The position numbers and the translations under genes were made by a program. The notes below the pieces were generated by a model. The model ran no database searches. It was not told the DNA's origin and saw only the letters and a list, made by a program, of their open reading frames with translations. Positions 1 through 64,000 of a stretch of DNA of 64,000 nucleotides are shown here, piece by piece. Origin of the DNA: a virus (Duplodnaviria; Caudoviricetes); the IMG/VR virus record IMGVR_UViG_3300029288_004944, positions 32,001-96,000 of that record. One strand, written 5' to 3'. Every line of letters begins with the position of its first letter. Position 1 is the first letter of the stretch.

Positions 1-2070
1 ATTCAAAGATGCTTCAATATCTTCAGGAGATTCTTTAGGCGTCTTATCTCCGGCTACGCTTCTGTATTTCTCGTTAAACCTATATTTGACAAATGCATTA
101 TAAACATCTTTCAGACTTCCGACTTCCAATCTATCTCCACCGGCCCACAATTCTTGTTGACCGTAGGCTCCGCCCAACTCAAAATTCGTCCCATACTCTT
201 TATTATTTTGTTCAATCAATTCTCTTAATTCAGAAATAGATATTTGCTTTGATACTCTTTCAAAACTCGGCGAAAAACTAACGGCGACAGCCTGCCTTGC
301 AGGGAGATCAGGATTCAACCGTGTGGGAAGAGGGGGGGAGGGGGGGGAGAAAATTACTTTCTTTCCCACCACTACAACCGATATCTTCTTTAATTCTGAT
401 ATAGGAGCAATATCAACCTCATATAATGAATGTTCATCTCCATCGTAATTATCATATATATAATTAATAGTTGCTCTTTCTGTTTCACTATTTATAAATT
501 CAACCTTACCAGCTCTACCATTATACTCTACCTTATCGCCGGGCCCAATATCATAAGCCTGCTTCTTTACCCCTACTTTCCCACTATTTACTCCCACAGC
601 CACCTGCCTCTGCCTTGGAGACCTTTCTACCCTTTGTCTCATAGGCTCTGTTCTCCCACGCCCAAACTCTGTTCTTTTAGCCACCTCTATCATTCTACCA
701 ATGTCTTCTACTGACATTGAAGGAAACTTAAATCCTATTGTACTCTCAATTTCAGATTTGTCCATACCATCTTTGATATATTGTATAATCTCTCTAATAA
801 CAGGTATCTCGGCTTTTCTCTTTAATCTCGCCATAGCAGGAACAAGTCTACGATCATTATCCAAATTCATTATTCTATTCCTTTCAGCCATCTCATTTAT
901 CATAACCATTTGTTCTTCGGCTGTTGATAGACACTTCATACATTTCCCATTCATATCATGAATAGTATCCCTATCACAATTAGGACAATACTCAATATCA
1001 AGATCTTCCATAGATTCAAACTTTTCAACACCCACAGTTTTTTTCATATTAAATTTAAAATTCTCTTCTATTTCTAAAAATTCTCCATCCTCTCCCTTGT
1101 TGTAGATATCCGATAATTCAGATATTCCATACATATCTTTCTGAGAATCTTTTTTTTCTAACCATATGGTTCCTGGAGCAAATCCTTCTGTCTCTCCATA
1201 TTCTTTACCCCATGGCTCCATAAAATAATCACCATAACTCATTCTATTCACAGAATATTTTTTTCCATCCATTTCTAATGGATTCCCATTACCCCATAAT
1301 TTACGTAATTCAGATCCACTTATTAAAAATTCTTTCATTGCAATCTTTTCTTTTTTTTCTATTGTTTTTCTAACGCCATTCACTTCATACCATTCTATGT
1401 CATTAAACCTATCTAAGTCTTTCTCTTGATTAAAAAATTCTTGTTCATCGGCAAAATGACTTGTCAGTGTACCAGGACGATTATTATATTTTACTCTTAT
1501 AACAACCCTATCTCCTGCTTGCCCTTTCATAACATCATAAGCATTACCATCTGCCCTTTTCCCAATTGTTCCACGTGGAACAATCCTTTTCTTATTTTTA
1601 TGTTTCTTAACTACTTCAATTTCTTCAATATATTGATTACACTTATTTATAACTTCTCCATACCATCCTGTCTTTTCAGATTGATATAGGCTTTGCTCTA
1701 ATTCATCTATCATTCCATCTGGTATATTATTTTCAGATACAAATCGTGCAACCTGAGAGATTATTTCGCTTCCTACTCTCTGCTTAAACTCATCTGATTC
1801 AGTAAAAAGATTATAAGCATCCTCAACAATATCAGCATCTGTTCTTTCTTGGGATTGTAAATCTTTTTTATCTTGATCGCTCAATTCAAACCATTCGCCT
1901 CTTGCTCTCCCATCCCTTTCCCACTCCTCCTGCATTTCCCTAAATTCTTGCTTCGAACCATAATTGTCTTCACTATTACCATCGTTCCCCCAACCTCCAT
2001 CTCCGGCTATAACTTTCTTCTTGCTATTTTTATCTATCGCTACAAACTTTTTCTTGATAAAATCTACCAT
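1..2070 (-). CDS. Large modular (polyprotein-like) protein, partial; runs off the window start (>=690 aa); missing from the ORF track
   Basis: Hand translation: ATG at 2070 with AGGAG RBS, open frame to position 1 (MVDFIKKKFVAIDKNSKKKVIAG...EDIEASLN). Short acidic modules are separated by basic linkers (GKRAD, EKIAM, LKRKAE, VKKQAY); includes a CxxC..CxxC knuckle and an SH3/KOW-like GDKVEYNG segment. Confidence 0.85.
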   Translation of the reverse strand, partial: MVDFIKKKFVAIDKNSKKKVIAGDGGWGNDGNSEDNYGSKQEFREMQEEWERDGRARGEWFELSDQDKKDLQSQERTDADIVEDAYNLFTESDEFKQRVGSEIISQVARFVSENNIPDGMIDELEQSLYQSEKTGWYGEVINKCNQYIEEIEVVKKHKNKKRIVPRGTIGKRADGNAYDVMKGQAGDRVVIRVKYNNRPGTLTSHFADEQEFFNQEKDLDRFNDIEWYEVNGVRKTIEKKEKIAMKEFLISGSELRKLWGNGNPLEMDGKKYSVNRMSYGDYFMEPWGKEYGETEGFAPGTIWLEKKDSQKDMYGISELSDIYNKGEDGEFLEIEENFKFNMKKTVGVEKFESMEDLDIEYCPNCDRDTIHDMNGKCMKCLSTAEEQMVMINEMAERNRIMNLDNDRRLVPAMARLKRKAEIPVIREIIQYIKDGMDKSEIESTIGFKFPSMSVEDIGRMIEVAKRTEFGRGRTEPMRQRVERSPRQRQVAVGVNSGKVGVKKQAYDIGPGDKVEYNGRAGKVEFINSETERATINYIYDNYDGDEHSLYEVDIAPISELKKISVVVVGKKVIFSPPSPPLPTRLNPDLPARQAVAVSFSPSFERVSKQISISELRELIEQNNKEYGTNFELGGAYGQQELWAGGDRLEVGSLKDVYNAFVKYRFNEKYRSVAGDKTPKESPEDIEASLN
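1567..1582. promoter_or_regulatory. parS: parS centromere-like site (TGTTCCACGTGGAACA)
   Basis: Exact match to the canonical chromosomal parS palindrome, extended to a perfect 20-bp palindrome at 1565-1584; encodes IVPRGTI in a linker. Confidence 0.8.
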
Positions 2071-2127
2071 TGTCTATCTCCTGTATGATATTTAAAATTA
2101 CTTATTACTATATTATTATAAGACCAA

Positions 2128-2145
2128 GATCTGCCGTAGCAGATC
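2128..2145 (-). terminator. Stem-loop with cUACGg tetraloop, probable terminator or processing hairpin
   Basis: Minus strand GATCTGC-TACG-GCAGATC followed by TTGGTCTT, intergenic just after the stop of 2170..2364. Confidence 0.55.
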
Positions 2146-2169
2146 CCATTCACCTTTAATATAAAGGCT

Positions 2170-2364
2170 TTAGTCATTTAATTTGAAAAACTTGCAACCA
2201 AAATCTTTTCTAAATATAGTTCTTTCATAATCGCAAAGAGTATCTGGAAATATTTTATCTTGCATGTCGCAAGGACAGTCTTCTTTCCAATGCTTACAAT
2301 CCTCACATTTCCAATCTGTTAATTCAGTAAGTGATGTATCTATTGTTATTCCATCCCATTCCAT
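2170..2364 (-). CDS. Small Cys-rich hypothetical protein
   Basis: CxxCxxW...C...C pattern; GGGGG RBS. Confidence 0.65.
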   Translation of the reverse strand: MEWDGITIDTSLTELTDWKCEDCKHWKEDCPCDMQDKIFPDTLCDYERTIFRKDFGCKFFKLND

Positions 2365-2375
2365 TTATTACCCCC

Positions 2376-2729
2376 TTATTCTCTTATTCCAACAACCTTA
2401 ACTAAATGAACATTTTCAATCTTTCTCCTGTGTGCCTCTCTTTCTATTTGACCTATCAAGGACTGCAATACCCAATCCGGATTATGCGATTGAACTTGCT
2501 CATTATAAACTTGTGCCCATTGAACAAACACACGAGATGCAGATGCATCTAATACCCTCTGCCCTATTCGTATTGTCATTGTATCATAATCTTCATTCTT
2601 AACTAATTCATATTTACGCACTAATTCCTCATATCTCTGACCGGGAGTTTGATGTTTTGTTTTTATATCAGCATCACTAATTTCATCATTTTGTCCCCAC
2701 CTCTTTATCATAATATCTATTAAGCCCAT
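2376..2729 (-). CDS. R10-W11 N-tagged protein, body family alpha
   Basis: MGLIDIMIKRWG; body contains WAQVY...LIGQI. Confidence 0.8.
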   Translation of the reverse strand: MGLIDIMIKRWGQNDEISDADIKTKHQTPGQRYEELVRKYELVKNEDYDTMTIRIGQRVLDASASRVFVQWAQVYNEQVQSHNPDWVLQSLIGQIEREAHRRKIENVHLVKVVGIRE

Positions 2730-2745
2730 GGCTGCTCCGATACAC

Positions 2746-3153
2746 TCATCTTACTCCCTTATAAGTAAATAAACCACCACTAATTTCCCTTCCCTCTCCC
2801 TCGCATTGTTTCCCTGCTCTTTCTACAATCTGATCTATCAAGTATCTATATGATTTCGCATTCCCCCACATTTTTATATAGTCATAGGAAACAAGTGCCC
2901 ATATTGGCCTTACTCTTTCATCTTTCAATAGACCACTCATTACCTTACTGTTAAAATCCTCTACTATATTAATAGATAAATTATCAACACTTAAAGAAAA
3001 CATTAAATTATACTTTGAAACTAAATTAAACAACTCGTTGGCTTCTGTGCGATTAAACTTTAAGTCTCTTTTAAAGAGCCTATAAAGTTCCTGCCTTTCA
3101 TCTTCTTTTACAGGATCTCTCCATCTTTCTATCATCACATCTATTATATTCAT
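2746..3153 (-). CDS. R10-W11 N-tagged protein, body family alpha
   Basis: MNIIDVMIERWR; body contains WALVSY...LIDQI. Confidence 0.8.
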   Translation of the reverse strand: MNIIDVMIERWRDPVKEDERQELYRLFKRDLKFNRTEANELFNLVSKYNLMFSLSVDNLSINIVEDFNSKVMSGLLKDERVRPIWALVSYDYIKMWGNAKSYRYLIDQIVERAGKQCEGEGREISGGLFTYKGVR

Positions 3154-3160
3154 TTTATCC

Positions 3161-3349
3161 TTATGTTAAACCACTTGTTATATGTAATCCATTATACCAA
3201 CGACTCCCCTTGACAGATATTATTTCTTCATTTCCATCTCTTGTTTCAATTGTGCGTTGCAGATACGTTGCATAGCATTCATATTCATTCTTTTTTTCAT
3301 CTATTACATCCGGTCCCCACCGTCTTATCACATCACATATTAAACTCAT
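3161..3349 (-). CDS. R10-W11 N-tagged small protein
   Basis: MSLICDVIRRWGPD; bridges the RW and RLGPD tag subtypes. Confidence 0.75.
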   Translation of the reverse strand: MSLICDVIRRWGPDVIDEKKNEYECYATYLQRTIETRDGNEEIISVKGSRWYNGLHITSGLT

Positions 3350-3802
3350 TTATTTCTCCCCACTATCCTTCTTCTCCTGTTCTTGTCTTAACCAAGGTCT
3401 GTCATAACACTCTCCCACCACCTGTGTTGCATACTCATTGCATATACGTTCTTCAAAATCCTTTTCGTGGGCATCATCTCCTGACAGATCTTCTTCTTTC
3501 GGAGATCCACTTACTCTCCATAAGATCATTCTTAAACCCGATCTATATACATTATAATGCGCTATTTCGTGGTACGTAATCCAAAGAACTGAACTATCTA
3601 TTTCACTTTCATCATTAAATATATAAATACATTCATCCTGAAAATATGTAAAACCCCTTGCTTTTAATATATCTTTATCATCTCCTGTCCAACCCTTAGC
3701 ACGCATAAACCCTACTTGATCGGACTTAGATATAAACGTCAAATATAACCCAAACGATTTTGCTACTTTCCTGCATTCGGCCATACCTTGTTCTGTTATC
3801 AT
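3350..3802 (-). CDS. HExxH zinc metallopeptidase-like protein (ImmA/IrrE-like)
   Basis: YHEIAH followed by downstream EERICNEYA. Confidence 0.6.
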   Translation of the reverse strand: MITEQGMAECRKVAKSFGLYLTFISKSDQVGFMRAKGWTGDDKDILKARGFTYFQDECIYIFNDESEIDSSVLWITYHEIAHYNVYRSGLRMILWRVSGSPKEEDLSGDDAHEKDFEERICNEYATQVVGECYDRPWLRQEQEKKDSGEK

Positions 3803-3820
3803 TTATTACATCTCCTTTCA

Positions 3821-4339
3821 CTATCTCGGACCAGGATACGATGTCATTCCATCACTATCATTTTCTTCATCTTCACCCGATGATCTAATATTATCTATCC
3901 ACCTACCTCTCTGTGCTGCTTCAAGAACTAATCTATCATTGCCCACTATTACTTCTTCATCTCTTCTTTGAGCGGCTCTTTGAACACTCATTTGAGCCTT
4001 TAGTGCCTTTTCTTCGCACAATCTTTCTATTCTTGCCTCATCACTCATTTGTCCTATAAGATATTCTTCTATCTTATCAAACAAATATTGATGCACATTC
4101 TCTACACCAATCTCTTTGATCTCATCATATGAAACCCTAATCATTGCAGACCAAACAGTAAGTTCACATTTAAAAATTGTTATTTCCTTAATTTCAGACT
4201 GGTCAGCATACATTAAATGATTTTCTCTCATAAGATTATATAACTCAATAGGTATTAAACCAACATATCCTGACCATTGATTCTTTACCCTACTATTGTC
4301 ATTTCCCCATCTTCTGATTACATTATCTATTACACTCAT
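3821..4339 (-). CDS. R10-W11 N-tagged protein, body family alpha
   Basis: Start re-called at 4339 (MSVIDNVIRRWG, GGGGG RBS); body contains IRVSY...LFDKI. Confidence 0.8.
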   Translation of the reverse strand: MSVIDNVIRRWGNDNSRVKNQWSGYVGLIPIELYNLMRENHLMYADQSEIKEITIFKCELTVWSAMIRVSYDEIKEIGVENVHQYLFDKIEEYLIGQMSDEARIERLCEEKALKAQMSVQRAAQRRDEEVIVGNDRLVLEAAQRGRWIDNIRSSGEDEENDSDGMTSYPGPR

Positions 4340-4343
4340 TTTA

Positions 4344-4688
4344 TTACTGTCCCCCACCTATTTCTTTTATTCTACTCCAATATACATCTTGTGGCAAAGA
4401 ACTCTGCATTCTTCTTATAATCTGACCTAAAAGTATTCCAAATATATCTTCATCAGTATATCCCATTTTGTCTTTATAACTAACATCTGCCCAACAATTA
4501 CGAAGTGAATCATCACTTTTATCCACTAAAAGTATTCTACCTGATTGTTTATCATCTACAAGTCTAAGATTGTTTATTGCTATTGCTTTCTCTAATGATG
4601 CCTCAAATGAAGAGATAGGACAATTTGACTTGTCCTTTATCATTTCTTTATCTTTCCACCTATTAATCATTATGTCTATTATACTCAT
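4344..4688 (-). CDS. R10-W11 N-tagged protein, body family alpha
   Basis: MSIIDIMINRWK; body contains WADVSY...LLGQI. Confidence 0.8.
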   Translation of the reverse strand: MSIIDIMINRWKDKEMIKDKSNCPISSFEASLEKAIAINNLRLVDDKQSGRILLVDKSDDSLRNCWADVSYKDKMGYTDEDIFGILLGQIIRRMQSSLPQDVYWSRIKEIGGGQ

Positions 4689-4700
4689 TCTGAACTCCCC

Positions 4701-5060
4701 CTACCTTACCCCCGAACTTTCCATCTTTACCCCACACTCTTTACACCCATCCCACAATAAAGACATGGGCAATCCTATCTCTTCTGCCGATCTTTCAATC
4801 TGTTTAGACTTTGGTATCCGGCCACCCTTTTTCTTATTATAAACACGCGTCCATTTCTTTTCTTTATTCATATCCCAATCGCCTCTTTCAAGATAAGAAC
4901 AATAACCATTGGCTTGATCAGGTTTATCTTTTCTTAATGACCAATAAGGACAAACCCCTGGCCGAAAACCTTTACCATACATACTATGACAATATGGGCC
5001 GGCAGGAATCCTTCTCTTATCTTTCTTTAAACCTACAACATTCTTTGCTATTGATTTCAT
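4701..5060 (-). CDS. Cys-rich hypothetical phage protein
   Basis: IPAGPYC...CPYW...GYC...LLWDGCKECG. Confidence 0.7.
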   Translation of the reverse strand: MKSIAKNVVGLKKDKRRIPAGPYCHSMYGKGFRPGVCPYWSLRKDKPDQANGYCSYLERGDWDMNKEKKWTRVYNKKKGGRIPKSKQIERSAEEIGLPMSLLWDGCKECGVKMESSGVR

Positions 5061-5338
5061 TTCTTTAATCCCCTTGCTTTCTGTTTATTAGCCTTATCCC
5101 ATTTCCTATTCTCTTTTATCTGCTTCTTTTCTTTTGCTTTCCAATCACCACCCACTTTCTTATTACTCACATTTCCTATCGTTACTTCCATTGGCCACTC
5201 ACTTGGACACTCCACTCCATCAGGAACGATTATTTTACTAACCTTTGCTCCATTGATATACAACTTATTCTCAACTACTGCGATATATAACCATTCTCCA
5301 TTCTCTGCCTTAACCCACTCAGGATTTACTATCTTCAT
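5057..5338 (-). CDS. Hypothetical protein
   Basis: Start re-called at ATG 5338 behind GGGGAGG; stop overlaps the next start (ATGA). Confidence 0.6.
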   Translation of the reverse strand: MKIVNPEWVKAENGEWLYIAVVENKLYINGAKVSKIIVPDGVECPSEWPMEVTIGNVSNKKVGGDWKAKEKKQIKENRKWDKANKQKARGLKK

Positions 5339-5405
5339 TATCTTTTCCTCCCCTCTACCTATACTTTCAGTTGGTGTCATTTTGACACCGACTCATATTC
5401 CCACC

Positions 5406-5795
5406 CTACTTCTTTTTCTCTTTAAACTTAGGCTCTGTGTTTGTCATTATTGATACAGCCAGGATTAACCCATTAGCCATACCCATAAAATATTCTTCAT
5501 CCAAACAAGCCTGCTCATCTTTACATTGTATATCTCTTACATTGATAAGATCTTTCAAGTTCTCTTCTAATGGTTTCTTTTGATCATATTTACCCATCTT
5601 AACAAGAGCAGATAATTTGGATTGTATTCTTTCTGCTTTCGTTATACTACCATTTACCACACCACTCTTCCCGCCTTTCAGTTCATCACATTCTGTGACA
5701 GACTGACTTTCTTTTAACTTTCTTTCTCCTAAATTAAGAGTAAGCCCATCATCATTCATTGTCATTGCTTTTAATTCACGTGTAAACTTATTCAT
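5406..5795 (-). CDS. Hypothetical protein (MNKF...EL N-terminus), possible virion component
   Basis: MNKFTRELKAM; GGGAG RBS. Confidence 0.7.
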   Translation of the reverse strand: MNKFTRELKAMTMNDDGLTLNLGERKLKESQSVTECDELKGGKSGVVNGSITKAERIQSKLSALVKMGKYDQKKPLEENLKDLINVRDIQCKDEQACLDEEYFMGMANGLILAVSIMTNTEPKFKEKKK

Positions 5796-5836
5796 TTAGA
5801 TCTCCCAAGTTCTTTCTCACTCTCTTTCTTATTGTC

Positions 5837-6082
5837 TTATTTACTCTCTTCATTGTCTTCGGGAAACTCCGGCACACCTGCCCATTCTAACAACTGAACA
5901 TCTCCAGGTTCTATATACTCTGCAAGGCTTTGTAATTCTGCAAGTTCAAGATACGACATACTTTCATTAATTATTTGTTTTCTTAAGTATTCCAATCTTT
6001 CTTTGATGTGTTTCATATCTATTGCTTCTTTATCTATTCCACCACCTGCCAATTTATGTAGTTCTTTTTGAAACTTATTCAT
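5837..6082 (-). CDS. Hypothetical protein (MNKF...EL N-terminus), possible virion component
   Basis: MNKFQKELHKLA; AAGGAGG RBS. Confidence 0.7.
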   Translation of the reverse strand: MNKFQKELHKLAGGGIDKEAIDMKHIKERLEYLRKQIINESMSYLELAELQSLAEYIEPGDVQLLEWAGVPEFPEDNEESK

Positions 6083-6168
6083 TCAACTCCTCCTTATCCC
6101 CACATTTTCTATATTGCTTACATTAACTATATCATTTAATTTATTTATTACTATTGTTACTATCAATT

Positions 6169-6435
6169 TTATTTTAACATACTAAGTATAGCACACACAT
6201 TGTCATTTGTCAAATAATGAACTAATTTATTATTATTATACTTTTTTGCTACTCTTCGAATTGTTCCATCTTCTATGTCTTTCCATCCAAGGATTTCCAT
6301 ACCCACTATCTTATTACGACTATCCAAATCCACAATTATATTCTCGCCTTCCCTCACAGTTTTTTCTATCTTATTATCAGATACATAAACATATACTACT
6401 CTTGCTTCTATATCATATGTTATTTTCATTCCCAT
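6169..6435 (-). CDS. DUF2283-family protein
   Basis: MKITYD..A.VVYV....I..T....IIVDLD...KIVGMEIL signature. Confidence 0.75.
   Translation of the reverse strand: MGMKITYDIEARVVYVYVSDNKIEKTVREGENIIVDLDSRNKIVGMEILGWKDIEDGTIRRVAKKYNNNKLVHYLTNDNVCAILSMLK
6185..6213 (-). promoter_or_regulatory. Sigma70-type promoter (repeat copy 1)
   Basis: TTGACA-aatgacaatgtgtgtgc-TATACT, 17-bp spacer, extended -10 TG. Confidence 0.8.
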
Positions 6436-6472
6436 TCTCCTCTGTTAATCTTTTCAACACTTTCCCCTTTCT

Positions 6473-9400
6473 CTATTCCACCCTACCCGCCTCTACCACA
6501 ACTCCCCCATTCATGCTATAAACTTCACCTGTGTCCATATCTTTAATCTCATTTATCATTACCTTAGATCCTGGAATTAACTTTATCTCACTCTCAGGGT
6601 AAGGTATATCAGCATCCCCTGTATTCTTTTGTAATGTTTCTATCCAATCTACATTTTGTTTACTTACTTCACCTTTCACCACTACTTCCGGCCACCCCTC
6701 ATTTGATTCCCCTTTTGCATTCTCATAAACTGTGGCCTGTCCTAAATCCCATGTCCAATACACACCCATAGATGGCCAATCTTCTAATAGGAGTTCATCT
6801 TTAATACTCTTTACAAATTCTTGTACATCCTTTACTGCTAATGCTCTAAATACCGGAAAAGGATCTGTGAACCCTAAAAATCTCTTCTTAGATGCTTCAA
6901 ATGCTTCTATTGCTTCTTCGGGATAGTTCTGATAGAACTCATCCACTTCTCCACCCGGCTGATCATTGATCAGATCTTCTATTGTTATATTCTCCAAGGA
7001 TACAGATGCTTTTCTTTTCAATCCCCTATATTCGCCATACTTCTTTATAAATTCTTCTATACTATAAAACCCATCCTCACTTTGAGCAAAGGTCTCAACC
7101 AAAATCTTACGTGGTTTAAAGTTTATAATTATATCAAACCATTTCCTAAGAGTATCCACATTCTCTACCTCAACACCCATTAAATTATTCTGTTCCATTC
7201 TTACTCTTGTCCATCCTAACAATATTAATGCTTCTATCTTATTATTATACTCAGGTATTGTAATTCCATATTCTTCTTTTAACATCTCTATATTATTAAA
7301 TATCCATTCTTCGTGTTCTCCCGTAGATTCTTCTACTCCAACATTATATATCTTACCCACAGGATCAATCCAGTATGCACCCAAATTTCCTTTTGCTGCT
7401 TCTTTTAATCTCCCCTCTATCTCGAACTTCTCTATTGTCGTATCTTTCTTAGACAACTCTATCTCTTTTATCTGCCACTCTATTTCCGGTTCTTCATCCA
7501 CCAACTCCTCCGTCTCTCTTAGTTTCTTGCCTTTCTTTAAATAGGCTATCGTGATATGCGGAGTGTAATCAAAGTCATCCTTGACTTCAAACTCTTTGGC
7601 GAGATCGGAGTGAAGTTCTTTCAAATCTTGAGACTCTAATTTCAGCACAGCCACATCATATTCTTTACTGTGAGTGAAATAATCTATCTTGGCGATCTTG
7701 GCGATTAATTGGCGATTGGCCACAAGTGATTGAATATCAGATATAGAGGCAGAGTCAATACCATAGCAAAGGGTTGTGTGGGGGGATGGGGGAAATCCTC
7801 CATCCATCTCATTACTTTCTGCATCAGACAGATCTTCTTTTGGAATACTGTTTTGAACTTTCTTTATCCATTGTTTTAACTCTTTTGGTATGTCAGACGT
7901 TTGCACACTACCATGATCGTAATCTGCTCTTATTACTATCCCACCTCTTCTTATCAACACTCCCACTTTCTCGGATGTTAAATGTTCTTCATCTCCTACC
8001 GTTAATTCTAACTCTTCTTTGTTTACTATCCGATCTTTTGAAATTGAATTATCTATCACTATATCCCCACCTATTAAATCAGGGTGTGATTCTATATAAT
8101 GTTTGAATATTAGATCTGCTCTATCGTCTTCTGCCACACCCTCTTCCCCCTCACTACTTTCCCCATATGTTTCCTCTTCCGGATATAACTTATCATACTC
8201 TGCTACCGGCCACATTATCTCTATATCCACAGAATCAGGGCTATTTGAATTCATTGCCCTATATGATTTCTCACCCAACACTGTATAAACGATACCAAGG
8301 TCTGTATCCTCAGCCCTAAGCCCATTTTCCAATATACTCTTTACATTCTCTCTGCTTGTTTGGTGGTGCAGGTCCACACCATTGGGATACTTATTCTTTA
8401 ACATCTCTATGAACTGTCTTTGATACTTTCCCATATCAAGATCATATTTCTCCCCTTTAACCCTACCCCTCATACTCGCACTTATCTTACTCCCATCCTT
8501 ACCTTCTTCTTTTGTGTGATACTTCTGCACTGTGCTATATTGTTTATTCTTTAAATCCTCGGCAAGATCATATATATCACGTATAACATCATATATCTCT
8601 TCTGCTTCTTTATTTTCCTCTTCTCCTGCCTCATCATACGCCCACGATAATATCTGATCAGAACTATGCCATGTTGATATAAGTTCATCCATTGCTTGCA
8701 ATATAGCCATTGGATCAATTGCTGATTTCAATTTCTCTATTTTCTTATTTACTTTATCCCAAAACCTTCCATACTCTTTTTCTTCAAATCTTCTACTTCT
8801 TTCTAACTCTTCAGGCGATACTCCCACTCTCTCCATAAGCGATAATATAATCTCTTTTGACTTCTCTGCTACCTGTGGATCTATTTCTCCCACTATCCCC
8901 TGCCTATATAACTCTTTAATCGTTTCTATATCGGATAGAGATAGCGAAGACAATTTGTCTATTTCGCCTCTCTTATTAACCTTTAACTCTTTCCACTCCC
9001 CTACTTCCCATTGCCCCATCTCTTTCTCAGACTTTATACCCTTCCCCTTTCTTTCCCCACCACCGTTTGTTATCTCCACTCTTAATATACCGTTCTCTGC
9101 CCCGGTCCCCACCACATAATCTTCACTATCATTTAATGTTTCCCCCACTTCCTCCGATAAATAACCCTCATCATCATATTCTGTATATGTATATCCGATT
9201 ACACTCTCCCCCACAGAGGCGGCGATGGAAGGAAATCTATCTGCCATAAACTTATCTACGGCTTCATTGTGAGTAAGACCTTTATACTCCGGCTTTTGAT
9301 ATATTGCTACCCAACATGGTTCCCCCCAATACTCATAGTATATTATCTTATCGCCTGCATTGATTACAATTACCCAATCCTCTGATCGTACCAAATCCCA

Positions 9401-9880
9401 CTGCCCCACACTTACATCTTTCTCAGGGTATGCCTTTTTCTTTTTAGCCATCTCTATATAATTCTTTCTCATTGAATCAGATTCATATTGTTTACTTTCT
9501 TTCTTTATTCCTACACCTATCCCCCCACTATTACTTGCCTCTACCTTTAGCGTAGCAGGCAATAGCCTTACTCCCTTCATACCACCAAACTCTAATAGAT
9601 CGTTTGCAGTAGCCAAACTTATAGCCTTTAACCCAATAGCCATTGTATACTTATTCTCTGCTACCTTGCGAGCCCAAGACAATAGAGATATATTCTTAGT
9701 CCCCCCCAATGTTTTTATGGCCTCAGAAATTAGTTCATTGGTGTCTATATTTAAGTCAGATAAATTTATAACTAAAGTATATCCGGATTGTTTTTTCATT
9801 AGTTTTTTTACTCCAAAAAATATTATATATTTATGATTTCTCTTGTTCTTTCTAAGGTCTGAACTAATTACTTTTTGCAT
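6473..9880 (-). CDS. Multidomain polyprotein-like protein: helical module, ART-like module, 2H phosphoesterase (Acb1/T4 57B-like), YWIDPxG module, second ART-like module (likely start 9799)
   Basis: PHTTLCYG and PHITIAY (two HxT motifs, ~7410-7930); LHHQTS...SILENGL (~8020-8400); FRAL..GVYWTWD..ESEI (~6490-7000); GGAG RBS before ATG 9799. Confidence 0.85.
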   Translation of the reverse strand: MQKVISSDLRKNKRNHKYIIFFGVKKLMKKQSGYTLVINLSDLNIDTNELISEAIKTLGGTKNISLLSWARKVAENKYTMAIGLKAISLATANDLLEFGGMKGVRLLPATLKVEASNSGGIGVGIKKESKQYESDSMRKNYIEMAKKKKAYPEKDVSVGQWDLVRSEDWVIVINAGDKIIYYEYWGEPCWVAIYQKPEYKGLTHNEAVDKFMADRFPSIAASVGESVIGYTYTEYDDEGYLSEEVGETLNDSEDYVVGTGAENGILRVEITNGGGERKGKGIKSEKEMGQWEVGEWKELKVNKRGEIDKLSSLSLSDIETIKELYRQGIVGEIDPQVAEKSKEIILSLMERVGVSPEELERSRRFEEKEYGRFWDKVNKKIEKLKSAIDPMAILQAMDELISTWHSSDQILSWAYDEAGEEENKEAEEIYDVIRDIYDLAEDLKNKQYSTVQKYHTKEEGKDGSKISASMRGRVKGEKYDLDMGKYQRQFIEMLKNKYPNGVDLHHQTSRENVKSILENGLRAEDTDLGIVYTVLGEKSYRAMNSNSPDSVDIEIMWPVAEYDKLYPEEETYGESSEGEEGVAEDDRADLIFKHYIESHPDLIGGDIVIDNSISKDRIVNKEELELTVGDEEHLTSEKVGVLIRRGGIVIRADYDHGSVQTSDIPKELKQWIKKVQNSIPKEDLSDAESNEMDGGFPPSPHTTLCYGIDSASISDIQSLVANRQLIAKIAKIDYFTHSKEYDVAVLKLESQDLKELHSDLAKEFEVKDDFDYTPHITIAYLKKGKKLRETEELVDEEPEIEWQIKEIELSKKDTTIEKFEIEGRLKEAAKGNLGAYWIDPVGKIYNVGVEESTGEHEEWIFNNIEMLKEEYGITIPEYNNKIEALILLGWTRVRMEQNNLMGVEVENVDTLRKWFDIIINFKPRKILVETFAQSEDGFYSIEEFIKKYGEYRGLKRKASVSLENITIEDLINDQPGGEVDEFYQNYPEEAIEAFEASKKRFLGFTDPFPVFRALAVKDVQEFVKSIKDELLLEDWPSMGVYWTWDLGQATVYENAKGESNEGWPEVVVKGEVSKQNVDWIETLQKNTGDADIPYPESEIKLIPGSKVMINEIKDMDTGEVYSMNGGVVVEAGRVE

Positions 9881-10079
9881 TTCTTAAAGTTAAAGGTGTC
9901 TGCGAGATAGATTTTTTTCGCTTTTTTCCATACTTCTATATATAAACTCTCTCTTTCCTCCCATATTCCCCCACCTTGTCTCCCCTTTACTCCACCTTTA
10001 CTATTCTTTTCTCCTTCTTTTCTCTAATCTTTCCTACTTAATACCCCCGTCACTGCATCATTATGACACAAACCACTCT

Positions 10080-10454
10080 CTACTCATATATCTCCACTAC
10101 CTCACTCTTACCCTTCCATTGTCCTATCCAATAGTCATCAAGATCTATCTTTACAAAATTATCATACACAAGTTCAGCCCTACCCATAACTATACAATAC
10201 TTGGAAGGCTTATCTAAAAAACCTAAGGTACCAAACCTATTAATACACACAAAACTACCACATACTAACTTAGTTGTCACTCTACTCATTGGTATCTTCT
10301 TATTGTTCTTGTCTATCTCTAATACCCAAAAAGACTTATCTGCCTTAGTAGAATGAAGATTTATAAACCTATAACCGTGTGGCGATATAAATTCTTTATC
10401 TTCTATATTCTTTCCCTCTCCCCACCTCTCTATCATTGTTTCTATTATTCCCAT
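10080..10454 (-). CDS. R10-W11 N-tagged protein, body family beta
   Basis: MGIIETMIERWG; GSFVCINRFGTL; clear paralogue of 10807..11223 (GYRF...LEIDK...YW...W.G). Confidence 0.8.
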   Translation of the reverse strand: MGIIETMIERWGEGKNIEDKEFISPHGYRFINLHSTKADKSFWVLEIDKNNKKIPMSRVTTKLVCGSFVCINRFGTLGFLDKPSKYCIVMGRAELVYDNFVKIDLDDYWIGQWKGKSEVVEIYE

Positions 10455-10472
10455 TGCTTCTCTCTCCCCTCT

Positions 10473-10790
10473 TTATACCTTTCCCTTATACTCAAACAAA
10501 TCTATTATTACAGCATCTGTATCACTTACAGAAACATCTATACTTTCGGCTGCTATACTTGCGATCCTTGCTTTAATTGCATAATATGGCCGAGGATCTC
10601 CTTCATAGTAAAACCCTGATCCATCAAAATAAATAAAAGCACTGTCTCCTACTCTTTTAACATCAACATCACAAAGCCTATACATTTTTCTTTCCGCATA
10701 AGGATACTCTTTTAACTTATATATCCTTATCTTTCTATCTCCTACTATATCTTTCCCCCACCTATTCACTATCGTATCTATCACACTCAT
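10473..10790 (-). CDS. R10-W11 N-tagged protein, body family beta
   Basis: Start re-called at 10790 (MSVIDTIVNRWG, GGGGGAG RBS); FIYFDGSGFYYE resembles 11256. Confidence 0.8.
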   Translation of the reverse strand: MSVIDTIVNRWGKDIVGDRKIRIYKLKEYPYAERKMYRLCDVDVKRVGDSAFIYFDGSGFYYEGDPRPYYAIKARIASIAAESIDVSVSDTDAVIIDLFEYKGKV

Positions 10791-10806
10791 CTTGTACTCC
10801 CCCTTA

Positions 10807-11223
10807 CTACATCCACCTTTCAAAATCTCTTTGCTTATTCTTCTGTTTAAACACTTCTTCTACCACTCTTAACCCTCTCCACTTCTCTTTCCAATATTCA
10901 TTAACATCTATCCTCATACATTGCCCATTCCCATTTCTTGATATATCCTTTACTATACCTATATATGCTTTGTTTGATGTGGGCAAATTACTGGAAAAAA
11001 TCAATTGATTGCTATCACTTATAGTTATTATGTCTCCATTGCCAAGTATAAGATTTTTATCTATACATCCACTATATCCTTCTTTATCTATTTCTAAATA
11101 CCAATCGCCAGCACCTAATTGAAAACCATCACACATTCTATACACAAACCTGTATCCATTTTTACTCTTTATAGTCTTAACATCTTTTGCCCATCTCTTT
11201 ATCATAATATCTATTACATTCAT
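10807..11223 (-). CDS. R10-W11 N-tagged protein, body family beta
   Basis: MNVIDIMIKRWA; GDIITISDSNQL...YIGIV. Confidence 0.8.
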   Translation of the reverse strand: MNVIDIMIKRWAKDVKTIKSKNGYRFVYRMCDGFQLGAGDWYLEIDKEGYSGCIDKNLILGNGDIITISDSNQLIFSSNLPTSNKAYIGIVKDISRNGNGQCMRIDVNEYWKEKWRGLRVVEEVFKQKNKQRDFERWM

Positions 11224-11255
11224 AACTTCTCCACTACCTTTATTTCTTTAACCTT

Positions 11256-11603
11256 TCATATAGCAGGATCTATTCCTACCCATTCCACAACATACATCTT
11301 GCCAAAATCTCTTGTTCCATATACTTTGACACATACACTTCCATCAGGTTCGTTTATACAATCAATAAGTCCGTGCTGACAATTATCAGGATGTTCTTCA
11401 TTCTCATAATAGAACAAACCTTTATCATCAAAATAAACACAACTACTCTTTCTTATTATAGAAAGATCTGCATTTAATACTCTATACCTTTGACAATAAT
11501 CTTCCCCTAGAATATATCCATTATATCCTTCATTGACTATTTCCACTTCTCTGTGCCCGGCATCCGGCTTCCATCTACCTATAATTACCTCTATCAAGTT
11601 CAT
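11256..11603 (-). CDS. R10-W11 N-tagged protein, body family beta
   Basis: Start re-called at 11603 (MNLIEVIIGRWK, AGGGGG RBS); CVYFDDKGLFYYE. Confidence 0.8.
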   Translation of the reverse strand: MNLIEVIIGRWKPDAGHREVEIVNEGYNGYILGEDYCQRYRVLNADLSIIRKSSCVYFDDKGLFYYENEEHPDNCQHGLIDCINEPDGSVCVKVYGTRDFGKMYVVEWVGIDPAI

Positions 11604-11871
11604 GCTCTCGTCCCCCTCTGATCCTCTCCATTGTTTGATGCCATAACACACTATTTCTCACTGCCGTTAATTGTTGCTGTAAAACTTGATTTCTTTGCAA
11701 AACATAACTTGTTTCAAGATCATACCGTGCTAATGAATTTATTGCATCCAACATAGATCCTGTTGTTATTTCACTTTTATTAGGCATTGAGATACAAGTT
11801 TCTGCTTTATCTTCCTCTACCTCTTTATTATCCTGTCCCCACCTGTGGATTATAATATCAATTACACTCAT
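11575..11871 (-). CDS. R10-W11 N-tagged protein, helical/coiled-coil body
   Basis: MSVIDIIIHRWG. Confidence 0.75.
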   Translation of the reverse strand: MSVIDIIIHRWGQDNKEVEEDKAETCISMPNKSEITTGSMLDAINSLARYDLETSYVLQRNQVLQQQLTAVRNSVLWHQTMERIRGGREHELDRGNYR

Positions 11872-12275
11872 AAATTTATCCTATAAGCACTCATTGCATC
11901 GTATGCATCCACCGAAATATCTGTAAGAGTTCCCCTCATATTACTTCCTACGCATACAACCGTACCTTTCATTAATCTTACAACATTTGTTTCTCGATCT
12001 TTTTTAGGATCTCTATACATATATATTTCATTTGTTCCTCTTGCAATCCCATCATACCCCATTTTTTCTCCGGTATCACTTACTATGCTTATATATGAAC
12101 CATCAAGTGCAAAATCCACTTCATCTCTTAGTTTGGCCTTTAATCTCTTTCCATAAAGATTATGTATAAAATATCTATCAGCCTTCTTCCCTTTTGTAAT
12201 ATAAATAGGCAAGTCTTTATTTACTCCTTTTTTCCTACTATCCCATCTTGAAAGCATTGTTTCTATAACACCCAT
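11868..12275 (-). CDS. R10-W11 N-tagged protein, body family beta
   Basis: Start re-called at 12275 (MGVIETMLSRWD, GGGGGAG RBS); GSYISIVSDTG. Confidence 0.8.
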   Translation of the reverse strand: MGVIETMLSRWDSRKKGVNKDLPIYITKGKKADRYFIHNLYGKRLKAKLRDEVDFALDGSYISIVSDTGEKMGYDGIARGTNEIYMYRDPKKDRETNVVRLMKGTVVCVGSNMRGTLTDISVDAYDAMSAYRINL

Positions 12276-12298
12276 CCTAAACTCCCCCACACATATCA

Positions 12299-12574
12299 CT
12301 AACTTCTCATTCTTATCGTGTTTGCATCTACTATGGATTCAACTAACCCCAACACTCTCCCACCATTATAAGAACCTACATCCGGAGAATAAACATGCCC
12401 ATTGGCATCAGCACAAACAAGACCGTTTACTTGAAAATCTCTACTATTATCCACATAAACTTCCCACAACTGTCCCTTAGGAGACATAAACACATTATTG
12501 GGAAAATCATTACAATTCTTTTTTTCCACCACATCCGGACCCAATCGTTTAATAATATCTTGTTTTATATCCAT
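12299..12574 (-). CDS. R10-L11 N-tagged protein, body family beta
   Basis: MDIKQDIIKRLGPD; NGLVCADANGHV...GRVLGLV. Confidence 0.8.
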   Translation of the reverse strand: MDIKQDIIKRLGPDVVEKKNCNDFPNNVFMSPKGQLWEVYVDNSRDFQVNGLVCADANGHVYSPDVGSYNGGRVLGLVESIVDANTIRMRS

Positions 12575-12584
12575 TTCTTAATTC

Positions 12585-12818
12585 CTATTTAAAAAATACT
12601 ATCTTTAATGGCAAATCTTTCAATAAATTAGGGATTTGATCTTTTTTTAATTTAATTTGATCTTTACGTTTAGAACAAAAACTCTTATTAAATGTATCTA
12701 AAACAATTTCCATTAATTCAATGCATTTCCTACAATATACATGTTCTTTGCCCATTATATGAAATATCCCTATTTTATTTTTTTCTCCACACCTATCGCA
12801 CACTTTATTCCTTTCCAT
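12585..12818 (-). CDS. Small zinc-finger protein
   Basis: CDRC...YCRKC; GGGGAGG RBS. Confidence 0.65.
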   Translation of the reverse strand: MERNKVCDRCGEKNKIGIFHIMGKEHVYCRKCIELMEIVLDTFNKSFCSKRKDQIKLKKDQIPNLLKDLPLKIVFFK

Positions 12819-12836
12819 TGTATACCTCCCCCTTAT

Positions 12837-12989
12837 TTATTTAACCTGACTTTTCTCCAACTGTATAGCCCTGCGTTTCATATCATTTTTAGACATAGTA
12901 AAATTACTTATAACAACAACTGAAAGAATTATTATTATGACTGACACTATCAAAACATTTATCCAATCTATTTTATTGTTTTCTCCCAT
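12837..12989 (-). CDS. Small single-TM membrane protein (50 aa, not in ORF track)
   Basis: Hand translation MGENNKIDWINVLIVSVIIIILSVVVI...; AGGAGG RBS. Confidence 0.6.
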   Translation of the reverse strand: MGENNKIDWINVLIVSVIIIILSVVVISNFTMSKNDMKRRAIQLEKSQVK

Positions 12990-13008
12990 TTGTATCCTCC
13001 TACTTTAG

Positions 13009-13278
13009 TTAGGCTTCTTTATCTTCCGTAAGACTGCTATCTGCTTCGCTAAGGATATTCTGCATATCTTTCTTTGATTTTGGCACAGGAACTTTTTTAT
13101 CTGCCACATTGAACCATCCATATTGAGCAAGTATACCGATCAAAACCCATCCCCATTCCGGAGAAGGATTTCTTCTTGCCATAAGACACACTAAGAGCAT
13201 AGCCAACAAACAGAGTAAGAACTTTCTGCTCAGCATTGAACTCTTTAAACTCTCTTTCTTATTTTCTGTATTTGCCAT
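13009..13278 (-). CDS. Two-TM membrane protein, holin-like
   Basis: SRKF followed by two hydrophobic segments and a charged C-tail. Confidence 0.5.
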   Translation of the reverse strand: MANTENKKESLKSSMLSRKFLLCLLAMLLVCLMARRNPSPEWGWVLIGILAQYGWFNVADKKVPVPKSKKDMQNILSEADSSLTEDKEA

Positions 13279-13293
13279 TTCTCTTAATCCTCC

Positions 13294-13773
13294 TTACATT
13301 TCTCTTTTTTTCTGTTTTATTATTCTATATTTTACTCTTTTGTCTAATTCAATTCCTGGATTTTCATAGTTCGTCATCATTCTTGCTATAACAGGCACTA
13401 AATCCTTTTGACCAAGTTTTTTTGCTCGTTTCATACAAATCTCAGGATCTGTGGGTATATGTATAAATTCCAAATCATAATTATATTCTCTTGCCAAACT
13501 AATCCAATGAAGTCTTAAAGAAAAAGTAAGAAACGTACCATCTACTAAAATATTCTTATTTTGATCTAAAAAATATCTGGCCATAAACTTAATTGTTGCC
13601 CAAACAAGATCTTCTGCCGGAGCATAAAACCTTTGACCATGAACAACAAGCCTCATATCATCAGGACAAAGATATATATATTCAGGATTTTTCTTTAAAA
13701 ACTTCTTAGCATATGTCGTTTTTCCAGATCTCGGATATCCCATCATAAGAATCATCTTATTTCTTTTCTTCAT
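13294..13773 (-). CDS. P-loop kinase (AAA_33 / polynucleotide-kinase-like)
   Basis: GYPRSGKTT; ILVDGT; C..R. Confidence 0.8.
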   Translation of the reverse strand: MKKRNKMILMMGYPRSGKTTYAKKFLKKNPEYIYLCPDDMRLVVHGQRFYAPAEDLVWATIKFMARYFLDQNKNILVDGTFLTFSLRLHWISLAREYNYDLEFIHIPTDPEICMKRAKKLGQKDLVPVIARMMTNYENPGIELDKRVKYRIIKQKKREM

Positions 13774-13794
13774 TTATTACCCCCTTATTCCTTT

Positions 13795-14217
13795 CTAATC
13801 CCCAAACTCTCTATAATCCCGGAAACCATGCATTTCCCTATCAAGTTCAGGGTTGTCGCCATCAATCTCAATACTCCCCCTAAAATCATTATCAATTGAA
13901 AAAGCAGACCTATCATCAAAATTATCATGCAATGGAATAGTTATAAATAATTGTTTTGGATTGTCAGATATACCACTAAGTGTGCCAACAACTTTACAAT
14001 CCTCAGGAAGTGTTGCCCCTATTTCATTTGCAAATAACCTACTATCCTCTGCCACACAAACAAGATCTCCTATATGCCACCCTATTATATCAATATTACT
14101 AATTCTAAATACAGCAGCCGAAATCCTGCTGAACGTATACTCATAACAACCCTTTAAATTTTTATTTACTTTAACATCAGGGCCCAATCGTTTTATAATA
14201 TCTTGCTTTATATCCAT
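13795..14217 (-). CDS. R10-L11 N-tagged protein, body family beta
   Basis: MDIKQDIIKRLGPD; GDLVCVAEDSRL...KVVGTL. Confidence 0.8.
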   Translation of the reverse strand: MDIKQDIIKRLGPDVKVNKNLKGCYEYTFSRISAAVFRISNIDIIGWHIGDLVCVAEDSRLFANEIGATLPEDCKVVGTLSGISDNPKQLFITIPLHDNFDDRSAFSIDNDFRGSIEIDGDNPELDREMHGFRDYREFGD

Positions 14218-14232
14218 ACATTCCCCCCCACA

Positions 14233-14433
14233 TTATCTTACTTCTGTCATTCCCACCGGAACCGATTTTTCCATTGCTCTGCTTGTCTTAACCATAGAAG
14301 ACAAGAATAGACCTAACAATATTGCCAATATGCAAAATGCCGTTATAGCAAAACCAATGCTGTTTTCTTCTTTTTCATGCCCGGTTGTTACTGGAATTCC
14401 TTTATATTCTTTACTACCCCTCAACTTAGTCAT
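14233..14433 (-). CDS. Small single-TM membrane protein
   Basis: Hydrophobic IGFAITAFCILAILLGLFL; GGGAGG RBS. Confidence 0.6.
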   Translation of the reverse strand: MTKLRGSKEYKGIPVTTGHEKEENSIGFAITAFCILAILLGLFLSSMVKTSRAMEKSVPVGMTEVR

Positions 14434-14569
14434 TTATCCCTCCCTTATTTATTAAACCTTTTACCAAACCAATCTAAAATAATAATTATCACTGAAAATA
14501 TTATAAAATTTAAAAGTATGATCAAAAGAGCAATTCCAAATAAATATAGAATGTGCATTTTACACCTCT

Positions 14570-15112
14570 CTATAATAATAGATGTTTACATAACTCTTTT
14601 GCCTCTTTAAAGGAATAGCCTTCCAGTGTCTTCTCATTCACTGCATCATTGTAGTTCTTATGATCAGCATCATTAAAATCCTTTTCATTTAAAACTTTAG
14701 GGCTACTGCCTGCTACGCTAACAGCAGGTGTTGCAAAATCTATAATCAAATCTTTATTTTCAATACCCTTAGCACTTCTCCATAAATCTCTAAAAAAAGC
14801 ATCCTGATGTTCAATGACATATGAACCATAAGTTCCGAATTTATCCTGTTCGCTCTTTGGTATCAAATTACGCAACTGTGTCAATTCTTTATCGGCTAAT
14901 TCAAAAGCCTCTGCCTCAGCAGGGCATTGTTTCTTAAACTCATCATAATTGTCTTCTCTTAACTTATCAAATTCTTTTTCTGTATATTCATCCTTTGCGA
15001 TACTTTCAAGATCACACAGTTTTTGTCCTGTTATAACATATACAAAATCATCTTCATTATCAAATGATTTCAAAACAAAATCCATTAATTCTTTATACTC
15101 AGTAGAAACCAT
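14570..15112 (-). CDS. Hypothetical protein
   Basis: 180-aa ORF with GAGG RBS. Confidence 0.7.
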   Translation of the reverse strand: MVSTEYKELMDFVLKSFDNEDDFVYVITGQKLCDLESIAKDEYTEKEFDKLREDNYDEFKKQCPAEAEAFELADKELTQLRNLIPKSEQDKFGTYGSYVIEHQDAFFRDLWRSAKGIENKDLIIDFATPAVSVAGSSPKVLNEKDFNDADHKNYNDAVNEKTLEGYSFKEAKELCKHLLL

Positions 15113-15166
15113 TCCTCACCTCTCTATTCATCTATACTATATTATGTATCTATGCAACAAAAAGTA

Positions 15167-15652
15167 TTACTTTATTGTGTTTGATACTTCCTCTAATAAC
15201 CCAACTGTCATATCCAATAATGTAGCATCGCTATTTACAGGCTCAGATACAGATTGTATTTCAGGTGATGCAACAACATCATCTTCCTTATTTTCATATT
15301 GCTTATAAAATTGGGAATGTCTTTTCTCTAATATAGCCTTATCTTCCTCTAAAAATGCTTTCACATAAGATCTGTCTTCTAAAATTGATAAAAGATTATC
15401 CCTAACAATATCAGAGTATTTTACTTTTCCATATCCTGTATCAAATAAAATATCTATATATCCGGGATCTTTTCTTGCGATAATTGTACCCGCACTACCA
15501 GCAGGGACCACTTCACCTTTTTCATTTAAAAGATCATATGTAGTAAGCACGCGATTTCCTTGCTTATATATTTTTGACCAATCAAGGGTTCTATTATTCT
15601 GATTTTTTATAATTTCAAACCAAATTCTATCCAATGGAATTTTGTTGATCAT
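15167..15652 (-). CDS. Hypothetical protein with SH3-like beta module
   Basis: GNRV.....L...GEVVPAGSAGTI....IDILFD. Confidence 0.6.
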   Translation of the reverse strand: MINKIPLDRIWFEIIKNQNNRTLDWSKIYKQGNRVLTTYDLLNEKGEVVPAGSAGTIIARKDPGYIDILFDTGYGKVKYSDIVRDNLLSILEDRSYVKAFLEEDKAILEKRHSQFYKQYENKEDDVVASPEIQSVSEPVNSDATLLDMTVGLLEEVSNTIK

Positions 15653-15655
15653 ATT

Positions 15656-16630
15656 TTATCCTATTATTTTATTTTTATGTTCTTTTTTATGACAATCTTC
15701 GCAAAGTGTTATTCCATTGTCAATATCCCATAAAGGTTTATATAGCATTGCACTTTCGTATAAATCAATCAATGGTGAATGTTTTTTAATTTTCTCCAAC
15801 AATAATGCAAACTCTTTAATATGATGTGCTTTTAAATTTCCACCTCTACTATCCCCACACTTTTGGCAGGTATAATTATCTCTTTTAAAAACATCTTGAC
15901 GCCATTGATCATATTTTAAAGAACTCCTTATTCTTTCTACTGCAGGCGTTACGCCACCTTTCCAATTAGGATGATTTGATCCCTTCATTAAATCTGATTG
16001 CTTTTTTTTGTGTTCTTCTGTCCAATGTCCGTGTATATATTTACGTTCATTGCCCCATTTATCATACCTTAGATGTAATTGCTTACAACCGCAACCACAA
16101 AAAATCATTTTAGATGAACATTCTTTACAAACAAAATTTTTATAACTAATTAATGTGCCATCATTGTCTCTACCGCAAACTGCACAATGCATATCAATAT
16201 GAGATTCTGACTGTTTACTTTTTGATTCTTCTGTATGATGTTTACCATTCCAATGATGACCATTTATATATTTACGTTCTCTACCTTGTTTACCATATTT
16301 TGAACGATATTGGCCACAATTACAAGCACAAGGAATTTGAATTGATAAACAATTATCACAAACATATTTATCCTTTCCTAATGTTCCATCGTTATCTTTG
16401 TGGCAAATTTTACAATGCAAACCAAGTTTATCATGCCCTTTCACATATTTATACTCTCTACCTCTTTTGTCATGTTTAAAATGTAATTGATTACATCCAC
16501 AGGTACACGGTATTTTAATGGATAGACAAAAATCACAAACACGCTTAATATCACACAATGTTCCATCATTGGATTTACCGCATATTTTACAATGCCTTAT
16601 TCTCATTCTTATTTTCTCCACATCCACCAA
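15656..16630 (-). CDS. HNH homing endonuclease with three Cys-rich repeats and NUMOD3 motifs (likely start 16606)
   Basis: NHPNWKGG..WRQDVFKRDNYTCQKCG..AHHIK..NGITLCEDCH; HHTEESKSKQSESH. Confidence 0.85.
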   Translation of the reverse strand: MVDVEKIRMRIRHCKICGKSNDGTLCDIKRVCDFCLSIKIPCTCGCNQLHFKHDKRGREYKYVKGHDKLGLHCKICHKDNDGTLGKDKYVCDNCLSIQIPCACNCGQYRSKYGKQGRERKYINGHHWNGKHHTEESKSKQSESHIDMHCAVCGRDNDGTLISYKNFVCKECSSKMIFCGCGCKQLHLRYDKWGNERKYIHGHWTEEHKKKQSDLMKGSNHPNWKGGVTPAVERIRSSLKYDQWRQDVFKRDNYTCQKCGDSRGGNLKAHHIKEFALLLEKIKKHSPLIDLYESAMLYKPLWDIDNGITLCEDCHKKEHKNKIIG

Positions 16631-18081
16631 CCACGATGTTCTGTATTACCATCTACATCCAATTGATTTAATTCTCCATTAGTATACCCTTCAATTATCA
16701 TATTTTTAACATGTTCTTTATTGCTATCATCTAATTCTTCATCATAATTTTCATCTCCAGTCCAATTATAATCAATTGACCATCCATTATCTAATATTGT
16801 AGAATGCTCCCACTCCTCTTCTATTTTGTTTTCGATTAAATCTATACCAAGTTCTTTAGATTTCTTTTCCACAGATGCTGTTATTGAATCATTAACAGGA
16901 CCAATTCCCAAATCGGAATTTGATAATCTTTTTTCTGTACCCACACCATCAGCATTATCTTTATATATATCTTTATTCAAAATAGATGATGGTTTTGATT
17001 TTTCCTCATAAGGATTTATTTTTAGAGGTACTATTTCTAATTCTCCAAGATCTGCTTTTGTTTCTTTTGATCCAATCTTCTGCCATGTACCAGCCTCGTA
17101 CTGTTCTGTTGGGGGATTAGGAAATGCATGCTTAACCCAAGCATCAAGTACATCGGGATTTGCAGAATAAAATATATATGGACCTTCTGTTACTGCTCCT
17201 TGTTCATTTTTCCACAATAAAACGTTTGCTTTCATTTTTGTTTTAATCTTTGTTGCTTCTTCTGCTGTAAATGTGGCTCCTTCACCATACCCCACCACAG
17301 ATCCTGCATCATCTTTTACAACTTGATCCTCGATCACGTACGCAATCTTTACCAAACTTATTCCGGCTCCTTCTGCCTGCTTTATTACTCGCTTCTCAGT
17401 AGAAGCATCAATTTTCTCTTTAACAGGTCCAAAAAGGGTTTTAGATGATAATGGAACATCAAATAATTTCTTATTATCACCTGATTGATATTTATCTTTT
17501 GGATTATACGATAAACCAACACTTTCAAACGTATCGGATGGTTTCTTTGCTTCGGCAGGACGATCAACAAATAATTTACTATTTTCGCCCTTACCAACAT
17601 TGTCAGTAATCGATACTTTCTCTATATCTTTTACTGATTTAGCAGATGGTTGAGCAAATAATCCTGAATTTCTACCTGCAGGAACTTCTTTATCTCTTTT
17701 TAATTCAGACTTATCGCCTTTTAACGCCCCATTTGCATCAGCAGACAAACTAACACTCTCCAATTCTTTCGGTTTAACTCCATCAATTTTGTCAATATTT
17801 TTATTGATAGAATCTCCGTCTTTTAATGCCTCAGATCCTTTGTCAGATTTGCTATCACAGGGTTTCTCTTGATAATCTTTTGGCTCTTCTTTTTCCTCGG
17901 CAGCCGTCACAAATTGATTTCTTGCCAATTCAGGATCATCTTCTGGCTTTGGAAGATTAACTTTTGTTTTTACTTTTTCTTTTGGTTCTTCCTTTTTTTT
18001 CGGTGCCTCTTTAGTTACAATTACATCAGATTTCTTATTCATACCTAATAAATCTTTCATATTATCCAAAAACTTTCCCAT
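16609..18081 (-). CDS. Low-complexity charged protein with degenerate internal repeats, possible virion/scaffold protein
   Basis: K/E-rich N-half; repeats of E-x-V-x-[LI]...G-x-N-x-x-L-F. Confidence 0.7.
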   Translation of the reverse strand: MGKFLDNMKDLLGMNKKSDVIVTKEAPKKKEEPKEKVKTKVNLPKPEDDPELARNQFVTAAEEKEEPKDYQEKPCDSKSDKGSEALKDGDSINKNIDKIDGVKPKELESVSLSADANGALKGDKSELKRDKEVPAGRNSGLFAQPSAKSVKDIEKVSITDNVGKGENSKLFVDRPAEAKKPSDTFESVGLSYNPKDKYQSGDNKKLFDVPLSSKTLFGPVKEKIDASTEKRVIKQAEGAGISLVKIAYVIEDQVVKDDAGSVVGYGEGATFTAEEATKIKTKMKANVLLWKNEQGAVTEGPYIFYSANPDVLDAWVKHAFPNPPTEQYEAGTWQKIGSKETKADLGELEIVPLKINPYEEKSKPSSILNKDIYKDNADGVGTEKRLSNSDLGIGPVNDSITASVEKKSKELGIDLIENKIEEEWEHSTILDNGWSIDYNWTGDENYDEELDDSNKEHVKNMIIEGYTNGELNQLDVDGNTEHRGWWMWRK

Positions 18082-18114
18082 TTTACTTCCTCCTATAATA
18101 ATTTTGATTACTTA

Positions 18115-18387
18115 TTATTTCAAATGTGATGGAGTTATTATATTTGACTTTGGTTGCTGTTGAGCAGAAGACAATATACCAAGAACAGCCTGTCCACAAC
18201 CCTGCATCTGTAAATAACTCTCTATTTCATGTAATGCCCTTCTTACATCAACGATCGTGGCTTCTCTTTTAGACTCTTTAAGAACATCCTTTGTGATTAT
18301 AAACGAAGGTTTTCCATCACTCGGCACTACCACTAAAAATGCTGTCTCAGCCTGTTCAATCTCTTTTCCTGTCTTTTCTTCTTCCAT
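18115..18387 (-). CDS. Hypothetical protein
   Basis: AGGAGG RBS; 90 aa. Confidence 0.7.
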   Translation of the reverse strand: MEEEKTGKEIEQAETAFLVVVPSDGKPSFIITKDVLKESKREATIVDVRRALHEIESYLQMQGCGQAVLGILSSAQQQPKSNIITPSHLK

Positions 18388-18413
18388 TTTATTCCTCCTA
18401 TCTATTTTTTATT

Positions 18414-18962
18414 TTACCAATCCGTAGCGGAATTTGGTTCGGGATTTTTATCTTCACTTATATCATCCACCTTTCTTATATCCCTCAATTGTTCAAGATT
18501 TTCATAATCATCAGGAGCCGTTGACATACTATCCATTGGCTCATTAATAACATCTTTATCTTGTCCAAAATTCTCTATCTTTCTTACTTCATCTTTATTT
18601 AATATCTGAAGTTTCACGGAACTTTTAGGAAAGTAAACTAATATTTTATTACTACCTAAAAATTCCAATATTTGACCTGTTCCGTTATTACCCTTACCAC
18701 TCACAGCCTCTTCTGTCATTTGCACAGGATCCCCATAGGAAAGAATGTCTCTTTCATCCATGAGATTCTCATTTCGTTCAACAGAAAATTCTGTTTGGGG
18801 CGTAGTTCCGCGATTAGGGCTTAACATACCAAAGGGATCGCCATTACCACGATCTCGATTTATATCATAAACTGATCCGTCAGTCCCCCTCTCATAATAT
18901 TCTTGACCATCATTTGTTAGTGGGCGTTCATCAAATATTGTGTCTGCTGCTTTATTTAACAT
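18414..18962 (-). CDS. Acidic hypothetical protein
   Basis: Start re-called at 18962 (MLNKAAD) because the promoter occupies the upstream in-frame stretch. Confidence 0.7.
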   Translation of the reverse strand: MLNKAADTIFDERPLTNDGQEYYERGTDGSVYDINRDRGNGDPFGMLSPNRGTTPQTEFSVERNENLMDERDILSYGDPVQMTEEAVSGKGNNGTGQILEFLGSNKILVYFPKSSVKLQILNKDEVRKIENFGQDKDVINEPMDSMSTAPDDYENLEQLRDIRKVDDISEDKNPEPNSATDW

Positions 18963-18976
18963 TTTATATACTCCAT

Positions 18977-19005
18977 AGTATAGCACAAATATTGTCATTT
19001 GTCAA
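18977..19005 (-). promoter_or_regulatory. Sigma70-type promoter (repeat copy 2)
   Basis: TTGACA-aatgacaatatttgtgc-TATACT. Confidence 0.8.
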
Positions 19006-19012
19006 GCAACAC

Positions 19013-20332
19013 TTAAACATTACCACCCGATGGTTTATCACTTGTCTCTCCTGACATATAAGAAGGTTGTTCTGTCGATTTATTACCCAATGTTGAATAA
19101 TCTTCCATGTTTACATCCTCCCATACTGTATCTACAACTTCGGTAACAGGATTTTTTTCGCCAGGTCCTTGATCTAAATTATCATTCTTTCCCCTATTTA
19201 GCAATTCCTCATTGATTTCTTTTATCTTCTCTACGCTTTCTTTCGTTAAGGTTCCTGCTAAAATCTTCTTTTTTGCTTCAATCAATTCATTATCGCTCAT
19301 TTGTTTTACTTGTTTCTCAAACGACGCTTCTGCTGTTATCGATCCTAAAAGATCCAATGTATACAATTTTTCTCCCGCTTTAACAAGAAACGTATCTTGA
19401 CCATAAAAAGAATGATCTTGCAACGATCTCAATAATCTCACTCTCGATACAATACTCTTTTTAAATTTATCATTGTCAAAGTTTTTAGATGCTATCCAAA
19501 CCCCCGATGAATCTTTCTCAAAAAGAACGTTATCAACAATCACCTGAGGATAATCCATTTTATCAAACATATTCGATACCACTCCGGCATTGATCAATAT
19601 ATGAGATATGTCAGAAGCAGAATCTTTATTATAACCCCTTGCCCTTAGCCCAACTACATACATAAGAGCATCCACATCTGCACTGCCGATCTTTTTCTTT
19701 TCCTTTTGATATGATTTCCAATAGTTTTTTAACTCATCTGCACCCTTACCACTGAAAAAATTATAGAAGTAATTAAACACTTCGCTGTAATCAGCATCTT
19801 TTTCTGCCACAACTAATTTCCCACTTTTTTCTTCAATATTTTCCTGTGGTTGTTCTACTTGTGCTTCATTTTGTGGCTCATTACCTCTTTCCTTGGGAGC
19901 CATTATAGATTGAATATATTCATTCAAAAGATTGTCAAAATTTTGATCTTGACCCGAATAAACATAAAAAAGCCCAAGCACTTTGTCCATCTCGCCTACG
20001 CCGGCGATCATTGCAGAACTTATGAATGAATCAATATTAATACCTGATTCCTGTTCAATTAATGCTTTATTGAATACCCTATTTGACAATGTAGGCGACT
20101 GCCTCACTTGCTCTTCGTATATCCCTTGGCCAGGCATCATCTGATCAGGGCTACCATTTTCAACAGCAGGATTTTGATTATTAATCTCAGAGCCAAAACC
20201 CGTATCGGAATTATCAGCCACAATCTTTTTTAAATTGCCAACAAAGTCGGTGTCCTGCCGTGTAGCCTGTTTCTTTACCCCTTCAATTTTTATTTCACAT
20301 TCTTTTAATAAGCCTTCAAAAAATTTAGACAT
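19013..20332 (-). CDS. Hypothetical protein, possible virion protein
   Basis: MSKFFEGLL; VKKQA and KKIVA motifs; AGGAGG RBS. Confidence 0.75.
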   Translation of the reverse strand: MSKFFEGLLKECEIKIEGVKKQATRQDTDFVGNLKKIVADNSDTGFGSEINNQNPAVENGSPDQMMPGQGIYEEQVRQSPTLSNRVFNKALIEQESGINIDSFISSAMIAGVGEMDKVLGLFYVYSGQDQNFDNLLNEYIQSIMAPKERGNEPQNEAQVEQPQENIEEKSGKLVVAEKDADYSEVFNYFYNFFSGKGADELKNYWKSYQKEKKKIGSADVDALMYVVGLRARGYNKDSASDISHILINAGVVSNMFDKMDYPQVIVDNVLFEKDSSGVWIASKNFDNDKFKKSIVSRVRLLRSLQDHSFYGQDTFLVKAGEKLYTLDLLGSITAEASFEKQVKQMSDNELIEAKKKILAGTLTKESVEKIKEINEELLNRGKNDNLDQGPGEKNPVTEVVDTVWEDVNMEDYSTLGNKSTEQPSYMSGETSDKPSGGNV

Positions 20333-20529
20333 AATAATTCCTCCTAAAATAAGTTAAATTATCAAAATATAGCAAAACAACCAAAATCAAGCATTTTATC
20401 ACTATATCACATAAGCACTATTTTACATAATAATAATTAACTTTACAATACTTATCATAAACATATTAAAGAGGTCAACACATCATACCCCTTCATATAT
20501 AGGGGAATTATAACCATTTTATAACCATT

Positions 20530-21258
20530 TTACTTTTCAGAATTCGGAAAATAATTATTCTTTTCCCTGCTCGTTTTTATTACTCCGTTAAAGATCTCAC
20601 GCTCTGCATTGCTCAATATGGCCAAATTATGCACATACATATGACAACTATGACATAAAATACAAGAATTTTTCGTTTGCTTGGGTAAAGATTCGCTCAT
20701 ACAATGACAATACAATCTATTATTATCCCCATCCCCACACATAACACACCTTTTATTATCTCTCTCAAACACAACATTATGAAATTTATCAACCAAATCC
20801 AATCTTTCCCTTTCTAAAATCACTATAGAATAAGGCATTTCAAGAATATCTCTATTTAACAAATCATTTATCAAAAGATAATGAGCCATATGCCCCCCTC
20901 TTGTCAAAGCAGATATTTCTTTGGATTTAATCTTCTTTCCCATTATAATCTTGCATAATTTCTGTAATCCCCTACTCAAATTCTTTGAAACAGCAGCCTG
21001 TGAGATCTTTAAAAATTTCGCAATTTGAGCCTCGGACATATGTTTCCATATTTTAAGAAATATAGCATCTCTTTGCTTAACAGTTAATTTTTTTAATGCA
21101 AGTTGCAAAACAAGTTCTTTTTCTATATGTTTTTTACTTTCTACGTTTTCTCTATAATCCGGGACAATTTCATTGTCGATCTTATATATTAGATCTTTTA
21201 CAATTTGCTCTCTTTCTTCGTTCTGCTCAATCTCATTCTCACTCATTAGAACCTCCAT
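20530..21258 (-). CDS. Sigma70 region-4-like HTH fused to a degenerate HNH domain
   Basis: LKKLTVKQRDAI...MSEAQIAKFLKISQAAVS..L.RG; VFERDNKRCVMCG...LCHSCH. Confidence 0.7.
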   Translation of the reverse strand: MEVLMSENEIEQNEEREQIVKDLIYKIDNEIVPDYRENVESKKHIEKELVLQLALKKLTVKQRDAIFLKIWKHMSEAQIAKFLKISQAAVSKNLSRGLQKLCKIIMGKKIKSKEISALTRGGHMAHYLLINDLLNRDILEMPYSIVILERERLDLVDKFHNVVFERDNKRCVMCGDGDNNRLYCHCMSESLPKQTKNSCILCHSCHMYVHNLAILSNAEREIFNGVIKTSREKNNYFPNSEK

Positions 21259-21553
21259 GTTTTTCTTGCATTTTTTTCTTATTTATAAATTCATTATAAA
21301 AATATATAACTCGTTCAGCATTCTTGATTAGAATAAATTCCAATGGGCTTGATACTTCCTGTATTCCCCACTCAGCATACCTGCGTTTCTTTGTGCCATC
21401 CATGGCAGCCAACTTCAATTTCTTTTCATTTTTATCCGGCAAGCCATTTAATATACTTTGTATTCTTTTACCGTCATCTTTCATCCTCTGAATAACATAT
21501 AACAAGGCTTCTTTTTCCACAACATAAGCATCATCTCCAAATATTTCTTCCAT
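21239..21553 (-). CDS. Hypothetical protein
   Basis: AGGAG RBS; 104 aa. Confidence 0.65.
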   Translation of the reverse strand: MEEIFGDDAYVVEKEALLYVIQRMKDDGKRIQSILNGLPDKNEKKLKLAAMDGTKKRRYAEWGIQEVSSPLEFILIKNAERVIYFYNEFINKKKMQEKHGGSNE

Positions 21554-21566
21554 AAAAAACTCTCCT

Positions 21567-22174
21567 CTAATTAAACCATTTTAATTCAGTCGTTCCCTTA
21601 AATCCTTTGACCCACACATACCACGCATAAGCAATTGCACTGCCCCCCCCCCTGCTACCATTGTCTCAAACTCAGCATTCTTTGCACACATCAATCTACT
21701 GCTTGAAACATATACTGTCTTTGGGGGATCTTTTAAAAATAATTTCTTTCGAGCCTTTCCTTCCATAAACTGCAATTTCAAAAACATTGCAACCTTTCGG
21801 CCATTAGGAATGATTTCCAATGCTTTCTCTATAAATTCTTGAGCATACTTATAGGGAGGATTAGTAATAATATCCCCATCCCAAGCCTGATTATCTATAC
21901 CTAAAAAATCTACTCCTGCCTCACCAAATCCCCTGTCCATTAGATCAGTACTTTTCACTTCATATCCTGTACTCTCAAAAACTTTACTCAAATGTCCTTC
22001 ACCACAAGCAGGTTCCCATATTTTATGATAAAAAGTTTCAAGTTGCAAAAGCAATTCAGCAGCCTTTGGCGTTGTTGCATAAAAATCTTCACTTTGCCTT
22101 TCTTCATCAGTATGATTGCTTGCTCCCAATGTTTTATATATACTATTAGAATTACCTGACCAATCTTTTGCCAT
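21567..22174 (-). CDS. DNA amino-methyltransferase, frameshifted at a G10 tract near the 3' end
   Basis: DFYATT, IWEPACGEG, IITNPPY; the family-typical tail SAIAYAWYVWVKGFKGTTELKWFN* lies in another frame after the C10 run at 21643-21652 (+ strand). Confidence 0.8.
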
Positions 22175-23160
22175 TATTTATTTCTCCTATCATTCCTAAT
22201 AAATCCACCTATCTCAGCAACCTCTTCATTTCCTACCACCTTATCCAACAATAAATTCATACCAAGAGAATCAGAAGCATAATGCCCCGCACAAATAACA
22301 TTAATTCTATGAGATTCAGCATTTTCAAACATATCAGGAGAAATGTGCATAACAAGCATTGTCTTTATTCCTGATGCGGACAATGAAGGCATAACTAATG
22401 TTGGAGCCTCAAGCCCCCCGGTCATATCAACCAAGACTTTACCCAACTTATTACTTAATTTACCTGCAACTACTCTTGGGCCAGAAGAATGTTCTGCCGC
22501 ATCAATATATTCGGGTTCATCATATAAACGTTTTAAAAGATCATTCACATCATCTGTCTCTTTAAAATTTGAAACCACATTATCTTCTAAATATTTCTGT
22601 AAACAATTATCGGATATAGTATGAGTGCACATATATTGAATACCCATTTTTGATGCCAATTGAGGCAACTGTTCATTATTATCCCCGAGGCAATCCTCTC
22701 TAACTTGTCTTGAAAATTTCTTATAAATATTTTTAAATTTAAACTCTTCACCATATTCAGAATCAATATCAACCATAACGCCATATTTTTTATAAATACC
22801 GATCTGCATATTTAAAACACGCCATAATTGACAATTTGCTTTTCCCTCAGGATGATGTGACCATGCAGCACAACTACAATCATGACCTTTCCCATATCTA
22901 TTTATATATTCCAATTCTCCGCTAAAAATATCTATACCCACAAACAATCTACCAAATTCAGTATCATTGTCAGCCAAAACAGATGAATCGGGGTAAGGAT
23001 TAACTAATAAAGATTTGTCAAAATATTTCTTTTCGTATTCCTCCAAATCATCATATTCTTTTTTAATATTATCTAAATCTTTTTGAACTGCCACTAATCC
23101 CCTCACATCATTCTCAATACCCACTTTTACTGCCCTTTTAAACAGATCGTTTATCTTCAC
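22174..23160 (-). CDS. NIF3 (NGG1p-interacting factor 3)-like metal-binding protein
   Basis: NPYPDS, VGID, SHHPEG, HT..DN, GHYASDSLGMN. Confidence 0.8.
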   Translation of the reverse strand: MKINDLFKRAVKVGIENDVRGLVAVQKDLDNIKKEYDDLEEYEKKYFDKSLLVNPYPDSSVLADNDTEFGRLFVGIDIFSGELEYINRYGKGHDCSCAAWSHHPEGKANCQLWRVLNMQIGIYKKYGVMVDIDSEYGEEFKFKNIYKKFSRQVREDCLGDNNEQLPQLASKMGIQYMCTHTISDNCLQKYLEDNVVSNFKETDDVNDLLKRLYDEPEYIDAAEHSSGPRVVAGKLSNKLGKVLVDMTGGLEAPTLVMPSLSASGIKTMLVMHISPDMFENAESHRINVICAGHYASDSLGMNLLLDKVVGNEEVAEIGGFIRNDRRNK

Positions 23161-24007
23161 AACACACCTCCTTTAACATTGGTTGAGATACATACCAAGA
23201 ATATAATTTAAGACTTTCTCTTACGGCATCATGAATATCAGGCATAAGCAAGCCATTCTCTTTCATCTTATCAGTATTCAAAACACAATTTGATCGTTTT
23301 GCCACGGTCATTTTATCAAGATCATCTCCTGATATCACTTTAAATGTATGGTCAGGATTAATAATTTCTTTATACATAGACATAATCTCTGCTGCTGAAA
23401 TAGTTCCGGGATTAACAAAATTAAAAACCCCCAACTTGCGTTGAGATATTGCTTGTCGCAAAGATCCAATCATGTGCGTAATAGTAGTCATGGAGTTTGG
23501 AATATCAATTACCTGCTTATACTTACTTACTTTATCTATAAAATTCTTTTCGTGAGGTATCTCATCTATGGGCATTCTTAATCTAACAATCAAACAAGGA
23601 AATTCTTTTAACGCTTTCTCGGCCAGAATCTTTGTCTTGGCATAAAATTGCGGACCATAAAAATTAGGCTCATCATCTTCTGAAAAACCTTTACCACCAT
23701 TATCCCCATCATACACACATCCACTACCCATATGAACAAAATAAATATTTCGCTTTGCACACTCAACACACAAGTTAACAGCACCAACAAGATTAGACAA
23801 TATTGTTTCTTCTTTGTGGGATTCACACCAATCAATATTACCAATACCTGTCTTAGCCACAGCATTAATTACAACATCAGGTTTTTCTCTATCCAAATAA
23901 GATCCAAGAGATAAAGCGTCCGTCGTATCTACACCCGTAGTAATATATCCCAAAACATTTGCAATTCTTGTACCTAAAAATCCCTTACCAAAAACTATAC
24001 CATGCAT
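23138..24007 (-). CDS. NDP-4-keto-6-deoxyglucose 3,5-epimerase/4-reductase (UER1/RmlD-like)
   Basis: G.GFLG; KTG..NIDWCESHK; GSGCVY; YAKTK; LRMPI; RSNC.L. Confidence 0.8.
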   Translation of the reverse strand: MHGIVFGKGFLGTRIANVLGYITTGVDTTDALSLGSYLDREKPDVVINAVAKTGIGNIDWCESHKEETILSNLVGAVNLCVECAKRNIYFVHMGSGCVYDGDNGGKGFSEDDEPNFYGPQFYAKTKILAEKALKEFPCLIVRLRMPIDEIPHEKNFIDKVSKYKQVIDIPNSMTTITHMIGSLRQAISQRKLGVFNFVNPGTISAAEIMSMYKEIINPDHTFKVISGDDLDKMTVAKRSNCVLNTDKMKENGLLMPDIHDAVRESLKLYSWYVSQPMLKEVCCEDKRSV

Positions 24008-24018
24008 GTCTACTCCTT

Positions 24019-24702
24019 CTATAAATTTAATTCAGGTTGATAATTAGTATCTACCAATCGTGTTTTAGCGATTTCAACATACTCAGGATTAAGATCAATA
24101 CCTATATATCTCCTGTCCAATTCTTTGCAAGCAACAGGGGTAGTGCCTGATCCCATAAAAGGATCAAGGACAAGATCTCCTGCATTGGAACTTATCTTAA
24201 TCAATTCTTTAAAAAGATCTAAATTCTTTTGCGTTGGATGAACTTTACTATGCCCACTTGAATATCTCAACACAGAGTTTCTGCAATGAGCATTAAACGT
24301 TGCTTTTGGTTTTTTACCATACACGCAGGGCTCTATACCAGAAAGCCAAACAAAATCTCCATTCATTGGCGAAGGATTTGTCTTCTCCCATATTATTACT
24401 CTTGTAGTCATATCAGCATCTGCCATTCCATTTTTCAATATAGCCAATTGCGACCACCCACAAAAAACATAAACTGATCCCTTGGTTATTCTTGTCAACT
24501 CTTTAATTAGCACGCCAACATCAAACCCCACAACATCGGCATCATTCTTATCGAGATTTCTCAAACCATTACTTTTTCTATTTACCTCGCCATAAGGAAT
24601 ATCTGTTAAAACCATGTCTATGCTATTGTCAGGTATAGCCTTTATGGCATCTAAACTATTTCCCTGAAAAACATTGTTAATATAATCATTTGGATATACC
24701 AC
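24019..24702 (-). CDS. DNA N6A/N4C methyltransferase (beta class)
   Basis: LTDIPY motif IV variant; HPTQK; DPFMGSGTT. Confidence 0.85.
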   Translation of the reverse strand: MVYPNDYINNVFQGNSLDAIKAIPDNSIDMVLTDIPYGEVNRKSNGLRNLDKNDADVVGFDVGVLIKELTRITKGSVYVFCGWSQLAILKNGMADADMTTRVIIWEKTNPSPMNGDFVWLSGIEPCVYGKKPKATFNAHCRNSVLRYSSGHSKVHPTQKNLDLFKELIKISSNAGDLVLDPFMGSGTTPVACKELDRRYIGIDLNPEYVEIAKTRLVDTNYQPELNL

Positions 24703-25424
24703 TATTCCCCCTTTTTATGTAAATATTCTTCTACTTTTCTCCTACTCTCATGTGTACCGGCATCCGACCAAAATCCCTGAACTACATGATAAGATAAACA
24801 ACCATTGTTTAAATAAGATTCATTAACGTCTGTTATTTCTAATTCTCCCCTGTCAGAAGGCTTTAATTTCTTTATTCTCGAAAAAACTCCCCAATCATAA
24901 ATATATAAACCCGTTACAGCCAAATTACTTTTTGGTTTTTTAGGCTTTTCTACGATAGAAATAATTTTATCATTTTTAATCTGTGCCACACCAAATCTGC
25001 AAGGATCATCCACCTTTTTCAAAAAGATCTTTGCTCCACACCATGAAGTACTGTATCCCCAATGTTCATATACTTCTTTAAAATTATCATCACCAAATAT
25101 ATTATCCCCAAGAATTACTACAATAGGACTATCTCCTGCAAAATCTTCTGCCAATAACAATGCCTGAGCAATACCTCCAGCCTTCTTTTGAACTCTATAA
25201 GTAAAATCCATATCAGGATGCTCTTTTGTAAGATAACTCACTATTGTTCCTATATGTTCCGATCCACTTACAACACAAATATCATTAACACCCATTTTTC
25301 TCAATGTAGCCAATGGATATTCAATCATTGGAACTTTACCAACAGCAACAAGATGCTTATTTAAAACAGATGTCAATTTTCCAAGCCTTGAACCTGTCCC
25401 ACCTGCCAATATTACTCCCTTCAT
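24702..25424 (-). CDS. Glucose-1-phosphate thymidylyltransferase (RmlA/SpsI-like)
   Basis: MKGVILAGGTGSRL; LGDN; EKP; RGELEITD; WSDAGT. Confidence 0.85.
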   Translation of the reverse strand: MKGVILAGGTGSRLGKLTSVLNKHLVAVGKVPMIEYPLATLRKMGVNDICVVSGSEHIGTIVSYLTKEHPDMDFTYRVQKKAGGIAQALLLAEDFAGDSPIVVILGDNIFGDDNFKEVYEHWGYSTSWCGAKIFLKKVDDPCRFGVAQIKNDKIISIVEKPKKPKSNLAVTGLYIYDWGVFSRIKKLKPSDRGELEITDVNESYLNNGCLSYHVVQGFWSDAGTHESRRKVEEYLHKKGE

Positions 25425-28255
25425 AATTTCTTCTCCCTCAAACAAGTTATGATATTGTTTGTATTGCTTTCTAATCTTTTAACCTCTTTACCATTAAAAT
25501 CATAAAAACTTGAAATTATCTCATCGAATCTCATCTTAATCTTTAATGGTAATACTTGAAAATCAATAAATTTTAAATAATGTGGCTCTCTGACAAAAAA
25601 ATCCACCATACCCAACAAAACTTTCATAAAATCTTTATACCCGGGAGTAAGTGAACATTTTTGAATTACAGATTTAAATATTTTACCATCCAATATCTTA
25701 TTCATACATCCAATGATCCATGATAAAATCTTACTATTATACTTAAATAATACTCTTAAAGCATCAACAATTGAAATCCAAAATTTTAATACTTTGGATT
25801 GAAGCATACTTATGATCATCTCATCATATTTATTTCTTAATCTTTTTGTCCATTCTCCCATTTGCTCTTTTTGTATTATACTAATATCTTTCTTGGTATC
25901 CTGTATCCTTTTTGCTTCATCAAAAAATTGACCAGCCTTATAAAAATTACATCTTTCCATTTCAATTACACCTGCATCATTATATGCCATCCAAAAATTT
26001 TTATCTTTCTGTCTTGCTATTTTCATATACTTTAAAGCATTAATCCAATCATGATAATCATAAAAATATTGAAGTCCCACAGCATGATAAGGCATAGCAC
26101 GATCAGGGGTTTGTTTAATCTGTGCCATATTCATTTTAAAATAATTAGACAATTTTTGTTTAACAAACTTTCTCTTTTTTAAATATCCAAAATGAAATAT
26201 CCTAAAATCTGCTCTTGCTGTACCAATTCTTTCCCCTCTCTTTTGTGCTGCAAATACAGATTCATCTATTTCTTCGTGCACTACTCCGGAAAAGAAAAAT
26301 CGTGGATCATTTTTATACATACGACATGTTTCAGAAAATGCCCACTTACCAAAATAATCTCCGACAATAGGATCTCTTAAAAAATTATGTATAGGGAAGA
26401 TCCATATATCAATATTGTCATCCTGAGATAACCACCAAAGCCGAGGTAAATCTGATTTCTCAATAATCTCATCGGCATCTAATCGTAATATCCATTTAGA
26501 ATTTGCACATCTTAAAGACATATTACGTGGGTTTGAAAATTCATTATTCCAAGGATAATGATATACTTTGGCACCACAAGACTGTGCAATTTCAACAGTT
26601 CTATCAGTACTTCCCGTATCAATAACTACACATTCATCAATCATTGGTTTAACTGAATTGATAGCGTTAGCAATATGCTCTTCTTCATTCTTGGCAATCA
26701 TTGACAAACAGATTGAATTATTTTCTATCCATTTTTTCTTAATCATTCCACCCTCATCGATTAAATGCCTATAAAAATCAGCATCCTGCACTACGGCTCT
26801 TTCATTCCCATAATACATTTTTTTATAATAAGGGGCATAACCACCAAGAATTAAACCTTCACTTTTACTTTTATCAACTTCGGTATACCATTTATATTTA
26901 CGTTCTCTATTTGCCCTATCAACATACCCATAATGTTTTACTCTTAAAAATGTTGTAGAACGGGTTTCATCCGGCATAAAAGGATGACTTCCGCAATGCA
27001 CAGATCCAAGTTCTTTTCTATAATAAATCTTTTGATTGGGTAAATTTCTAAATAACCTACCCTGCAACATTCCACCCCATATTCCATCAGCCCTATAATG
27101 ATCTTCATCATCCCAAAATGTAAAAACAGGAAAACAAAACAAATCTATATCAATATTATAATTCAAGATTGTCTGCATTGCATATTTACATTTATCCTCA
27201 AACATTTCATCGCCATCCATACAATACATCCACATACCATTCTTTTCTTTTGCCATTTGCAATAAAAAATTTCTATCATCTGCTTCTGCTCCACCCTTTT
27301 CCAAAGGAGGCTCTCTCTGCTCAACTCTTGTAACTATCGGATGCTCTTTACAGCATTCATACGTTCCATCGTTTGAATTACCATCAACAACGACAACTTC
27401 ACTACAAAACATCGCAGCCGTATCTAATGTTCTCTTAATATATTTTGCCATATTGCGGACACGCAACATTCCCACTATTTTCTTAGGTTGACCTATCTTT
27501 AAAATTCTATTCCACTTATCATAATATCTTTTCTTGTTCGTCTCAAACATTTCTCGGCCTTTATCAATACCATTCGCAGTAATAGTTTTGCTTCCATAAT
27601 GATATATAAATACATCTGTTGCTATAATATGCTTATATCCGGCAATACGCGACCTCCTACAAAGATCATTATCTTCCCACATTCCGGGAAAAAATTGCTC
27701 ATCAAACATTCCTATCTTTTCCACTACTTCTCTTTTGCACAATAAACACAATCCCACCACCGTAGAAACCTCAACTATCTGACCATGATATTGTTTATAA
27801 TGTTTTTCAGCGTATTCCAACACATTATCTAATGTGGGATCTGTTGATAATCCTGTTTGAACACATTGCCTTCCCCCTACATAATTACTAACAGGTCCAA
27901 CCATTCCTATTGGGGATATATAACACTTATCTTCCGGCATATTAATATAAAAAACCAATCTTTCAAGCCATCCCGGAGTCACAATAACATCATTATTAAA
28001 AAATAACACGTACTCCCATTGCTCATTCAATATGGATTTTAAACCAACATTCATTCCTCCGCCATATCCAAGATTCTCATTATTCAATATGACTTTGGCT
28101 CCTTCAATTGTTTTAATATACTCACGAGTTCCATCAGTTGATCCATTATCAACCAATATTAACTGATAAGGAATATTGGTAAACCTTTGCACACTATCAA
28201 TCATTCTTTTTGTTTATTGTAATCCATTAAACAAGGGAACTATAATCTTAACCAT
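25421..28255 (-). CDS. Triple GT2 glycosyltransferase with TPR-like tail; in-frame TAA at codon 14
   Basis: ATG 28255 with AAGAGAGG RBS gives MVKIIVPLFNGLQ*TKRMIDSV; three GT-A domains (DNGSTD/NNDV, DGNSND/DGDE, DTGSTD/DADE). Confidence 0.85.
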
Positions 28256-28360
28256 TCAAACCTCTCTTATTATTTTTTACTGCCACTCTTATCGTGTCAA
28301 ACAGTTAACCAACAACTCGACGAATTGAGCAAACTGTTAGGTAATCATTTTTAATTATTA

Positions 28361-28783
28361 TCAGGCAATTGCATCTCTATTTAGCGTCGGCATAGGTCTC
28401 ACAGATCTCTCCATTCTATCTCTCTCTGAATCCGTAGCTATTTCATTAGGAGATGAGGGTTCTGTCTGAGCAGAACTCCATATGCTATTATCAGTATTTC
28501 TTTCATTTATATTTCTATCTCTTGTCGATATTACTGCTTCAACTAAAGCATTCGTATCTCCCCATGATCTTGTTGATTTATGGAATTTTAAAAGAAATGT
28601 TAATAATTCCTGCAATTTACTCGAAAAATCCTTATCTTCATCAATCTCAACTTTCATTTTAATAATTTTTTCAATTTCTTTAAAATTTTCAGGATGTAAA
28701 AGAACTGTCAAACAAGCCAAAATTTCATCTCTTTTACTAACATCTCCACCCAACCTTTTTGCAATTTCTTTTGCTAAATCCAT
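28361..28783 (-). CDS. R10-L11 N-tagged protein, helical body
   Basis: Start re-called at 28783 (GGAGG RBS; MDLAKEIAKRLGGD). Confidence 0.7.
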   Translation of the reverse strand: MDLAKEIAKRLGGDVSKRDEILACLTVLLHPENFKEIEKIIKMKVEIDEDKDFSSKLQELLTFLLKFHKSTRSWGDTNALVEAVISTRDRNINERNTDNSIWSSAQTEPSSPNEIATDSERDRMERSVRPMPTLNRDAIA

Positions 28784-28798
28784 AATTCCTCCCAACAC

Positions 28799-30154
28799 CT
28801 ATATTTCCTCAATACTCTCAATTTTTTCATCATTAAATTGTTTAAAATGTTCAAGTGCATTCCATTGTTCATTTGGGAGCAAGTGATAGCATTTAACTCT
28901 TAAACCTTTGGATATAGCAAGAGCAACTAATCCTGGCACATCCATACTTTCATTAACAGCAATTAAATCAAGAACACTCTTACTAATTATTGATATTCCT
29001 ATAGAAACTTCAGACTTATGCACAGGCTTTTCATTTATCCTAATAATATTATTATTCTCATCATGTATTATGTCACCAAAGGGAATTTTTCTGCAATATT
29101 CTTTGCAGGCTATTGTAATGTCACTATTTTGCTCACAATGTTCTTTCTCCATCTTACGAAAATTCATTGTAGTAATTATATCTCCATTCAGTAATAAAAG
29201 ATTATCAAATTCTTGATCCTGCATCAATTTAATGGGGCCCACAGTTCCAAGAGGAGAAGATTCTACAATATATTTTACACTGAGATTCTCACTCTCGCAA
29301 TAATTTTTAATAAAACTACCCTTATATCCTAATGACAATGTTAAGTCCTCAAAGCCCTGCAAACTTAAATGATCAATAAGATTGTGTAAAACAACTTTAT
29401 CATTAAAAGGGAAAAGAGGCTTTGGTAAAACATATGTAAACGGCCTTAACCGTGTACCTTTTCCACCACACAATATTAAAACTTTCATAATTCCTCCGAC
29501 TACATTTAAATCAGCAGGAATCTTTAAAAGTTGATTTATAACATTGGTTGGAACTATAATTGAATGCTTTTCACAAGACTCATTATCTATTACAATATCT
29601 CCTTCTATATATGACATTCTATGTCCATCCGTTGAAACTACCTTTAAAATATTCTTAGAAATATCAAAACAAGCACCATTCAAAACAAACCTTGAACTAT
29701 CAAGAGATATGGCATTTTTAACAAAATTAAGCATATCCAAAAATACCGGATAATTAATATTAAAAGAAACAACCCCATCTCCTTTCTTTGTAATATCAGG
29801 AAATTCTCCACTTGAAACATCCAAATAATATTCAGCATTTGGCCAACTTATTTTAACGGCACCATTAACCTTTTCCTGCTCAATCTCTATAACATTGTCA
29901 CCACAAGACAAAATAATTCTTGCAAATTCATCCGCAGGAACAATCATACTCCCGCCCTCAATAACATCTACATTATAAACAATAACTTTTGTAGATAACT
30001 CTAAATCTGATGACATCATAACAATGTCTTTTTCTTCCTGCCTAAACTCTACCAATACATTATTCATCATTGCAACTGAATTTTTACCCTTAACATTTCC
30101 TGCTACCAAAGAAACTTTTCCCGCCAAATCCGATCCTTTTACATTCGCTTTCAT
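28799..30154 (-). CDS. Truncated DNA pol III beta clamp (DnaN) fused in-frame to a sugar-phosphate nucleotidyltransferase
   Basis: SDLEL, EFPDI, SRFVLNG, VSTDGHRM, IIVP (DnaN), then MKVLILCGGKGTRLRPFTYVLPKPL with its own GGAGG RBS and ATG at 29488. Confidence 0.8.
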   Translation of the reverse strand: MKANVKGSDLAGKVSLVAGNVKGKNSVAMMNNVLVEFRQEEKDIVMMSSDLELSTKVIVYNVDVIEGGSMIVPADEFARIILSCGDNVIEIEQEKVNGAVKISWPNAEYYLDVSSGEFPDITKKGDGVVSFNINYPVFLDMLNFVKNAISLDSSRFVLNGACFDISKNILKVVSTDGHRMSYIEGDIVIDNESCEKHSIIVPTNVINQLLKIPADLNVVGGIMKVLILCGGKGTRLRPFTYVLPKPLFPFNDKVVLHNLIDHLSLQGFEDLTLSLGYKGSFIKNYCESENLSVKYIVESSPLGTVGPIKLMQDQEFDNLLLLNGDIITTMNFRKMEKEHCEQNSDITIACKEYCRKIPFGDIIHDENNNIIRINEKPVHKSEVSIGISIISKSVLDLIAVNESMDVPGLVALAISKGLRVKCYHLLPNEQWNALEHFKQFNDEKIESIEEI

Positions 30155-30174
30155 TAAATCCTCCCCTTTTTATT

Positions 30175-31026
30175 TTATTTATAATCTCCAAAACAAGCAC
30201 TCAAAACAGATCCAATAATACCCTTTTCATCTCCACAAACATTTTTAATTATGTCCCATTTGGTCCTAAAATATTGAAAACCATCACTAACATGTACGCC
30301 CCTTTGCGGCTCATTTAAACCTGCATCTTTATGAAAAACACTAACGTTTGCCAATGCACATTCCATACCTGCAACCCTTACCATTAAATCATAATCCTGA
30401 TCATCAACCACGCAAAAATAACCTTCATCCAGAAATCCTCTATTACATTGTATAAATTGTTTATTTTTAGCAAGATCTCTTAAATAGCCACTATATTGAT
30501 TTTCATTATTGATAATTAAGTTATTCACATAATTCAACAAGATCTCCCTATTCTTCTGAATCCAATTATAAATCTTAATAGTTGTTCCGCGTGGAATGTA
30601 TTGGCAACATCCTTGAATATATCCCATTATCATTTTATTCTGTTCATCTCTTTTTAATACACAAGCCTGACTTCCAACTGTTCCCACTCCCTCATTCATC
30701 TCTACGATCTTAATCATAGCATCTTCCCACCCAAAACTTTTAATAACAATATCTGTATCAGTTTTAAATAAATGGTTTGTTTGAGCTGCGGAAAACGCCA
30801 AATTTACTCCAGGCCCTATTCCTATATTGGAACTCAAGTTCAACACTTTAATATCTTTTGATTGAATAGATTCGAGATATTGCTTAATATCATCTCCAGC
30901 ATTGTTGTTCACAAATATGATCTCATATGGCCGAGTTGTGAATGCTTTAACACTATTCACATACTCTATCAAATTATCCAAATTTTTATGCACTACTGCT
31001 AAAATTGAAATCTTTTCATTATCCAT
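30175..31026 (-). CDS. GT2-like glycosyltransferase (family B)
   Basis: FVNNNA; KTDTDI; DDQDY; YFRTKW. Confidence 0.7.
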   Translation of the reverse strand: MDNEKISILAVVHKNLDNLIEYVNSVKAFTTRPYEIIFVNNNAGDDIKQYLESIQSKDIKVLNLSSNIGIGPGVNLAFSAAQTNHLFKTDTDIVIKSFGWEDAMIKIVEMNEGVGTVGSQACVLKRDEQNKMIMGYIQGCCQYIPRGTTIKIYNWIQKNREILLNYVNNLIINNENQYSGYLRDLAKNKQFIQCNRGFLDEGYFCVVDDQDYDLMVRVAGMECALANVSVFHKDAGLNEPQRGVHVSDGFQYFRTKWDIIKNVCGDEKGIIGSVLSACFGDYK

Positions 31027-31898
31027 TTTTTCTCCAAAAAATCATTTATCAATTGTTTGTATTTACCATTCTTTATATCGTGTTCCCAAATCACAAGACA
31101 ATCCCATCCGTATTCTTTATATTTGGCAACGATATCTTTTTCATTGAGACGATAACGATTACCTGTTCCGTTAGGATAACAAATTGGACAATCATGCCAA
31201 TAACATCCATTAACCTCTACACACTTCTTTGCTTCTATATTAGTAAGATCAGGATTCATATTTCCAACCCAAAAAGATCCATCTCCCGTGTATCGCCATT
31301 CTTTTGGTTTAATTCCTTGCAAATGATTATAAATTAATGTTTCGGGCTTATTGGGAAAAATACTATATTTTCCATCTTTACGTGCTTGAATTACACCTTG
31401 ACGATTTTTTTCTTTTGTTTCTTCCTTGTGATGTTTACCATAAAAAGGATTTTTTTCACCTTTATATGATTCTGATTGTTTTCTTTTTGATTCTTCTGTG
31501 CGATGTTTACCATAATTGTAATTTTTTTCACCTTTATGTGATTCTGAATTCTTTCTCTTATGTTCTTCTGTCTGATGTTTGCCATGCCAAAATGATTTTT
31601 TACCTTTCTGCGACTCTGAATTTTTTCTATTAGATTCTTCTGTACGAGGTTTACCATACATTGGATTTTTTTCACCTTTATGTGATTCTGATATTTTTTT
31701 TCTTGTTTCTTCTATAAAATGTCCATCTATACATTTATGCTCTTTGCCTTGTTTATCATATTTTGGCTTTAGTTGATTACAACCACAAATACAGGGGATT
31801 TGAATAGATAAACATTCTTTGCAAACACGATTAGAAGCACTCAATGTGCCATCGTTGGGTTTATGACAAGACTTAACTGCACAATGCCTTATTCTCAT
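30999..31898 (-). CDS. Homing endonuclease: Cys-rich repeat, NUMOD3 repeats, Vsr/DUF559-like nuclease
   Basis: GEKNPMYGK.RTEES repeats; PD...VEVNGCYWH...LVIWEHD. Confidence 0.8.
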   Translation of the reverse strand: MRIRHCAVKSCHKPNDGTLSASNRVCKECLSIQIPCICGCNQLKPKYDKQGKEHKCIDGHFIEETRKKISESHKGEKNPMYGKPRTEESNRKNSESQKGKKSFWHGKHQTEEHKRKNSESHKGEKNYNYGKHRTEESKRKQSESYKGEKNPFYGKHHKEETKEKNRQGVIQARKDGKYSIFPNKPETLIYNHLQGIKPKEWRYTGDGSFWVGNMNPDLTNIEAKKCVEVNGCYWHDCPICYPNGTGNRYRLNEKDIVAKYKEYGWDCLVIWEHDIKNGKYKQLINDFLEKKWIMKRFQF

Positions 31899-31917
31899 AT
31901 ATTATAAATCTCCTAAA

Positions 31918-33072
31918 TTATCTACCATAGTCTATTCCATATTCTTTTATTTTTTTCAAATCTCCTGGTTTAACATAAATCCAAACAAAATCCCAATCTT
32001 TGCCTTCCACTAATTTTAAAAATGGCTTATCAGCACACTCAATAGCAAGAGAACTTTTGTCTTTAAATACTTCATTCTTTTGCATTTGTTGAGTCAATTC
32101 TAACTCTCTTTCTCTGCCCGGTGGACGAGTATGCCATATAAGATCTAATGATCCCCACCCAATATCATATTGTGGAAATTCGGCATGAAGCAAATTAAAC
32201 TTTTCCTGCACAGAAATTGCCATAAGCATTACATCTCTAAATCTACCCATAAACTTCTCATCACTAAAAGACTTTGGATCGTGTGGCAATATAACCTGCA
32301 CAGGACTACTATTTAATCCTACTCCACATAGACATTGTCTCCTAAACCATTCATTTACAGGAAAATCATCCCAAGCCATTGCATGGACAGCCCTATATTC
32401 CTGAAAACCCACAAACCTCATATTCCACTTTTTCAAGAAATTATATGTACCCTCATGCAAAACTGCCTGTCTTGCTTGCGTATCCTCATAATCGCCCTCA
32501 CCCAAATGAATATAATTAAAATCAATTATCTCAGCAATCCTATATCCACCCATCCGAACTCTTAATGCAAAATCACACTCAACTTGATGAACTAAATTTT
32601 CATCCCAACCACCCACATTTTTATATGTCTCTTTTCTTAACGCCCAGCATCCGCCAAGTATCCATTGCACTTCTTTATATCCATCCCTTATTATATAATC
32701 ACTTCTTCCTGACATGTGCGGCCCGATCATTCCAATTTCAGGATATTTATCAAAATATAATTCAAATATTCTATTCCATCCATGATTAATAATAACACAA
32801 TCAGATTCCAAATGAATTATACAATCATATTGAGCAAGATCAAATGCCCTATTAAATGTTGCAGATACTCCCATATTTTTTTCATTCTTAAAGATCTTAA
32901 TACGGGGATCTTTTAATCCATTCAAATATTCTCCTACACCAACATCGGGAGAACAATCATCCACAATTATAATCTCAAAAGGATCTACACTATTCTTTAA
33001 AACAGATTCAACACACTTTTTCAAATAATCCGGCCTGTTATATACTGCAATACAAATTGAACTGCCCAACAT
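31918..33072 (-). CDS. GT2 glycosyltransferase (family C)
   Basis: YNRPDY; DDCSPD; ESDC; GGWDE; FLKKWN...WDDFP. Confidence 0.85.
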   Translation of the reverse strand: MLGSSICIAVYNRPDYLKKCVESVLKNSVDPFEIIIVDDCSPDVGVGEYLNGLKDPRIKIFKNEKNMGVSATFNRAFDLAQYDCIIHLESDCVIINHGWNRIFELYFDKYPEIGMIGPHMSGRSDYIIRDGYKEVQWILGGCWALRKETYKNVGGWDENLVHQVECDFALRVRMGGYRIAEIIDFNYIHLGEGDYEDTQARQAVLHEGTYNFLKKWNMRFVGFQEYRAVHAMAWDDFPVNEWFRRQCLCGVGLNSSPVQVILPHDPKSFSDEKFMGRFRDVMLMAISVQEKFNLLHAEFPQYDIGWGSLDLIWHTRPPGRERELELTQQMQKNEVFKDKSSLAIECADKPFLKLVEGKDWDFVWIYVKPGDLKKIKEYGIDYGR

Positions 33073-33848
33073 TATGGCCTCCCATTCGTTCTTACTCTCT
33101 CTTTCGCATTATAGTACTCACGCAAACAATTACCACACCTACTACAAGAATATTGACCCTTATATCCACAAGCATACACATAAGGATTATCTTTGAATAT
33201 TGCCATTACCTCATCAATCTTTTCCTGCTTTGGGCACCAATAGCTATTTAATGTTCTTTTTTTCCACATATAACAATCTTTATATTGCTCAGGTATTGTT
33301 TCATTATAATAAGCCATAAATGTTAAAACTACCGGAGTAGGCCTTACACCATCATTTTGAGTATAATACTTTATAGCCGGTTTTACAATATTTTCTATAT
33401 TCCACATAGAAGTCCTAATTCTGACAAACATTAGATTCTCCCAAGAAAAAACTTTATGAAAATCTGTATCTGTCATTTTACCAGGATTTATCGTCAATAC
33501 AACAGGCCCTGGAAAATCAGAAAGATTGGCAGGAATTGCTGTATTAAAAAAATAATCTTTGTACTGCTTGGCTGTTTTTTCAACTAATTCTCTTTGATTA
33601 TTTGAATCATTGCCATCATTTACACGCACAATTCTCCCCTTAGCCATTTCTTTAGTTGGGATATGAGGCAAATTCTCATCTAATGGCTCCAAATATGAAC
33701 GCCCCGACTGAAAAAAGCAGTCATCACAATTATTTGGACATCTTCCTGTTTGTGGTATACACTCTATTATACCTGAACCTTTTACCTTAGGATTCCACTT
33801 CCATTCTTCACTAAATAATTCTACGCCATTATTTATATCTCCACCCAT
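33072..33848 (-). CDS. Atypical radical-SAM-like Fe-S protein
   Basis: CPNNCDDC (CxxxCxxC) plus C-terminal C....CxxCxxC. Confidence 0.55.
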   Translation of the reverse strand: MGGDINNGVELFSEEWKWNPKVKGSGIIECIPQTGRCPNNCDDCFFQSGRSYLEPLDENLPHIPTKEMAKGRIVRVNDGNDSNNQRELVEKTAKQYKDYFFNTAIPANLSDFPGPVVLTINPGKMTDTDFHKVFSWENLMFVRIRTSMWNIENIVKPAIKYYTQNDGVRPTPVVLTFMAYYNETIPEQYKDCYMWKKRTLNSYWCPKQEKIDEVMAIFKDNPYVYACGYKGQYSCSRCGNCLREYYNAKERVRTNGRP

Positions 33849-33861
33849 AATATACCTCCCC

Positions 33862-34083
33862 TTATTTTAAATTCAATTCATTTGCTTTAAATAATTTTTT
33901 CACTATTTCTTCGTTTGCCACAACTTCACTCATATCGGCTCGCCACCATATCTTTTCGCCACTTATAGTTTCTATTAAAATTTGTGGGTGATCACAATAC
34001 GCTATCATTCTTCCCACTTCATTTATTCCACCTACTCCCCACTTAATTGCAATTAATTTTCCAAAATCCTTTTCGTCTAACAT
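33862..34083 (-). CDS. Hypothetical protein
   Basis: AAGGAG RBS, directly downstream of promoter copy 3. Confidence 0.65.
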   Translation of the reverse strand: MLDEKDFGKLIAIKWGVGGINEVGRMIAYCDHPQILIETISGEKIWWRADMSEVVANEEIVKKLFKANELNLK

Positions 34084-34111
34084 TTAACCACTCCTTTATT
34101 TCAACATATCC

Positions 34112-34140
34112 ATTATAGCACATAATATGTCATTTGTCAA
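34112..34140 (-). promoter_or_regulatory. Sigma70-type promoter (repeat copy 3)
   Basis: TTGACA-aatgacatattatgtgc-TATAAT. Confidence 0.85.
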
Positions 34141-34156
34141 ATCTTTCCTATCTTTT

Positions 34157-35392
34157 CTATTTTGAATAAAAATCATTAAAGATTTTATCCCTATACATTA
34201 CAATCTCTTCTGCTGTTAAATGGCTTGTAGAAACCATTGCCCTATACTCTCCACTCCTACCTTTCATATAAGAATCATCATAAGATGTATCTCTTAATTT
34301 GATGTCATATTTATCCATATTTTCTCTTATAGTTGTCCCCGGATATGGGTAAAAAATATTGGCATCAAGACCATCCATACCTATACTCTTTGCCCTTTCA
34401 ATCCATTTCATTGTTTCAGCAATAGTCTCATGGCTTTCGCCCGGCAATCCTATTATAAAAAATGTCTTAATAATAAGCCCTGCATCTTTACACCTTTGAA
34501 TTATTTCCATATTCTTCTCAACGCTTGTCCTTTTGTTTACCATATCAAGCATTTTCTGAGATCCACTTTCACATCCAAATCCCACGTGAACACATCCTGT
34601 ATCTTTCATTATTTTAAGTTTTTCCAATGTTGTCGTGTCATCTCCACGAATCAAGCATCTGTAAATCATACCTTTCTTTAACAAATGCTCTCCTATACGT
34701 TTTACCCTGTCTTGATCCAAAGTAAACACATCATCCTGAAAAACAACTGCTCTATAACCCATATCATATAAAAGATCAATCTCTTTAATTACATTCTCCA
34801 CAGAATTTCTTCTTATCTTTCCTTTCCACATCGAACAAGAATTACAGAACGCACAATCCCACGCACATCCCCTACTTGACATAATAGATGTCGCAAGCCG
34901 ATCGCCCACATAATACTTATAACTCTTTAAATCAACAGCATTAAAATCCGGCATGGGCAAAGTTGCCATATCCTTTACATACATCCCCTCAATTATCCTA
35001 CTATATGGCTTTCGGCCCAATTCTATTTGACGAACAAGATACGACAGGGCATGCTCCCCTTCTCCCTTAACCACATAATCAAAATAATCTAAACACTCCT
35101 GCGGTCTAACCGTGGGGTGAACGCCACCGGCCACCAAAACAGACTTAGGATAGAGTTCTTTTAAACGTGTAGCGATTTTAATGGCGTAGGGGTATTGGGG
35201 GGTTGTTAAAGATAAACCATATATATCAGCCTGCTCATTAAATTCTTCATAATTATCTCCGGTCAAATGTCTCACAACCACATCATACCCGTCCTGCTTT
35301 AAAAATGCAGAAAGATACAATAACCCTAAAGGCGTATTAACTTTTTCATCCATTAAAAAAGGACTTGGTGTTTCTATTAAAATTATTTTCAT
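34157..35392 (-). CDS. Cobalamin-binding radical SAM protein (class B methyltransferase-like)
   Basis: PLGLLYL; GGVHPT; GEGE; SRGCAWDCAFC; FQDD; GCESGSQ; IGLPGES; PYPGT. Confidence 0.9.
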   Translation of the reverse strand: MKIILIETPSPFLMDEKVNTPLGLLYLSAFLKQDGYDVVVRHLTGDNYEEFNEQADIYGLSLTTPQYPYAIKIATRLKELYPKSVLVAGGVHPTVRPQECLDYFDYVVKGEGEHALSYLVRQIELGRKPYSRIIEGMYVKDMATLPMPDFNAVDLKSYKYYVGDRLATSIMSSRGCAWDCAFCNSCSMWKGKIRRNSVENVIKEIDLLYDMGYRAVVFQDDVFTLDQDRVKRIGEHLLKKGMIYRCLIRGDDTTTLEKLKIMKDTGCVHVGFGCESGSQKMLDMVNKRTSVEKNMEIIQRCKDAGLIIKTFFIIGLPGESHETIAETMKWIERAKSIGMDGLDANIFYPYPGTTIRENMDKYDIKLRDTSYDDSYMKGRSGEYRAMVSTSHLTAEEIVMYRDKIFNDFYSK

Positions 35393-35667
35393 TCATTCCT
35401 CCATCTTGGTTTTTTTATTATATCACCATTTTCATTATAAAATTCTTGTTTAATCATTTTACCGCTTTCATACCATTTACGTATCAAAATATTGCCATTG
35501 GAATAAAAACCTTCAAAAGCAGGAAGATCATTATCTCTATGATATTGACCATATTTCCACCAAAAAAGACAACCAATGTTGCCATTAGGCCAATAACCAA
35601 TATATCTTGGTTTATCTGATTGATCATCAGGCCCAAGGCGTTTTATAATATCTTGTTTTATGTCCAT
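35389..35667 (-). CDS. R10-L11 N-tagged protein with MORN-variant repeats
   Basis: MDIKQDIIKRLGPD; YWPNGN..YHRDNDLPA..FYSNGN..FYNENG. Confidence 0.75.
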   Translation of the reverse strand: MDIKQDIIKRLGPDDQSDKPRYIGYWPNGNIGCLFWWKYGQYHRDNDLPAFEGFYSNGNILIRKWYESGKMIKQEFYNENGDIIKKPRWRNE

Positions 35668-36344
35668 TTTAATTTACCACCTGCCATTATCAATTCTCTT
35701 GTTTTCACTACACCAACATTTGCGATCATATCTATTATAGATAGGCCGGGAATAAATTCTCCATACCTTTGAGTATATTTCGGTGTAGTATATTCTGAAA
35801 ACATAACCTTAATACCTGCTTTTTCAAATTTATCCATTTCTAAATATTTTCTACCACTTGGCCCAGATAGATAAGTATCTGCACCAACCTTTCTACAAAT
35901 AGAAATAAGTCTGTCAGTTCCGCTACTATCATTTTTACCACACGATTCAAAAACAGGCCTGAGTATCATCAACATATCCATTAATCTTCGTATCATCTCT
36001 TTTGTTGCAACTGATAATAATGTATTATTTTCAAAATTAGTATCTTTAAATAAATCCCATATTAATTTATTATCCTTCCCATAATAATCTTTAATAACAT
36101 TAAGATGCCTATACCACCAATAACAATTATCAATTTTTGTTTCTTCTATTGTTTGACCGAAATTACCAACAACAGGAATTGTTAACCATTTTGCCCCCTT
36201 ATCTGTTTTAATTTTTGTTCTATTATGATATCCCCCTTTTTTGAATTGAACGTTCTCTAAAATTACGAAAATATCCGATTGAGAAATTTTGTAGAAGAAA
36301 CCTGCATGGGGTAAATAGTCGGGTTGATGAATAGCAACAATCAT
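35658..36344 (-). CDS. WbqC-like protein
   Basis: AIHQPDYLP..GFF; NRTKI; WLTIPV; YLSGPSGRKYL; LSIID. Confidence 0.9.
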   Translation of the reverse strand: MIVAIHQPDYLPHAGFFYKISQSDIFVILENVQFKKGGYHNRTKIKTDKGAKWLTIPVVGNFGQTIEETKIDNCYWWYRHLNVIKDYYGKDNKLIWDLFKDTNFENNTLLSVATKEMIRRLMDMLMILRPVFESCGKNDSSGTDRLISICRKVGADTYLSGPSGRKYLEMDKFEKAGIKVMFSEYTTPKYTQRYGEFIPGLSIIDMIANVGVVKTRELIMAGGKLKWT

Positions 36345-38098
36345 TGTTTCCTCTTTTTATCCATTTTATAATCTTCTTCAATACTCCATTTTTTCTTGCC
36401 ACTCAATAACTCAGGATCCATATCTAAAAAATTATCTACCCCACCTAATACACGATTATCTCTTACTAAATCTACAACATCTTTCTCTCTATTAGTTCCA
36501 AGAGCAACAATGTTTCTAACTATCTCACAATTGTGATCTTGCACTGTAATCTTTTCAGTTTCTTTATTTAATTGTAATTGTGCAAATAATTGTTTACGGA
36601 ACATTTGATTCAATGGAAAATCATCCCAAAACATCATAAGAGGACTCTTGTAGTGAAAATACCCCAAATAAAATAAATTCCATTTTTTCAAAAATTCAAA
36701 AGCACCTCTATTAAAAGGCTCTTTTCTTTTATCCATTTGTTCTTCACTTAATGTCTTAATATGCTCATCATCCAAATGAGTCCAAGTCATACCTTTTAAT
36801 AATCCAACTCTATATCCACACAACCGAACTTTATAACAGTAATCTACCTCAAGATTTCCTGAAAACAATGCTTCATCCCATCCACCCAACTTATCAAAAA
36901 TTTCTCTTCTTGTCATCCAAATTCCGCCCATACAAAAGTCCACTTCATCAAAAATTCCCCTGTCAAGTCTTAAATGATGTCCTGGCTTATCCGGAGCCAA
37001 TATGCCAATTTCAGGATGTTCATCCATAACCTTAGCCATCTCATTAATCCAATCATTCTTATCAACCGTAATATCGCTTTCAATATGCACAAGGTACTTT
37101 CCATACGAACATTTAAAAGCCTTATTAAAATTCTGAGCAGGTCCGTGACAATCATTCTCATACCACACATTGATTCCATAATTCTTAGATTCAAAATCAC
37201 GAAGGACATTTTTTGTTGCTTCATCAGATGCATTATCCACAATGGTCATTCTATAATAATCAGAATTCCTATCTATAATGTCATTTAAAGTGGTTTTAAG
37301 GCTTTCTGGGCGGTTATAAGAAACAAGACAAACACTAACAGGGTATTTATCCCACTCTTTAACTTTAAGACCTTCCGGAGATATAATATGATTATAGTCT
37401 TTTGAGCCAGCCCCTGCCTTTAAAGGATCGGGATCTCTCTTTGTATAAAATTCATATTTATTTATTCTATCAATCTCATCCATATAACCAAAATGATGTA
37501 TTCTAACACAAGAATTTTTTAGTACATCACAACCAATAACCTCAGGAGAAACCGGGTTAGAATGGGCTATCACATCTCTTGGTCTCCATTCAAAATTATA
37601 TCTATAAGCCCTAACTGCATTAACCCTGCTATAATTACCATCAATCCTATAATGCTGCTCATCATTCCAATGATAAAAAAATGGAAAAGAATAAGCACGT
37701 GTTTCAGGCGTTGAACTCTCTATCAACTTTCTAATATCTTGTTCTTTACCCTCTTCAAACAATTCATCACCATCAAGCCATACAATAAAATCAGGATTAA
37801 ACTGTTTAACCTGATCATGCAAAAAATTCCAATCTCTCCCTCCATGGTAAGGTTTGTTTTGAAAAAATCTGAAATATTGTTTAAATTTATCTTTACTTGC
37901 ATCACACGCTTCGCCCGTTCCATCGGTTGATCCATCATCTAAAATCAATACACCATCCACGATCTTAGACATTTGATCCATTAATCTTGGCATATATTTA
38001 ACAACATTTTTTATTCGCATTAAACCAAAAATAATCATATTATTCCTCTCCATTCTTTTTTTATATTCTCCCACATAGAAATATACCCTTCTAACCAT
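36341..38098 (-). CDS. Double GT2 glycosyltransferase (C-terminal domain family C)
   Basis: DDGSTD/DGDE/HFGY; DNASD/ESDI/GGWDE; FLKKWN..WDDFP. Confidence 0.85.
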   Translation of the reverse strand: MVRRVYFYVGEYKKRMERNNMIIFGLMRIKNVVKYMPRLMDQMSKIVDGVLILDDGSTDGTGEACDASKDKFKQYFRFFQNKPYHGGRDWNFLHDQVKQFNPDFIVWLDGDELFEEGKEQDIRKLIESSTPETRAYSFPFFYHWNDEQHYRIDGNYSRVNAVRAYRYNFEWRPRDVIAHSNPVSPEVIGCDVLKNSCVRIHHFGYMDEIDRINKYEFYTKRDPDPLKAGAGSKDYNHIISPEGLKVKEWDKYPVSVCLVSYNRPESLKTTLNDIIDRNSDYYRMTIVDNASDEATKNVLRDFESKNYGINVWYENDCHGPAQNFNKAFKCSYGKYLVHIESDITVDKNDWINEMAKVMDEHPEIGILAPDKPGHHLRLDRGIFDEVDFCMGGIWMTRREIFDKLGGWDEALFSGNLEVDYCYKVRLCGYRVGLLKGMTWTHLDDEHIKTLSEEQMDKRKEPFNRGAFEFLKKWNLFYLGYFHYKSPLMMFWDDFPLNQMFRKQLFAQLQLNKETEKITVQDHNCEIVRNIVALGTNREKDVVDLVRDNRVLGGVDNFLDMDPELLSGKKKWSIEEDYKMDKKRKQ

Positions 38099-38919
38099 TC
38101 AGCACATGGCCTATGAATATCGATCATATTTCTTTGTTCATCATTCATTAATCCTGAATCCCTAATCAATTTCCACTTACAAGCCATATATGCCCTACTC
38201 TTAATTGTTAAATATTCATCTTTCATCTTCGCTACAGCAGGATCTTCTTTTGTTCTTGTACCATTAACAGCATCCCACTCAACACTCCATGAAACAGGGT
38301 ACATAGATTTAGGCAGAGCATTAAACTCAGCATACAACTTTTGAATACCTGCCAATTTACAAACCAAATACATATCACTATCATAAGACTGATACACTAT
38401 ACCACCATCAAAATAATCTACATCAGATTCAATCCTGTTACGAATCTCTTTATTAAATTCAACACCATCATTCAATTTTGGAATAACAACATCTTTAAAT
38501 CTATGGTAAAAATCACAAATAGACTTTATATGCACATCTTTCTCAATAAACCATCCATATGGAATATTAAAACAATACTTTCCCCAATCTTCTTGTGGTC
38601 TAAACTCTCTTGCAAATTGCGTCCAGTCTTTTCTATTAGGACAAATATCCGAATCAAATACATACAACAAATTACTCTTAGATTGATTTATTCCGTAATT
38701 ATATGCCTCCGGAACTCCAAACCTACGTGGCAAATGTAATATCCTAATTCTTGGATCCTGCAATATTTTAAACCATTCTTGTGTCTGTGGCAACGCTTCA
38801 TTATCAAGAATAATCAACTCAAAATCCTCTGTAGTATTCTTAAATACCTGATCTACGCCATGCTTTAGCATATCCAAATCATTGTCGATCCACGAAAAAA
38901 GAGTAATAACACTAACCAT
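38035..38919 (-). CDS. GT2-like glycosyltransferase (family B)
   Basis: ELIILDN; FDSDI; YMACKW. Confidence 0.65.
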   Translation of the reverse strand: MVSVITLFSWIDNDLDMLKHGVDQVFKNTTEDFELIILDNEALPQTQEWFKILQDPRIRILHLPRRFGVPEAYNYGINQSKSNLLYVFDSDICPNRKDWTQFAREFRPQEDWGKYCFNIPYGWFIEKDVHIKSICDFYHRFKDVVIPKLNDGVEFNKEIRNRIESDVDYFDGGIVYQSYDSDMYLVCKLAGIQKLYAEFNALPKSMYPVSWSVEWDAVNGTRTKEDPAVAKMKDEYLTIKSRAYMACKWKLIRDSGLMNDEQRNMIDIHRPCAEWLEGYISMWENIKKEWRGII

Positions 38920-39830
38920 TATTTATCTCCTTTAGGATAATACCATTGTGATAACCCACACTTCCAATCGTGGCAATCTTCACACATATCTCCTTTAAAA
39001 ATGCCTCGCACTTGCTCATCCCTACGTTTCTTTAATTTATTCCATGCCTGCTGTATTGTCATATTCTTTATATTACCAACAGGATAATTACCACCCCAAT
39101 CAGCATCGCACTGTATTATATTCCCATTTGAATGTATTGATATAGTTCTCATAATCCAAGGACATGGGAATCTTTTTACTTTGGCATTTCTTAACTCACT
39201 CATTTTAACACCATTCTTTCCCCATTCAAGAGCACGCCTTACCTTAACTGTTGCACCATGTTCTGTCCAATACTTTATAAAATATTTTTCTTCATGCTTA
39301 TTTTTTTCCGAAACAATAAATTGCAATACAATCTCCGGATTTTTCCATTCTTTATACTCTTTTAATAATATAGCACTCTTAATATTGTAGTCAACTTCAC
39401 TAAAATCTCCACCACACCTAATCTTATTATATGTATCTTCTGTAAAAGCATCCACACCAATAATAATCTTATCAAGACCTACGTTGTGCAACTTAGAAAA
39501 TACATCATAGGACAACAACATTCCGTTCGTATTCAACGATACATTCTTAATCCCTGATTTTTTTGCACTCTCAACCATTTTTATAATTTTATCTCTAAGC
39601 AATAATGGCTCTCCCATAAGAGCCGGCCACAATATTGTATTAGGATGTTCTGCCACCTCTAAAACAATCTTATTATATAATTTCATATCTAACATTTGCG
39701 GTTTTCTTTTTAAATCTTTCTGAGGACAAATTGAACAATGCAAATTACAAGAATTGGTTGGCTCAACTACAACCATAGCAGGAAAATCATAATCCATATT
39801 CCAAGTATCAGGATACTCTATTTTTTTCAT
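38919..39830 (-). CDS. Radical SAM/SPASM-twitch protein
   Basis: CNLHCSIC; GEPLL; TNG; CPW..C..C..C. Confidence 0.9.
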   Translation of the reverse strand: MKKIEYPDTWNMDYDFPAMVVVEPTNSCNLHCSICPQKDLKRKPQMLDMKLYNKIVLEVAEHPNTILWPALMGEPLLLRDKIIKMVESAKKSGIKNVSLNTNGMLLSYDVFSKLHNVGLDKIIIGVDAFTEDTYNKIRCGGDFSEVDYNIKSAILLKEYKEWKNPEIVLQFIVSEKNKHEEKYFIKYWTEHGATVKVRRALEWGKNGVKMSELRNAKVKRFPCPWIMRTISIHSNGNIIQCDADWGGNYPVGNIKNMTIQQAWNKLKKRRDEQVRGIFKGDMCEDCHDWKCGLSQWYYPKGDK

Positions 39831-40768
39831 TTAACCCCCGTTTCCTTCAAAACTTTTGTATAATTATATCCCCACGAACGATACTTGCGATCCCTACAAT
39901 CTCTGCAAAAAGGAATATTATCCCACTTATTATTAATCATACTCTCTCTAATTTTAGTTAATTCTTTACCTACCCAAACATCATGCAAAGAAAGATCCTT
40001 TATATTGCCCATCACAACATTACTTGACATATCATAAAGACAAAACTTTATATTACCATTTACATCCACCTCTATTCTTTCAAAAGGATAGGGACAAACA
40101 TTTTCATTGTTTTCCATAATAGGCTCTTGATTATTTGAATCTCTTTCATTTAAGATGTCATACACCAGGTATTTACGTATTATCACATAATCCACACCAA
40201 AATCATACCAAAACTTTTCTATATCTTTAATCTTATCTTCCACCAATTTTTGGTTAATTACACTAACAATAACTCTTGTCTTTGAATTAATCTCTTTTCT
40301 TTTATTCAATACATATCGAATATTCTCTGTAAGATTCTTCCATTTAAGCCCAAGACGTATTTTTTTATACATTTCCTCATCCATTGCATCTACGCTAAAT
40401 TCTATTACATCAATATTATTTCCCAACAGCATATCTGCAACCTGAACACCAATACGAGATCCATTGGTTATAATCCCCACCCCGCAACCTTTTTGTTTCG
40501 CATAGCACACAAAAGCCGTGGCTGTAGGATGTAAGAAAGGTTCTCCACCACCGGTAATACGAATAAACGCTTTATGCTCAGCACACTCATCCACTGTTTT
40601 CTTAAAGAGATCGAACGTCATAAATCGTGTACCTGCCTTTGCATACTTATCCCTAAGCCCTGAATTCTGCTTTGCATAAGGACAATGAATACATTCGGCA
40701 TTACAGACATAACTTATGGGAATATGTACCATACTTGGAAAATCGGGGCTCTTAATTTCATAAATCAT
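39827..40768 (-). CDS. Radical SAM/SPASM-twitch protein
   Basis: CNAECIHC; GGGEPF; TNG; CPYPF..C..CRDC. Confidence 0.9.
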   Translation of the reverse strand: MIYEIKSPDFPSMVHIPISYVCNAECIHCPYAKQNSGLRDKYAKAGTRFMTFDLFKKTVDECAEHKAFIRITGGGEPFLHPTATAFVCYAKQKGCGVGIITNGSRIGVQVADMLLGNNIDVIEFSVDAMDEEMYKKIRLGLKWKNLTENIRYVLNKRKEINSKTRVIVSVINQKLVEDKIKDIEKFWYDFGVDYVIIRKYLVYDILNERDSNNQEPIMENNENVCPYPFERIEVDVNGNIKFCLYDMSSNVVMGNIKDLSLHDVWVGKELTKIRESMINNKWDNIPFCRDCRDRKYRSWGYNYTKVLKETGVK

Positions 40769-41475
40769 TTTCTTGTACTCCTTATTATATTTAGACTCTC
40801 CGGACCGCAGTTAAACAACAAATCTATAATAGATAAGTGTGATATAAAATCACCGTGCAACTGTGGATAAACCGGATGTATGTAATCCTGAAAATCAACC
40901 CTTATACCATTCTTTTCAAATAAACCAACATCAAGATAATTTTTACTTGCAGATGTAGCCAAATATCTATCGGCTTTGTGATATTGACATATCTTTAAAA
41001 GACGAACATTGCGATCTACATCATCTATACTATGATTCAATACCATTTCATAAGATCTTGAAAATTGTTTTACTTTATCCATACCTAAAACAAGACATAT
41101 CCATATTATCTGGCCAACCACCAAATCTTGAAGCATTATCCATTCATAATCTGTATACCATTTTTTGAATTCTAAAATTATTCTATCATAAAACTTAGAT
41201 TTTGAATAATTCTGTTTAATGGCTCCCACATGTTTATTTTTCCATTGCTTATCGTCATCTATTTCCACATCTTTAATTAATTGTCCAAAATTGTTCTTAA
41301 TTGGAACTGTAAGCCACTGCCATCCATCCTTAGTCTTAATCTTGTTCCTATTCCTCCACCCATGCTTATCATATTGAACCGTATCTAAAAATACAAACGT
41401 ATCGCACTGATCTATATAATCAAAATATCCTATCCATGGCAAATAACTTGGCTGTAATATACCTATTGTCTTCAT
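40765..41475 (-). CDS. WbqC-like protein
   Basis: QPSYLPWIGYF; WRNRNKI; YPQLHG; LSIIDLLFNCG. Confidence 0.9.
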   Translation of the reverse strand: MKTIGILQPSYLPWIGYFDYIDQCDTFVFLDTVQYDKHGWRNRNKIKTKDGWQWLTVPIKNNFGQLIKDVEIDDDKQWKNKHVGAIKQNYSKSKFYDRIILEFKKWYTDYEWIMLQDLVVGQIIWICLVLGMDKVKQFSRSYEMVLNHSIDDVDRNVRLLKICQYHKADRYLATSASKNYLDVGLFEKNGIRVDFQDYIHPVYPQLHGDFISHLSIIDLLFNCGPESLNIIRSTRK

Positions 41476-42188
41476 TCTTTTCTCCTATACAATAAACCTA
41501 TCTCTGTTTCATAGAAACCTGCGTCATTTATAATTTGATTAAAAACAACGGGATTGTTTATTATATCCGAATTTGATTGGACATGAATTGTATTTTTATT
41601 CACTCCTGTCCCACCAATATAAATATAATGATTACAATGACTTAATATACTTTTCAATGTTTCATCTGCTTTTGGAGTATGCTGTAATACTTGTTCACAA
41701 TAAATTATATCATAATTTTCTTTCAAAGGAGAATCTGTCAATACTAAAAATTTCATATCATATTTTAAAAACTTATAATAGGCTTGGATCATTTTAAATA
41801 ATGGAGTATTCAAATCAGCCAATGTAACCTTAAAACCTTTTTCATAAAAATTAATAGTTTTCCATCCTACACCACAACCATAATCAAGAAACGTCTCACA
41901 CTCTGAACCAACACACTTAATAACATCCCCATTAAAACAACCACAAGAATCAGATGTTCCCCTATATTCTTCTTGCTCTTTAAAAACTGTACCCTTACTA
42001 TAAATATCTGATGTCAAATAAAAATCTTCTATATTTTTTCCACCATAATCTTTCCATTTCTGCAGAGCATCATTGTATAAAGCGTTAAGACTTTTTGGTT
42101 TGTTCTTTTCCAAATCCCTCCAATACCGATATTCATCATTAGATATTTTCCAATATTCTCTTGCAAATTCATGTACTGTTTTATTCAC
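41472..42188 (-). CDS. Class I SAM-dependent methyltransferase
   Basis: FLDYGCGVG; YDII..EQVLQH. Confidence 0.75.
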   Translation of the reverse strand: MNKTVHEFAREYWKISNDEYRYWRDLEKNKPKSLNALYNDALQKWKDYGGKNIEDFYLTSDIYSKGTVFKEQEEYRGTSDSCGCFNGDVIKCVGSECETFLDYGCGVGWKTINFYEKGFKVTLADLNTPLFKMIQAYYKFLKYDMKFLVLTDSPLKENYDIIYCEQVLQHTPKADETLKSILSHCNHYIYIGGTGVNKNTIHVQSNSDIINNPVVFNQIINDAGFYETEIGLLYRRKE

Positions 42189-42958
42189 AAAGGCATCCTC
42201 ACAATATGTCCTTTTTCTGATTTTAAAACTATTATAGACTCTCCCAACCTACATCTCATGCCGGGATAAGGAGACATTGCTCTAAGTAATCTATTATTTT
42301 TTTCTATTGGGCTTTTCGTGTTCATATAAGAATCTTCTATCGTTCTTTTTCTATTATAAGAAGCAAATCTCTCATCTTGAGGACAACACTTACACCCCCT
42401 TACAACCCTCCCAATAGATTTCGCCACCATCTTTCCGGCCAACAATGCTAATTTCTTACGCAACGTTCCATCTGTTTCATTTTTTGAAATATTTATTTCT
42501 TTTTGCGAAATCCAACTTCCAAAATCCGGTTTCTCACTTTCTATAAAATGAAATGTAACTCCCGTTGTTTCTTCTCCATTCAAGATTGCCCATGTAGTGG
42601 GGGTGGCTCCTCTGTATTTAGGCAACAATGATGGGTGAACATTAATGGTGCCTAATCTTGGAATCCATATAATATTCATAGGTATGATCTGATTAAAAGA
42701 AGCAACCACCATTAAATCAGGATTAAGATGACGAATTAATTCCAACGTATCGTTGGAATGAAGATTAAGACCTTCGTATAATAAAACTTTTTTCTTTGCT
42801 ACATCGCATAATTGGTTGCACTTATAATAGGGAAAATCTCCAACGGGGTGAGGCGGAGTAATAACAGCCACAACAGATATGCCTCTCATAGACATTAAGG
42901 ATTTAAATACCTCATTACCAAAACCTGTCATACCAAACAATACTACTCTTGTTTTCAT
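42185..42958 (-). CDS. Formyltransferase (Fmt-like, probably sugar N-formyltransferase)
   Basis: INVHPSLLPKYRGATP; TGVTFH; D.G. Confidence 0.85.
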   Translation of the reverse strand: MKTRVVLFGMTGFGNEVFKSLMSMRGISVVAVITPPHPVGDFPYYKCNQLCDVAKKKVLLYEGLNLHSNDTLELIRHLNPDLMVVASFNQIIPMNIIWIPRLGTINVHPSLLPKYRGATPTTWAILNGEETTGVTFHFIESEKPDFGSWISQKEINISKNETDGTLRKKLALLAGKMVAKSIGRVVRGCKCCPQDERFASYNRKRTIEDSYMNTKSPIEKNNRLLRAMSPYPGMRCRLGESIIVLKSEKGHIVRMPL

Positions 42959-43587
42959 TTATTCACCATAAAAAGAGATCTTAATGAATCATCTTTTCCT
43001 AAATTAGATACTTTACCCACACAACTCAAAATTTCTTCAACAGCATTGTTGTCACAGAATAAATCATTGAACCCTGATTGAAAATAAACAACATCTCCTA
43101 TGCGAACAACTTCTTTCAACATCTGTAAAGCATAATCCATATCTTTACCCCTTGTCAAGTGATGAAAAAGATTCATAAATAACACTATATCAGCACTCTC
43201 TTTAAAATTCTTAAAATACTCTAAATCAATAGATACATTCTTAGATTGAAGATCTAACCTATATTCAGAAGCAACAAGATTTACAATTTCAACCTTTTCT
43301 TTATTTATATCAAATGCAACCACTTTCGATCCTTTAAGAGCAAATAAATAACTAAAACAGCCAAAACTACACCCGAAATCAAAAACTTTTTTATCCTTCA
43401 CATTACCCATTGAATTTATAATCTTAGACTCACGTATAGAATGCTTTTGATAACCACTAAATCCTAAAAAAGGAACTTCTAATCCAATAGATTCTTTCTT
43501 ATCCGGAGTATTAGCATAATATTTTTCACAATATCCCAATATTTTATCTTTTATTATTTCAATTGTCATTTTAACCTTGGATTCCAT
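42955..43587 (-). CDS. Class I SAM-dependent methyltransferase
   Basis: VFDFGCSFG; DIVLFMNLFHH. Confidence 0.75.
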   Translation of the reverse strand: MESKVKMTIEIIKDKILGYCEKYYANTPDKKESIGLEVPFLGFSGYQKHSIRESKIINSMGNVKDKKVFDFGCSFGCFSYLFALKGSKVVAFDINKEKVEIVNLVASEYRLDLQSKNVSIDLEYFKNFKESADIVLFMNLFHHLTRGKDMDYALQMLKEVVRIGDVVYFQSGFNDLFCDNNAVEEILSCVGKVSNLGKDDSLRSLFMVNK

Positions 43588-44027
43588 TCTTTTAAAAACT
43601 CAGCAATATAATAAATATCATTTATTTCTTTTCGCATTCTTTCAAGGTCTTTATCTTGTATACTTTTCAACATAATATCTAACGACTTTCCAAGGTGATG
43701 AAATGTGCCCAAAACACCATCTATGGCCATCAATCTATCCCCAGGAGTATCTGCAACATCTAATTTCCACAACTCTACAATAATCATTTCATAAAAATGA
43801 TCAATACAGTACTGCAAATGATTTTCTCTTCCCTTAAAATTAGGAAATATTTTTTTAGATAACTCCAATATTTTTTCTTTATCATAATTTAAGAATTTAA
43901 TAGATAAAAAATCTTTTGTAAACCCATATAAAGACTCTTTTAACTTAACAGACAAAAGCCCATTAACATCTCCATCTATCTGACTTTGATAAAGTTTTTT
44001 AAAATCAAATAATCTTAGTTCATGCAT
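43566..44027 (-). CDS. Stand-alone helical domain homologous to a module of the 1135-aa polyprotein
   Basis: KKLYQSQIDGD / KL..A..P...L.A.D....T.H / I.DIY..AE.LK shared with ~8550-8930. Confidence 0.65.
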   Translation of the reverse strand: MHELRLFDFKKLYQSQIDGDVNGLLSVKLKESLYGFTKDFLSIKFLNYDKEKILELSKKIFPNFKGRENHLQYCIDHFYEMIIVELWKLDVADTPGDRLMAIDGVLGTFHHLGKSLDIMLKSIQDKDLERMRKEINDIYYIAEFLKEWNPRLK

Positions 44028-44761
44028 GATTTTATCCTCATTGATAAATCTTCTGCTTCAATATTTGGATTCCAATAATCAGGATGTTCCCTATCAATTG
44101 TTACCCCCATAATAAAAGGTAGATATTTAATTGAATACTTCTTTGCAATTTTTAACCAATAGTTATAATCTGCTCCGATTCTTCCCATTCGTTTATCTCT
44201 ACCACCTGATATATCAAAAGACCATTTACCAATATCCTCATATATTGCTCTTCTGTACATGACTTCCATATTTCCAAAATAATTCCCATATTTCAACAAA
44301 TAATCATAATCAACATCCTTTCTATTTGTAGCCCCAATAATTTCTTTTCTATTGGAATCTATATCACACAAAATAAAATCACCATACACAAGCCCAATAA
44401 GAGAATTGTTTTCTAAAAAATCTACACCAACCCTTATCTTTCCCTTACAAAACAAATCATCATCATCAAGATGAGATATATATTTACCCTTTGCGATCTT
44501 TAACCCATCATTTGCAGGCTCAACAGCATACTGCCCATTCTTTTGCTCTTCGGCTGCACTAATTTGTCGATTTATAAAATTTATTCTATCATCTTGTTTT
44601 TGTAATTTCTTGATTACATCCAATGTATCATCATCCGATTTATCATTAACAATAATTAATTCTATATTATTATAATCTTGATTTAATACACTACTTACAG
44701 CTCGTGGTAAAATCTTTGCCCTATTATATGTAGTCATAACCACACTTACACAAGGATTCAC
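44015..44761 (-). CDS. GT2 glycosyltransferase
   Basis: VSVVMTTYNR; NDKSDD; LDDDD; ADY.YW. Confidence 0.9.
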   Translation of the reverse strand: MNPCVSVVMTTYNRAKILPRAVSSVLNQDYNNIELIIVNDKSDDDTLDVIKKLQKQDDRINFINRQISAAEEQKNGQYAVEPANDGLKIAKGKYISHLDDDDLFCKGKIRVGVDFLENNSLIGLVYGDFILCDIDSNRKEIIGATNRKDVDYDYLLKYGNYFGNMEVMYRRAIYEDIGKWSFDISGGRDKRMGRIGADYNYWLKIAKKYSIKYLPFIMGVTIDREHPDYWNPNIEAEDLSMRIKSCMN

Positions 44762-45504
44762 TTTATCTCTCCATACATATCAGCCGGAGGCATATCTTTT
44801 ATTTCTCCTCTCTTCTGTTTATGCAACCATTCTCTATAAATCTTATATTTCTGAGTATTCTCCATTCCCAATATAGGATCTTCCATCAAACTATGGGAAA
44901 ACCAATCCTGATGCCAAGCCTGAATCCAACCTGCATCCGTTACCGGTATTCGATAAAAATCAAGCCAACCTGCTCCATTTTTATCATATGAAAGATTGGG
45001 GGGTATTTTAGTTACAGTAGATCTTATCATATTAATAAAACCCAAAGGAACTACACCATACTTATCTTTCACTATAACTATCCTATCATTCTCACGTAAA
45101 TACTCAAAAGGCTCTTCTCTCAAACATCTATCCATTATCCACCCAACTTTTGGCATATGATCTAAAATATCTTGAAATGGACAAATATAATCTTTCTCGA
45201 TATATGCATCACATGGAATAAATGTCTGAAATTCAAAATAATTATACTCTTTCCAAAAATCCAACATTATATCACCAAAGGGCTTATTAAATCCATTATA
45301 CTGAAACTTTACCTCAAATGGCAATGAATGTAAATATTCCTTATTTTGCTCCAACTGTTTCAAATATTCTTCTGTGCCATCTATTGATCCATTATCCATT
45401 ACAACACATAAATGATTAGTCTTTACATTATTAAAATAACCACACAAACAAGCACGTGTATACTCAACCCTATTAAAATTTACAATCAAAGATACATTTC
45501 TCAT
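44758..45504 (-). CDS. GT2-like glycosyltransferase (family A)
   Basis: FNRVEY; DNGSIDG; ENTQKYKIY. Confidence 0.7.
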   Translation of the reverse strand: MRNVSLIVNFNRVEYTRACLCGYFNNVKTNHLCVVMDNGSIDGTEEYLKQLEQNKEYLHSLPFEVKFQYNGFNKPFGDIMLDFWKEYNYFEFQTFIPCDAYIEKDYICPFQDILDHMPKVGWIMDRCLREEPFEYLRENDRIVIVKDKYGVVPLGFINMIRSTVTKIPPNLSYDKNGAGWLDFYRIPVTDAGWIQAWHQDWFSHSLMEDPILGMENTQKYKIYREWLHKQKRGEIKDMPPADMYGEIK

Positions 45505-46100
45505 TTAACCTCTCTTATCACTTCAAAAGCCTCAGCATATGGAGCATTTATCTGCAAACCTCTTGTTTGAGCAAGACCATATACAAATTGCTTTGCATTC
45601 TTAAAATAAGACCTATGAGCCTGAGACTTATATTGCTTCATTGCTTGTATCTTTTTATCAAGTTGGCTTTTCTTTAACACATAAAAACAATCAGTATCAA
45701 ATGTTTGATTATTCCAAGGCAATTCATATCCCAAAATTGTAGTTTCTTTAAACGCTCTGAAAGCCTCATTTCTCACCACTTCATGATCTTGATGAGTATC
45801 GTGAGAATTTGGCACAAAAACAAGATCATAATTATCCTTTGCTGCAACCACCATATAATCTAAAACTATTTGCCTTTCTTTGTCCAAATATCTTGGATCG
45901 GACACATTAAAACAATGACCATTATTAACACCAAACACCCTCACTGCATTTTCAAATTCTTCTCGAAATCCATAAGGTGGGAGAGTAAAAGCATAATAAT
46001 TTATATACCACCCTTCCTCTTTTAATCTTGCAATCGTACCTCCACAACCTATCTCCCCATCATCTGCGTGGGCTGCATAAACTATTGCTTTTCTTTTCAC
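45501..46100 (-). CDS. PIG-L/LmbE family deacetylase
   Basis: AHADDGEIGCGG; HQDH; YKSQ; AEAF. Confidence 0.9.
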   Translation of the reverse strand: MKRKAIVYAAHADDGEIGCGGTIARLKEEGWYINYYAFTLPPYGFREEFENAVRVFGVNNGHCFNVSDPRYLDKERQIVLDYMVVAAKDNYDLVFVPNSHDTHQDHEVVRNEAFRAFKETTILGYELPWNNQTFDTDCFYVLKKSQLDKKIQAMKQYKSQAHRSYFKNAKQFVYGLAQTRGLQINAPYAEAFEVIREVK

Positions 46101-46579
46101 ATTTTCTCCTTTGTTGCTCTCACTTCTATGCTATTAGTACCAAACTCGCCCGAAGATTTAATTACAAAACCACTTTCAAATATATCCTTTTTTAATCTTG
46201 ACAAATCAAATCCATTTTTTGCCGATAAATAAATATCGCCATGATTCATCAAACTAAAAATCGGCAATGTCCAATAAAACCATTTTTTATTATAATCTGT
46301 TTCCCCCAAAAACTGATGCATAGATTTAATCAAATCAGGAACCTGAACATAAAGAATGCCACCAAACTTAAGAACACGGTACCAATCTTTAAGAGATCGA
46401 AGCCATTCATCGTTTGTAAAATACTGAACAACATGGCTCGCAAAAATTTCATCCACTGTTTCATTACTAAACGGCAATGGTTTCGTTATATCTACACGAA
46501 GATCGGCTTTTTCACTATACAAATCTATATTTAAATAACCCTCTTTAATATCATTCCAACAACCTAAATTCAACTTCAC
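46097..46579 (-). CDS. Methyltransferase type 11
   Basis: KLNLGC; ASHVVQY; WYRVLKFGG. Confidence 0.8.
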   Translation of the reverse strand: MKLNLGCWNDIKEGYLNIDLYSEKADLRVDITKPLPFSNETVDEIFASHVVQYFTNDEWLRSLKDWYRVLKFGGILYVQVPDLIKSMHQFLGETDYNKKWFYWTLPIFSLMNHGDIYLSAKNGFDLSRLKKDIFESGFVIKSSGEFGTNSIEVRATKEKM

Positions 46580-47052
46580 TTTGTCACCTCCACCTGCATA
46601 CTTGCCTGACCTACATGGCGAGATGCAATCACTTTAAATCCCTCTTCTTCTAATTCTTTACTTAATTTCTCTATATCAAATCCGTTACGATGAAAATCAT
46701 ATTCATCCTTTTGGGCTCCATATATTGGCATAATTCTATAATTCCACTTACGTTCATGGTTCGGCTCATCAAGAAAATCTTTACACATTTTAGGAAAATC
46801 AGGACATTCTATAAACAATTTACCGCCAAATTTAAGAACACGGTACCAATCTTTCTTTACAACTTTCCACTCTTCTTTACTAAAATGCTCTATAACATGA
46901 CTTGCAAATATTTCATCAACAGAATTTACATCAAAAGGTAATGATTTTCGCAAATCAAGTTTTACATCTACATCTTCAACAGCATCTATATTAAGATAAC
47001 CCTCTTTTTTAATAGGACCACTACCTAAATTAAGTTTCATTATTTCTCCCAT
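46576..47052 (-). CDS. Methyltransferase type 11 (tandem paralogue)
   Basis: KLNLGSG; ASHVIEH; WYRVLKFGG. Confidence 0.8.
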   Translation of the reverse strand: MGEIMKLNLGSGPIKKEGYLNIDAVEDVDVKLDLRKSLPFDVNSVDEIFASHVIEHFSKEEWKVVKKDWYRVLKFGGKLFIECPDFPKMCKDFLDEPNHERKWNYRIMPIYGAQKDEYDFHRNGFDIEKLSKELEEEGFKVIASRHVGQASMQVEVTK

Positions 47053-47933
47053 TGCTTTCTAATCAGATAGGAATCTAATGACTCCTTACCTGCATAATGA
47101 TCCTGAGCATTATTTTTCCATTCATTATACAAGTTAATTACTTTATTCGCATAAAACAATCCTTCTTTTTTGCGATCTATATTCATATCTTTATACATAT
47201 CCGGCTCAACCTCTATTGCAGTATTAAGATTTCTTATTTTCTGACCATTGTAGATCTTATATTTTTCAGTATTCTCCAAATATAAAGGGCCTCTTTCCCC
47301 GCACCACTTAAGTTCCATATGAGATCTTCCTCTCTTATATCCTGTATTATCAATATCAATATAATGAAATGCCCTGCTTGCCAAACCACGATCCTTAATG
47401 TAGCCGGCCTTTTCAATCAAACAAGATCTCATTAAATTTAAAGATCCATCCATTGTGGCATTAATAATCATCACTCTCTTGCCTACCCTTTCAAATTCCT
47501 CTTTCGTTCCAGGGAAAAAACCTGTTTCATTTGAAATAATACCTATATCTTTAAACGTATCCATCATTTCTTCATTCCACTCTAACCACTGATAAGGCAC
47601 CATTACATCATCCATCCATTCTCCCAAAAACTCCAAATCCGGATGATCTGACATTGCTTGACGCCAAAAATGATTTAATGCCCCGCCCACATAGTAATTT
47701 TTATCTAAATGCATAAATTTTATTTCAAATGGTAAAGACTTTAAAAAATCTTGTCTACTCTCCAATTCTTTTAAAAACTCAGCAGTACCATCGGTAGAAG
47801 CATTATCAAGCAAATATAGATAGTGTGGCTGAGCAGTATTCACACAATAATATAAAAAACTTACAGCCGAATACTCAACTCTATTAAAGTTTATCATACC
47901 TACTGCACTTCTTATATTCTTGTCACCACTCAT
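47040..47933 (-). CDS. GT2-like glycosyltransferase (family A)
   Basis: FNRVEY; DNASTDG; MDDV; ENTEKYKIY. Confidence 0.7.
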   Translation of the reverse strand: MSGDKNIRSAVGMINFNRVEYSAVSFLYYCVNTAQPHYLYLLDNASTDGTAEFLKELESRQDFLKSLPFEIKFMHLDKNYYVGGALNHFWRQAMSDHPDLEFLGEWMDDVMVPYQWLEWNEEMMDTFKDIGIISNETGFFPGTKEEFERVGKRVMIINATMDGSLNLMRSCLIEKAGYIKDRGLASRAFHYIDIDNTGYKRGRSHMELKWCGERGPLYLENTEKYKIYNGQKIRNLNTAIEVEPDMYKDMNIDRKKEGLFYANKVINLYNEWKNNAQDHYAGKESLDSYLIRKQWEK

Positions 47934-48718
47934 ATTACATTCCCCTTCTTTAACATAGATTTAAATTCTTTCATATTCTCTTCGGCTGAAACAATACGAG
48001 CATCCATTGACATTTTATACATATCGGAATCTATTGGGACACCCTTATACAATAAACCAATCACTTGATTATAATAAATTTGATACTTTGGCGTACCAAA
48101 TAAATCTATTATGCTTGATCCACTTCCACACTGATCTGCCCCTATTTTGGCACACCCTATCTTATAGCCGCATTCTTTGATCTTTTCATATCCATGTTGC
48201 CAATAATCTGTACGCGAATTATAACCCATCTTTGGATATAAACTACGACGCAACAAATGTATGGGGGCATCTATCCAAGCATCCATTGCAACATTGCCGT
48301 TGGCTCCAAACACTTTATGATGTTTATCAAACCCATTATTGATATTAACAACGCCCAACGATGGCTCTTTTTCAAGTATATCTGTAAGGAATAATAACCA
48401 ATCTTTTGGCACTGCACACTTATCATTCACTGTGGCCATATACTCACACTTATCATCTGTTTTATTATATAACACATCAATGGCCATTCCGGGCTGACCA
48501 TTTTTAGATAAAAATTCAAAATATATCTTAAACGGCAATCTTCTCAAAAAAGTATCACTCATTAACATCTGCAAAAACTCTTTAGAACCATCATGAGAAT
48601 CATTATCTATTATATACAGATCATGTGGTTGCTGAGTATTTAAAAAATAATAAAATAAAGTTTCTCTCAAATATTCCACTTTATTAAAAGAAATAATACA
48701 AGAACTTATTTTTGCCAT
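47930..48718 (-). CDS. GT2-like glycosyltransferase (family A)
   Basis: FNKVEY; DNDSHDG; GTPKYQIY. Confidence 0.7.
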   Translation of the reverse strand: MAKISSCIISFNKVEYLRETLFYYFLNTQQPHDLYIIDNDSHDGSKEFLQMLMSDTFLRRLPFKIYFEFLSKNGQPGMAIDVLYNKTDDKCEYMATVNDKCAVPKDWLLFLTDILEKEPSLGVVNINNGFDKHHKVFGANGNVAMDAWIDAPIHLLRRSLYPKMGYNSRTDYWQHGYEKIKECGYKIGCAKIGADQCGSGSSIIDLFGTPKYQIYYNQVIGLLYKGVPIDSDMYKMSMDARIVSAEENMKEFKSMLKKGNVI

Positions 48719-49611
48719 TGCCTCAAAAACTCCTCTTCGTCTTCTTTTGTTATCCCCGTATCTAATGTAGCCGATGGAATATTTTTTCTATCAAGTAATC
48801 TATCCTGAGCCTCAAACCATTCTCTTGGCTCATCTTTTAATATATGTACTTCGCCATCTTGTTCCCATTCCAATACACCCGATATCTGATCATATAATTT
48901 TCTCGGATAAAGGCAAAAAATTCTCTTAACCATTAAACATTGTTTCTTGTACTTTTGCGACGCTTCCTTGCCTTCCGGTAAATCATATACCTTTTCCATG
49001 ATCTGGGAAGGATCTACTGCCGTAATATACCCTAAATTCCTAATATTGCCATAATAATTACTATCTGTTTGACCATAAACATTATTTTCATAATATCCTA
49101 TCTTTTCTATAATCTCAGATTTCATTAATTGACATTCATCATTAAAATCAAATAATCCCCAACTATCAGTATCCTTTTCTCCCAAATACTTAACACCAAA
49201 TTTTTCAGTGGCAGGTGTTCCCCAATGTCTATCATCAGGTGAAATAATAGCAGAATGAGGCACTACTGAAAGTATTTTAATAAATCTTTCAATCCAATTA
49301 TTACAAACAAGCGTATCATCATGAACTAACCCCAAATATTTAACCTGATCTTTAAACGTTCTCATAAAAAGATTCTGAGGCCGAAAAAGACCATAATTTT
49401 TCTTAAAATACCAAACTCTTAGATCAATATTATGATGATTAAAATTATTAGTCTTTTCTAAATCTTTCAACCATTCTTTTGTACCATCAGTTGAGCCATT
49501 ATCAACAATCACAAGTATATGAGGATTCCTCGTATACTCATAATAATATTTTAAACATATCTTTAAATAATCAAGTCTATTCCACGTTGGGATTAAAACT
49601 GCTGTGTCCAT
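48706..49611 (-). CDS. GT2-like glycosyltransferase (family A, divergent)
   Basis: WNRLDY; DNGSTDG; HDDT. Confidence 0.75.
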   Translation of the reverse strand: MDTAVLIPTWNRLDYLKICLKYYYEYTRNPHILVIVDNGSTDGTKEWLKDLEKTNNFNHHNIDLRVWYFKKNYGLFRPQNLFMRTFKDQVKYLGLVHDDTLVCNNWIERFIKILSVVPHSAIISPDDRHWGTPATEKFGVKYLGEKDTDSWGLFDFNDECQLMKSEIIEKIGYYENNVYGQTDSNYYGNIRNLGYITAVDPSQIMEKVYDLPEGKEASQKYKKQCLMVKRIFCLYPRKLYDQISGVLEWEQDGEVHILKDEPREWFEAQDRLLDRKNIPSATLDTGITKEDEEEFLRQWQK

Positions 49612-50427
49612 TTATTTATCTCCCAAATTATCAATAAAATTCCATTTTGCCCTATAATATCCCCATCCCACACTTGAAACTTGCGAACAAAATCTTTCAA
49701 AATCTGCATTAGGAGATGTTTTATTATTTGTACCTAAAATTGCAGGATACTTTCTGCCAAAAGGCTTTCTCAGTTTTTCCATAGCAGGATTATTTAAAAT
49801 TTTTCTATTATCAAATCCGGACCATATAATAGATCTGCGATAATCATCATCGGCAGGAATAAAAAACATATTCTCATCCATCATCCCCTTGCCACACCTA
49901 CAATATTGTTCCAACTTTAACATATTGCTATCATTAAAATTCTGCATATACTCACTCAATAAAAAATATCTTTCTTTAATCTCATTCACAATATCTTTTG
50001 TAAAAAATGTTTCATAGAACAACCCTAAACTCAAATCATTACAAACAGCATCGACACAATCAGGGTCTATAACCCTATCACTTTCAATAAACAAATAAAC
50101 ATCAGTAGATGCATTACAAATACCGTCATTAAAACCACCAGAATACCCTGTATTTTTTAAATTACGTACAATTCTAACCCTCTCATCATTATTTACAATC
50201 TTTTCAATCGCACTCATTGTGTCCTTAGGACATTCATTATCAATAAGAATTAACTCAAAATTATGTTGCGTGTTCAAAAAAGACTTAACCACTTGTTCGG
50301 CCTCAGATGGAATATTGTTGCTTGGACAAAATGCCGAAATAATAGAAACTTTACCTTTAACCAATTCCCTTGCTTTATCGACAATCTCTTCTTTCCTTTT
50401 TTCAGAAATAGTTTCTATCCTATTCAT
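49612..50427 (-). CDS. GT2-like glycosyltransferase (family B)
   Basis: ELILIDN; ESDR; DDDY; YYRAKW. Confidence 0.65.
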   Translation of the reverse strand: MNRIETISEKRKEEIVDKARELVKGKVSIISAFCPSNNIPSEAEQVVKSFLNTQHNFELILIDNECPKDTMSAIEKIVNNDERVRIVRNLKNTGYSGGFNDGICNASTDVYLFIESDRVIDPDCVDAVCNDLSLGLFYETFFTKDIVNEIKERYFLLSEYMQNFNDSNMLKLEQYCRCGKGMMDENMFFIPADDDYRRSIIWSGFDNRKILNNPAMEKLRKPFGRKYPAILGTNNKTSPNADFERFCSQVSSVGWGYYRAKWNFIDNLGDK

Positions 50428-50932
50428 TATTACCTCGTATCAATGACATTATGATATAATCCCAATATTTACCTTTTCTAAAAATTGCCTGTTTATATTT
50501 ACCCTCTTTTTTAAATCCCACGTTATCATAAATCTTTATAGCCTTTTTATTATACTCTAAAACACAAAGCCATAATCTATGCATATTTAAAAAATTAAAA
50601 CAATAATCTACAACCATTTTCATAGTCTCAGTTCCAAAACCCTGCCCTCTATGCTCAGGCGATATGTCGCATCCCACTCTCATACTTCTATTTATATAAT
50701 CTATCTCATCCATTCTAATAACTCCAATTCTTTTAGAATCATCGTAAACTATAAAATATTTTTTATTTTTAGAATTAACTAAATCACTATACCATTCTCT
50801 TTGCTTTTCCGATGAAATCATACCTATATATGTTAAATTCATCCATGTAGATTCATCATTTCTAAGAGATCTTAAAAATTCAAGATCGGTAAATTCCAAT
50901 GACCTCATCTTTATATTTTTAAAAGTATACAT
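50420..50932 (-). CDS. GNAT N-acetyltransferase (PseH/RimJ-like)
   Basis: HRGQGFG; N..AI..Y..VGF..EG. Confidence 0.85.
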   Translation of the reverse strand: MYTFKNIKMRSLEFTDLEFLRSLRNDESTWMNLTYIGMISSEKQREWYSDLVNSKNKKYFIVYDDSKRIGVIRMDEIDYINRSMRVGCDISPEHRGQGFGTETMKMVVDYCFNFLNMHRLWLCVLEYNKKAIKIYDNVGFKKEGKYKQAIFRKGKYWDYIIMSLIRGNNE

Positions 50933-52050
50933 TATATTTCCTTCATAGTAGAATTTATTGCTTCCATAATAAAATCTCTGTCAATTTGATTAATCCACCA
51001 TCCTGTTGGTATAGCACATTGTTTATAATAAAATTCTGTCGCTCCCGAAACATCTTTTGGTAAGTTCTTAAAGACCGTTAATTCAGTATTCAGCCTATGA
51101 ACTTTTGAACACATTACACCCTTTTGATTTAATTTATCAAGGAAATTATCTCTTTTATCCTTTCCACCATCTATAAATATCGTATAAAACCAATAATTTG
51201 GGTTAGACCTCGGATCAATACGTCTCAAAGAAATACCTTTTACATTCTTTAATTCCTGATTAAAAAATTCTACATTATTCTTGGTAGTTGTAATTAAATT
51301 ATCTATCCATTTAAGATTTTCAATTCCTATTGTAGCAGCCACATCGTTTAAGTGATATTTATATCCTGATTCTATCACATCATCATCACAACGAGCATCC
51401 TTACCTTTTGAATTATTTCGAGGCAATCCATACCATCTTAATAACTTGCCTTTTTCATAATCCTCTTTATTACGACAAACTAAACACCCTCCGTCCCCTG
51501 TATTGATATATTTAATCGCTTGAAAGGAGAAACAAGTAAAATCAGAAAAATTACCCACCTGTTTCTGATCATATAAAGATCCTAACGCTTGGCAAGCATC
51601 CTCTATCACAGGAATACCATATTTTTTACCTATCTTATTGAGGAATTCAAGATAATAGGGCACTCCACCATAATGAACTGTAATAATAGCCTTTGTTTTA
51701 GATGTAATCCTTTTTTCTACACTTTCAAGATTTATATTTCCGGTGTCCGACTCACAATCAGCCCAAACAGGAATTGCTCCTGCCTCTAAAATAGGACTAT
51801 TGGTTGCAAAACAAGTCATAGGATTTGAAATTACTTCATCACCATAACTAACACCTGCCAATCTTAGAGCAAGACGTATTGCAGAAGTTCCTGAATTAAC
51901 AGTTAAGACATTTTCACACCCAATATATTTTTTTAAATCTTCTTCAAAATCTTTAACCCGAGGACCTTCACCTAAAAATCCACTTCTCATTGTCTCTTCA
52001 ATCGGTTTCATTATATTTGGGGCTGTAAATACTTTAAATAATGGCAACAT
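50932..52050 (-). CDS. DegT/DnrJ/EryC1/StrS PLP aminotransferase
   Basis: NSGTSA; VHYGG; EDACQA; SFQAIK..TGDGG. Confidence 0.9.
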   Translation of the reverse strand: MLPLFKVFTAPNIMKPIEETMRSGFLGEGPRVKDFEEDLKKYIGCENVLTVNSGTSAIRLALRLAGVSYGDEVISNPMTCFATNSPILEAGAIPVWADCESDTGNINLESVEKRITSKTKAIITVHYGGVPYYLEFLNKIGKKYGIPVIEDACQALGSLYDQKQVGNFSDFTCFSFQAIKYINTGDGGCLVCRNKEDYEKGKLLRWYGLPRNNSKGKDARCDDDVIESGYKYHLNDVAATIGIENLKWIDNLITTTKNNVEFFNQELKNVKGISLRRIDPRSNPNYWFYTIFIDGGKDKRDNFLDKLNQKGVMCSKVHRLNTELTVFKNLPKDVSGATEFYYKQCAIPTGWWINQIDRDFIMEAINSTMKEI

Positions 52051-52061
52051 TTTTCCTCCAA

Positions 52062-52919
52062 TTATCTTTTTTCATAAATAAAACATCTTCTTTTGTCCAT
52101 CCAATCCAAACTCTTCTCCATTTCTTTTACAGGTATAACTTTACCACTACTCCATAAATTAAACTTTTCTTCCCAAAATTTTCTTGTAGCAAATGTGATA
52201 TGGGTTTCATCTCTCATATCACTGCTAAATTCATAATCATTGGCAAATATGCTGAAATTAAGCCAAATAGTAAAATATAAATACTTCTTACTCACTCTTA
52301 GCATTTCTTTAAATCCTGCCTCAGCCTGACTTAATGTTATGTGCTCAAATAATTCTCTTCCAATAACCATGTCAAATTCATTATCTTTAAATGGCAAAGA
52401 AACAACATCTGCCACAGAAACATACTCCCTCACTTGCTCAACACAATTTTTTATTCCATACTCACTATAATCTACCCCAACAGCATCCACACCTAAGTCA
52501 CGCAAAAAATGAACTAAAAATCCCTGACCACAACCAACATCTAATATTCTTTTATTTTCTCCCACAATATTCTTTATAATAGTAGGATGCCTACCCTCCG
52601 TTATCTGTTTTGCTTCTAATGTATTATTAAATGGCCACCACTTATAATCATTAAACCATTTCTCATCATACTTAGATGAATCAGTGGGATTTTGATTGGC
52701 AGGATAAAAACCAAAATCTATGTGGCTTGACATAAAACATTTCCAACACTTTTTAAAAAAACACTTATCACATATGGTTGTTAGTTTCTGCATTGGATTA
52801 TCGTTTGAGTTATCTTTTTTAAGCATTTTTCTTACCCTCATTTTGTTTTCTCCATTCATTTTGAAATTCCTGATTTGGAGGCAAACTATCCCATGGCTCC
52901 CATTGTCCCTTCCAATCAA
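52062..52919 (-). CDS. Class I SAM-dependent methyltransferase (start uncertain)
   Basis: ILDVGCGQG; LPFKDNEFD; FEHI. Confidence 0.8.
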   Translation of the reverse strand: MIGRDNGSHGIVCLQIRNFKMNGENKMRVRKMLKKDNSNDNPMQKLTTICDKCFFKKCWKCFMSSHIDFGFYPANQNPTDSSKYDEKWFNDYKWWPFNNTLEAKQITEGRHPTIIKNIVGENKRILDVGCGQGFLVHFLRDLGVDAVGVDYSEYGIKNCVEQVREYVSVADVVSLPFKDNEFDMVIGRELFEHITLSQAEAGFKEMLRVSKKYLYFTIWLNFSIFANDYEFSSDMRDETHITFATRKFWEEKFNLWSSGKVIPVKEMEKSLDWMDKRRCFIYEKR

Positions 52920-53739
52920 AAAAATCTAACAGGATCTCCCATTTTAATCTAAAATAATTAAAAGCATCGTGTGTTAGGATCTTGCGAGAATCAATAAAAT
53001 TAGATCCCATAGAAGCATTCTTATGTTCAACTTCAACACCTTCTGCAATTGCTATTCTATAACCAACCAATCTACATAGTAAACTCAATTCAAAATCCTC
53101 TGTACCATAAAAATACCCCGGATCCCAAAACATACCCGGGGTTATAATGTGTCTCTCAAAATCGGCCAAATGCCTTAATTTCTCAGGATTAGCCGTAATT
53201 GATCTCATAACTGCTATCTTGTGTGTTAATTCCTCTTTACGACCGGCAAAATACTCAGAAACACGATTTATAACCTTTCTATGAACATATTGACACCACC
53301 CCATCATAATATCCACTTCTTTATAATTCGTGCGTTGTACCCTATAAGACTGCCCTGCATTGCCCATTGCACAGACCATCCCAACCTCAGGATACTCTAC
53401 ACTATATCTCAACATCTTAGATGTCCAATCATCTGTCTTAATAACCACATCAGAATCTAATCTAAATATATAATCCGTAGTACAAGCCAATAAACCCTGA
53501 TGATTTGCCACATTAACACCTAAATTCTCTTTATTTATAATCCGCTTCCTATCAATACCCAAACTATTGTCCTGCAACCGCCACTTATCTAAATATAACG
53601 AAATTTCAGGAGAAGCACCATTATCTATAATAATAAATTCATAAGGTGGTAAGGTATGACTCTCAACACTCTCTACAAATTCTTTAAAACCTTGTATGTC
53701 CAATGTTTTACAAACAGCAGCAAAAACAGATACTTTCAT
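52819..53739 (-). CDS. GT2-like glycosyltransferase (family B)
   Basis: IIDNGA; LDSDV; EDFE; YFRLKW. Confidence 0.75.
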   Translation of the reverse strand: MKVSVFAAVCKTLDIQGFKEFVESVESHTLPPYEFIIIDNGASPEISLYLDKWRLQDNSLGIDRKRIINKENLGVNVANHQGLLACTTDYIFRLDSDVVIKTDDWTSKMLRYSVEYPEVGMVCAMGNAGQSYRVQRTNYKEVDIMMGWCQYVHRKVINRVSEYFAGRKEELTHKIAVMRSITANPEKLRHLADFERHIITPGMFWDPGYFYGTEDFELSLLCRLVGYRIAIAEGVEVEHKNASMGSNFIDSRKILTHDAFNYFRLKWEILLDFFDWKGQWEPWDSLPPNQEFQNEWRKQNEGKKNA

Positions 53740-54203
53740 TTTGTTACCTCTATGTCTATGCCAAAATCTTTTTCAACACATTTCATAACTTTAAATCCTA
53801 CCTCTTCCAAAGATTCTGAAATCTTTTTAGCATCAAAACCCTGCTTATGAAATTGACCTTCATCCTGTTGCCCACCAAAAATAGACATAACTTTTTGACT
53901 ATCCCATTCACCCAACTCACGTTTTCTTATAAACTCTTTCGCACAAGCAAAAAAATCCGGAATTTTGATCCATAAATATCCACCATACTTAAGCACTCTA
54001 TACCAATCTTTCCGAATTACATCCCACTCACGACGACTAAAATGCTCTACAATATTAAGAGCCTGCATCCAATCAACTGAATTATCAGGAAAAGGCAACG
54101 GCAATCTCAAATCATGTTTAAGATCTGCCTTGGAATTATACAAGTCTACATTGACGCCATCTTTCAATAAATCTTCCCCACAACCAAGATTAATTCGGCT
54201 CAT
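53736..54203 (-). CDS. Methyltransferase type 11
   Basis: INLGCG; LPFPDNSVD; WYRVLKYGG. Confidence 0.8.
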   Translation of the reverse strand: MSRINLGCGEDLLKDGVNVDLYNSKADLKHDLRLPLPFPDNSVDWMQALNIVEHFSRREWDVIRKDWYRVLKYGGYLWIKIPDFFACAKEFIRKRELGEWDSQKVMSIFGGQQDEGQFHKQGFDAKKISESLEEVGFKVMKCVEKDFGIDIEVTK

Positions 54204-54216
54204 CCTTTCCCCTTAT

Positions 54217-54474
54217 TCATACTTTCCACATTGTAATGTTCATAACAGGTACACGTATAACCTCAATCTTATTCTCTTCCGTATTTTCTTGTCCTTCTAT
54301 TGTACGGTTTTCTTTAAAAACTAATCCGAATTCATCTATATCAGATAATGTTAAATTACAAAAAGGTCCAGCATCTTTAACCACTATAGCACGTATAGCC
54401 TCAGATTTACCAATATAGTTCCTAAAAAAATCCTCACGTTTCTTTTTTTCTAAATAATATTCTTTATCATACAT
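54217..54474 (-). CDS. Hypothetical protein (possible Sm/Hfq-like beta fold)
   Basis: Short helix then beta strands (L..IDEFGLV...V.RVP..NI). Confidence 0.5.
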   Translation of the reverse strand: MYDKEYYLEKKKREDFFRNYIGKSEAIRAIVVKDAGPFCNLTLSDIDEFGLVFKENRTIEGQENTEENKIEVIRVPVMNITMWKV

Positions 54475-54476
54475 TT

Positions 54477-54851
54477 CTATACTCCACTATGATATTTTTT
54501 AACAGACAAATAAGGTAAAACATACTTTTTATAAGCCTTCACCACTTTTATATCTTCTTTATATTGCTCTTTTGCTTCATTTAGTGCATTTTTATACTCT
54601 TCTTTGTATGTCTTTAACAACCTTTCCGCATTGATACAGTATAGTCTGTAATGAAACTCATTGGAAGAAAGAGGTCTAACAGGCTCATACAAAGTACTAT
54701 CTAACTCGCCCCTAAAATCTCTATAACATCTTTCTGCATTACCAACTATTCTATCACATCTCTTAATAATGGGCTTCATTGCTTTTTCGTGGGCTTCGTC
54801 TGCTAATTCTATTATCTTTACAAACTTTTTAAATTCTTCCATTCTTCTCAT
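54477..54851 (-). CDS. Hypothetical helical protein
   Basis: AAGGA RBS; 124 aa. Confidence 0.6.
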   Translation of the reverse strand: MRRMEEFKKFVKIIELADEAHEKAMKPIIKRCDRIVGNAERCYRDFRGELDSTLYEPVRPLSSNEFHYRLYCINAERLLKTYKEEYKNALNEAKEQYKEDIKVVKAYKKYVLPYLSVKKYHSGV

Positions 54852-54870
54852 TGTTTATCCTTTTATCACC

Positions 54871-55041
54871 CTATTTCTTTATCCATACAGGATAACCATT
54901 ACCCGCCAACATTCCTTGCTCATATCCCAATTCAGCCATTCTTAAACATTTTTGTTTATCAACTATGATACCAAAACATATTCCAAATACTATACCAATA
55001 ATAATCAAATAAACAGCAATCATTTCTTTTAAATCGAACAT
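54871..55041 (-). CDS. Small single-TM protein (56 aa, not in ORF track)
   Basis: Hand translation MFDLKEMIAVYLIIIGIVFGICFGIIVDK...; AGGGGG RBS. Confidence 0.6.
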   Translation of the reverse strand: MFDLKEMIAVYLIIIGIVFGICFGIIVDKQKCLRMAELGYEQGMLAGNGYPVWIKK

Positions 55042-55053
55042 AACATCCCCCTT

Positions 55054-56055
55054 TTATTTTAACCCCAATTTCGTTCTTATCTTTGCCTCAATTTCTTTGC
55101 ATATATCTTTATTCTCTTTTAAATATGCTCTTGCATTTTCTTGTCCTTGTCCGATCTTTTGCCCATTATATGCAAGCCATGATCCACTCTTTTCTATTAT
55201 ACCCTGCTCTGTCCCTAAATCCAAAATACAACCCTCTTTTGATATGCCCTGCCCATAAATAATATCGAATTCCGCTTTTCTGAAAGGGGGAGCAACTTTA
55301 TTTTTCTTTACTGTCATTTTAACCCTATTACCTATTTCAATATCTCCATTTTTAATTGCTTCCACTCTTCTAATATCCAATCTTACCGATGCATAGAACT
55401 TTAAAGCCCTGCCACCGGGAGTTACTTCCGGATTACCAAACATCATACCGACTTTCTCTCTTAATTGATTAATAAATATCATACAAGTTTTTGTTTTACT
55501 TATAGAAGATGTTAATTTTCTCAAAGCCTGAGACATCAACCTTGCCTGCAAGGCCATCTGTTGATCACCCATTTCTCCTTCAATTTCTGCCCTTGGCACA
55601 AGTGCTGCAACCGAATCTAATACTACAACATCTACGGCTCCGCTATTTACAAGAGTCTCTACAATTTCCAATGCCTGTTCGGCGGAATCGGGCTGAGAAA
55701 CAAGGAGATCATCGATATTAACTCCAAGTTTTTGGGCATAGGAGGGGTCAAGGGCGTGTTCTACATCTATAAATGCCACAGAGCCTCCCAACTTTTGAGC
55801 CTCAGCAATAATATGCAAAGTTAGTGTCGTCTTGCCTGAAGCATCGGGACCAAATATCTCTACAACCCTGCCACGTGGAACACCACCAATACCAAGAGCC
55901 ACATCGAGCGTTAATGCTCCCGTAGGAATTGCCTCTACGTGTGCCACACGATTATCACCCAACTTCATTATTGAACCTTTTCCAAACTGTTTCTCTATCT
56001 CGGCAATCGCAATATCTAATACCTTACTCTTACCACCATCTTTTTCTTCTGTCAT
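55054..56055 (-). CDS. recA: Recombinase RecA (bacterial type)
   Basis: [11 protein letters not shown]; GPDASGKTT; DSVAAL; [12 protein letters not shown]; [13 protein letters not shown]; KNKVAPPF; start re-called at MTEEKD. Confidence 0.97.
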
Positions 56056-56247
56056 ATAATTTATTCCCCCTTTATCTCGTTCTATATCTCGGAAACCATC
56101 TCCTACCAATAAACTCTTGATAATGACAATGCTTACAAACTTTATAACAATTTAAAGCACACTTCTTTCCATCTAATATTATTGGTTCATTACAATATAT
56201 CCAATAGTGATTACAATGGAAGTTTCCCCCTTTTATATTTTTTCATT

Positions 56248-57135
56248 TTACCTCCTCGTTAAAAAACATATTATTATTGTCATTAAACCAACAATTATAA
56301 ACCAAATTAAATGATTCTTTTCTTTAAACCACTCGATAATATTATTCCACATATTTAAAAACCAATTAGATTTTATATTCTTAGACTTGGTATCCACAAG
56401 ATTCCACATATCATAAGCATATAAAGATATATAGTCATAACTAAGATAACAATATCCTTTATCACCAAATGAAGTTCCCCAACTATTCTTTACTTTAAAT
56501 AAATTTTTACTATCATCATACCCAACCACTGTCAAAGCATGCCCCCCAACACAACCTTCTTTTGAAGTATCGGGTAATGGAACAAGACCATCACTATTTG
56601 TATTAAAAAAACTATCATAAAGAGCCACAGCAATAAAAGCAGGTCCGTGTTCATATATGGATTGCTTTAACTCATCCACATTATTTATTCTCGCATATGC
56701 ACTTATTCTATAATTATATGCTTCATCTTTTAATATTTTTATCTTTTCTTGTGTTATCCTTGAAGCATTACTTAAACTATATGGCAAACTTAATTCCAAA
56801 CAATCTCCATTACTAACAAGAAAATCCATTGCATCCCTTGGGTACATTCCGTCAATACCAAGATCAGGCCTTTGAAGATATATCCAATCAGGCGAAAAAA
56901 TCAAATTTTCCTTAATATCAATCTTCTCTTCATATTCTTTAATTGCGGACAGTGCAAATGCTACACAAGATCCTTTTTGCCCCTGATCTCTTACTGACTG
57001 CATTTGAGATGTATAATCTATCAATGATGGAATTTGCAAAATATCTTTAACAAAATAATCTGCTATCTTGTAATCTCTATTATCTATTTTGTCTTTTAAA
57101 GCACCTAATGAATATTTATTTTTTTTCTCCAACAT
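56248..57135 (-). CDS. Papain-like C1A cysteine peptidase with C-terminal TM anchor
   Basis: DQGQKGSCVAF; GGHALTVVGYD; KNSWG; hydrophobic tail. Confidence 0.9.
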   Translation of the reverse strand: MLEKKNKYSLGALKDKIDNRDYKIADYFVKDILQIPSLIDYTSQMQSVRDQGQKGSCVAFALSAIKEYEEKIDIKENLIFSPDWIYLQRPDLGIDGMYPRDAMDFLVSNGDCLELSLPYSLSNASRITQEKIKILKDEAYNYRISAYARINNVDELKQSIYEHGPAFIAVALYDSFFNTNSDGLVPLPDTSKEGCVGGHALTVVGYDDSKNLFKVKNSWGTSFGDKGYCYLSYDYISLYAYDMWNLVDTKSKNIKSNWFLNMWNNIIEWFKEKNHLIWFIIVGLMTIIICFLTRR

Positions 57136-57484
57136 TATTTACTCCTCTTTTTTCATTTACTTCAAATATTATTTCTCTTTCTTTATCATATTTACACCAA
57201 TCTTCACAAACAGAGGAATTTAAATAAAGATTTATTTCTGGAAATTTATCCCACAATGCTTTCTCTACTAAAATTTCTCTATCTGAAATTTTTGTACTAA
57301 ATACAGCATCATAATCCTCTTCATTTGTAAGTACCTCAATATATACATCAAGGTTATTACTCTGCATAATAATACAATTTAGCAAGGGAAGATCTTTAAA
57401 TTGATTTATTACAAGATTTTTAATTTCTTCTTTTACGCCTTCCAACCTTTCAAGACATTCTTTACAAAGAATACCCATATTCAC
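57116..57484 (-). CDS. Hypothetical protein
   Basis: 122-aa ORF overlapping the downstream start. Confidence 0.55.
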   Translation of the reverse strand: MNMGILCKECLERLEGVKEEIKNLVINQFKDLPLLNCIIMQSNNLDVYIEVLTNEEDYDAVFSTKISDREILVEKALWDKFPEINLYLNSSVCEDWCKYDKEREIIFEVNEKRGVNNVGEKK

Positions 57485-57485
57485 C

Positions 57486-57596
57486 TCATTTTTTATCTCT
57501 TATACTACCACATTTCCTACATTGCCACTTTAAACCTTTTTTAACCGTTTTCCATCTGTTATTTCCACAAGTACAAGGCTCATTTTTACTTTTCAT
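57486..57596 (-). CDS. 36-aa zinc-ribbon peptide (not in ORF track)
   Basis: MKSKNEPCTCGNNRWKTVKKGLKWQCRKCGSIRDKK; GGAGG RBS. Confidence 0.55.
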   Translation of the reverse strand: MKSKNEPCTCGNNRWKTVKKGLKWQCRKCGSIRDKK

Positions 57597-57609
57597 ACTA
57601 TCCTCCCCC

Positions 57610-58677
57610 TTATAAATATAACTCTCTCAATTTATTTTCATTCTTTTCTACCCACTCAATAATCTGATCATAACCTAAATCGATTCCAACACGTGGTTTC
57701 CATCCTGTATATTGTTCAATCTTCCTATTGTCTGAAATATATATGCAGTGATCGGCTTTCCTGTGTTGTGGCTCATATTCCACTTTTTTATTAATCCCAA
57801 ATTTATCTTTTAACAAATTTGTGGCTTCTATTAGTGATAACGTATTCTTTGCCCCTCCCCCCGCGTTAAATACCTGCCCTGCGCACTTATCTATATTTTG
57901 AATTTCCAAATCAACAAGATTACAAATATCATCAATAAATAACACATCTCTAACTTGTTTACCATTCCATCCAATATACTTTAATGGTAATTGCAACTGA
58001 AATGCTATCGCCCACCATGCAACCCATCCCTGATCCGATATGCCCCATTGCCTTGGGCCTGCAAGACAACTCCATCTATTAACAACCGTCTTTACTCCAA
58101 ACGCATCATAATACTCTTGACACATTAAATCAGACATAATCTTTGATAATCCATATATACTATGCTGCCCACCATCAACACTAAATTCATTTGAAAATCC
58201 ATAATCAGGATTAAATCCTGCCACAATATCTGACGTCATTGCTTCATCCCACACCCACCTTGTCGCCAATTCTTTTCTTGGGAAAGCATTGATCCTATCA
58301 CCTGAAAAGGTTTTATTAGTCGACCAAAATATTAAAGCACTTCCGTGCTTACGACAAAATTCCAACACATTCATAACCCCGGGAATAGTATTATTAGCAA
58401 GATCATACACCGGATTACCATATCCTAACGTTGCCGATGGTTGAGCAGAACACTCACAAATCACATCTATATTGTGAGGTAATTTATTAAAATCTTCCAT
58501 ACACCTAATATCCCCATGTATAAATGTAATATTACGCTTCTTAAAATCAGGCAAGTTAAATTCCCCACCTCTCCTCACTAAATTATCCATTACAATAACA
58601 TCATTGCCTTTTTCTTGAAAATAAGTCGCCAAATTTGCACCAACAAATCCTGCTCCACCGGTAATTAAAATTTTCAC
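57610..58677 (-). CDS. NAD-dependent epimerase, CDP-paratose 2-epimerase-like
   Basis: TGGAGFVG; STNK; YGLSK; DQGWVAWW; GKQVRDVL. Confidence 0.85.
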   Translation of the reverse strand: MKILITGGAGFVGANLATYFQEKGNDVIVMDNLVRRGGEFNLPDFKKRNITFIHGDIRCMEDFNKLPHNIDVICECSAQPSATLGYGNPVYDLANNTIPGVMNVLEFCRKHGSALIFWSTNKTFSGDRINAFPRKELATRWVWDEAMTSDIVAGFNPDYGFSNEFSVDGGQHSIYGLSKIMSDLMCQEYYDAFGVKTVVNRWSCLAGPRQWGISDQGWVAWWAIAFQLQLPLKYIGWNGKQVRDVLFIDDICNLVDLEIQNIDKCAGQVFNAGGGAKNTLSLIEATNLLKDKFGINKKVEYEPQHRKADHCIYISDNRKIEQYTGWKPRVGIDLGYDQIIEWVEKNENKLRELYL

Positions 58678-58883
58678 TCTAAGCCTCCTATTTTTATTTC
58701 TTCTAAAAATTCATGACAATTACCACAATACTTATATTTAATATCATTTGGATTATAACTTGTCATTCCACAAACATTGCAAGTTATACTATTACCATTG
58801 ATCCTATACAATAAACTATTATTCTTCATTATCAACTTTCTAAAACATCTAATAACAAAATCTTTTAATTTCCCACACTTCAT
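58674..58883 (-). CDS. Small zinc-ribbon protein
   Basis: ITCNVCGMTSYNPND...YCGNCH. Confidence 0.6.
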   Translation of the reverse strand: MKCGKLKDFVIRCFRKLIMKNNSLLYRINGNSITCNVCGMTSYNPNDIKYKYCGNCHEFLEEIKIGGLE

Positions 58884-59080
58884 TTTTTCTCCAATTCTTT
58901 CGGCTCATTTATCTTTCTTACTATTTCCATTAATTTATTAACCACATCAACTACATACTTTTCAGAAGCCTCTGTTTTTATTTTCAAGCCTGCTCTCAAT
59001 AAGGGATGCTTTACTTCAATATAATATTTATTATTCATTTTTTCTCCATATCCCCAGAAACAAAGGGTATTTCTTCCCAA
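58880..59080 (-). CDS. Small hypothetical protein (likely start 59038)
   Basis: ATGA coupling with neighbouring genes. Confidence 0.5.
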   Translation of the reverse strand: MGRNTLCFWGYGEKMNNKYYIEVKHPLLRAGLKIKTEASEKYVVDVVNKLMEIVRKINEPKELEKK

Positions 59081-59877
59081 TCATGATTTTTCCTTATTTT
59101 AAGATTTTTTTCATGCACAGATTTCAGTAAACTGTAATCCAAATCAAGATCTTTATATAAACCCATAAGAGCAACCATGTCCTTATAAAAACATTTTCCA
59201 CCATATCCCTTAGATGTAGTTACGTCTAAATGTGAATCATGTATTCTTTTGTCTGCTACCACCATTTTTTTAACTTCTTCATATTTAATTCCCAATTTCT
59301 CACACAAAGCATACATCTCATTTGCAAAAATAACCTTTGTAGACAAAAAACAGTTAGCCATATATTTTACCATTTCAGCCGTAGTTAGATCAGTACCAAA
59401 TATGGGAGTCTTTGAAAACCCATGCATTCTATATAAATCCATAACTCTAATTCTCACTCTATCATTATCTGATCCTACCACTACCCTATCCGTATTCACA
59501 AAATCTTCCAAATAATTGGCCTCAGTTAAAAACTCAGGATTAAAACAAAAATTACAATCAGGATATTTTTTAGAATAATTGCGTGTTGTGCCAGGAACAA
59601 CTGTTGACTTAATTGTAATAATCTTATCCGTACTTTTAGCATAATATGAAATTTCCTCCATATTCTCATCTATAATAGATAGATCAATCTTATTATCTTT
59701 ATACAGAGTAGGTAGACACACAAAAATATGTTCAGCAAACTTTACCACACTTTCAAGAGTGTCAGATTCCTGAAACTTATCATAATATTTTATATCACAA
59801 AACTTCTTAAACCCATACTCGACAGCATTCCCGACAATTCCTTTGCCAATAATCCCTATATTCTTACCTGCAATCAT
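59035..59877 (-). CDS. UDP-glucose/GDP-mannose 6-dehydrogenase, short form lacking the C-terminal domain
   Basis: GKGIVG; KSTVVPGT; NPEFL; AEMVKY..N; GYGGKCF..D. Confidence 0.85.
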   Translation of the reverse strand: MIAGKNIGIIGKGIVGNAVEYGFKKFCDIKYYDKFQESDTLESVVKFAEHIFVCLPTLYKDNKIDLSIIDENMEEISYYAKSTDKIITIKSTVVPGTTRNYSKKYPDCNFCFNPEFLTEANYLEDFVNTDRVVVGSDNDRVRIRVMDLYRMHGFSKTPIFGTDLTTAEMVKYMANCFLSTKVIFANEMYALCEKLGIKYEEVKKMVVADKRIHDSHLDVTTSKGYGGKCFYKDMVALMGLYKDLDLDYSLLKSVHEKNLKIRKNHDWEEIPFVSGDMEKK

Positions 59878-60842
59878 TACACTCCTCCTCTATGAAATTC
59901 CGGAAAAATATCATACACACACCAATCATTCGTTGTTTTCAATTGTTCAATAGTCTTTTTATACGCATTAATGTCTCTACCATACAACCACTTCATATAA
60001 ATCTTCATAAACCCCGTATTTATAGGTATTGTTCCCCATAACGTTGCCCAACCATTAATTCCGGTTTTTAATCCATAAGTCTTATCTACATCCCAAAAAT
60101 TACACAATCTTGACCATTTGGCCCTAAAATAATTAGCCGACTTATTAGCCCAAGCATCTCTATTGGGATTCCATCCGGCCTTATTACTTGCCTCTTTATG
60201 TATAGCCACAACATCTTTGATCATGGCAAGATCTTTTCCTGACCACCTAACAGCAAGAGAATAATCAAAATCTTCAAATCCATAAAAATAATTAGGATCG
60301 GCGTATCCTCCACCACCATTTAAATATTCTCCTGTAGATATTGAATCATCATTCATTATAGAATAAAAATTATTCATATAATCAATTGTCTTGCGTGGGA
60401 TTAACATACAATAGGTAATCAAAATATCCGTATTTATATAATCACCCATATCGATCTGATTACCGTGAGCATAGCTATAAGTACCAACAATACCAACATT
60501 TTCTGAATGCTTTTCATAGCATTCAATTAATTTTTGATCCCATTCTTCTTTTATGTCAATATCCGTATCACATCTTAATATATATTCACATTGGGCTTTT
60601 TTCATTGCCAAATTCATACCTTTGCCCAAACCAATATTTGCTCTGTTAGTTATTACTTTAATTTTATCATTTTTTAGACTGTTAAGATATTTAGATATTG
60701 AACCATCTTCGCTATTATCAGAAATAACGATCTCATAGGGATTTTTAGTATATTTTGGAATATCGGAAATAAACTTATAAAAATCTTCACGCAGTACGTG
60801 TTCCACAGCACAAATAGAAACTTTTGGAAATGTATACGGCAT
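59877..60842 (-). CDS. GT2-like glycosyltransferase (family B)
   Basis: SDNSED; CDTDI; EDFDY; YFRAKW. Confidence 0.75.
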   Translation of the reverse strand: MPYTFPKVSICAVEHVLREDFYKFISDIPKYTKNPYEIVISDNSEDGSISKYLNSLKNDKIKVITNRANIGLGKGMNLAMKKAQCEYILRCDTDIDIKEEWDQKLIECYEKHSENVGIVGTYSYAHGNQIDMGDYINTDILITYCMLIPRKTIDYMNNFYSIMNDDSISTGEYLNGGGGYADPNYFYGFEDFDYSLAVRWSGKDLAMIKDVVAIHKEASNKAGWNPNRDAWANKSANYFRAKWSRLCNFWDVDKTYGLKTGINGWATLWGTIPINTGFMKIYMKWLYGRDINAYKKTIEQLKTTNDWCVYDIFPEFHRGGV

Positions 60843-60869
60843 TTATTCTCCTTTCTTTCAAACAATTAT

Positions 60870-60898
60870 AGTATAGCATACAAATTATCATTTGTCAA
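60870..60898 (-). promoter_or_regulatory. Sigma70-type promoter (repeat copy 4)
   Basis: TTGACA-aatgataatttgtatgc-TATACT. Confidence 0.8.
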
Positions 60899-60904
60899 AT
60901 TATC

Positions 60905-61201
60905 TTAACTTTTATTAATAGAAACAGTAAAACCAAAGCCTACGATTGTAATAATAACACCCACCCAAAATAAAATTGGAACAAGAAAAATTCTAACAAT
61001 TCCAAATGCAATTCCACTGCTTAACATTGGATGTTGCTGAACAGAATCTACTAACATCTTTATACCACCGTACCCTGCCCACATCAATGAAAAGAAAATA
61101 ATCGTTATCAAACCTAAGAACATAATCAACAATCCAAGCAATGTAGCAATTCTATCCCAATTTCTCTTTCTTTTATATGCCTTCATATTTACTTCGAGCA
61201 T
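60905..61201 (-). CDS. Two-TM membrane protein
   Basis: Two long hydrophobic segments. Confidence 0.65.
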   Translation of the reverse strand: MLEVNMKAYKRKRNWDRIATLLGLLIMFLGLITIIFFSLMWAGYGGIKMLVDSVQQHPMLSSGIAFGIVRIFLVPILFWVGVIITIVGFGFTVSINKS

Positions 61202-61214
61202 TTTACCTCCATTT

Positions 61215-61487
61215 TTATTTTAAATATTTTTTGCTCCATTTGCCATATCTTGAAAAAAGCATCATACATATGTTAGAAATATCTACCAACTCCAACAAAA
61301 ATTTATCACTTTTCTCTCCCTCTATATTTCTCCATTCGAGATATTCTTCATCAAGTTTCTTTTCAAGAAAAGACATATCATTTAAACTGTCATCCCAACC
61401 ACTTTTATGTCCATCATGCAATCTTAACACTTGCTCCATCTTCTCTGCAAATCTTTTTACAGCAGGCCTTAATACTATTTTACTCAT
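61215..61487 (-). CDS. MazG-like all-alpha protein
   Basis: L.EE..E...ELVDISN..MM. Confidence 0.55.
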   Translation of the reverse strand: MSKIVLRPAVKRFAEKMEQVLRLHDGHKSGWDDSLNDMSFLEKKLDEEYLEWRNIEGEKSDKFLLELVDISNICMMLFSRYGKWSKKYLK

Positions 61488-61777
61488 TTATCCCCCTTAG
61501 TTAGACTAAAAGTCCTAACATTTTTCAAATACTCATATTTACCGGTTTTTGCTAATGCCTCTAACTTTTCATCAATAGCACTAACCAATTTAGCCTTATT
61601 CTCATTTGCGGCCCTACTTGATTTATCCCATTCGGCAATTTTTTTAAGATCAGGATTACTTTTCTTGTGCTCATCTACTTTAAAATGTTCAAAATCTCTA
61701 ACCTTTAATATCTCAATAGTAAGCCTCTCCATTAAAAATCCAACTCCCTCAACACCGATCAATGATTTACTCTTCAT
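61484..61777 (-). CDS. DUF4254-like helical protein
   Basis: E.VG.LMERLTI..LK...N..K..L...ID. Confidence 0.5.
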   Translation of the reverse strand: MKSKSLIGVEGVGFLMERLTIEILKVRDFEHFKVDEHKKSNPDLKKIAEWDKSSRAANENKAKLVSAIDEKLEALAKTGKYEYLKNVRTFSLTKGDK

Positions 61778-62055
61778 AGTTCCTTATCTCCCTTTTTAAA
61801 ATATTTATCAAAATTCTTATCATCTGTATACCATTTTTCTAACTCAAAAAAACCACATTCTTCGGCGCAAGCCAAACCATCCCAAGATCTTATTCTACTC
61901 CCATCACAAAACTTGCTCTTCTTATTATCACACCTCACTTCTCCATCAAACGATTGTTTATGTTTACACCAATGACAATGCATTCCATTCTTATTGCCGA
62001 GCCACGACATTGCAACTTTTGACCATTTTTCAGAAATTTTATTTACTTTTCTCAT
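61774..62055 (-). CDS. Cys-rich hypothetical protein
   Basis: CHWC...C...C...C...C. Confidence 0.6.
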   Translation of the reverse strand: MRKVNKISEKWSKVAMSWLGNKNGMHCHWCKHKQSFDGEVRCDNKKSKFCDGSRIRSWDGLACAEECGFFELEKWYTDDKNFDKYFKKGDKEL

Positions 62056-62894
62056 CTCATTACTCCAGGAGATGCATCCTTCAACTCATTATCTTCTGGC
62101 AACTTGCCACCACATATGGGAACACCATCATACATATTTGGGCTTGGATTAAATAACTTCCCCATTTTATGAGCATTCATATATTTGGCATATGTTTTAT
62201 ATTTATTTGTTCCCTCCAATCCCAATATTGGATTTATATCAAGCATTTTATTTTCAAACGAAGGATGGTTACATACAATCCAACCTGCTTGCTGTAAAGA
62301 TCCGTACCAAAACACAGGAGCCATTATACCACGAGTATCCATAAATCCAACATCTTTGATCGCAGACTTACGCATTAACTGACTATGTCCATTAAATCCG
62401 TGACCTTGTTTATTACAAATAAGTATTGTCTTTCCATTTTCAGTTAAAACTCTCGCAGGATCCATTTTAACCACATTATCAAAAAATGGTTTACCATCAG
62501 CAGTCATAATTAATCCTGTCTTAGGTATAGCATCCATTATATCCTCATATTCTTTTAACCATTCTTTTTCCACTATGATATCGTTTAACACTCTACCATA
62601 ATATTGAATATCCTCTCTATCCATATATTTCTGCCAAAATTCATTCACAGGCCTCGCATACAGTTCGTTCTTATCATAAAAAGTGTAATGAACTTCTATG
62701 TAAGGATATTCTCTTTCAAGAAAAGAACTTTCCTGTAAATACTTTAAAAATTCAGCAGTTCCGTCCATTGATCCATTATCTACAATTTCAAGTACATGAG
62801 GATTTGTAGTGTTTTGCAAATAATTCCATAATACGGTCTTTGTATACTCAACTCTATTAAAATTTAGAAATAGTACAGCACTTTTTTTATCCAC
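62052..62894 (-). CDS. GT2-like glycosyltransferase (family A)
   Basis: FNRVEY; DNGSMDG; LNDI; EGTNKYKTY. Confidence 0.7.
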   Translation of the reverse strand: MDKKSAVLFLNFNRVEYTKTVLWNYLQNTTNPHVLEIVDNGSMDGTAEFLKYLQESSFLEREYPYIEVHYTFYDKNELYARPVNEFWQKYMDREDIQYYGRVLNDIIVEKEWLKEYEDIMDAIPKTGLIMTADGKPFFDNVVKMDPARVLTENGKTILICNKQGHGFNGHSQLMRKSAIKDVGFMDTRGIMAPVFWYGSLQQAGWIVCNHPSFENKMLDINPILGLEGTNKYKTYAKYMNAHKMGKLFNPSPNMYDGVPICGGKLPEDNELKDASPGVMR

Positions 62895-62907
62895 ACAACC
62901 TCCCTAT

Positions 62908-63153
62908 TTATTTTATTTCTTTCATATAATCTTTCATTCTGTTTATCTCTTTTTCCAATGCATCATTAAACTCCTGTTCTGTCTGCACCTCATCGGGAGA
63001 ATACCATTCTAATTTACCATCAGGAAATTTAATCCTGATAGTTTCTTTTCTACCGAGAATCTCAGGCAGAAAAGATGCCATTTCAAAAACTTCACCTTTA
63101 GCCGCTTCCATTGTTTTATATCTTAGGACATAGACAGAATCGCCCTTTTTCAT
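62908..63153 (-). CDS. Small SH3/KOW-like hypothetical protein
   Basis: KKGDSVYV...G.V...IKFPDG. Confidence 0.55.
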   Translation of the reverse strand: MKKGDSVYVLRYKTMEAAKGEVFEMASFLPEILGRKETIRIKFPDGKLEWYSPDEVQTEQEFNDALEKEINRMKDYMKEIK

Positions 63154-63782
63154 TTTATATCACCCTTTAATACTTTTTGTATAACATCGGCAACAGGGCC
63201 AACATCACACACCTTTTTACACCAATACCTTCCTGAACTTCCCGTCATATCCCACAATGCATCCACAGAAAAACCGGATTTATTCAATAATGCCCTTGTT
63301 TGTGCATGATTAGTCACAATAACATGATCGGGAATTCCTATATAACATTCATGTGGAATCATTAAAACTAACTTACCCCCCACTTTCAGCACTCTATTTG
63401 CTTCATATAAGGCTATTAGTGGAGAAATTGTATGCTCTAAAATCTCCCACATTATAACACCATCAAACATATTACTTGCCCAAGGTAATTCATGAACATC
63501 TCCAATTACTATTGATCCACCAATCCATTCGCCATATTTCTCAATCGCTTTCTTCTTTTCCACTTCGTTTATGGTTATACCAAACACAATTTTATCTTGA
63601 TTATGCAATTCATTCATGGCTACACCCGTTCCACAACCAATATCCAAAATTATTTTACAGTCATTTAAATAATCTAAATTACCCTTTCCAAGAGGCAAAG
63701 AAAGATCTTCTGTTCCACGATCCCTGTCTGCCATTTCCTTGGGCATTAACTTTAAATATCTATTCCACTTTTCTTGATCCAT
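63150..63782 (-). CDS. Methyltransferase type 11
   Basis: ILDIGCGTG; LPW..FD; LEH..P; RVLKVGG. Confidence 0.85.
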   Translation of the reverse strand: MDQEKWNRYLKLMPKEMADRDRGTEDLSLPLGKGNLDYLNDCKIILDIGCGTGVAMNELHNQDKIVFGITINEVEKKKAIEKYGEWIGGSIVIGDVHELPWASNMFDGVIMWEILEHTISPLIALYEANRVLKVGGKLVLMIPHECYIGIPDHVIVTNHAQTRALLNKSGFSVDALWDMTGSSGRYWCKKVCDVGPVADVIQKVLKGDIK

Positions 63783-63796
63783 TATATACTCCTATA

Positions 63797-64000
63797 TCAA
63801 ATTCTATCACATATCATTTTTAATCTTTCTTCCTGAATTCTTTCACTTTCAGCATGTACCTCACAAAATCCAACTTCAATATCATTTATTAAATGAACAA
63901 ATTCTTTTTCATTTCCGCTCCTAACAGTAACTTTACAACCAAAAATTTCAGCCAAATTCGGAATATCTGTATACTTATTAAATACATGCCAATCAAGTAT
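63797..64000 (-). CDS. Partial hypothetical protein (3' end; start outside the window)
   Basis: Open frame ILDWHVFNK...KMICDRI* by hand translation. Confidence 0.5.
   Translation of the reverse strand: MLDWHVFNKYTDIPNLAEIFGCKVTVRSGNEKEFVHLINDIEVGFCEVHAESERIQEERLKMICDRI

Follow-up and report, generated by a model that had tools for sequence, protein, structure and literature searches.

A fixed-register N-terminal tag on small proteins with unrelated bodies in an uncultivated phage, a candidate docking peptide

Tagged genes in the window and across the phage genome

The window, the whole 64,000-nt stretch of viral DNA analysed here, carries 15 small genes on the minus strand (Table 1) whose products all begin with the ungapped motif M-[GSND]-[ILVM]-[IK]-x-x-[IMV]-[ILVA]-x-R-[WL]-G-x-D. 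As the initial annotation had described, the arginine falls at position 10 in 15 of 15 starts with no insertion or deletion. This register required moving five starts (4339, 10790, 11603, 12275 and 28783) from an upstream GTG or TTG to an internal ATG, and each of the five re-called ATGs has a GGGGGA/GGAGG-type ribosome-binding site 7–12 nt upstream. The gene starting at 4339 is the only one of them with an orthologue in contigs of a related phage, and that orthologue (L015:6202) has no alternative upstream start.

Table 1. Tagged genes of the window (all on the minus strand, so that each gene starts at its higher coordinate)
Feature	Position	Strand	Length (aa)	Tag	Body	Further details
tagged gene	2376..2729	-	117	RW-type (MGLIDIMIKRWGQN)	alpha/beta 'VSYDxIK' family	leave-one-out 22.3 bits
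tagged gene	2746..3153	-	135	RW-type	alpha/beta family	leave-one-out 12.9 bits, borderline; orthologue L015:7383
tagged gene	3161..3349	-	62	RW-type (MSLICDVIRRWGPD)	singleton	
tagged gene	3821..4339	-	172		alpha/beta family	from re-called ATG at 4339
tagged gene	4344..4688	-	114		alpha/beta family	AF2 model m21369d9a9791
tagged gene	10080..10454	-	124	RW-type	all-beta family	AF2 model m3641b8660345
tagged gene	10473..10790	-	105		beta family	from re-called ATG at 10790
tagged gene	10807..11223	-	138		beta family	paralogue of gene starting 10454
tagged gene	11256..11603	-	115		beta family	from re-called ATG at 11603
tagged gene	11575..11871	-	98	RW-type	singleton, helical-looking by eye	
tagged gene	11868..12275	-	135	weaker tag (MGVIETMLSRWDSR)	beta family	from re-called ATG at 12275; leave-one-out 7.0 bits
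tagged gene	12299..12574	-	91	MDIK-type (MDIKQDIIKRLGPD)	beta family	
tagged gene	13795..14217	-	140	MDIK-type	beta family	orthologue P0010/L017:659
probable tagged gene	28361..28783	-	140	MDLAKEIAKRLGGD	singleton	from re-called ATG at 28783; weakest member; membership rests on 8/14 identities to the MDIK form; leave-one-out 0.7 bits
tagged gene	35389..35667	-	92	MDIK-type	MORN-like repeat	overlaps WbqC-like gene (upstream) and B12 radical-SAM gene start (downstream)

We built a profile of residues 1–15 and searched the complete 139,457-bp assembly with it, translated in six frames; this recovered 23 open reading frames at 17–30 bits and a weaker 24th (g98399). All 24 lie on the minus strand with the tag at residue 1; matches were confined to N-termini throughout the assembly, with none internal. 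The best match outside the set reached 11.6 bits, in a non-coding frame, and reversed and shuffled decoys peaked at 13.1 bits. Under leave-one-out scoring, 20 of the 23 stay above 16 bits, the exceptions being the genes starting at 3153, 12275 and 28783; we regard the latter two and g98399 as the weak members. The 24 genes stand among about 192 in the assembly. An ENA contig of this phage, 216.8 kb long, has a 25th in a portion that the assembly lacks; the phage is uncultivated and has a genome of about 217 kb. The shared tag is therefore real, and the member set first drawn up was too narrow, since tagged genes extend well beyond it. Elsewhere in the genome, a similar N-terminal 14-mer is shared only by a single pair of homologous SDR enzymes. 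Given this and the low decoy scores, the tag reflects neither chance nor a general habit of the genome.

Arg10 is nearly invariant across the tags, and intermediates such as MDIIQTIINRW and MDLKEEVIKRW bridge the two subtypes. Searches of IMG/VR, JGI contigs and phage G returned no match to the tag; phage G, searched with a positive control included, is the closest cultured relative by terminase (34% identical). Pfam, PHROGs and NCBIfam gave no described motif, and none of 1.84 billion proteins searched with the tag matched significantly. This particular tag is new, in agreement with the original remark that it was not recognised as a described motif.

The tag, its bodies and the selection acting on it

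The bodies had been assigned to at least two families plus singletons; several families are indeed present, and the count rises to three families and at least six singletons. When profiles of the alpha/beta, all-beta and MORN-like families were compared with hhalign, they aligned over residues 1–14/17 only. With the tags removed, BLAST linked bodies to members of their own family, the only exceptions being two marginal cross-pairs (E 0.002 and 0.04). Eight carriers have MORN-like bodies, which MORN_2 (PF07661) matches with best scores of 23.3 and 18.9 bits, the Pfam gathering cut-off being 29.6; the YWPNG...HRDxxLPA repeat of these bodies resembles MORN by eye only, and the family profile found no solved relative. 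An untagged MORN-like relative, P0006, occurs elsewhere.

Two AlphaFold2 models differ in the fold of the body. For the protein starting at 4688, the model places a low-confidence helix at residues 3–13 (pLDDT <50) and a disordered stretch at 14–25 ahead of an a-b3-a2 body (pLDDT 80–88). The protein starting at 10454 is modelled with a helix at 3–11 (pLDDT <50), a linker at 12–27 and a six-strand beta body (pLDDT 80–90). By these predictions the tag stands free of the body. Its mean hydrophobic moment is 0.52, compared with 0.31 ± 0.17 for all N-termini of the genome.

The conserved entity is the peptide. The nine MDIK-type copies, compared over codons 2–14, give a pS of 0.55 and a pN of 0.05, with synonymous sites near saturation, and upstream of these tags we found no conserved nucleotide motif beyond the ribosome-binding site. 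The R-[WL]-G residues are written with different codons (AGG TGG GGA, CGT CTT GGG, CGA TTG GGT), and for this reason an explanation at the RNA level, or by an internal Shine-Dalgarno sequence, fails. Purifying selection acts on the peptide, not on the DNA.

In the related-phage contigs L015, L016 and L017 the tag is kept. Flanking genes are 72–90% identical to those of the studied phage, whereas most tagged bodies share only 17–47% identity. In the gene starting at 4339, for example, 12 of 14 tag residues match those of P0020/L015:6202, against 47% identity in the body; the exception is the gene starting at 14217, with 14 of 14 tag residues and 86% of the body identical to P0010/L017:659. The tag of the gene starting at 3349 recurs there, with 13 of 14 residues matching, ahead of an unrelated body of 126 aa (L015:6676), and an RW-type tag is found on a MORN-like body, a type of body that carries only MDIK-type tags in the studied phage. 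At one site that is empty in the studied phage, the related phage carries an inserted tagged gene. A single phage lineage supplies all of these comparisons. Taken together, profile alignments, folds, selection and recombinations in the related phage agree with the original proposal of a portable tag, an N-terminal module that does not depend on the cargo behind it: the tag is modular, exclusively N-terminal and under purifying selection, and is retained while the bodies diverge or are swapped.

The further proposal, of a signal recognised at the free N-terminus, fared less well. Residue 2 is glycine or serine in some copies and aspartate or asparagine in others, and the N-terminal methionine is normally removed before the former and kept before the latter. 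In the orthologue L015:5817, lysine replaces the methionine at position 1, and the nearest possible starts are five codons upstream or at Met7. The mixed methionine removal implied by residue 2 and this lysine both weaken the free-N-terminus reading. A Sec, Tat or lipoprotein signal peptide, which calls for a hydrophobic stretch of about 10 or more residues behind a basic one, was considered and rejected: the tag is acidic at position 2, 5 or 6, has a mean hydrophobicity of 0.0 and at residue 14 runs into a charged linker.

Genome context

Two clusters of RW-type genes flank the gene for a 1135-aa protein with a 2H/Acb1-like domain and lie directly upstream of the gene for a 2246-aa protein, with terminase and portal genes further downstream. 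Neither the proteins of the head/tail module (roughly 35 kb) nor the giant proteins beside the clusters carry the tag. A consensus host-type sigma-A promoter stands 1.5 kb upstream of cluster A, no strong terminator intervening, and MDIK-type genes occupy the ends of enzyme operons. The promoter and the operon-end positions point to expression in the early or middle phase, not the late one.

The phage encodes a ClpX that scores 484 bits against the NCBIfam equivalog NF003745 (cut-off 359), with its GYVG pore loop intact, a zinc N-domain of a variant C-H-C-C type and, read by eye, what we take to be the LGF loop. A stand-alone ClpP (L027:2938-3525; PF00574, phrog_94) lies amid RNA-repair genes and is distinct from the prohead protease domain of the head module, which forms the N-terminal domain of a 993-aa protein. 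ClpX and ClpP are about 70 kb apart, in separate modules. ClpX and a second AAA+ unfoldase-like gene each have a tagged MORN-like gene directly upstream, an adjacency noticed post hoc and to be set against about 0.4 such adjacencies expected by chance (24 tagged genes, 3 AAA+ genes). Three radical-SAM enzymes, one of the B12 type and two of the SPASM type, are encoded inside a sugar-biosynthesis island. The 139-kb assembly encodes no bacterial microcompartment (BMC) shell protein (PF00936), a domain that was matched in control genomes, and precomputed Pfam lists covering most of the ENA-only part contain no BMC domain.

Candidate docking functions and alternative explanations

On balance we favour, somewhat above even confidence, the explanation that the motif is a portable docking peptide bringing all carriers to one common putative reader. 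A short amphipathic helix (residues 3–11) would bear Arg10 and Trp/Leu11 as hot spots, closed by a Gly12-x-Asp14 cap. A flexible linker of 10–15 residues would tie this helix to the bodies, which are small and fast-evolving and have at least three unrelated folds, and the helix would deliver every tagged protein to the one shared reader. That a single common receptor exists is what we infer from this arrangement. Set against this explanation are the head/tail module free of the tag, the early- or middle-looking expression, a phage G that lacks the tag and the restriction to one lineage.

Were the tag an address label, one 14-residue peptide would set apart a single functional class comprising roughly 8% of a huge phage's genes and would reveal the phage's diversifying effector set, most likely acting on the host or its defences. 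It would also offer a minimal transferable handle for tag-GFP fusions and peptide pull-downs and, if like a T4 capsid-targeting sequence (CTS), for cargo loading. With the phage uncultivated and the tag restricted to one lineage, practical use is limited at present.

Our leading guess at a function, put forward tentatively, is a T4-CTS-like signal that would load small effectors onto the prohead core for co-injection. T4 CTSs are N-terminal propeptides of 10–20 residues (PMC5694885), carried by small, unrelated, fast-evolving proteins that are partly encoded in variable clusters (PMC3012670, PMC5694885). The tag resembles those of the T4 internal proteins IPI, IPII and IPIII and of Alt in being a short peptide at the extreme N-terminus common to small unrelated phage proteins, and the cluster context (the 2H/Acb1-like protein, the 2246-aa protein, terminase and portal) is compatible with injected effectors. 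It differs in showing no sequence similarity to the T4 peptides, in having about 25 carriers instead of a handful, many of them scattered in enzyme operons, and in belonging to a phage related to Bacillus phage G and not to T4. After the tag we saw neither an L/I-x-E site of the T4 type, at which the prohead protease would remove a CTS during maturation, nor any other cleavage-like site common to the carriers. A motif shared by four large proteins, [AS]S[LV]NK[KV][AS], is absent from tagged, protease-scaffold and capsid proteins and is uninformative either way. The tagged proteins span pI 4.6–9.8 and are not uniformly basic, as DNA-associated internal proteins would be, which speaks against capsid loading. 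Another giant phage offers a parallel: the ejection-protein paralogues gp53 and gp54 of SPN3US have diverged bodies and are identical over 15 N-terminal residues, which have been interpreted as CTS-like (PMC5694885). Those two proteins have one fold and propeptides of about 125 residues cut by the prohead protease, as opposed to the different folds and 14-residue tag described here.

The main alternative, unlikely in our view though deserving of some weight, makes the phage's own ClpXP the reader of the tag, which would be either an N-terminal degron that shortens the life of its carriers or an SspB-like tether, with the bodies serving as adaptors that hand host targets over to the protease. 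A host protease had been named at the outset as a possible partner, and the phage itself encodes a true ClpX and a stand-alone ClpP; two tagged genes adjoin ClpX and another AAA+ gene, and the early-type promoter context suits intracellular action. SspB consists of a docking peptide, a flexible linker and a binding domain, the layout of the tagged proteins, but its peptide is C-terminal and not helical, unlike the tag. Moreover, the ClpX degrons known to us are short, unstructured and unlike the motif, the two phage genes lie far apart, the adjacency was spotted after the fact, and phage G has ClpP and ClpX (gp257/gp258) yet no tag. An F-box-like adaptor repertoire, in which the helix would dock on the zinc N-domain of ClpX, seems to us very doubtful. 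Each hypervariable body (MORN-like repeats, small beta, alpha/beta) would then capture a different host protein, for instance a defence factor, to be destroyed by the phage ClpXP.

It is rather improbable that the tag is simply inherited sequence, one ancestral small gene having expanded and had bodies grafted behind its first 14 codons, with no common reader and the helix retained for a generic reason such as expression, solubility or folding. Confinement to one phage lineage, clustered or operon-end positions typical of duplicated accessory genes and the intermediates between the two subtypes would all suit such a history. It sits poorly with the fixation of Arg10, [WL]11, Gly12 and the hydrophobic residues at 3/4 and 7/8 across at least three folds, and with near-saturated synonymous sites alongside bodies diverged to as little as 17–47% identity.

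BMC encapsulation peptides (PduP, PduD, EutC) are terminal amphipathic helices of about 10–18 residues joined by a poorly conserved linker to diverse cargo. The tag is like them in architecture and unlike them in its phage setting and in an assembly free of BMC shell proteins. With leaders shared among RiPP precursors it has in common one N-terminal peptide on many variable proteins per genome, but the bodies here are folded, at 60–300 residues, and have no consistent enzyme neighbour. We hold it very improbable that the tag is a modification handle, at Arg10/Trp11, of a phage radical-SAM enzyme or Arg-specific ADP-ribosyltransferase, which would recall RiPP systems with one maturase and many substrates. 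The three radical-SAM enzymes, the overlap of the gene starting at 35667 with the B12 radical-SAM gene and the nearly invariant arginine point that way, but just one of the 25 tagged genes has a radical-SAM gene next to it, no tag of a serine-rich kind is present in the genome, and the location of these enzymes makes a sugar substrate likelier. We allow the slimmest probability to the helices binding each other, or a small hub, to form hetero-oligomers of tagged proteins. Eleven residues would make a very short coiled coil, and the invariant Arg-Trp/Leu-Gly cap appears more typical of a groove-binding peptide; in favour of such assemblies are the heptad-like hydrophobic residues at 3/4, 7/8 and 11 and the raised hydrophobic moment.

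The tag and its conservation

The 139,457-bp IMG/VR record, of which the window covers bases 32001-96000 and which CheckV estimates to be 45% complete, carries ~192 genes, all on the minus strand, with 33% GC and a GC skew of about -0.4 along its whole length. It encodes a portal protein and a large terminase whose nearest relative is that of Bacillus phage G (34% identity); the portal protein queried against IMG/VR returned no relatives. A 216,802-bp ENA contig represents the same phage, and by stepping along it we covered all but ~5 kb of the ~77 kb missing from the assembly (the ENA-only part).

All 15 starts named in the initial annotation begin with the peptides claimed for them. Five of these starts had been re-called to internal ATGs, and each is preceded by a strong G-rich ribosome-binding site. 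For w4339, the only one of the five with an orthologue in a related phage, that orthologue has no upstream alternative start (w and g prefixes denote tagged genes by their start in the window and in the genome, respectively). In the assembly, 24 N-termini align without gaps, giving the consensus M-[GSND]-[ILVM]-[IK]-x-x-[IMV]-[ILVA]-x-R-[WL]-G-x-D. The two subtypes, RW and MDIK, are bridged into one motif by the intermediates MDIIQTIINRW and MDLKEEVIKRW.

When the six-frame translation of the assembly was scanned with a 15-residue profile, 23 ORFs scoring 17-30 bits and one weaker ORF stood apart from all other sequences, each matching at residue 1 of a minus-strand ORF; decoys reached at most 13.1 bits. 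On leave-one-out, 20 of the 23 stayed above 16 bits, the weak members being w3153, w12275 and w28783. The ENA-only part adds a 25th copy, which starts with GTG; the ~35-kb head/tail module and the dense small-ORF block contain none. Genome-wide, we found no other set of unrelated proteins with a common N-terminus.

Across codons 2-14 of the nine MDIK-type copies, 55% of synonymous sites differ compared with 5% of non-synonymous sites. The codons for R-[WL]-G vary between copies, and the ribosome-binding site is the sole feature common to the DNA upstream of the MDIK-type copies. The tag is therefore conserved as a peptide and not as a nucleic acid. The varied R-[WL]-G codons and the unconserved upstream DNA led us to drop two other explanations for codons 10-12: an element acting in the RNA or DNA, and an internal Shine-Dalgarno sequence.

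Bodies, related phage and distribution

Compared by BLAST without their tags, the bodies form three families and a set of singletons, and profile-profile alignment between the three families is limited to residues 1-14 or 1-17. AlphaFold models built from paralogue alignments give an alpha-beta3-alpha2 body for w4688 (pLDDT 80-88) and a six-strand all-beta body for w10454 (pLDDT 80-90). Both models place the tag in a helix (residues 3-13 and 3-11, respectively; pLDDT <50), and the next 12-16 residues are disordered. The modelled bodies thus differ, and the motif is not simply the first helix of one common fold, in agreement with the initial annotation. Neither tag nor bodies matched Pfam, PHROGs or NCBIfam. 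Foldseek and VIA-align searches with the bodies gave only weak, unusable matches (SPO1 Acb4 and dsRBD-like folds at Z ~4.7, and a generic beta fold), and an ESM Atlas search with the bodies found nothing beyond chance level.

Three non-self proteins were recovered when the aligned N-termini were used in a word-based search; their contigs (L015, L016 and L017, from JGI samples) belong to a related phage syntenic with the window. There, genes flanking the tagged ones are 72-90% identical, and the tagged orthologues keep the tag on bodies that are mostly just 17-47% identical (86% for w14217). The tags of w3349 and L015:6676 share 13 of 14 residues and their bodies are unrelated. L017:1470, at a site that is empty in the window phage, joins an RW-type tag to a MORN-like body, a body that bears only MDIK tags in the window phage. 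An additional, cysteine-rich body type is found in L015:5494, and a MORN-like protein without a tag (P0006) occurs elsewhere. The tagged bodies are fast-evolving and have been exchanged.

The claim of a fixed register holds without a gap for the 24 assembly copies but not for one gene of the related phage, L015:5817-6218, the orthologue of w4688. Here AAG (Lys) replaces the ATG of Met1, and the closest candidate start codons are a GTG lying five codons upstream and, within the tag, Met7. Either the copy is decaying or the tag can tolerate a short extension at the N-terminus.

Degenerate DNA patterns of both tag forms found no match in IMG/VR, and the eight matches in a scan of one JGI metagenome were all chance, unsupported by the profile. 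Pattern and profile searches of phage G found no tag, and the same search, run on the genome of the window phage, recovered all 24 copies. A 16-position profile against 1.84 billion protein representatives returned only two internal-repeat proteins at E <=0.001, the tag being too short for significance. As far as these searches reach, the tag does not occur outside this lineage and has not been described before; the general kind, an address peptide at the terminus of otherwise unrelated proteins, is already known from phage T4.

Genomic setting

Between the RW clusters w2376-4688 (cluster A) and w10080-12275 lies the gene for a protein of 1135 aa that has a 2H/Acb1-like phosphoesterase domain. 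The second cluster runs on into w12574 and, 1.2 kb further upstream, w14217, both of them MDIK-tagged. Downstream of both clusters come a 2246-aa protein and then, at a greater distance, the terminase and portal genes. MDIK-type genes occur as scattered single genes, frequently closing an operon. The coding strand carries 11 near-identical sigma-A-type promoters (TTGACA-N17-TGnTATAAT), one of them 1.5 kb upstream of cluster A, and our scan listed no strong coding-strand terminator between the two. For two MDIK-type genes, the next such promoter comes directly after the gene. Neither k-mer counts nor reading by eye revealed a common late-promoter motif that would time expression.

The promoters fall into two sequence subtypes conserved well past the hexamers, and several directly precede NUMOD3/HNH endonuclease-like genes, as if part of mobile cassettes. 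A family of NUMOD3/HNH homing-endonuclease-like genes, scattered among unrelated genes, has in common an N-terminal HCxxCxxxNDGT zinc-finger motif. The 1135-aa protein is 72% identical to its counterpart in the related phage over the C-terminal half and far more diverged in its N-terminal part. Inside cluster A, an untagged protein with a HEIAH (HExxH-like) motif matched no known family, and the corresponding cluster of the related phage lacks it. The weakly tagged w28783 follows, without a gap, a gene that fuses a DnaN sliding clamp, reduced to its N-terminal and central domains and lacking the C-terminal one, to a sugar-1-phosphate nucleotidyltransferase. In two places an SDR sugar dehydratase/epimerase gene has a tagged MORN-like gene directly after it, which suggests segmental duplication. 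The window also holds a very large sugar-biosynthesis/glycosyltransferase island, unusual in a phage, with several GT2 genes, one for a DegT aminotransferase, and others for SDR enzymes, WbqC-like proteins and radical-SAM enzymes of the B12 and SPASM types.

Tagged families and other features of the phage (L003, L021, L025 and L027 are stretches of the same phage)
Feature	Location	Strand	Remarks
MORN-like repeat family			seven members in assembly; eight with the 25th copy
VSYDxIK family	w2729, w3153, w4339, w4688
Beta family, RW tags	w10454, w11223, w10790, w11603, w12275
Beta family, MDIK tags	w12574, w14217
Singleton bodies	w3349, w11871, w28783, g96153, g98399, g132900
Extended -10 sigma-A-type promoters	window 6213, 19005, 34140, 60898	-	first base of -35 hexamer; seven more outside window
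2H-domain protein	window 6473-9880	-	1135 aa; 2H domain also matches anti-CBASS Acb1 family (PF23474, E = 7.5e-9)
HEIAH protein	window 3350-3802	-	150 aa
NUMOD3/HNH homing-endonuclease-like genes	window 15656-16630, 30999-31898	-	at least five more copies in genome
DnaN/nucleotidyltransferase fusion	window 28799-30154	-	451 aa
Sugar island	window 21581-63782
SDR/tagged MORN-like pairs	genome 103511-104800; L025:2610-3822
ClpX	L003:7121-8329 (genome 102121-103329, just outside window)	-	NCBIfam equivalog, 484 bits
Stand-alone ClpP	L027:2938-3525 (ENA-only part)		among RNA-repair genes
Head module	ENA-only part		993-aa protease-scaffold protein at L021:2677-5658 with N-terminal prohead-protease domain; 307-aa major head protein
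Tail module	ENA-only part
Dense small-ORF block	ENA-only part
[AS]S[LV]NK[KV][AS] proteins	genome 9952-12867, 14503-15627, 16927-19557, 24620-26596		outside window
Second N-terminal pattern	window 16609-18081, 19013-20332; genome 14503-15627	- (window)

Candidate readers of the tag

The tag would form a short amphipathic helix in which an invariant Arg precedes Trp or Leu and a Gly cap, joined by a flexible linker to variable folded bodies. As a docking peptide, it would address many cargoes to one reader; this reading is well supported, with the reader itself inferred by us. In phage T4, the capsid-targeting sequence (CTS) of internal proteins is described as the only conserved feature of diverse injected anti-defence proteins (PMC3012670; PMC5694885). 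The CTS is the sole direct phage precedent for such a tag, and for this reason we rank head loading first. That the tag loads proteins into the head as the CTS does is nevertheless a tentative proposal: no recognisable cleavage motif follows the tag, head proteins do not carry it, the carriers have mixed pI values and their promoter setting appears early.

The chief alternative is that the tag docks proteins on the phage's own ClpXP or marks them for degradation by it; we consider this unlikely, and it would be the more novel outcome. The phage has its own full ClpX and, ~70 kb away, a ClpP that is separate from the prohead protease, and phage G also has both, as neighbouring genes (gp257/gp258). 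Two further AAA+ ATPases are encoded, and tagged MORN-like genes lie directly upstream of ClpX and of one AAA+ gene. The zinc N-domain of the phage ClpX (residues 1-60) has variant C-H-C-C ligands and a 4-residue insertion. When a dimer of this domain was modelled together with zinc and residues 1-40 of one tagged protein, the complex scored 0.01 against a mark of 0.32, a result that weighs neither for nor against binding. The remaining probability falls to an enzyme-recognition handle, self-association, or plain inheritance without a reader.

Four large proteins, one an AAA+ ATPase, share the motif [AS]S[LV]NK[KV][AS]. We rejected it as a protease site that would date or process the tag, the motif being missing from the tagged proteins, the head protease-scaffold and the capsid protein. 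Three larger proteins (MGKFLDNMKDLL, MSKFFEGLLKE and MEDFLGEIKEF) have in common an N-terminal pattern distinct from the tag, M-x-x-F-[FL]-x-x-[IL]-[KL]-[DE], which may be another shared leader.

Follow-up and report, generated by a model that had tools for sequence, protein, structure and literature searches.

Encapsulin cargo-loading peptides are short, have a flexible linker, and dock diverse cargo inside an HK97-fold shell. They are usually C-terminal and carry a Gly-Ser-Leu-type motif.

The T4 internal proteins IPI, IPII, IPIII, and Alt possess a capsid-targeting sequence (CTS) at the N-terminus of small, otherwise unrelated, hypervariable cargo, and their genes are partly clustered (PMC3012670, PMC5694885). 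CTS propeptides are 10-20 residues long (PMC5694885). The giant phage SPN3US encodes the head paralogues gp53 and gp54, which have identical 15-residue N-termini and are otherwise 34% identical. This peptide contains a protease motif, its processing was proven by proteomics, and the authors read it as CTS-like (PMC5694885).

The phage described here is an uncultured jumbo phage from a landfill metagenome. It is distant kin of Bacillus phage G, with a portal 35% identical to that of phage G. The contig of 139 kb comes from a genome of at least 217 kb, and the window is a stretch of 64,000 nucleotides within it. The 14-residue peptide MDIKQDIIKRLGPD looks like one variant, or allele, of a modular address tag at the N-terminus.

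A 14-residue N-terminus and its carriers

The original prediction placed three coding copies of MDIKQDIIKRLGPD in the window, at 12533-12574, 14176-14217, and 35626-35667. Degenerate back-translation of the peptide gives exactly these three matches, all on the minus strand, and 0 matches in 100 dinucleotide-preserving shuffles. Each copy makes up the first 14 codons of its ORF and is preceded by an in-frame stop 1-5 codons upstream. The ORF t1 (12299-12574, 91 aa) has an orphan body and directly adjoins cluster B, described below. The ORF t2 (13795-14217, 140 aa) also has an orphan body; its one metagenomic homologue (P0004) is 91% identical and keeps the tag. The ORF t3 (35389-35667, 92 aa) has a MORN-like beta-hairpin body. 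Its neighbours are a WbqC-like gene and, overlapping it by 4 bases, the B12 radical-SAM gene 34157-35392. As claimed, the third copy sits within a glycan island, which holds GT2 and radical-SAM members.

Seven codons differ among the three copies, and every difference is silent, as predicted (GAT/GAC, AAA/AAG, ATT/ATA, CGA/CGC, TTG/CTT, GGT/GGC/GGG, CCG/CCT). Similarity was also said to be lost just past the tag. The t1, t2, and t3 proteins are indeed alike only to residue 14-15, and their bodies alone have no mutual similarity (blastp E = 0.38 or worse).

The contig as a whole contains seven exact copies of the tag, a further copy at 13/14, and another at 11/14. A looser N-terminal motif, M-x-[ILV]-[IK]-x-x-[IMV]-I-x-R-[WL]-G-x-D, begins at least 24 of about 190 contig ORFs. 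Met1 is invariant across 24 tagged ORFs, and position 2 is [DNSG]. Matches to a six-frame regular expression fall at ORF starts on the coding strand in 24 of 27 cases on the contig. When 1.84 billion proteins were searched with a profile, 17 of 18 matches started either at residue 1 or at the Met of the tag itself; of six matches that were inspected, all belong to this phage or a relative, save one unrelated repeat protein. Homologue searches confine the tag to one phage clade. Two graded alleles are observed, a K-type (Lys4/Leu11) and a W-type (Ile4/Trp11), and these merge into each other.

Cluster A (2376-4688, minus strand) is made up of five Trp-type tag ORFs (M-x-h-I-[DE]-x-h-I-x-R-W-G) that start at 2729, 3153, 3349, 4339, and 4688, with an untagged ORF (3350-3802) interspersed. 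Four of the five belong to one alpha/beta family. Cluster B (10080-12275, minus strand) is composed of six Trp-type tag ORFs, with starts at 10454, 10790, 11223, 11603, 11871, and 12275. Their bodies are small, apparently beta-rich, and weakly related or unrelated. The two clusters lie on either side of a gene whose 1135-aa product carries an Acb1/2H phosphoesterase domain and, in the direction of transcription, directly upstream of the genes for a 2246-aa protein, the terminase, and the portal. Two further minus-strand members in the window are a 140-aa ORF with the variant tag MDLAKEIAKRLGGD and a singleton body (28361-28783), and the 3' part (63797-64000) of an ORF with the tag (M)DIIQTIINRWSEG, whose GTG start is beyond the window at window position 64153. 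Across the contig, tagged genes are scattered among metabolic and replication genes.

Tagged bodies are small, 62-295 aa, and for most of them Pfam and PHROG returned no family. Body-only blastp and hhalign sort them into two families (MORN-like and alpha/beta), a set of beta bodies with weak links, and several singletons for which no similarity to other bodies was detectable by these two methods. The MORN paralogues are 32-63% identical, and the alpha/beta family is joined at an hhalign probability of 84%. The MORN-like bodies score 18.9 (t3) and 23.3 bits against Pfam MORN_2 (PF07661), below the cut-off of 29.6, and their fold matches are weak (E = 0.08 or worse); the pattern of repeats and the modelled beta-hairpins agree with MORN_2. 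As in MORN_2/YwqK-type repeat proteins, the bodies of t3 and its paralogues consist of repeated YWxNG...HRDxxLPA beta-hairpin units, and t3-type bodies share the single-layer beta-sheet model. Unlike these proteins, they score below the Pfam cut-off, and the tag was recovered by homologue searches in this phage clade only.

AlphaFold models of two unrelated bodies present the tag as a short amphipathic helix, with hydrophobic residues at positions 3/4, 7, 8, and 11. In the MORN model, the body forms beta-hairpin repeats (pLDDT 85-95), and tag residues 4-15 are below 50 with a predicted helix at 4-10. In the alpha/beta model, a helix spans residues 3-12, the linker at 12-23 is below 50, and the body is at 76-89. 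The linker between helix and body is 10-18 residues long in the two models, of low confidence, charged in sequence, and probably flexible. Neither model packs the helix on the body.

Conservation of the peptide and drift of its DNA

A diverged relative has core genes 72-94% identical to those of the phage described here. Among six best-match pairs of tagged proteins, the bodies are 37-59% identical in five and 87% identical in one, a near-identical copy. The tag keeps 11-14 of 14 residues in five of the six pairs and 6/14 in one. The tagged bodies evolve fast.

The original prediction attributed the likeness of the tags to selection on the peptide, not to a DNA cassette or a recent duplication. 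Flanking DNA, RNA structure, and codon usage all support this attribution, and each refuting condition named with the prediction turned out negative for a DNA or RNA cause. An alignment of 10 copies from -60 to +60 has no conserved upstream element and is conserved from the ATG to codon 14, or as far as codon 22 among the MORN paralogues. RNAalifold predicts no structure, with a consensus energy of -1.1 kcal/mol and 7 weak pairs within the coding part. Among the seven exact copies, 10/13 codons vary and every change is silent. At least 13 nucleotide changes are needed by our count, and just 20.5% of random single-base changes in the tag would be silent. Between body classes, a mean of 7.45 of 13 tag codons are identical, against 6.76 expected from genome codon usage, so that synonymous sites of the tag are at chance level. 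Across the wider family, all six Arg codons are in use at Arg10.

Two observations favor a contribution from the DNA or RNA level. The five exact-tag MORN paralogues have a tag codon identity of 0.78 (0.52 expected), and their bodies have one of 0.67 (0.55 expected), an excess somewhat below that of the tag. Arg is always CGN in the exact copies, against AGR at 76% in the genome. The excess likeness in the MORN paralogues points to a contribution from common ancestry, or from occasional gene conversion at the 5' end, in that subfamily only. As a general account, a recombination cassette, a translation-initiation element, gene conversion, or the remnant of a recent duplication is extremely improbable and is largely refuted by the upstream DNA, RNA structure, codon identity, silent differences, and Arg codons. 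The data support a tag that is kept as protein while its DNA drifts. Identity at 14/14 across body classes, together with synonymous sites at chance, indicates a constraint far stronger than that on the bodies. The tag is a clean natural case of complete peptide conservation with chance-level synonymous sites.

Candidate roles of the tag

The tag helix quite likely docks into one common receptor. The restriction of the tag to one phage clade favors a receptor that is clade-specific and probably phage-encoded. By analogy with T4, the best single candidate for this receptor is the assembling head, a tentative assignment that is itself doubtful. The helix would bind the scaffold or the inner surface of the assembling head. 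The head would take up tagged proteins as internal or ejected cargo, and they would enter the host along with the DNA, as T4 internal proteins do via the CTS; the fast-changing MORN-like and other bodies would act as binders or inhibitors of host factors. The siting of the two clusters directly upstream of the terminase and portal genes favors this role. The phage encodes a protease domain (L008:13653-16634; PHROG head maturation protease, E = 4e-20). Four large proteins encoded next to the terminase-portal module share a motif, S-[LV]-N-K-[KV]-[AS], that would be a candidate cleavage site. This motif is absent from all tagged proteins, and the head-module proteins that were examined, namely portal, protease-scaffold, decoration, and major capsid, are all untagged; both results count against head loading. 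The tag also lacks the T4-type L/I-x-E cleavage motif and has no conserved Glu at its end.

A docking helix detached from its body would equally suit a common partner outside the virion, such as a host hub (polymerase, chaperone, or protease adaptor) or a phage machine, e.g., the 658-aa AAA+ ATPase. In that case the cargo would consist of early factors for host takeover or counter-defence, gathered in one place, a reading that is possible but doubtful. The absence of a recognisable protease site from the tag and the dispersal of tagged genes agree with it. So does a near-consensus sigma-70-type promoter (6185-6213, minus strand; TTGACA-17-TATACT, extended TG) upstream of the genes leading into cluster A. 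This promoter, of a host type, lies outside the tag itself and is context for expression timing; its place ahead of cluster A suits early expression no less than late, which weighs against head loading as well. The limitation of the tag to a single clade argues against a widely conserved host hub. The helix might instead have no separate receptor and be inherited within one old, fast-diverging superfamily, where it would have an intrinsic role such as homo- or hetero-oligomerisation. The two body groups (MORN and alpha/beta) are true multigene families, the hydrophobic spacing 3-4-7-8-11 resembles a coiled coil, and the K-type and W-type tags intergrade. This origin is nevertheless unlikely, since MORN beta-hairpins, alpha/beta bodies, and several singletons have no detectable relationship, the helix is left unpacked in the models, and the constraint on the tag far exceeds that on the bodies.

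The overlap of t3 with the radical-SAM gene and the very large glycan island in the genome are the grounds for regarding the tag as the recognition site of a phage modifying enzyme, either a RiPP-like radical-SAM enzyme or one of the many glycosyltransferases. Among the 24 tagged genes, however, only one has a radical-SAM gene beside it, and the two clusters are 20-30 kb off. The bodies are folded domains of 60-280 aa (model pLDDT 76-95), not short core peptides, the radical-SAM protein has no RiPP recognition domain in Pfam, and no conserved Cys, Ser, or Thr is found in the tags, all of which makes such an enzyme very unlikely. A membrane-targeting amphipathic helix is likewise hard to credit. 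The tag is amphipathic, with Trp or Leu at position 11 and a K/R-R pair, and its -IIKRLG- segment resembles the MinD membrane-targeting sequence. Known bacterial membrane-targeting helices are cationic, whereas the net charge of the tag is -2 to +1, an acidic residue (Asp or Glu) is kept at positions 2, 5, 6, and 14, and hydrophobic runs are at most 2-3 residues. A Sec or Tat signal peptide, which would have a hydrophobic core of about 7 or more residues behind a basic N-region, was rejected on the same net charge and on charged residues every 2-3 positions.

Comparison with known cargo peptides

An address label would unite about 13% of the genes seen, otherwise unannotatable orphans, in one functional class, and the tag would be a handle for finding the common receptor. 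The 14-residue peptide would lend itself to tests as a portable signal for loading, of the kind done with the T4 CTS, and the MORN-like and other fast-evolving bodies would become candidates for binding or inhibiting host factors. A bolder proposal, rather unlikely, is a clade-specific sorting code not previously described, in which one helix with two alleles is read by a dedicated phage-encoded receptor and the products of about one gene in eight are sent to a common destination. New cargo would join such a code simply by gaining the 14 codons.

The encapsulin cargo peptides resemble the phage tag in principle, as a short peptide with a flexible linker (predicted here) on diverse cargo. The phage tag is N-terminal, and no sequence relation is seen between the two. 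The SPN3US proteins gp53 and gp54 also come from a giant phage and share an identical N-terminus on diverged proteins. They are two paralogues of one family, whereas the tag described here has many carriers, including unrelated bodies, and contains no known motif. The T4 CTS belongs to a different phage lineage and is found on a handful of carriers, against at least 24 on 139 kb here. The phage tag has no sequence similarity to the CTS and no L/I-x-E motif. Like the CTS, it is an N-terminal peptide of 10-20 residues on small, otherwise unrelated proteins with partly clustered genes, and in both systems the tag persists from one related phage to another as its hypervariable cargo changes.

Selection on the tag peptide

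The tag is the 14-residue N-terminal peptide MDIKQDIIKRLGPD. Three exact copies had been predicted in the window, and degenerate back-translation locates them at 12533-12574, 14176-14217, and 35626-35667, all on the minus strand, with no match in 100 shuffles. The ORFs that carry them (t1, 12299-12574; t2, 13795-14217; t3, 35389-35667) are 91, 140, and 92 amino acids long, and each opens with the tag as codons 1-14. An in-frame stop lies 1-5 codons upstream of each, and a purine-rich ribosome-binding site is recognizable before two of the three. The variable codons are exactly the seven named in the original prediction, every difference being silent. The loss of similarity past the tag was also borne out, with t1, t2, and t3 unrelated after residue 14 (body-only blastp E = 0.38 or worse, the body being the protein minus its tag). 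The stop codon of t3 is overlapped by 4 bases by a B12-binding radical-SAM gene (34157-35392, minus strand). This gene is taken as a member of the glycan island, and a connection with the tag is conceivable.

The peptide is under strong purifying selection, as had been proposed. The whole contig holds seven exact copies, one 13/14 copy, and one 11/14 copy. Codons vary at 10 of 13 positions among the seven, and by our own count no fewer than 13 base changes, every one of them silent, are required for this variation. The silent share of single-base changes in the tag is 20.5%, and 0.205^13 gives a rough figure of ~1e-9. Between body classes, exact tags share a mean of 7.45 of 13 codons, compared with 6.76 in draws from genome codon usage. 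Across the family, Arg10 is encoded by AGG, AGA, CGT, CGA, CGG, and CGC.

A conserved upstream DNA element, sought as grounds for refutation, is absent; the upstream DNA is unrelated in an alignment of ten copies from -60 to +60. Conservation in this alignment runs from the ATG to codon 14, or to codon 22 in the MORN paralogues. RNA structure, the other alternative cause sought, is not predicted either (-1.1 kcal/mol). In the five MORN paralogues with exact tags, codon likeness is 0.78 in the tag (0.52 expected) and 0.67 at identical residues of the body (0.55 expected). Given the higher likeness of the tag codons, shared ancestry or a degree of 5' gene conversion contributes within this subfamily.

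The tag family and its bodies

MORN-like paralogues carry seven of the nine exact or near-exact tags. The looser N-terminal motif M-x-[ILV]-[IK]-x-x-[IMV]-I-x-R-[WL]-G-x-D starts 24 ORFs among the ~190 called on the contig. By six-frame regular expression, 24 of 27 matches coincide with the start of an ORF on the coding strand, and the motif was found inside none of the phage's proteins. A profile was built from 32 tags pooled from the phage and its relative. Met is invariant at position 1 (32/32), position 2 is [DNSG], and positions 3 and 4 are [ILV] and [IK] (31/32 each). Position 7 is [IMV] (32/32), followed by Ile8 (28/32), Arg10 (30/32), [WL] at position 11 (31/32), Gly12 (23/32), and Asp14 (24/32).

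The tags form two graded alleles, Lys4/Leu11 (MDIKQDIIKRLGPD) and Ile4/Trp11 (e.g., MSVIDTIVNRWGKD). The Ile4/Trp11 type is clustered at 2376-4688 (cluster A) and 10080-12275 (cluster B). A tagged ORF at 3161-3349 (minus strand) has only 62 amino acids and may be a truncated local copy; its counterpart in the relative (L011:6676) has the same tag type and 126 amino acids. At L008, a locus with a head maturation protease domain, a decoration-like protein adjoining the major capsid gene (16858-17319, plus strand; outside the window) starts with MAIIIKKEVNRHWG. This start resembles the Trp-type tag two residues out of register and may be distantly related to the tag or alike by chance.

Bodies were compared after trimming the first 16 residues from each protein. 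The MORN-like bodies are a true family with 32-63% identity, and four cluster A proteins make up an alpha/beta family (hhalign probability up to 84%). The beta-rich bodies of cluster B are weakly linked to one another, and t1 and t2 give weak signals to the Trp-type beta bodies (hhalign probability 11% or less in both cases). Several tagged bodies are singletons. Apart from sub-threshold MORN_2 matches, no Pfam or PHROG family was found for the tagged bodies, and an Atlas feature search on body function gave no usable match, Atlas's own model being poor.

Two AlphaFold models were made from paralogue or orthologue alignments. In t3, the MORN body has a pLDDT of 85-95. Values drop under 50 at residues 4-15, of which 4-10 form a helix, and confidence stays low along the connector up to residue 21. 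The alpha/beta family model has a helix at 3-12, a linker at 12-23 below 50, and a body at 76-89. Both models predict the tag to be a helix that stands apart from the body, joined to it by a low-confidence linker. This helix is amphipathic, with hydrophobic residues at 3/4, 7, 8, and 11, and is neutral to slightly acidic. Foldseek returned no PDB match at E <= 0.001 for either model.

The phage and the reach of the tag

The window covers bases 32001-96000 of a contig of 139,457 bp with 33% GC, a GC skew of ~ -0.4, and ~90% of its long-ORF length on the minus strand. The contig encodes a portal, large terminase, anaerobic ribonucleotide reductase, and exonuclease. ENA assembly ERZ27247363 has the same sequence on a contig of 216,802 bp, where a 993-aa fusion of protease and scaffold comes after the portal, along with a decoration-like protein and the major capsid protein (307 aa). 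By portal, the nearest cultured relative is Bacillus phage G (35% identity), which has the same decoration-then-capsid gene order. A landfill metagenome, possibly the sample from which the sequence came, is the only full holder of the sequence among public runs, and the listed runs holding it include no RNA run. Megablast with 25 kb of the contig found no match among 50,697 phage records. Because of its gene content, the larger contig, the kinship with phage G, and the landfill occurrence, the contig is assigned to an uncultured jumbo phage of an anaerobic host.

A profile made from residues 1-30 of 19 tagged ORFs was searched against 1.84 billion representative proteins, giving 18 matches at E <= 0.001, six of which were read individually. 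Of the 18, 17 start at the first residue or at the Met of the tag itself, and the remaining one is an unrelated repeat protein. A diverged relative (L011-L013, from JGI samples 3300037067 and 3300035208) has contigs syntenic with the phage and at least 10 tagged ORFs, plus two cut by a contig end or late gene call. In one tagged ORF of the relative, exact MDIKQDIIKRLGPD heads a MORN body that has diverged. A further homologue, P0092, keeps the tag at 13/14.

Between phage and relative, identity is 94% for ribonucleotide reductase, 75% for a 2246-aa protein, and 72% for the C-terminal half of the Acb1-domain protein. Tagged bodies are 37-59% identical in five of the six best-match pairs. The tags of the six pairs match at 14/14, 14/14, 13/14, 12/14, 11/14, and 6/14; one 14/14 pair involves P0004, a near-identical t2 homologue with an 87% identical body.

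IMG/VR scans gave no match to the exact tag or the Trp-type motif, and tblastn of t3 and the 30-aa tag peptide found none in 50,697 phage records. A loosened Lys-type pattern gave one match in the JGI metagenome scan, with about one expected by chance. The tag appears specific to the phage clade. The JGI match (L014:7014-7048, minus strand) lies on an unrelated high-GC contig, where MDIKQEVIKRWGK is internal, near the C-terminus of a 204-aa protein. It was rejected as a tag, not being N-terminal, and probably arose by chance, the pattern searched for having forced the likeness.

Genomic setting and a common receptor

Clusters A and B flank a 1135-aa protein (6473-9880, minus strand) with a 2H phosphoesterase/Acb1 (anti-CBASS) domain at residues 700-813. 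In transcription order, the clusters lie just upstream of the genes for the 2246-aa protein, terminase, and portal. Scans for k-mers and promoters picked up a host-type promoter that occurs repeatedly, together with AT-rich boxes close to ribosome-binding sites; no late-promoter motif could be defined from them, and expression may be early or late. A strong, nearly identical sigma-70-type cassette, TTGACAAATGAyA...TGyTATAAT/TATACT, is present in at least five copies (window 6185-6213, 34084-34156, and 60843-60904, minus strand; outside the window, genome 8531-8608 and 27258-27329). An HNH endonuclease gene immediately follows one of these copies. The cassette may identify early transcription units, or mobile genes may carry it along.

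Two other shared motifs are present. An HNH/NUMOD homing-endonuclease-like family (window 15656-16630 and 30999-31898, minus strand; genome 23628-24584, 26586-27257, and 101195-102100) has its own zinc-ribbon-like start, M..HC.V/IK.CGK.NDGTL. This second shared N-terminus is unrelated to the tag and belongs to a genuine domain. Outside the window, four large proteins encoded close to the packaging module (L001/L002; genome 9952-12867, 14503-15627, 16927-19557, and 24620-26596), contain [AS]-S-[LV]-N-K-[KV]-[AS], which occurs in no tagged protein and could be a prohead protease cleavage site.

The peptide is modular, sits at a free N-terminus, and is found on many small proteins that evolve fast and differ in fold. 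It probably docks in one common receptor. That receptor might be the assembling head, by analogy with the T4 capsid-targeting sequence (CTS), and the genomic context is loosely in line with such loading. Against it, the tag has no T4-like cleavage motif, tagged proteins lack the S-[LV]-N-K motif of their four large neighbours, none of the head-module proteins examined is tagged, and a near-consensus host-type promoter lies upstream of cluster A. Head loading is therefore a tentative reading. Docking to a common partner other than the head is rated about as likely, and other readings of the tag are less probable. A 44-row alignment of the major capsid protein was co-folded with a 30-aa tag alignment without controls, and the score of 0.00 carries no weight either way. 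The 'RLG' at residues 15-17 of the N-arm of the major capsid protein was dismissed as a relic of the tag because the helix is conserved without the motif in 43 homologues and phage G.

The closest documented system to this putative docking peptide is the T4 CTS, a 10-20-residue N-terminal peptide that brings a diverse set of internal proteins into the scaffolding core and is the only part conserved among them (PMC3012670; PMC5694885). Diverged head paralogues with identical 15-residue N-termini are described in a giant phage (PMC5694885). The principle of an N-terminal peptide that targets diverse phage cargo is known from T4. The tag differs in having no sequence relation to the CTS, in belonging to a different lineage, and in marking about one gene in eight.
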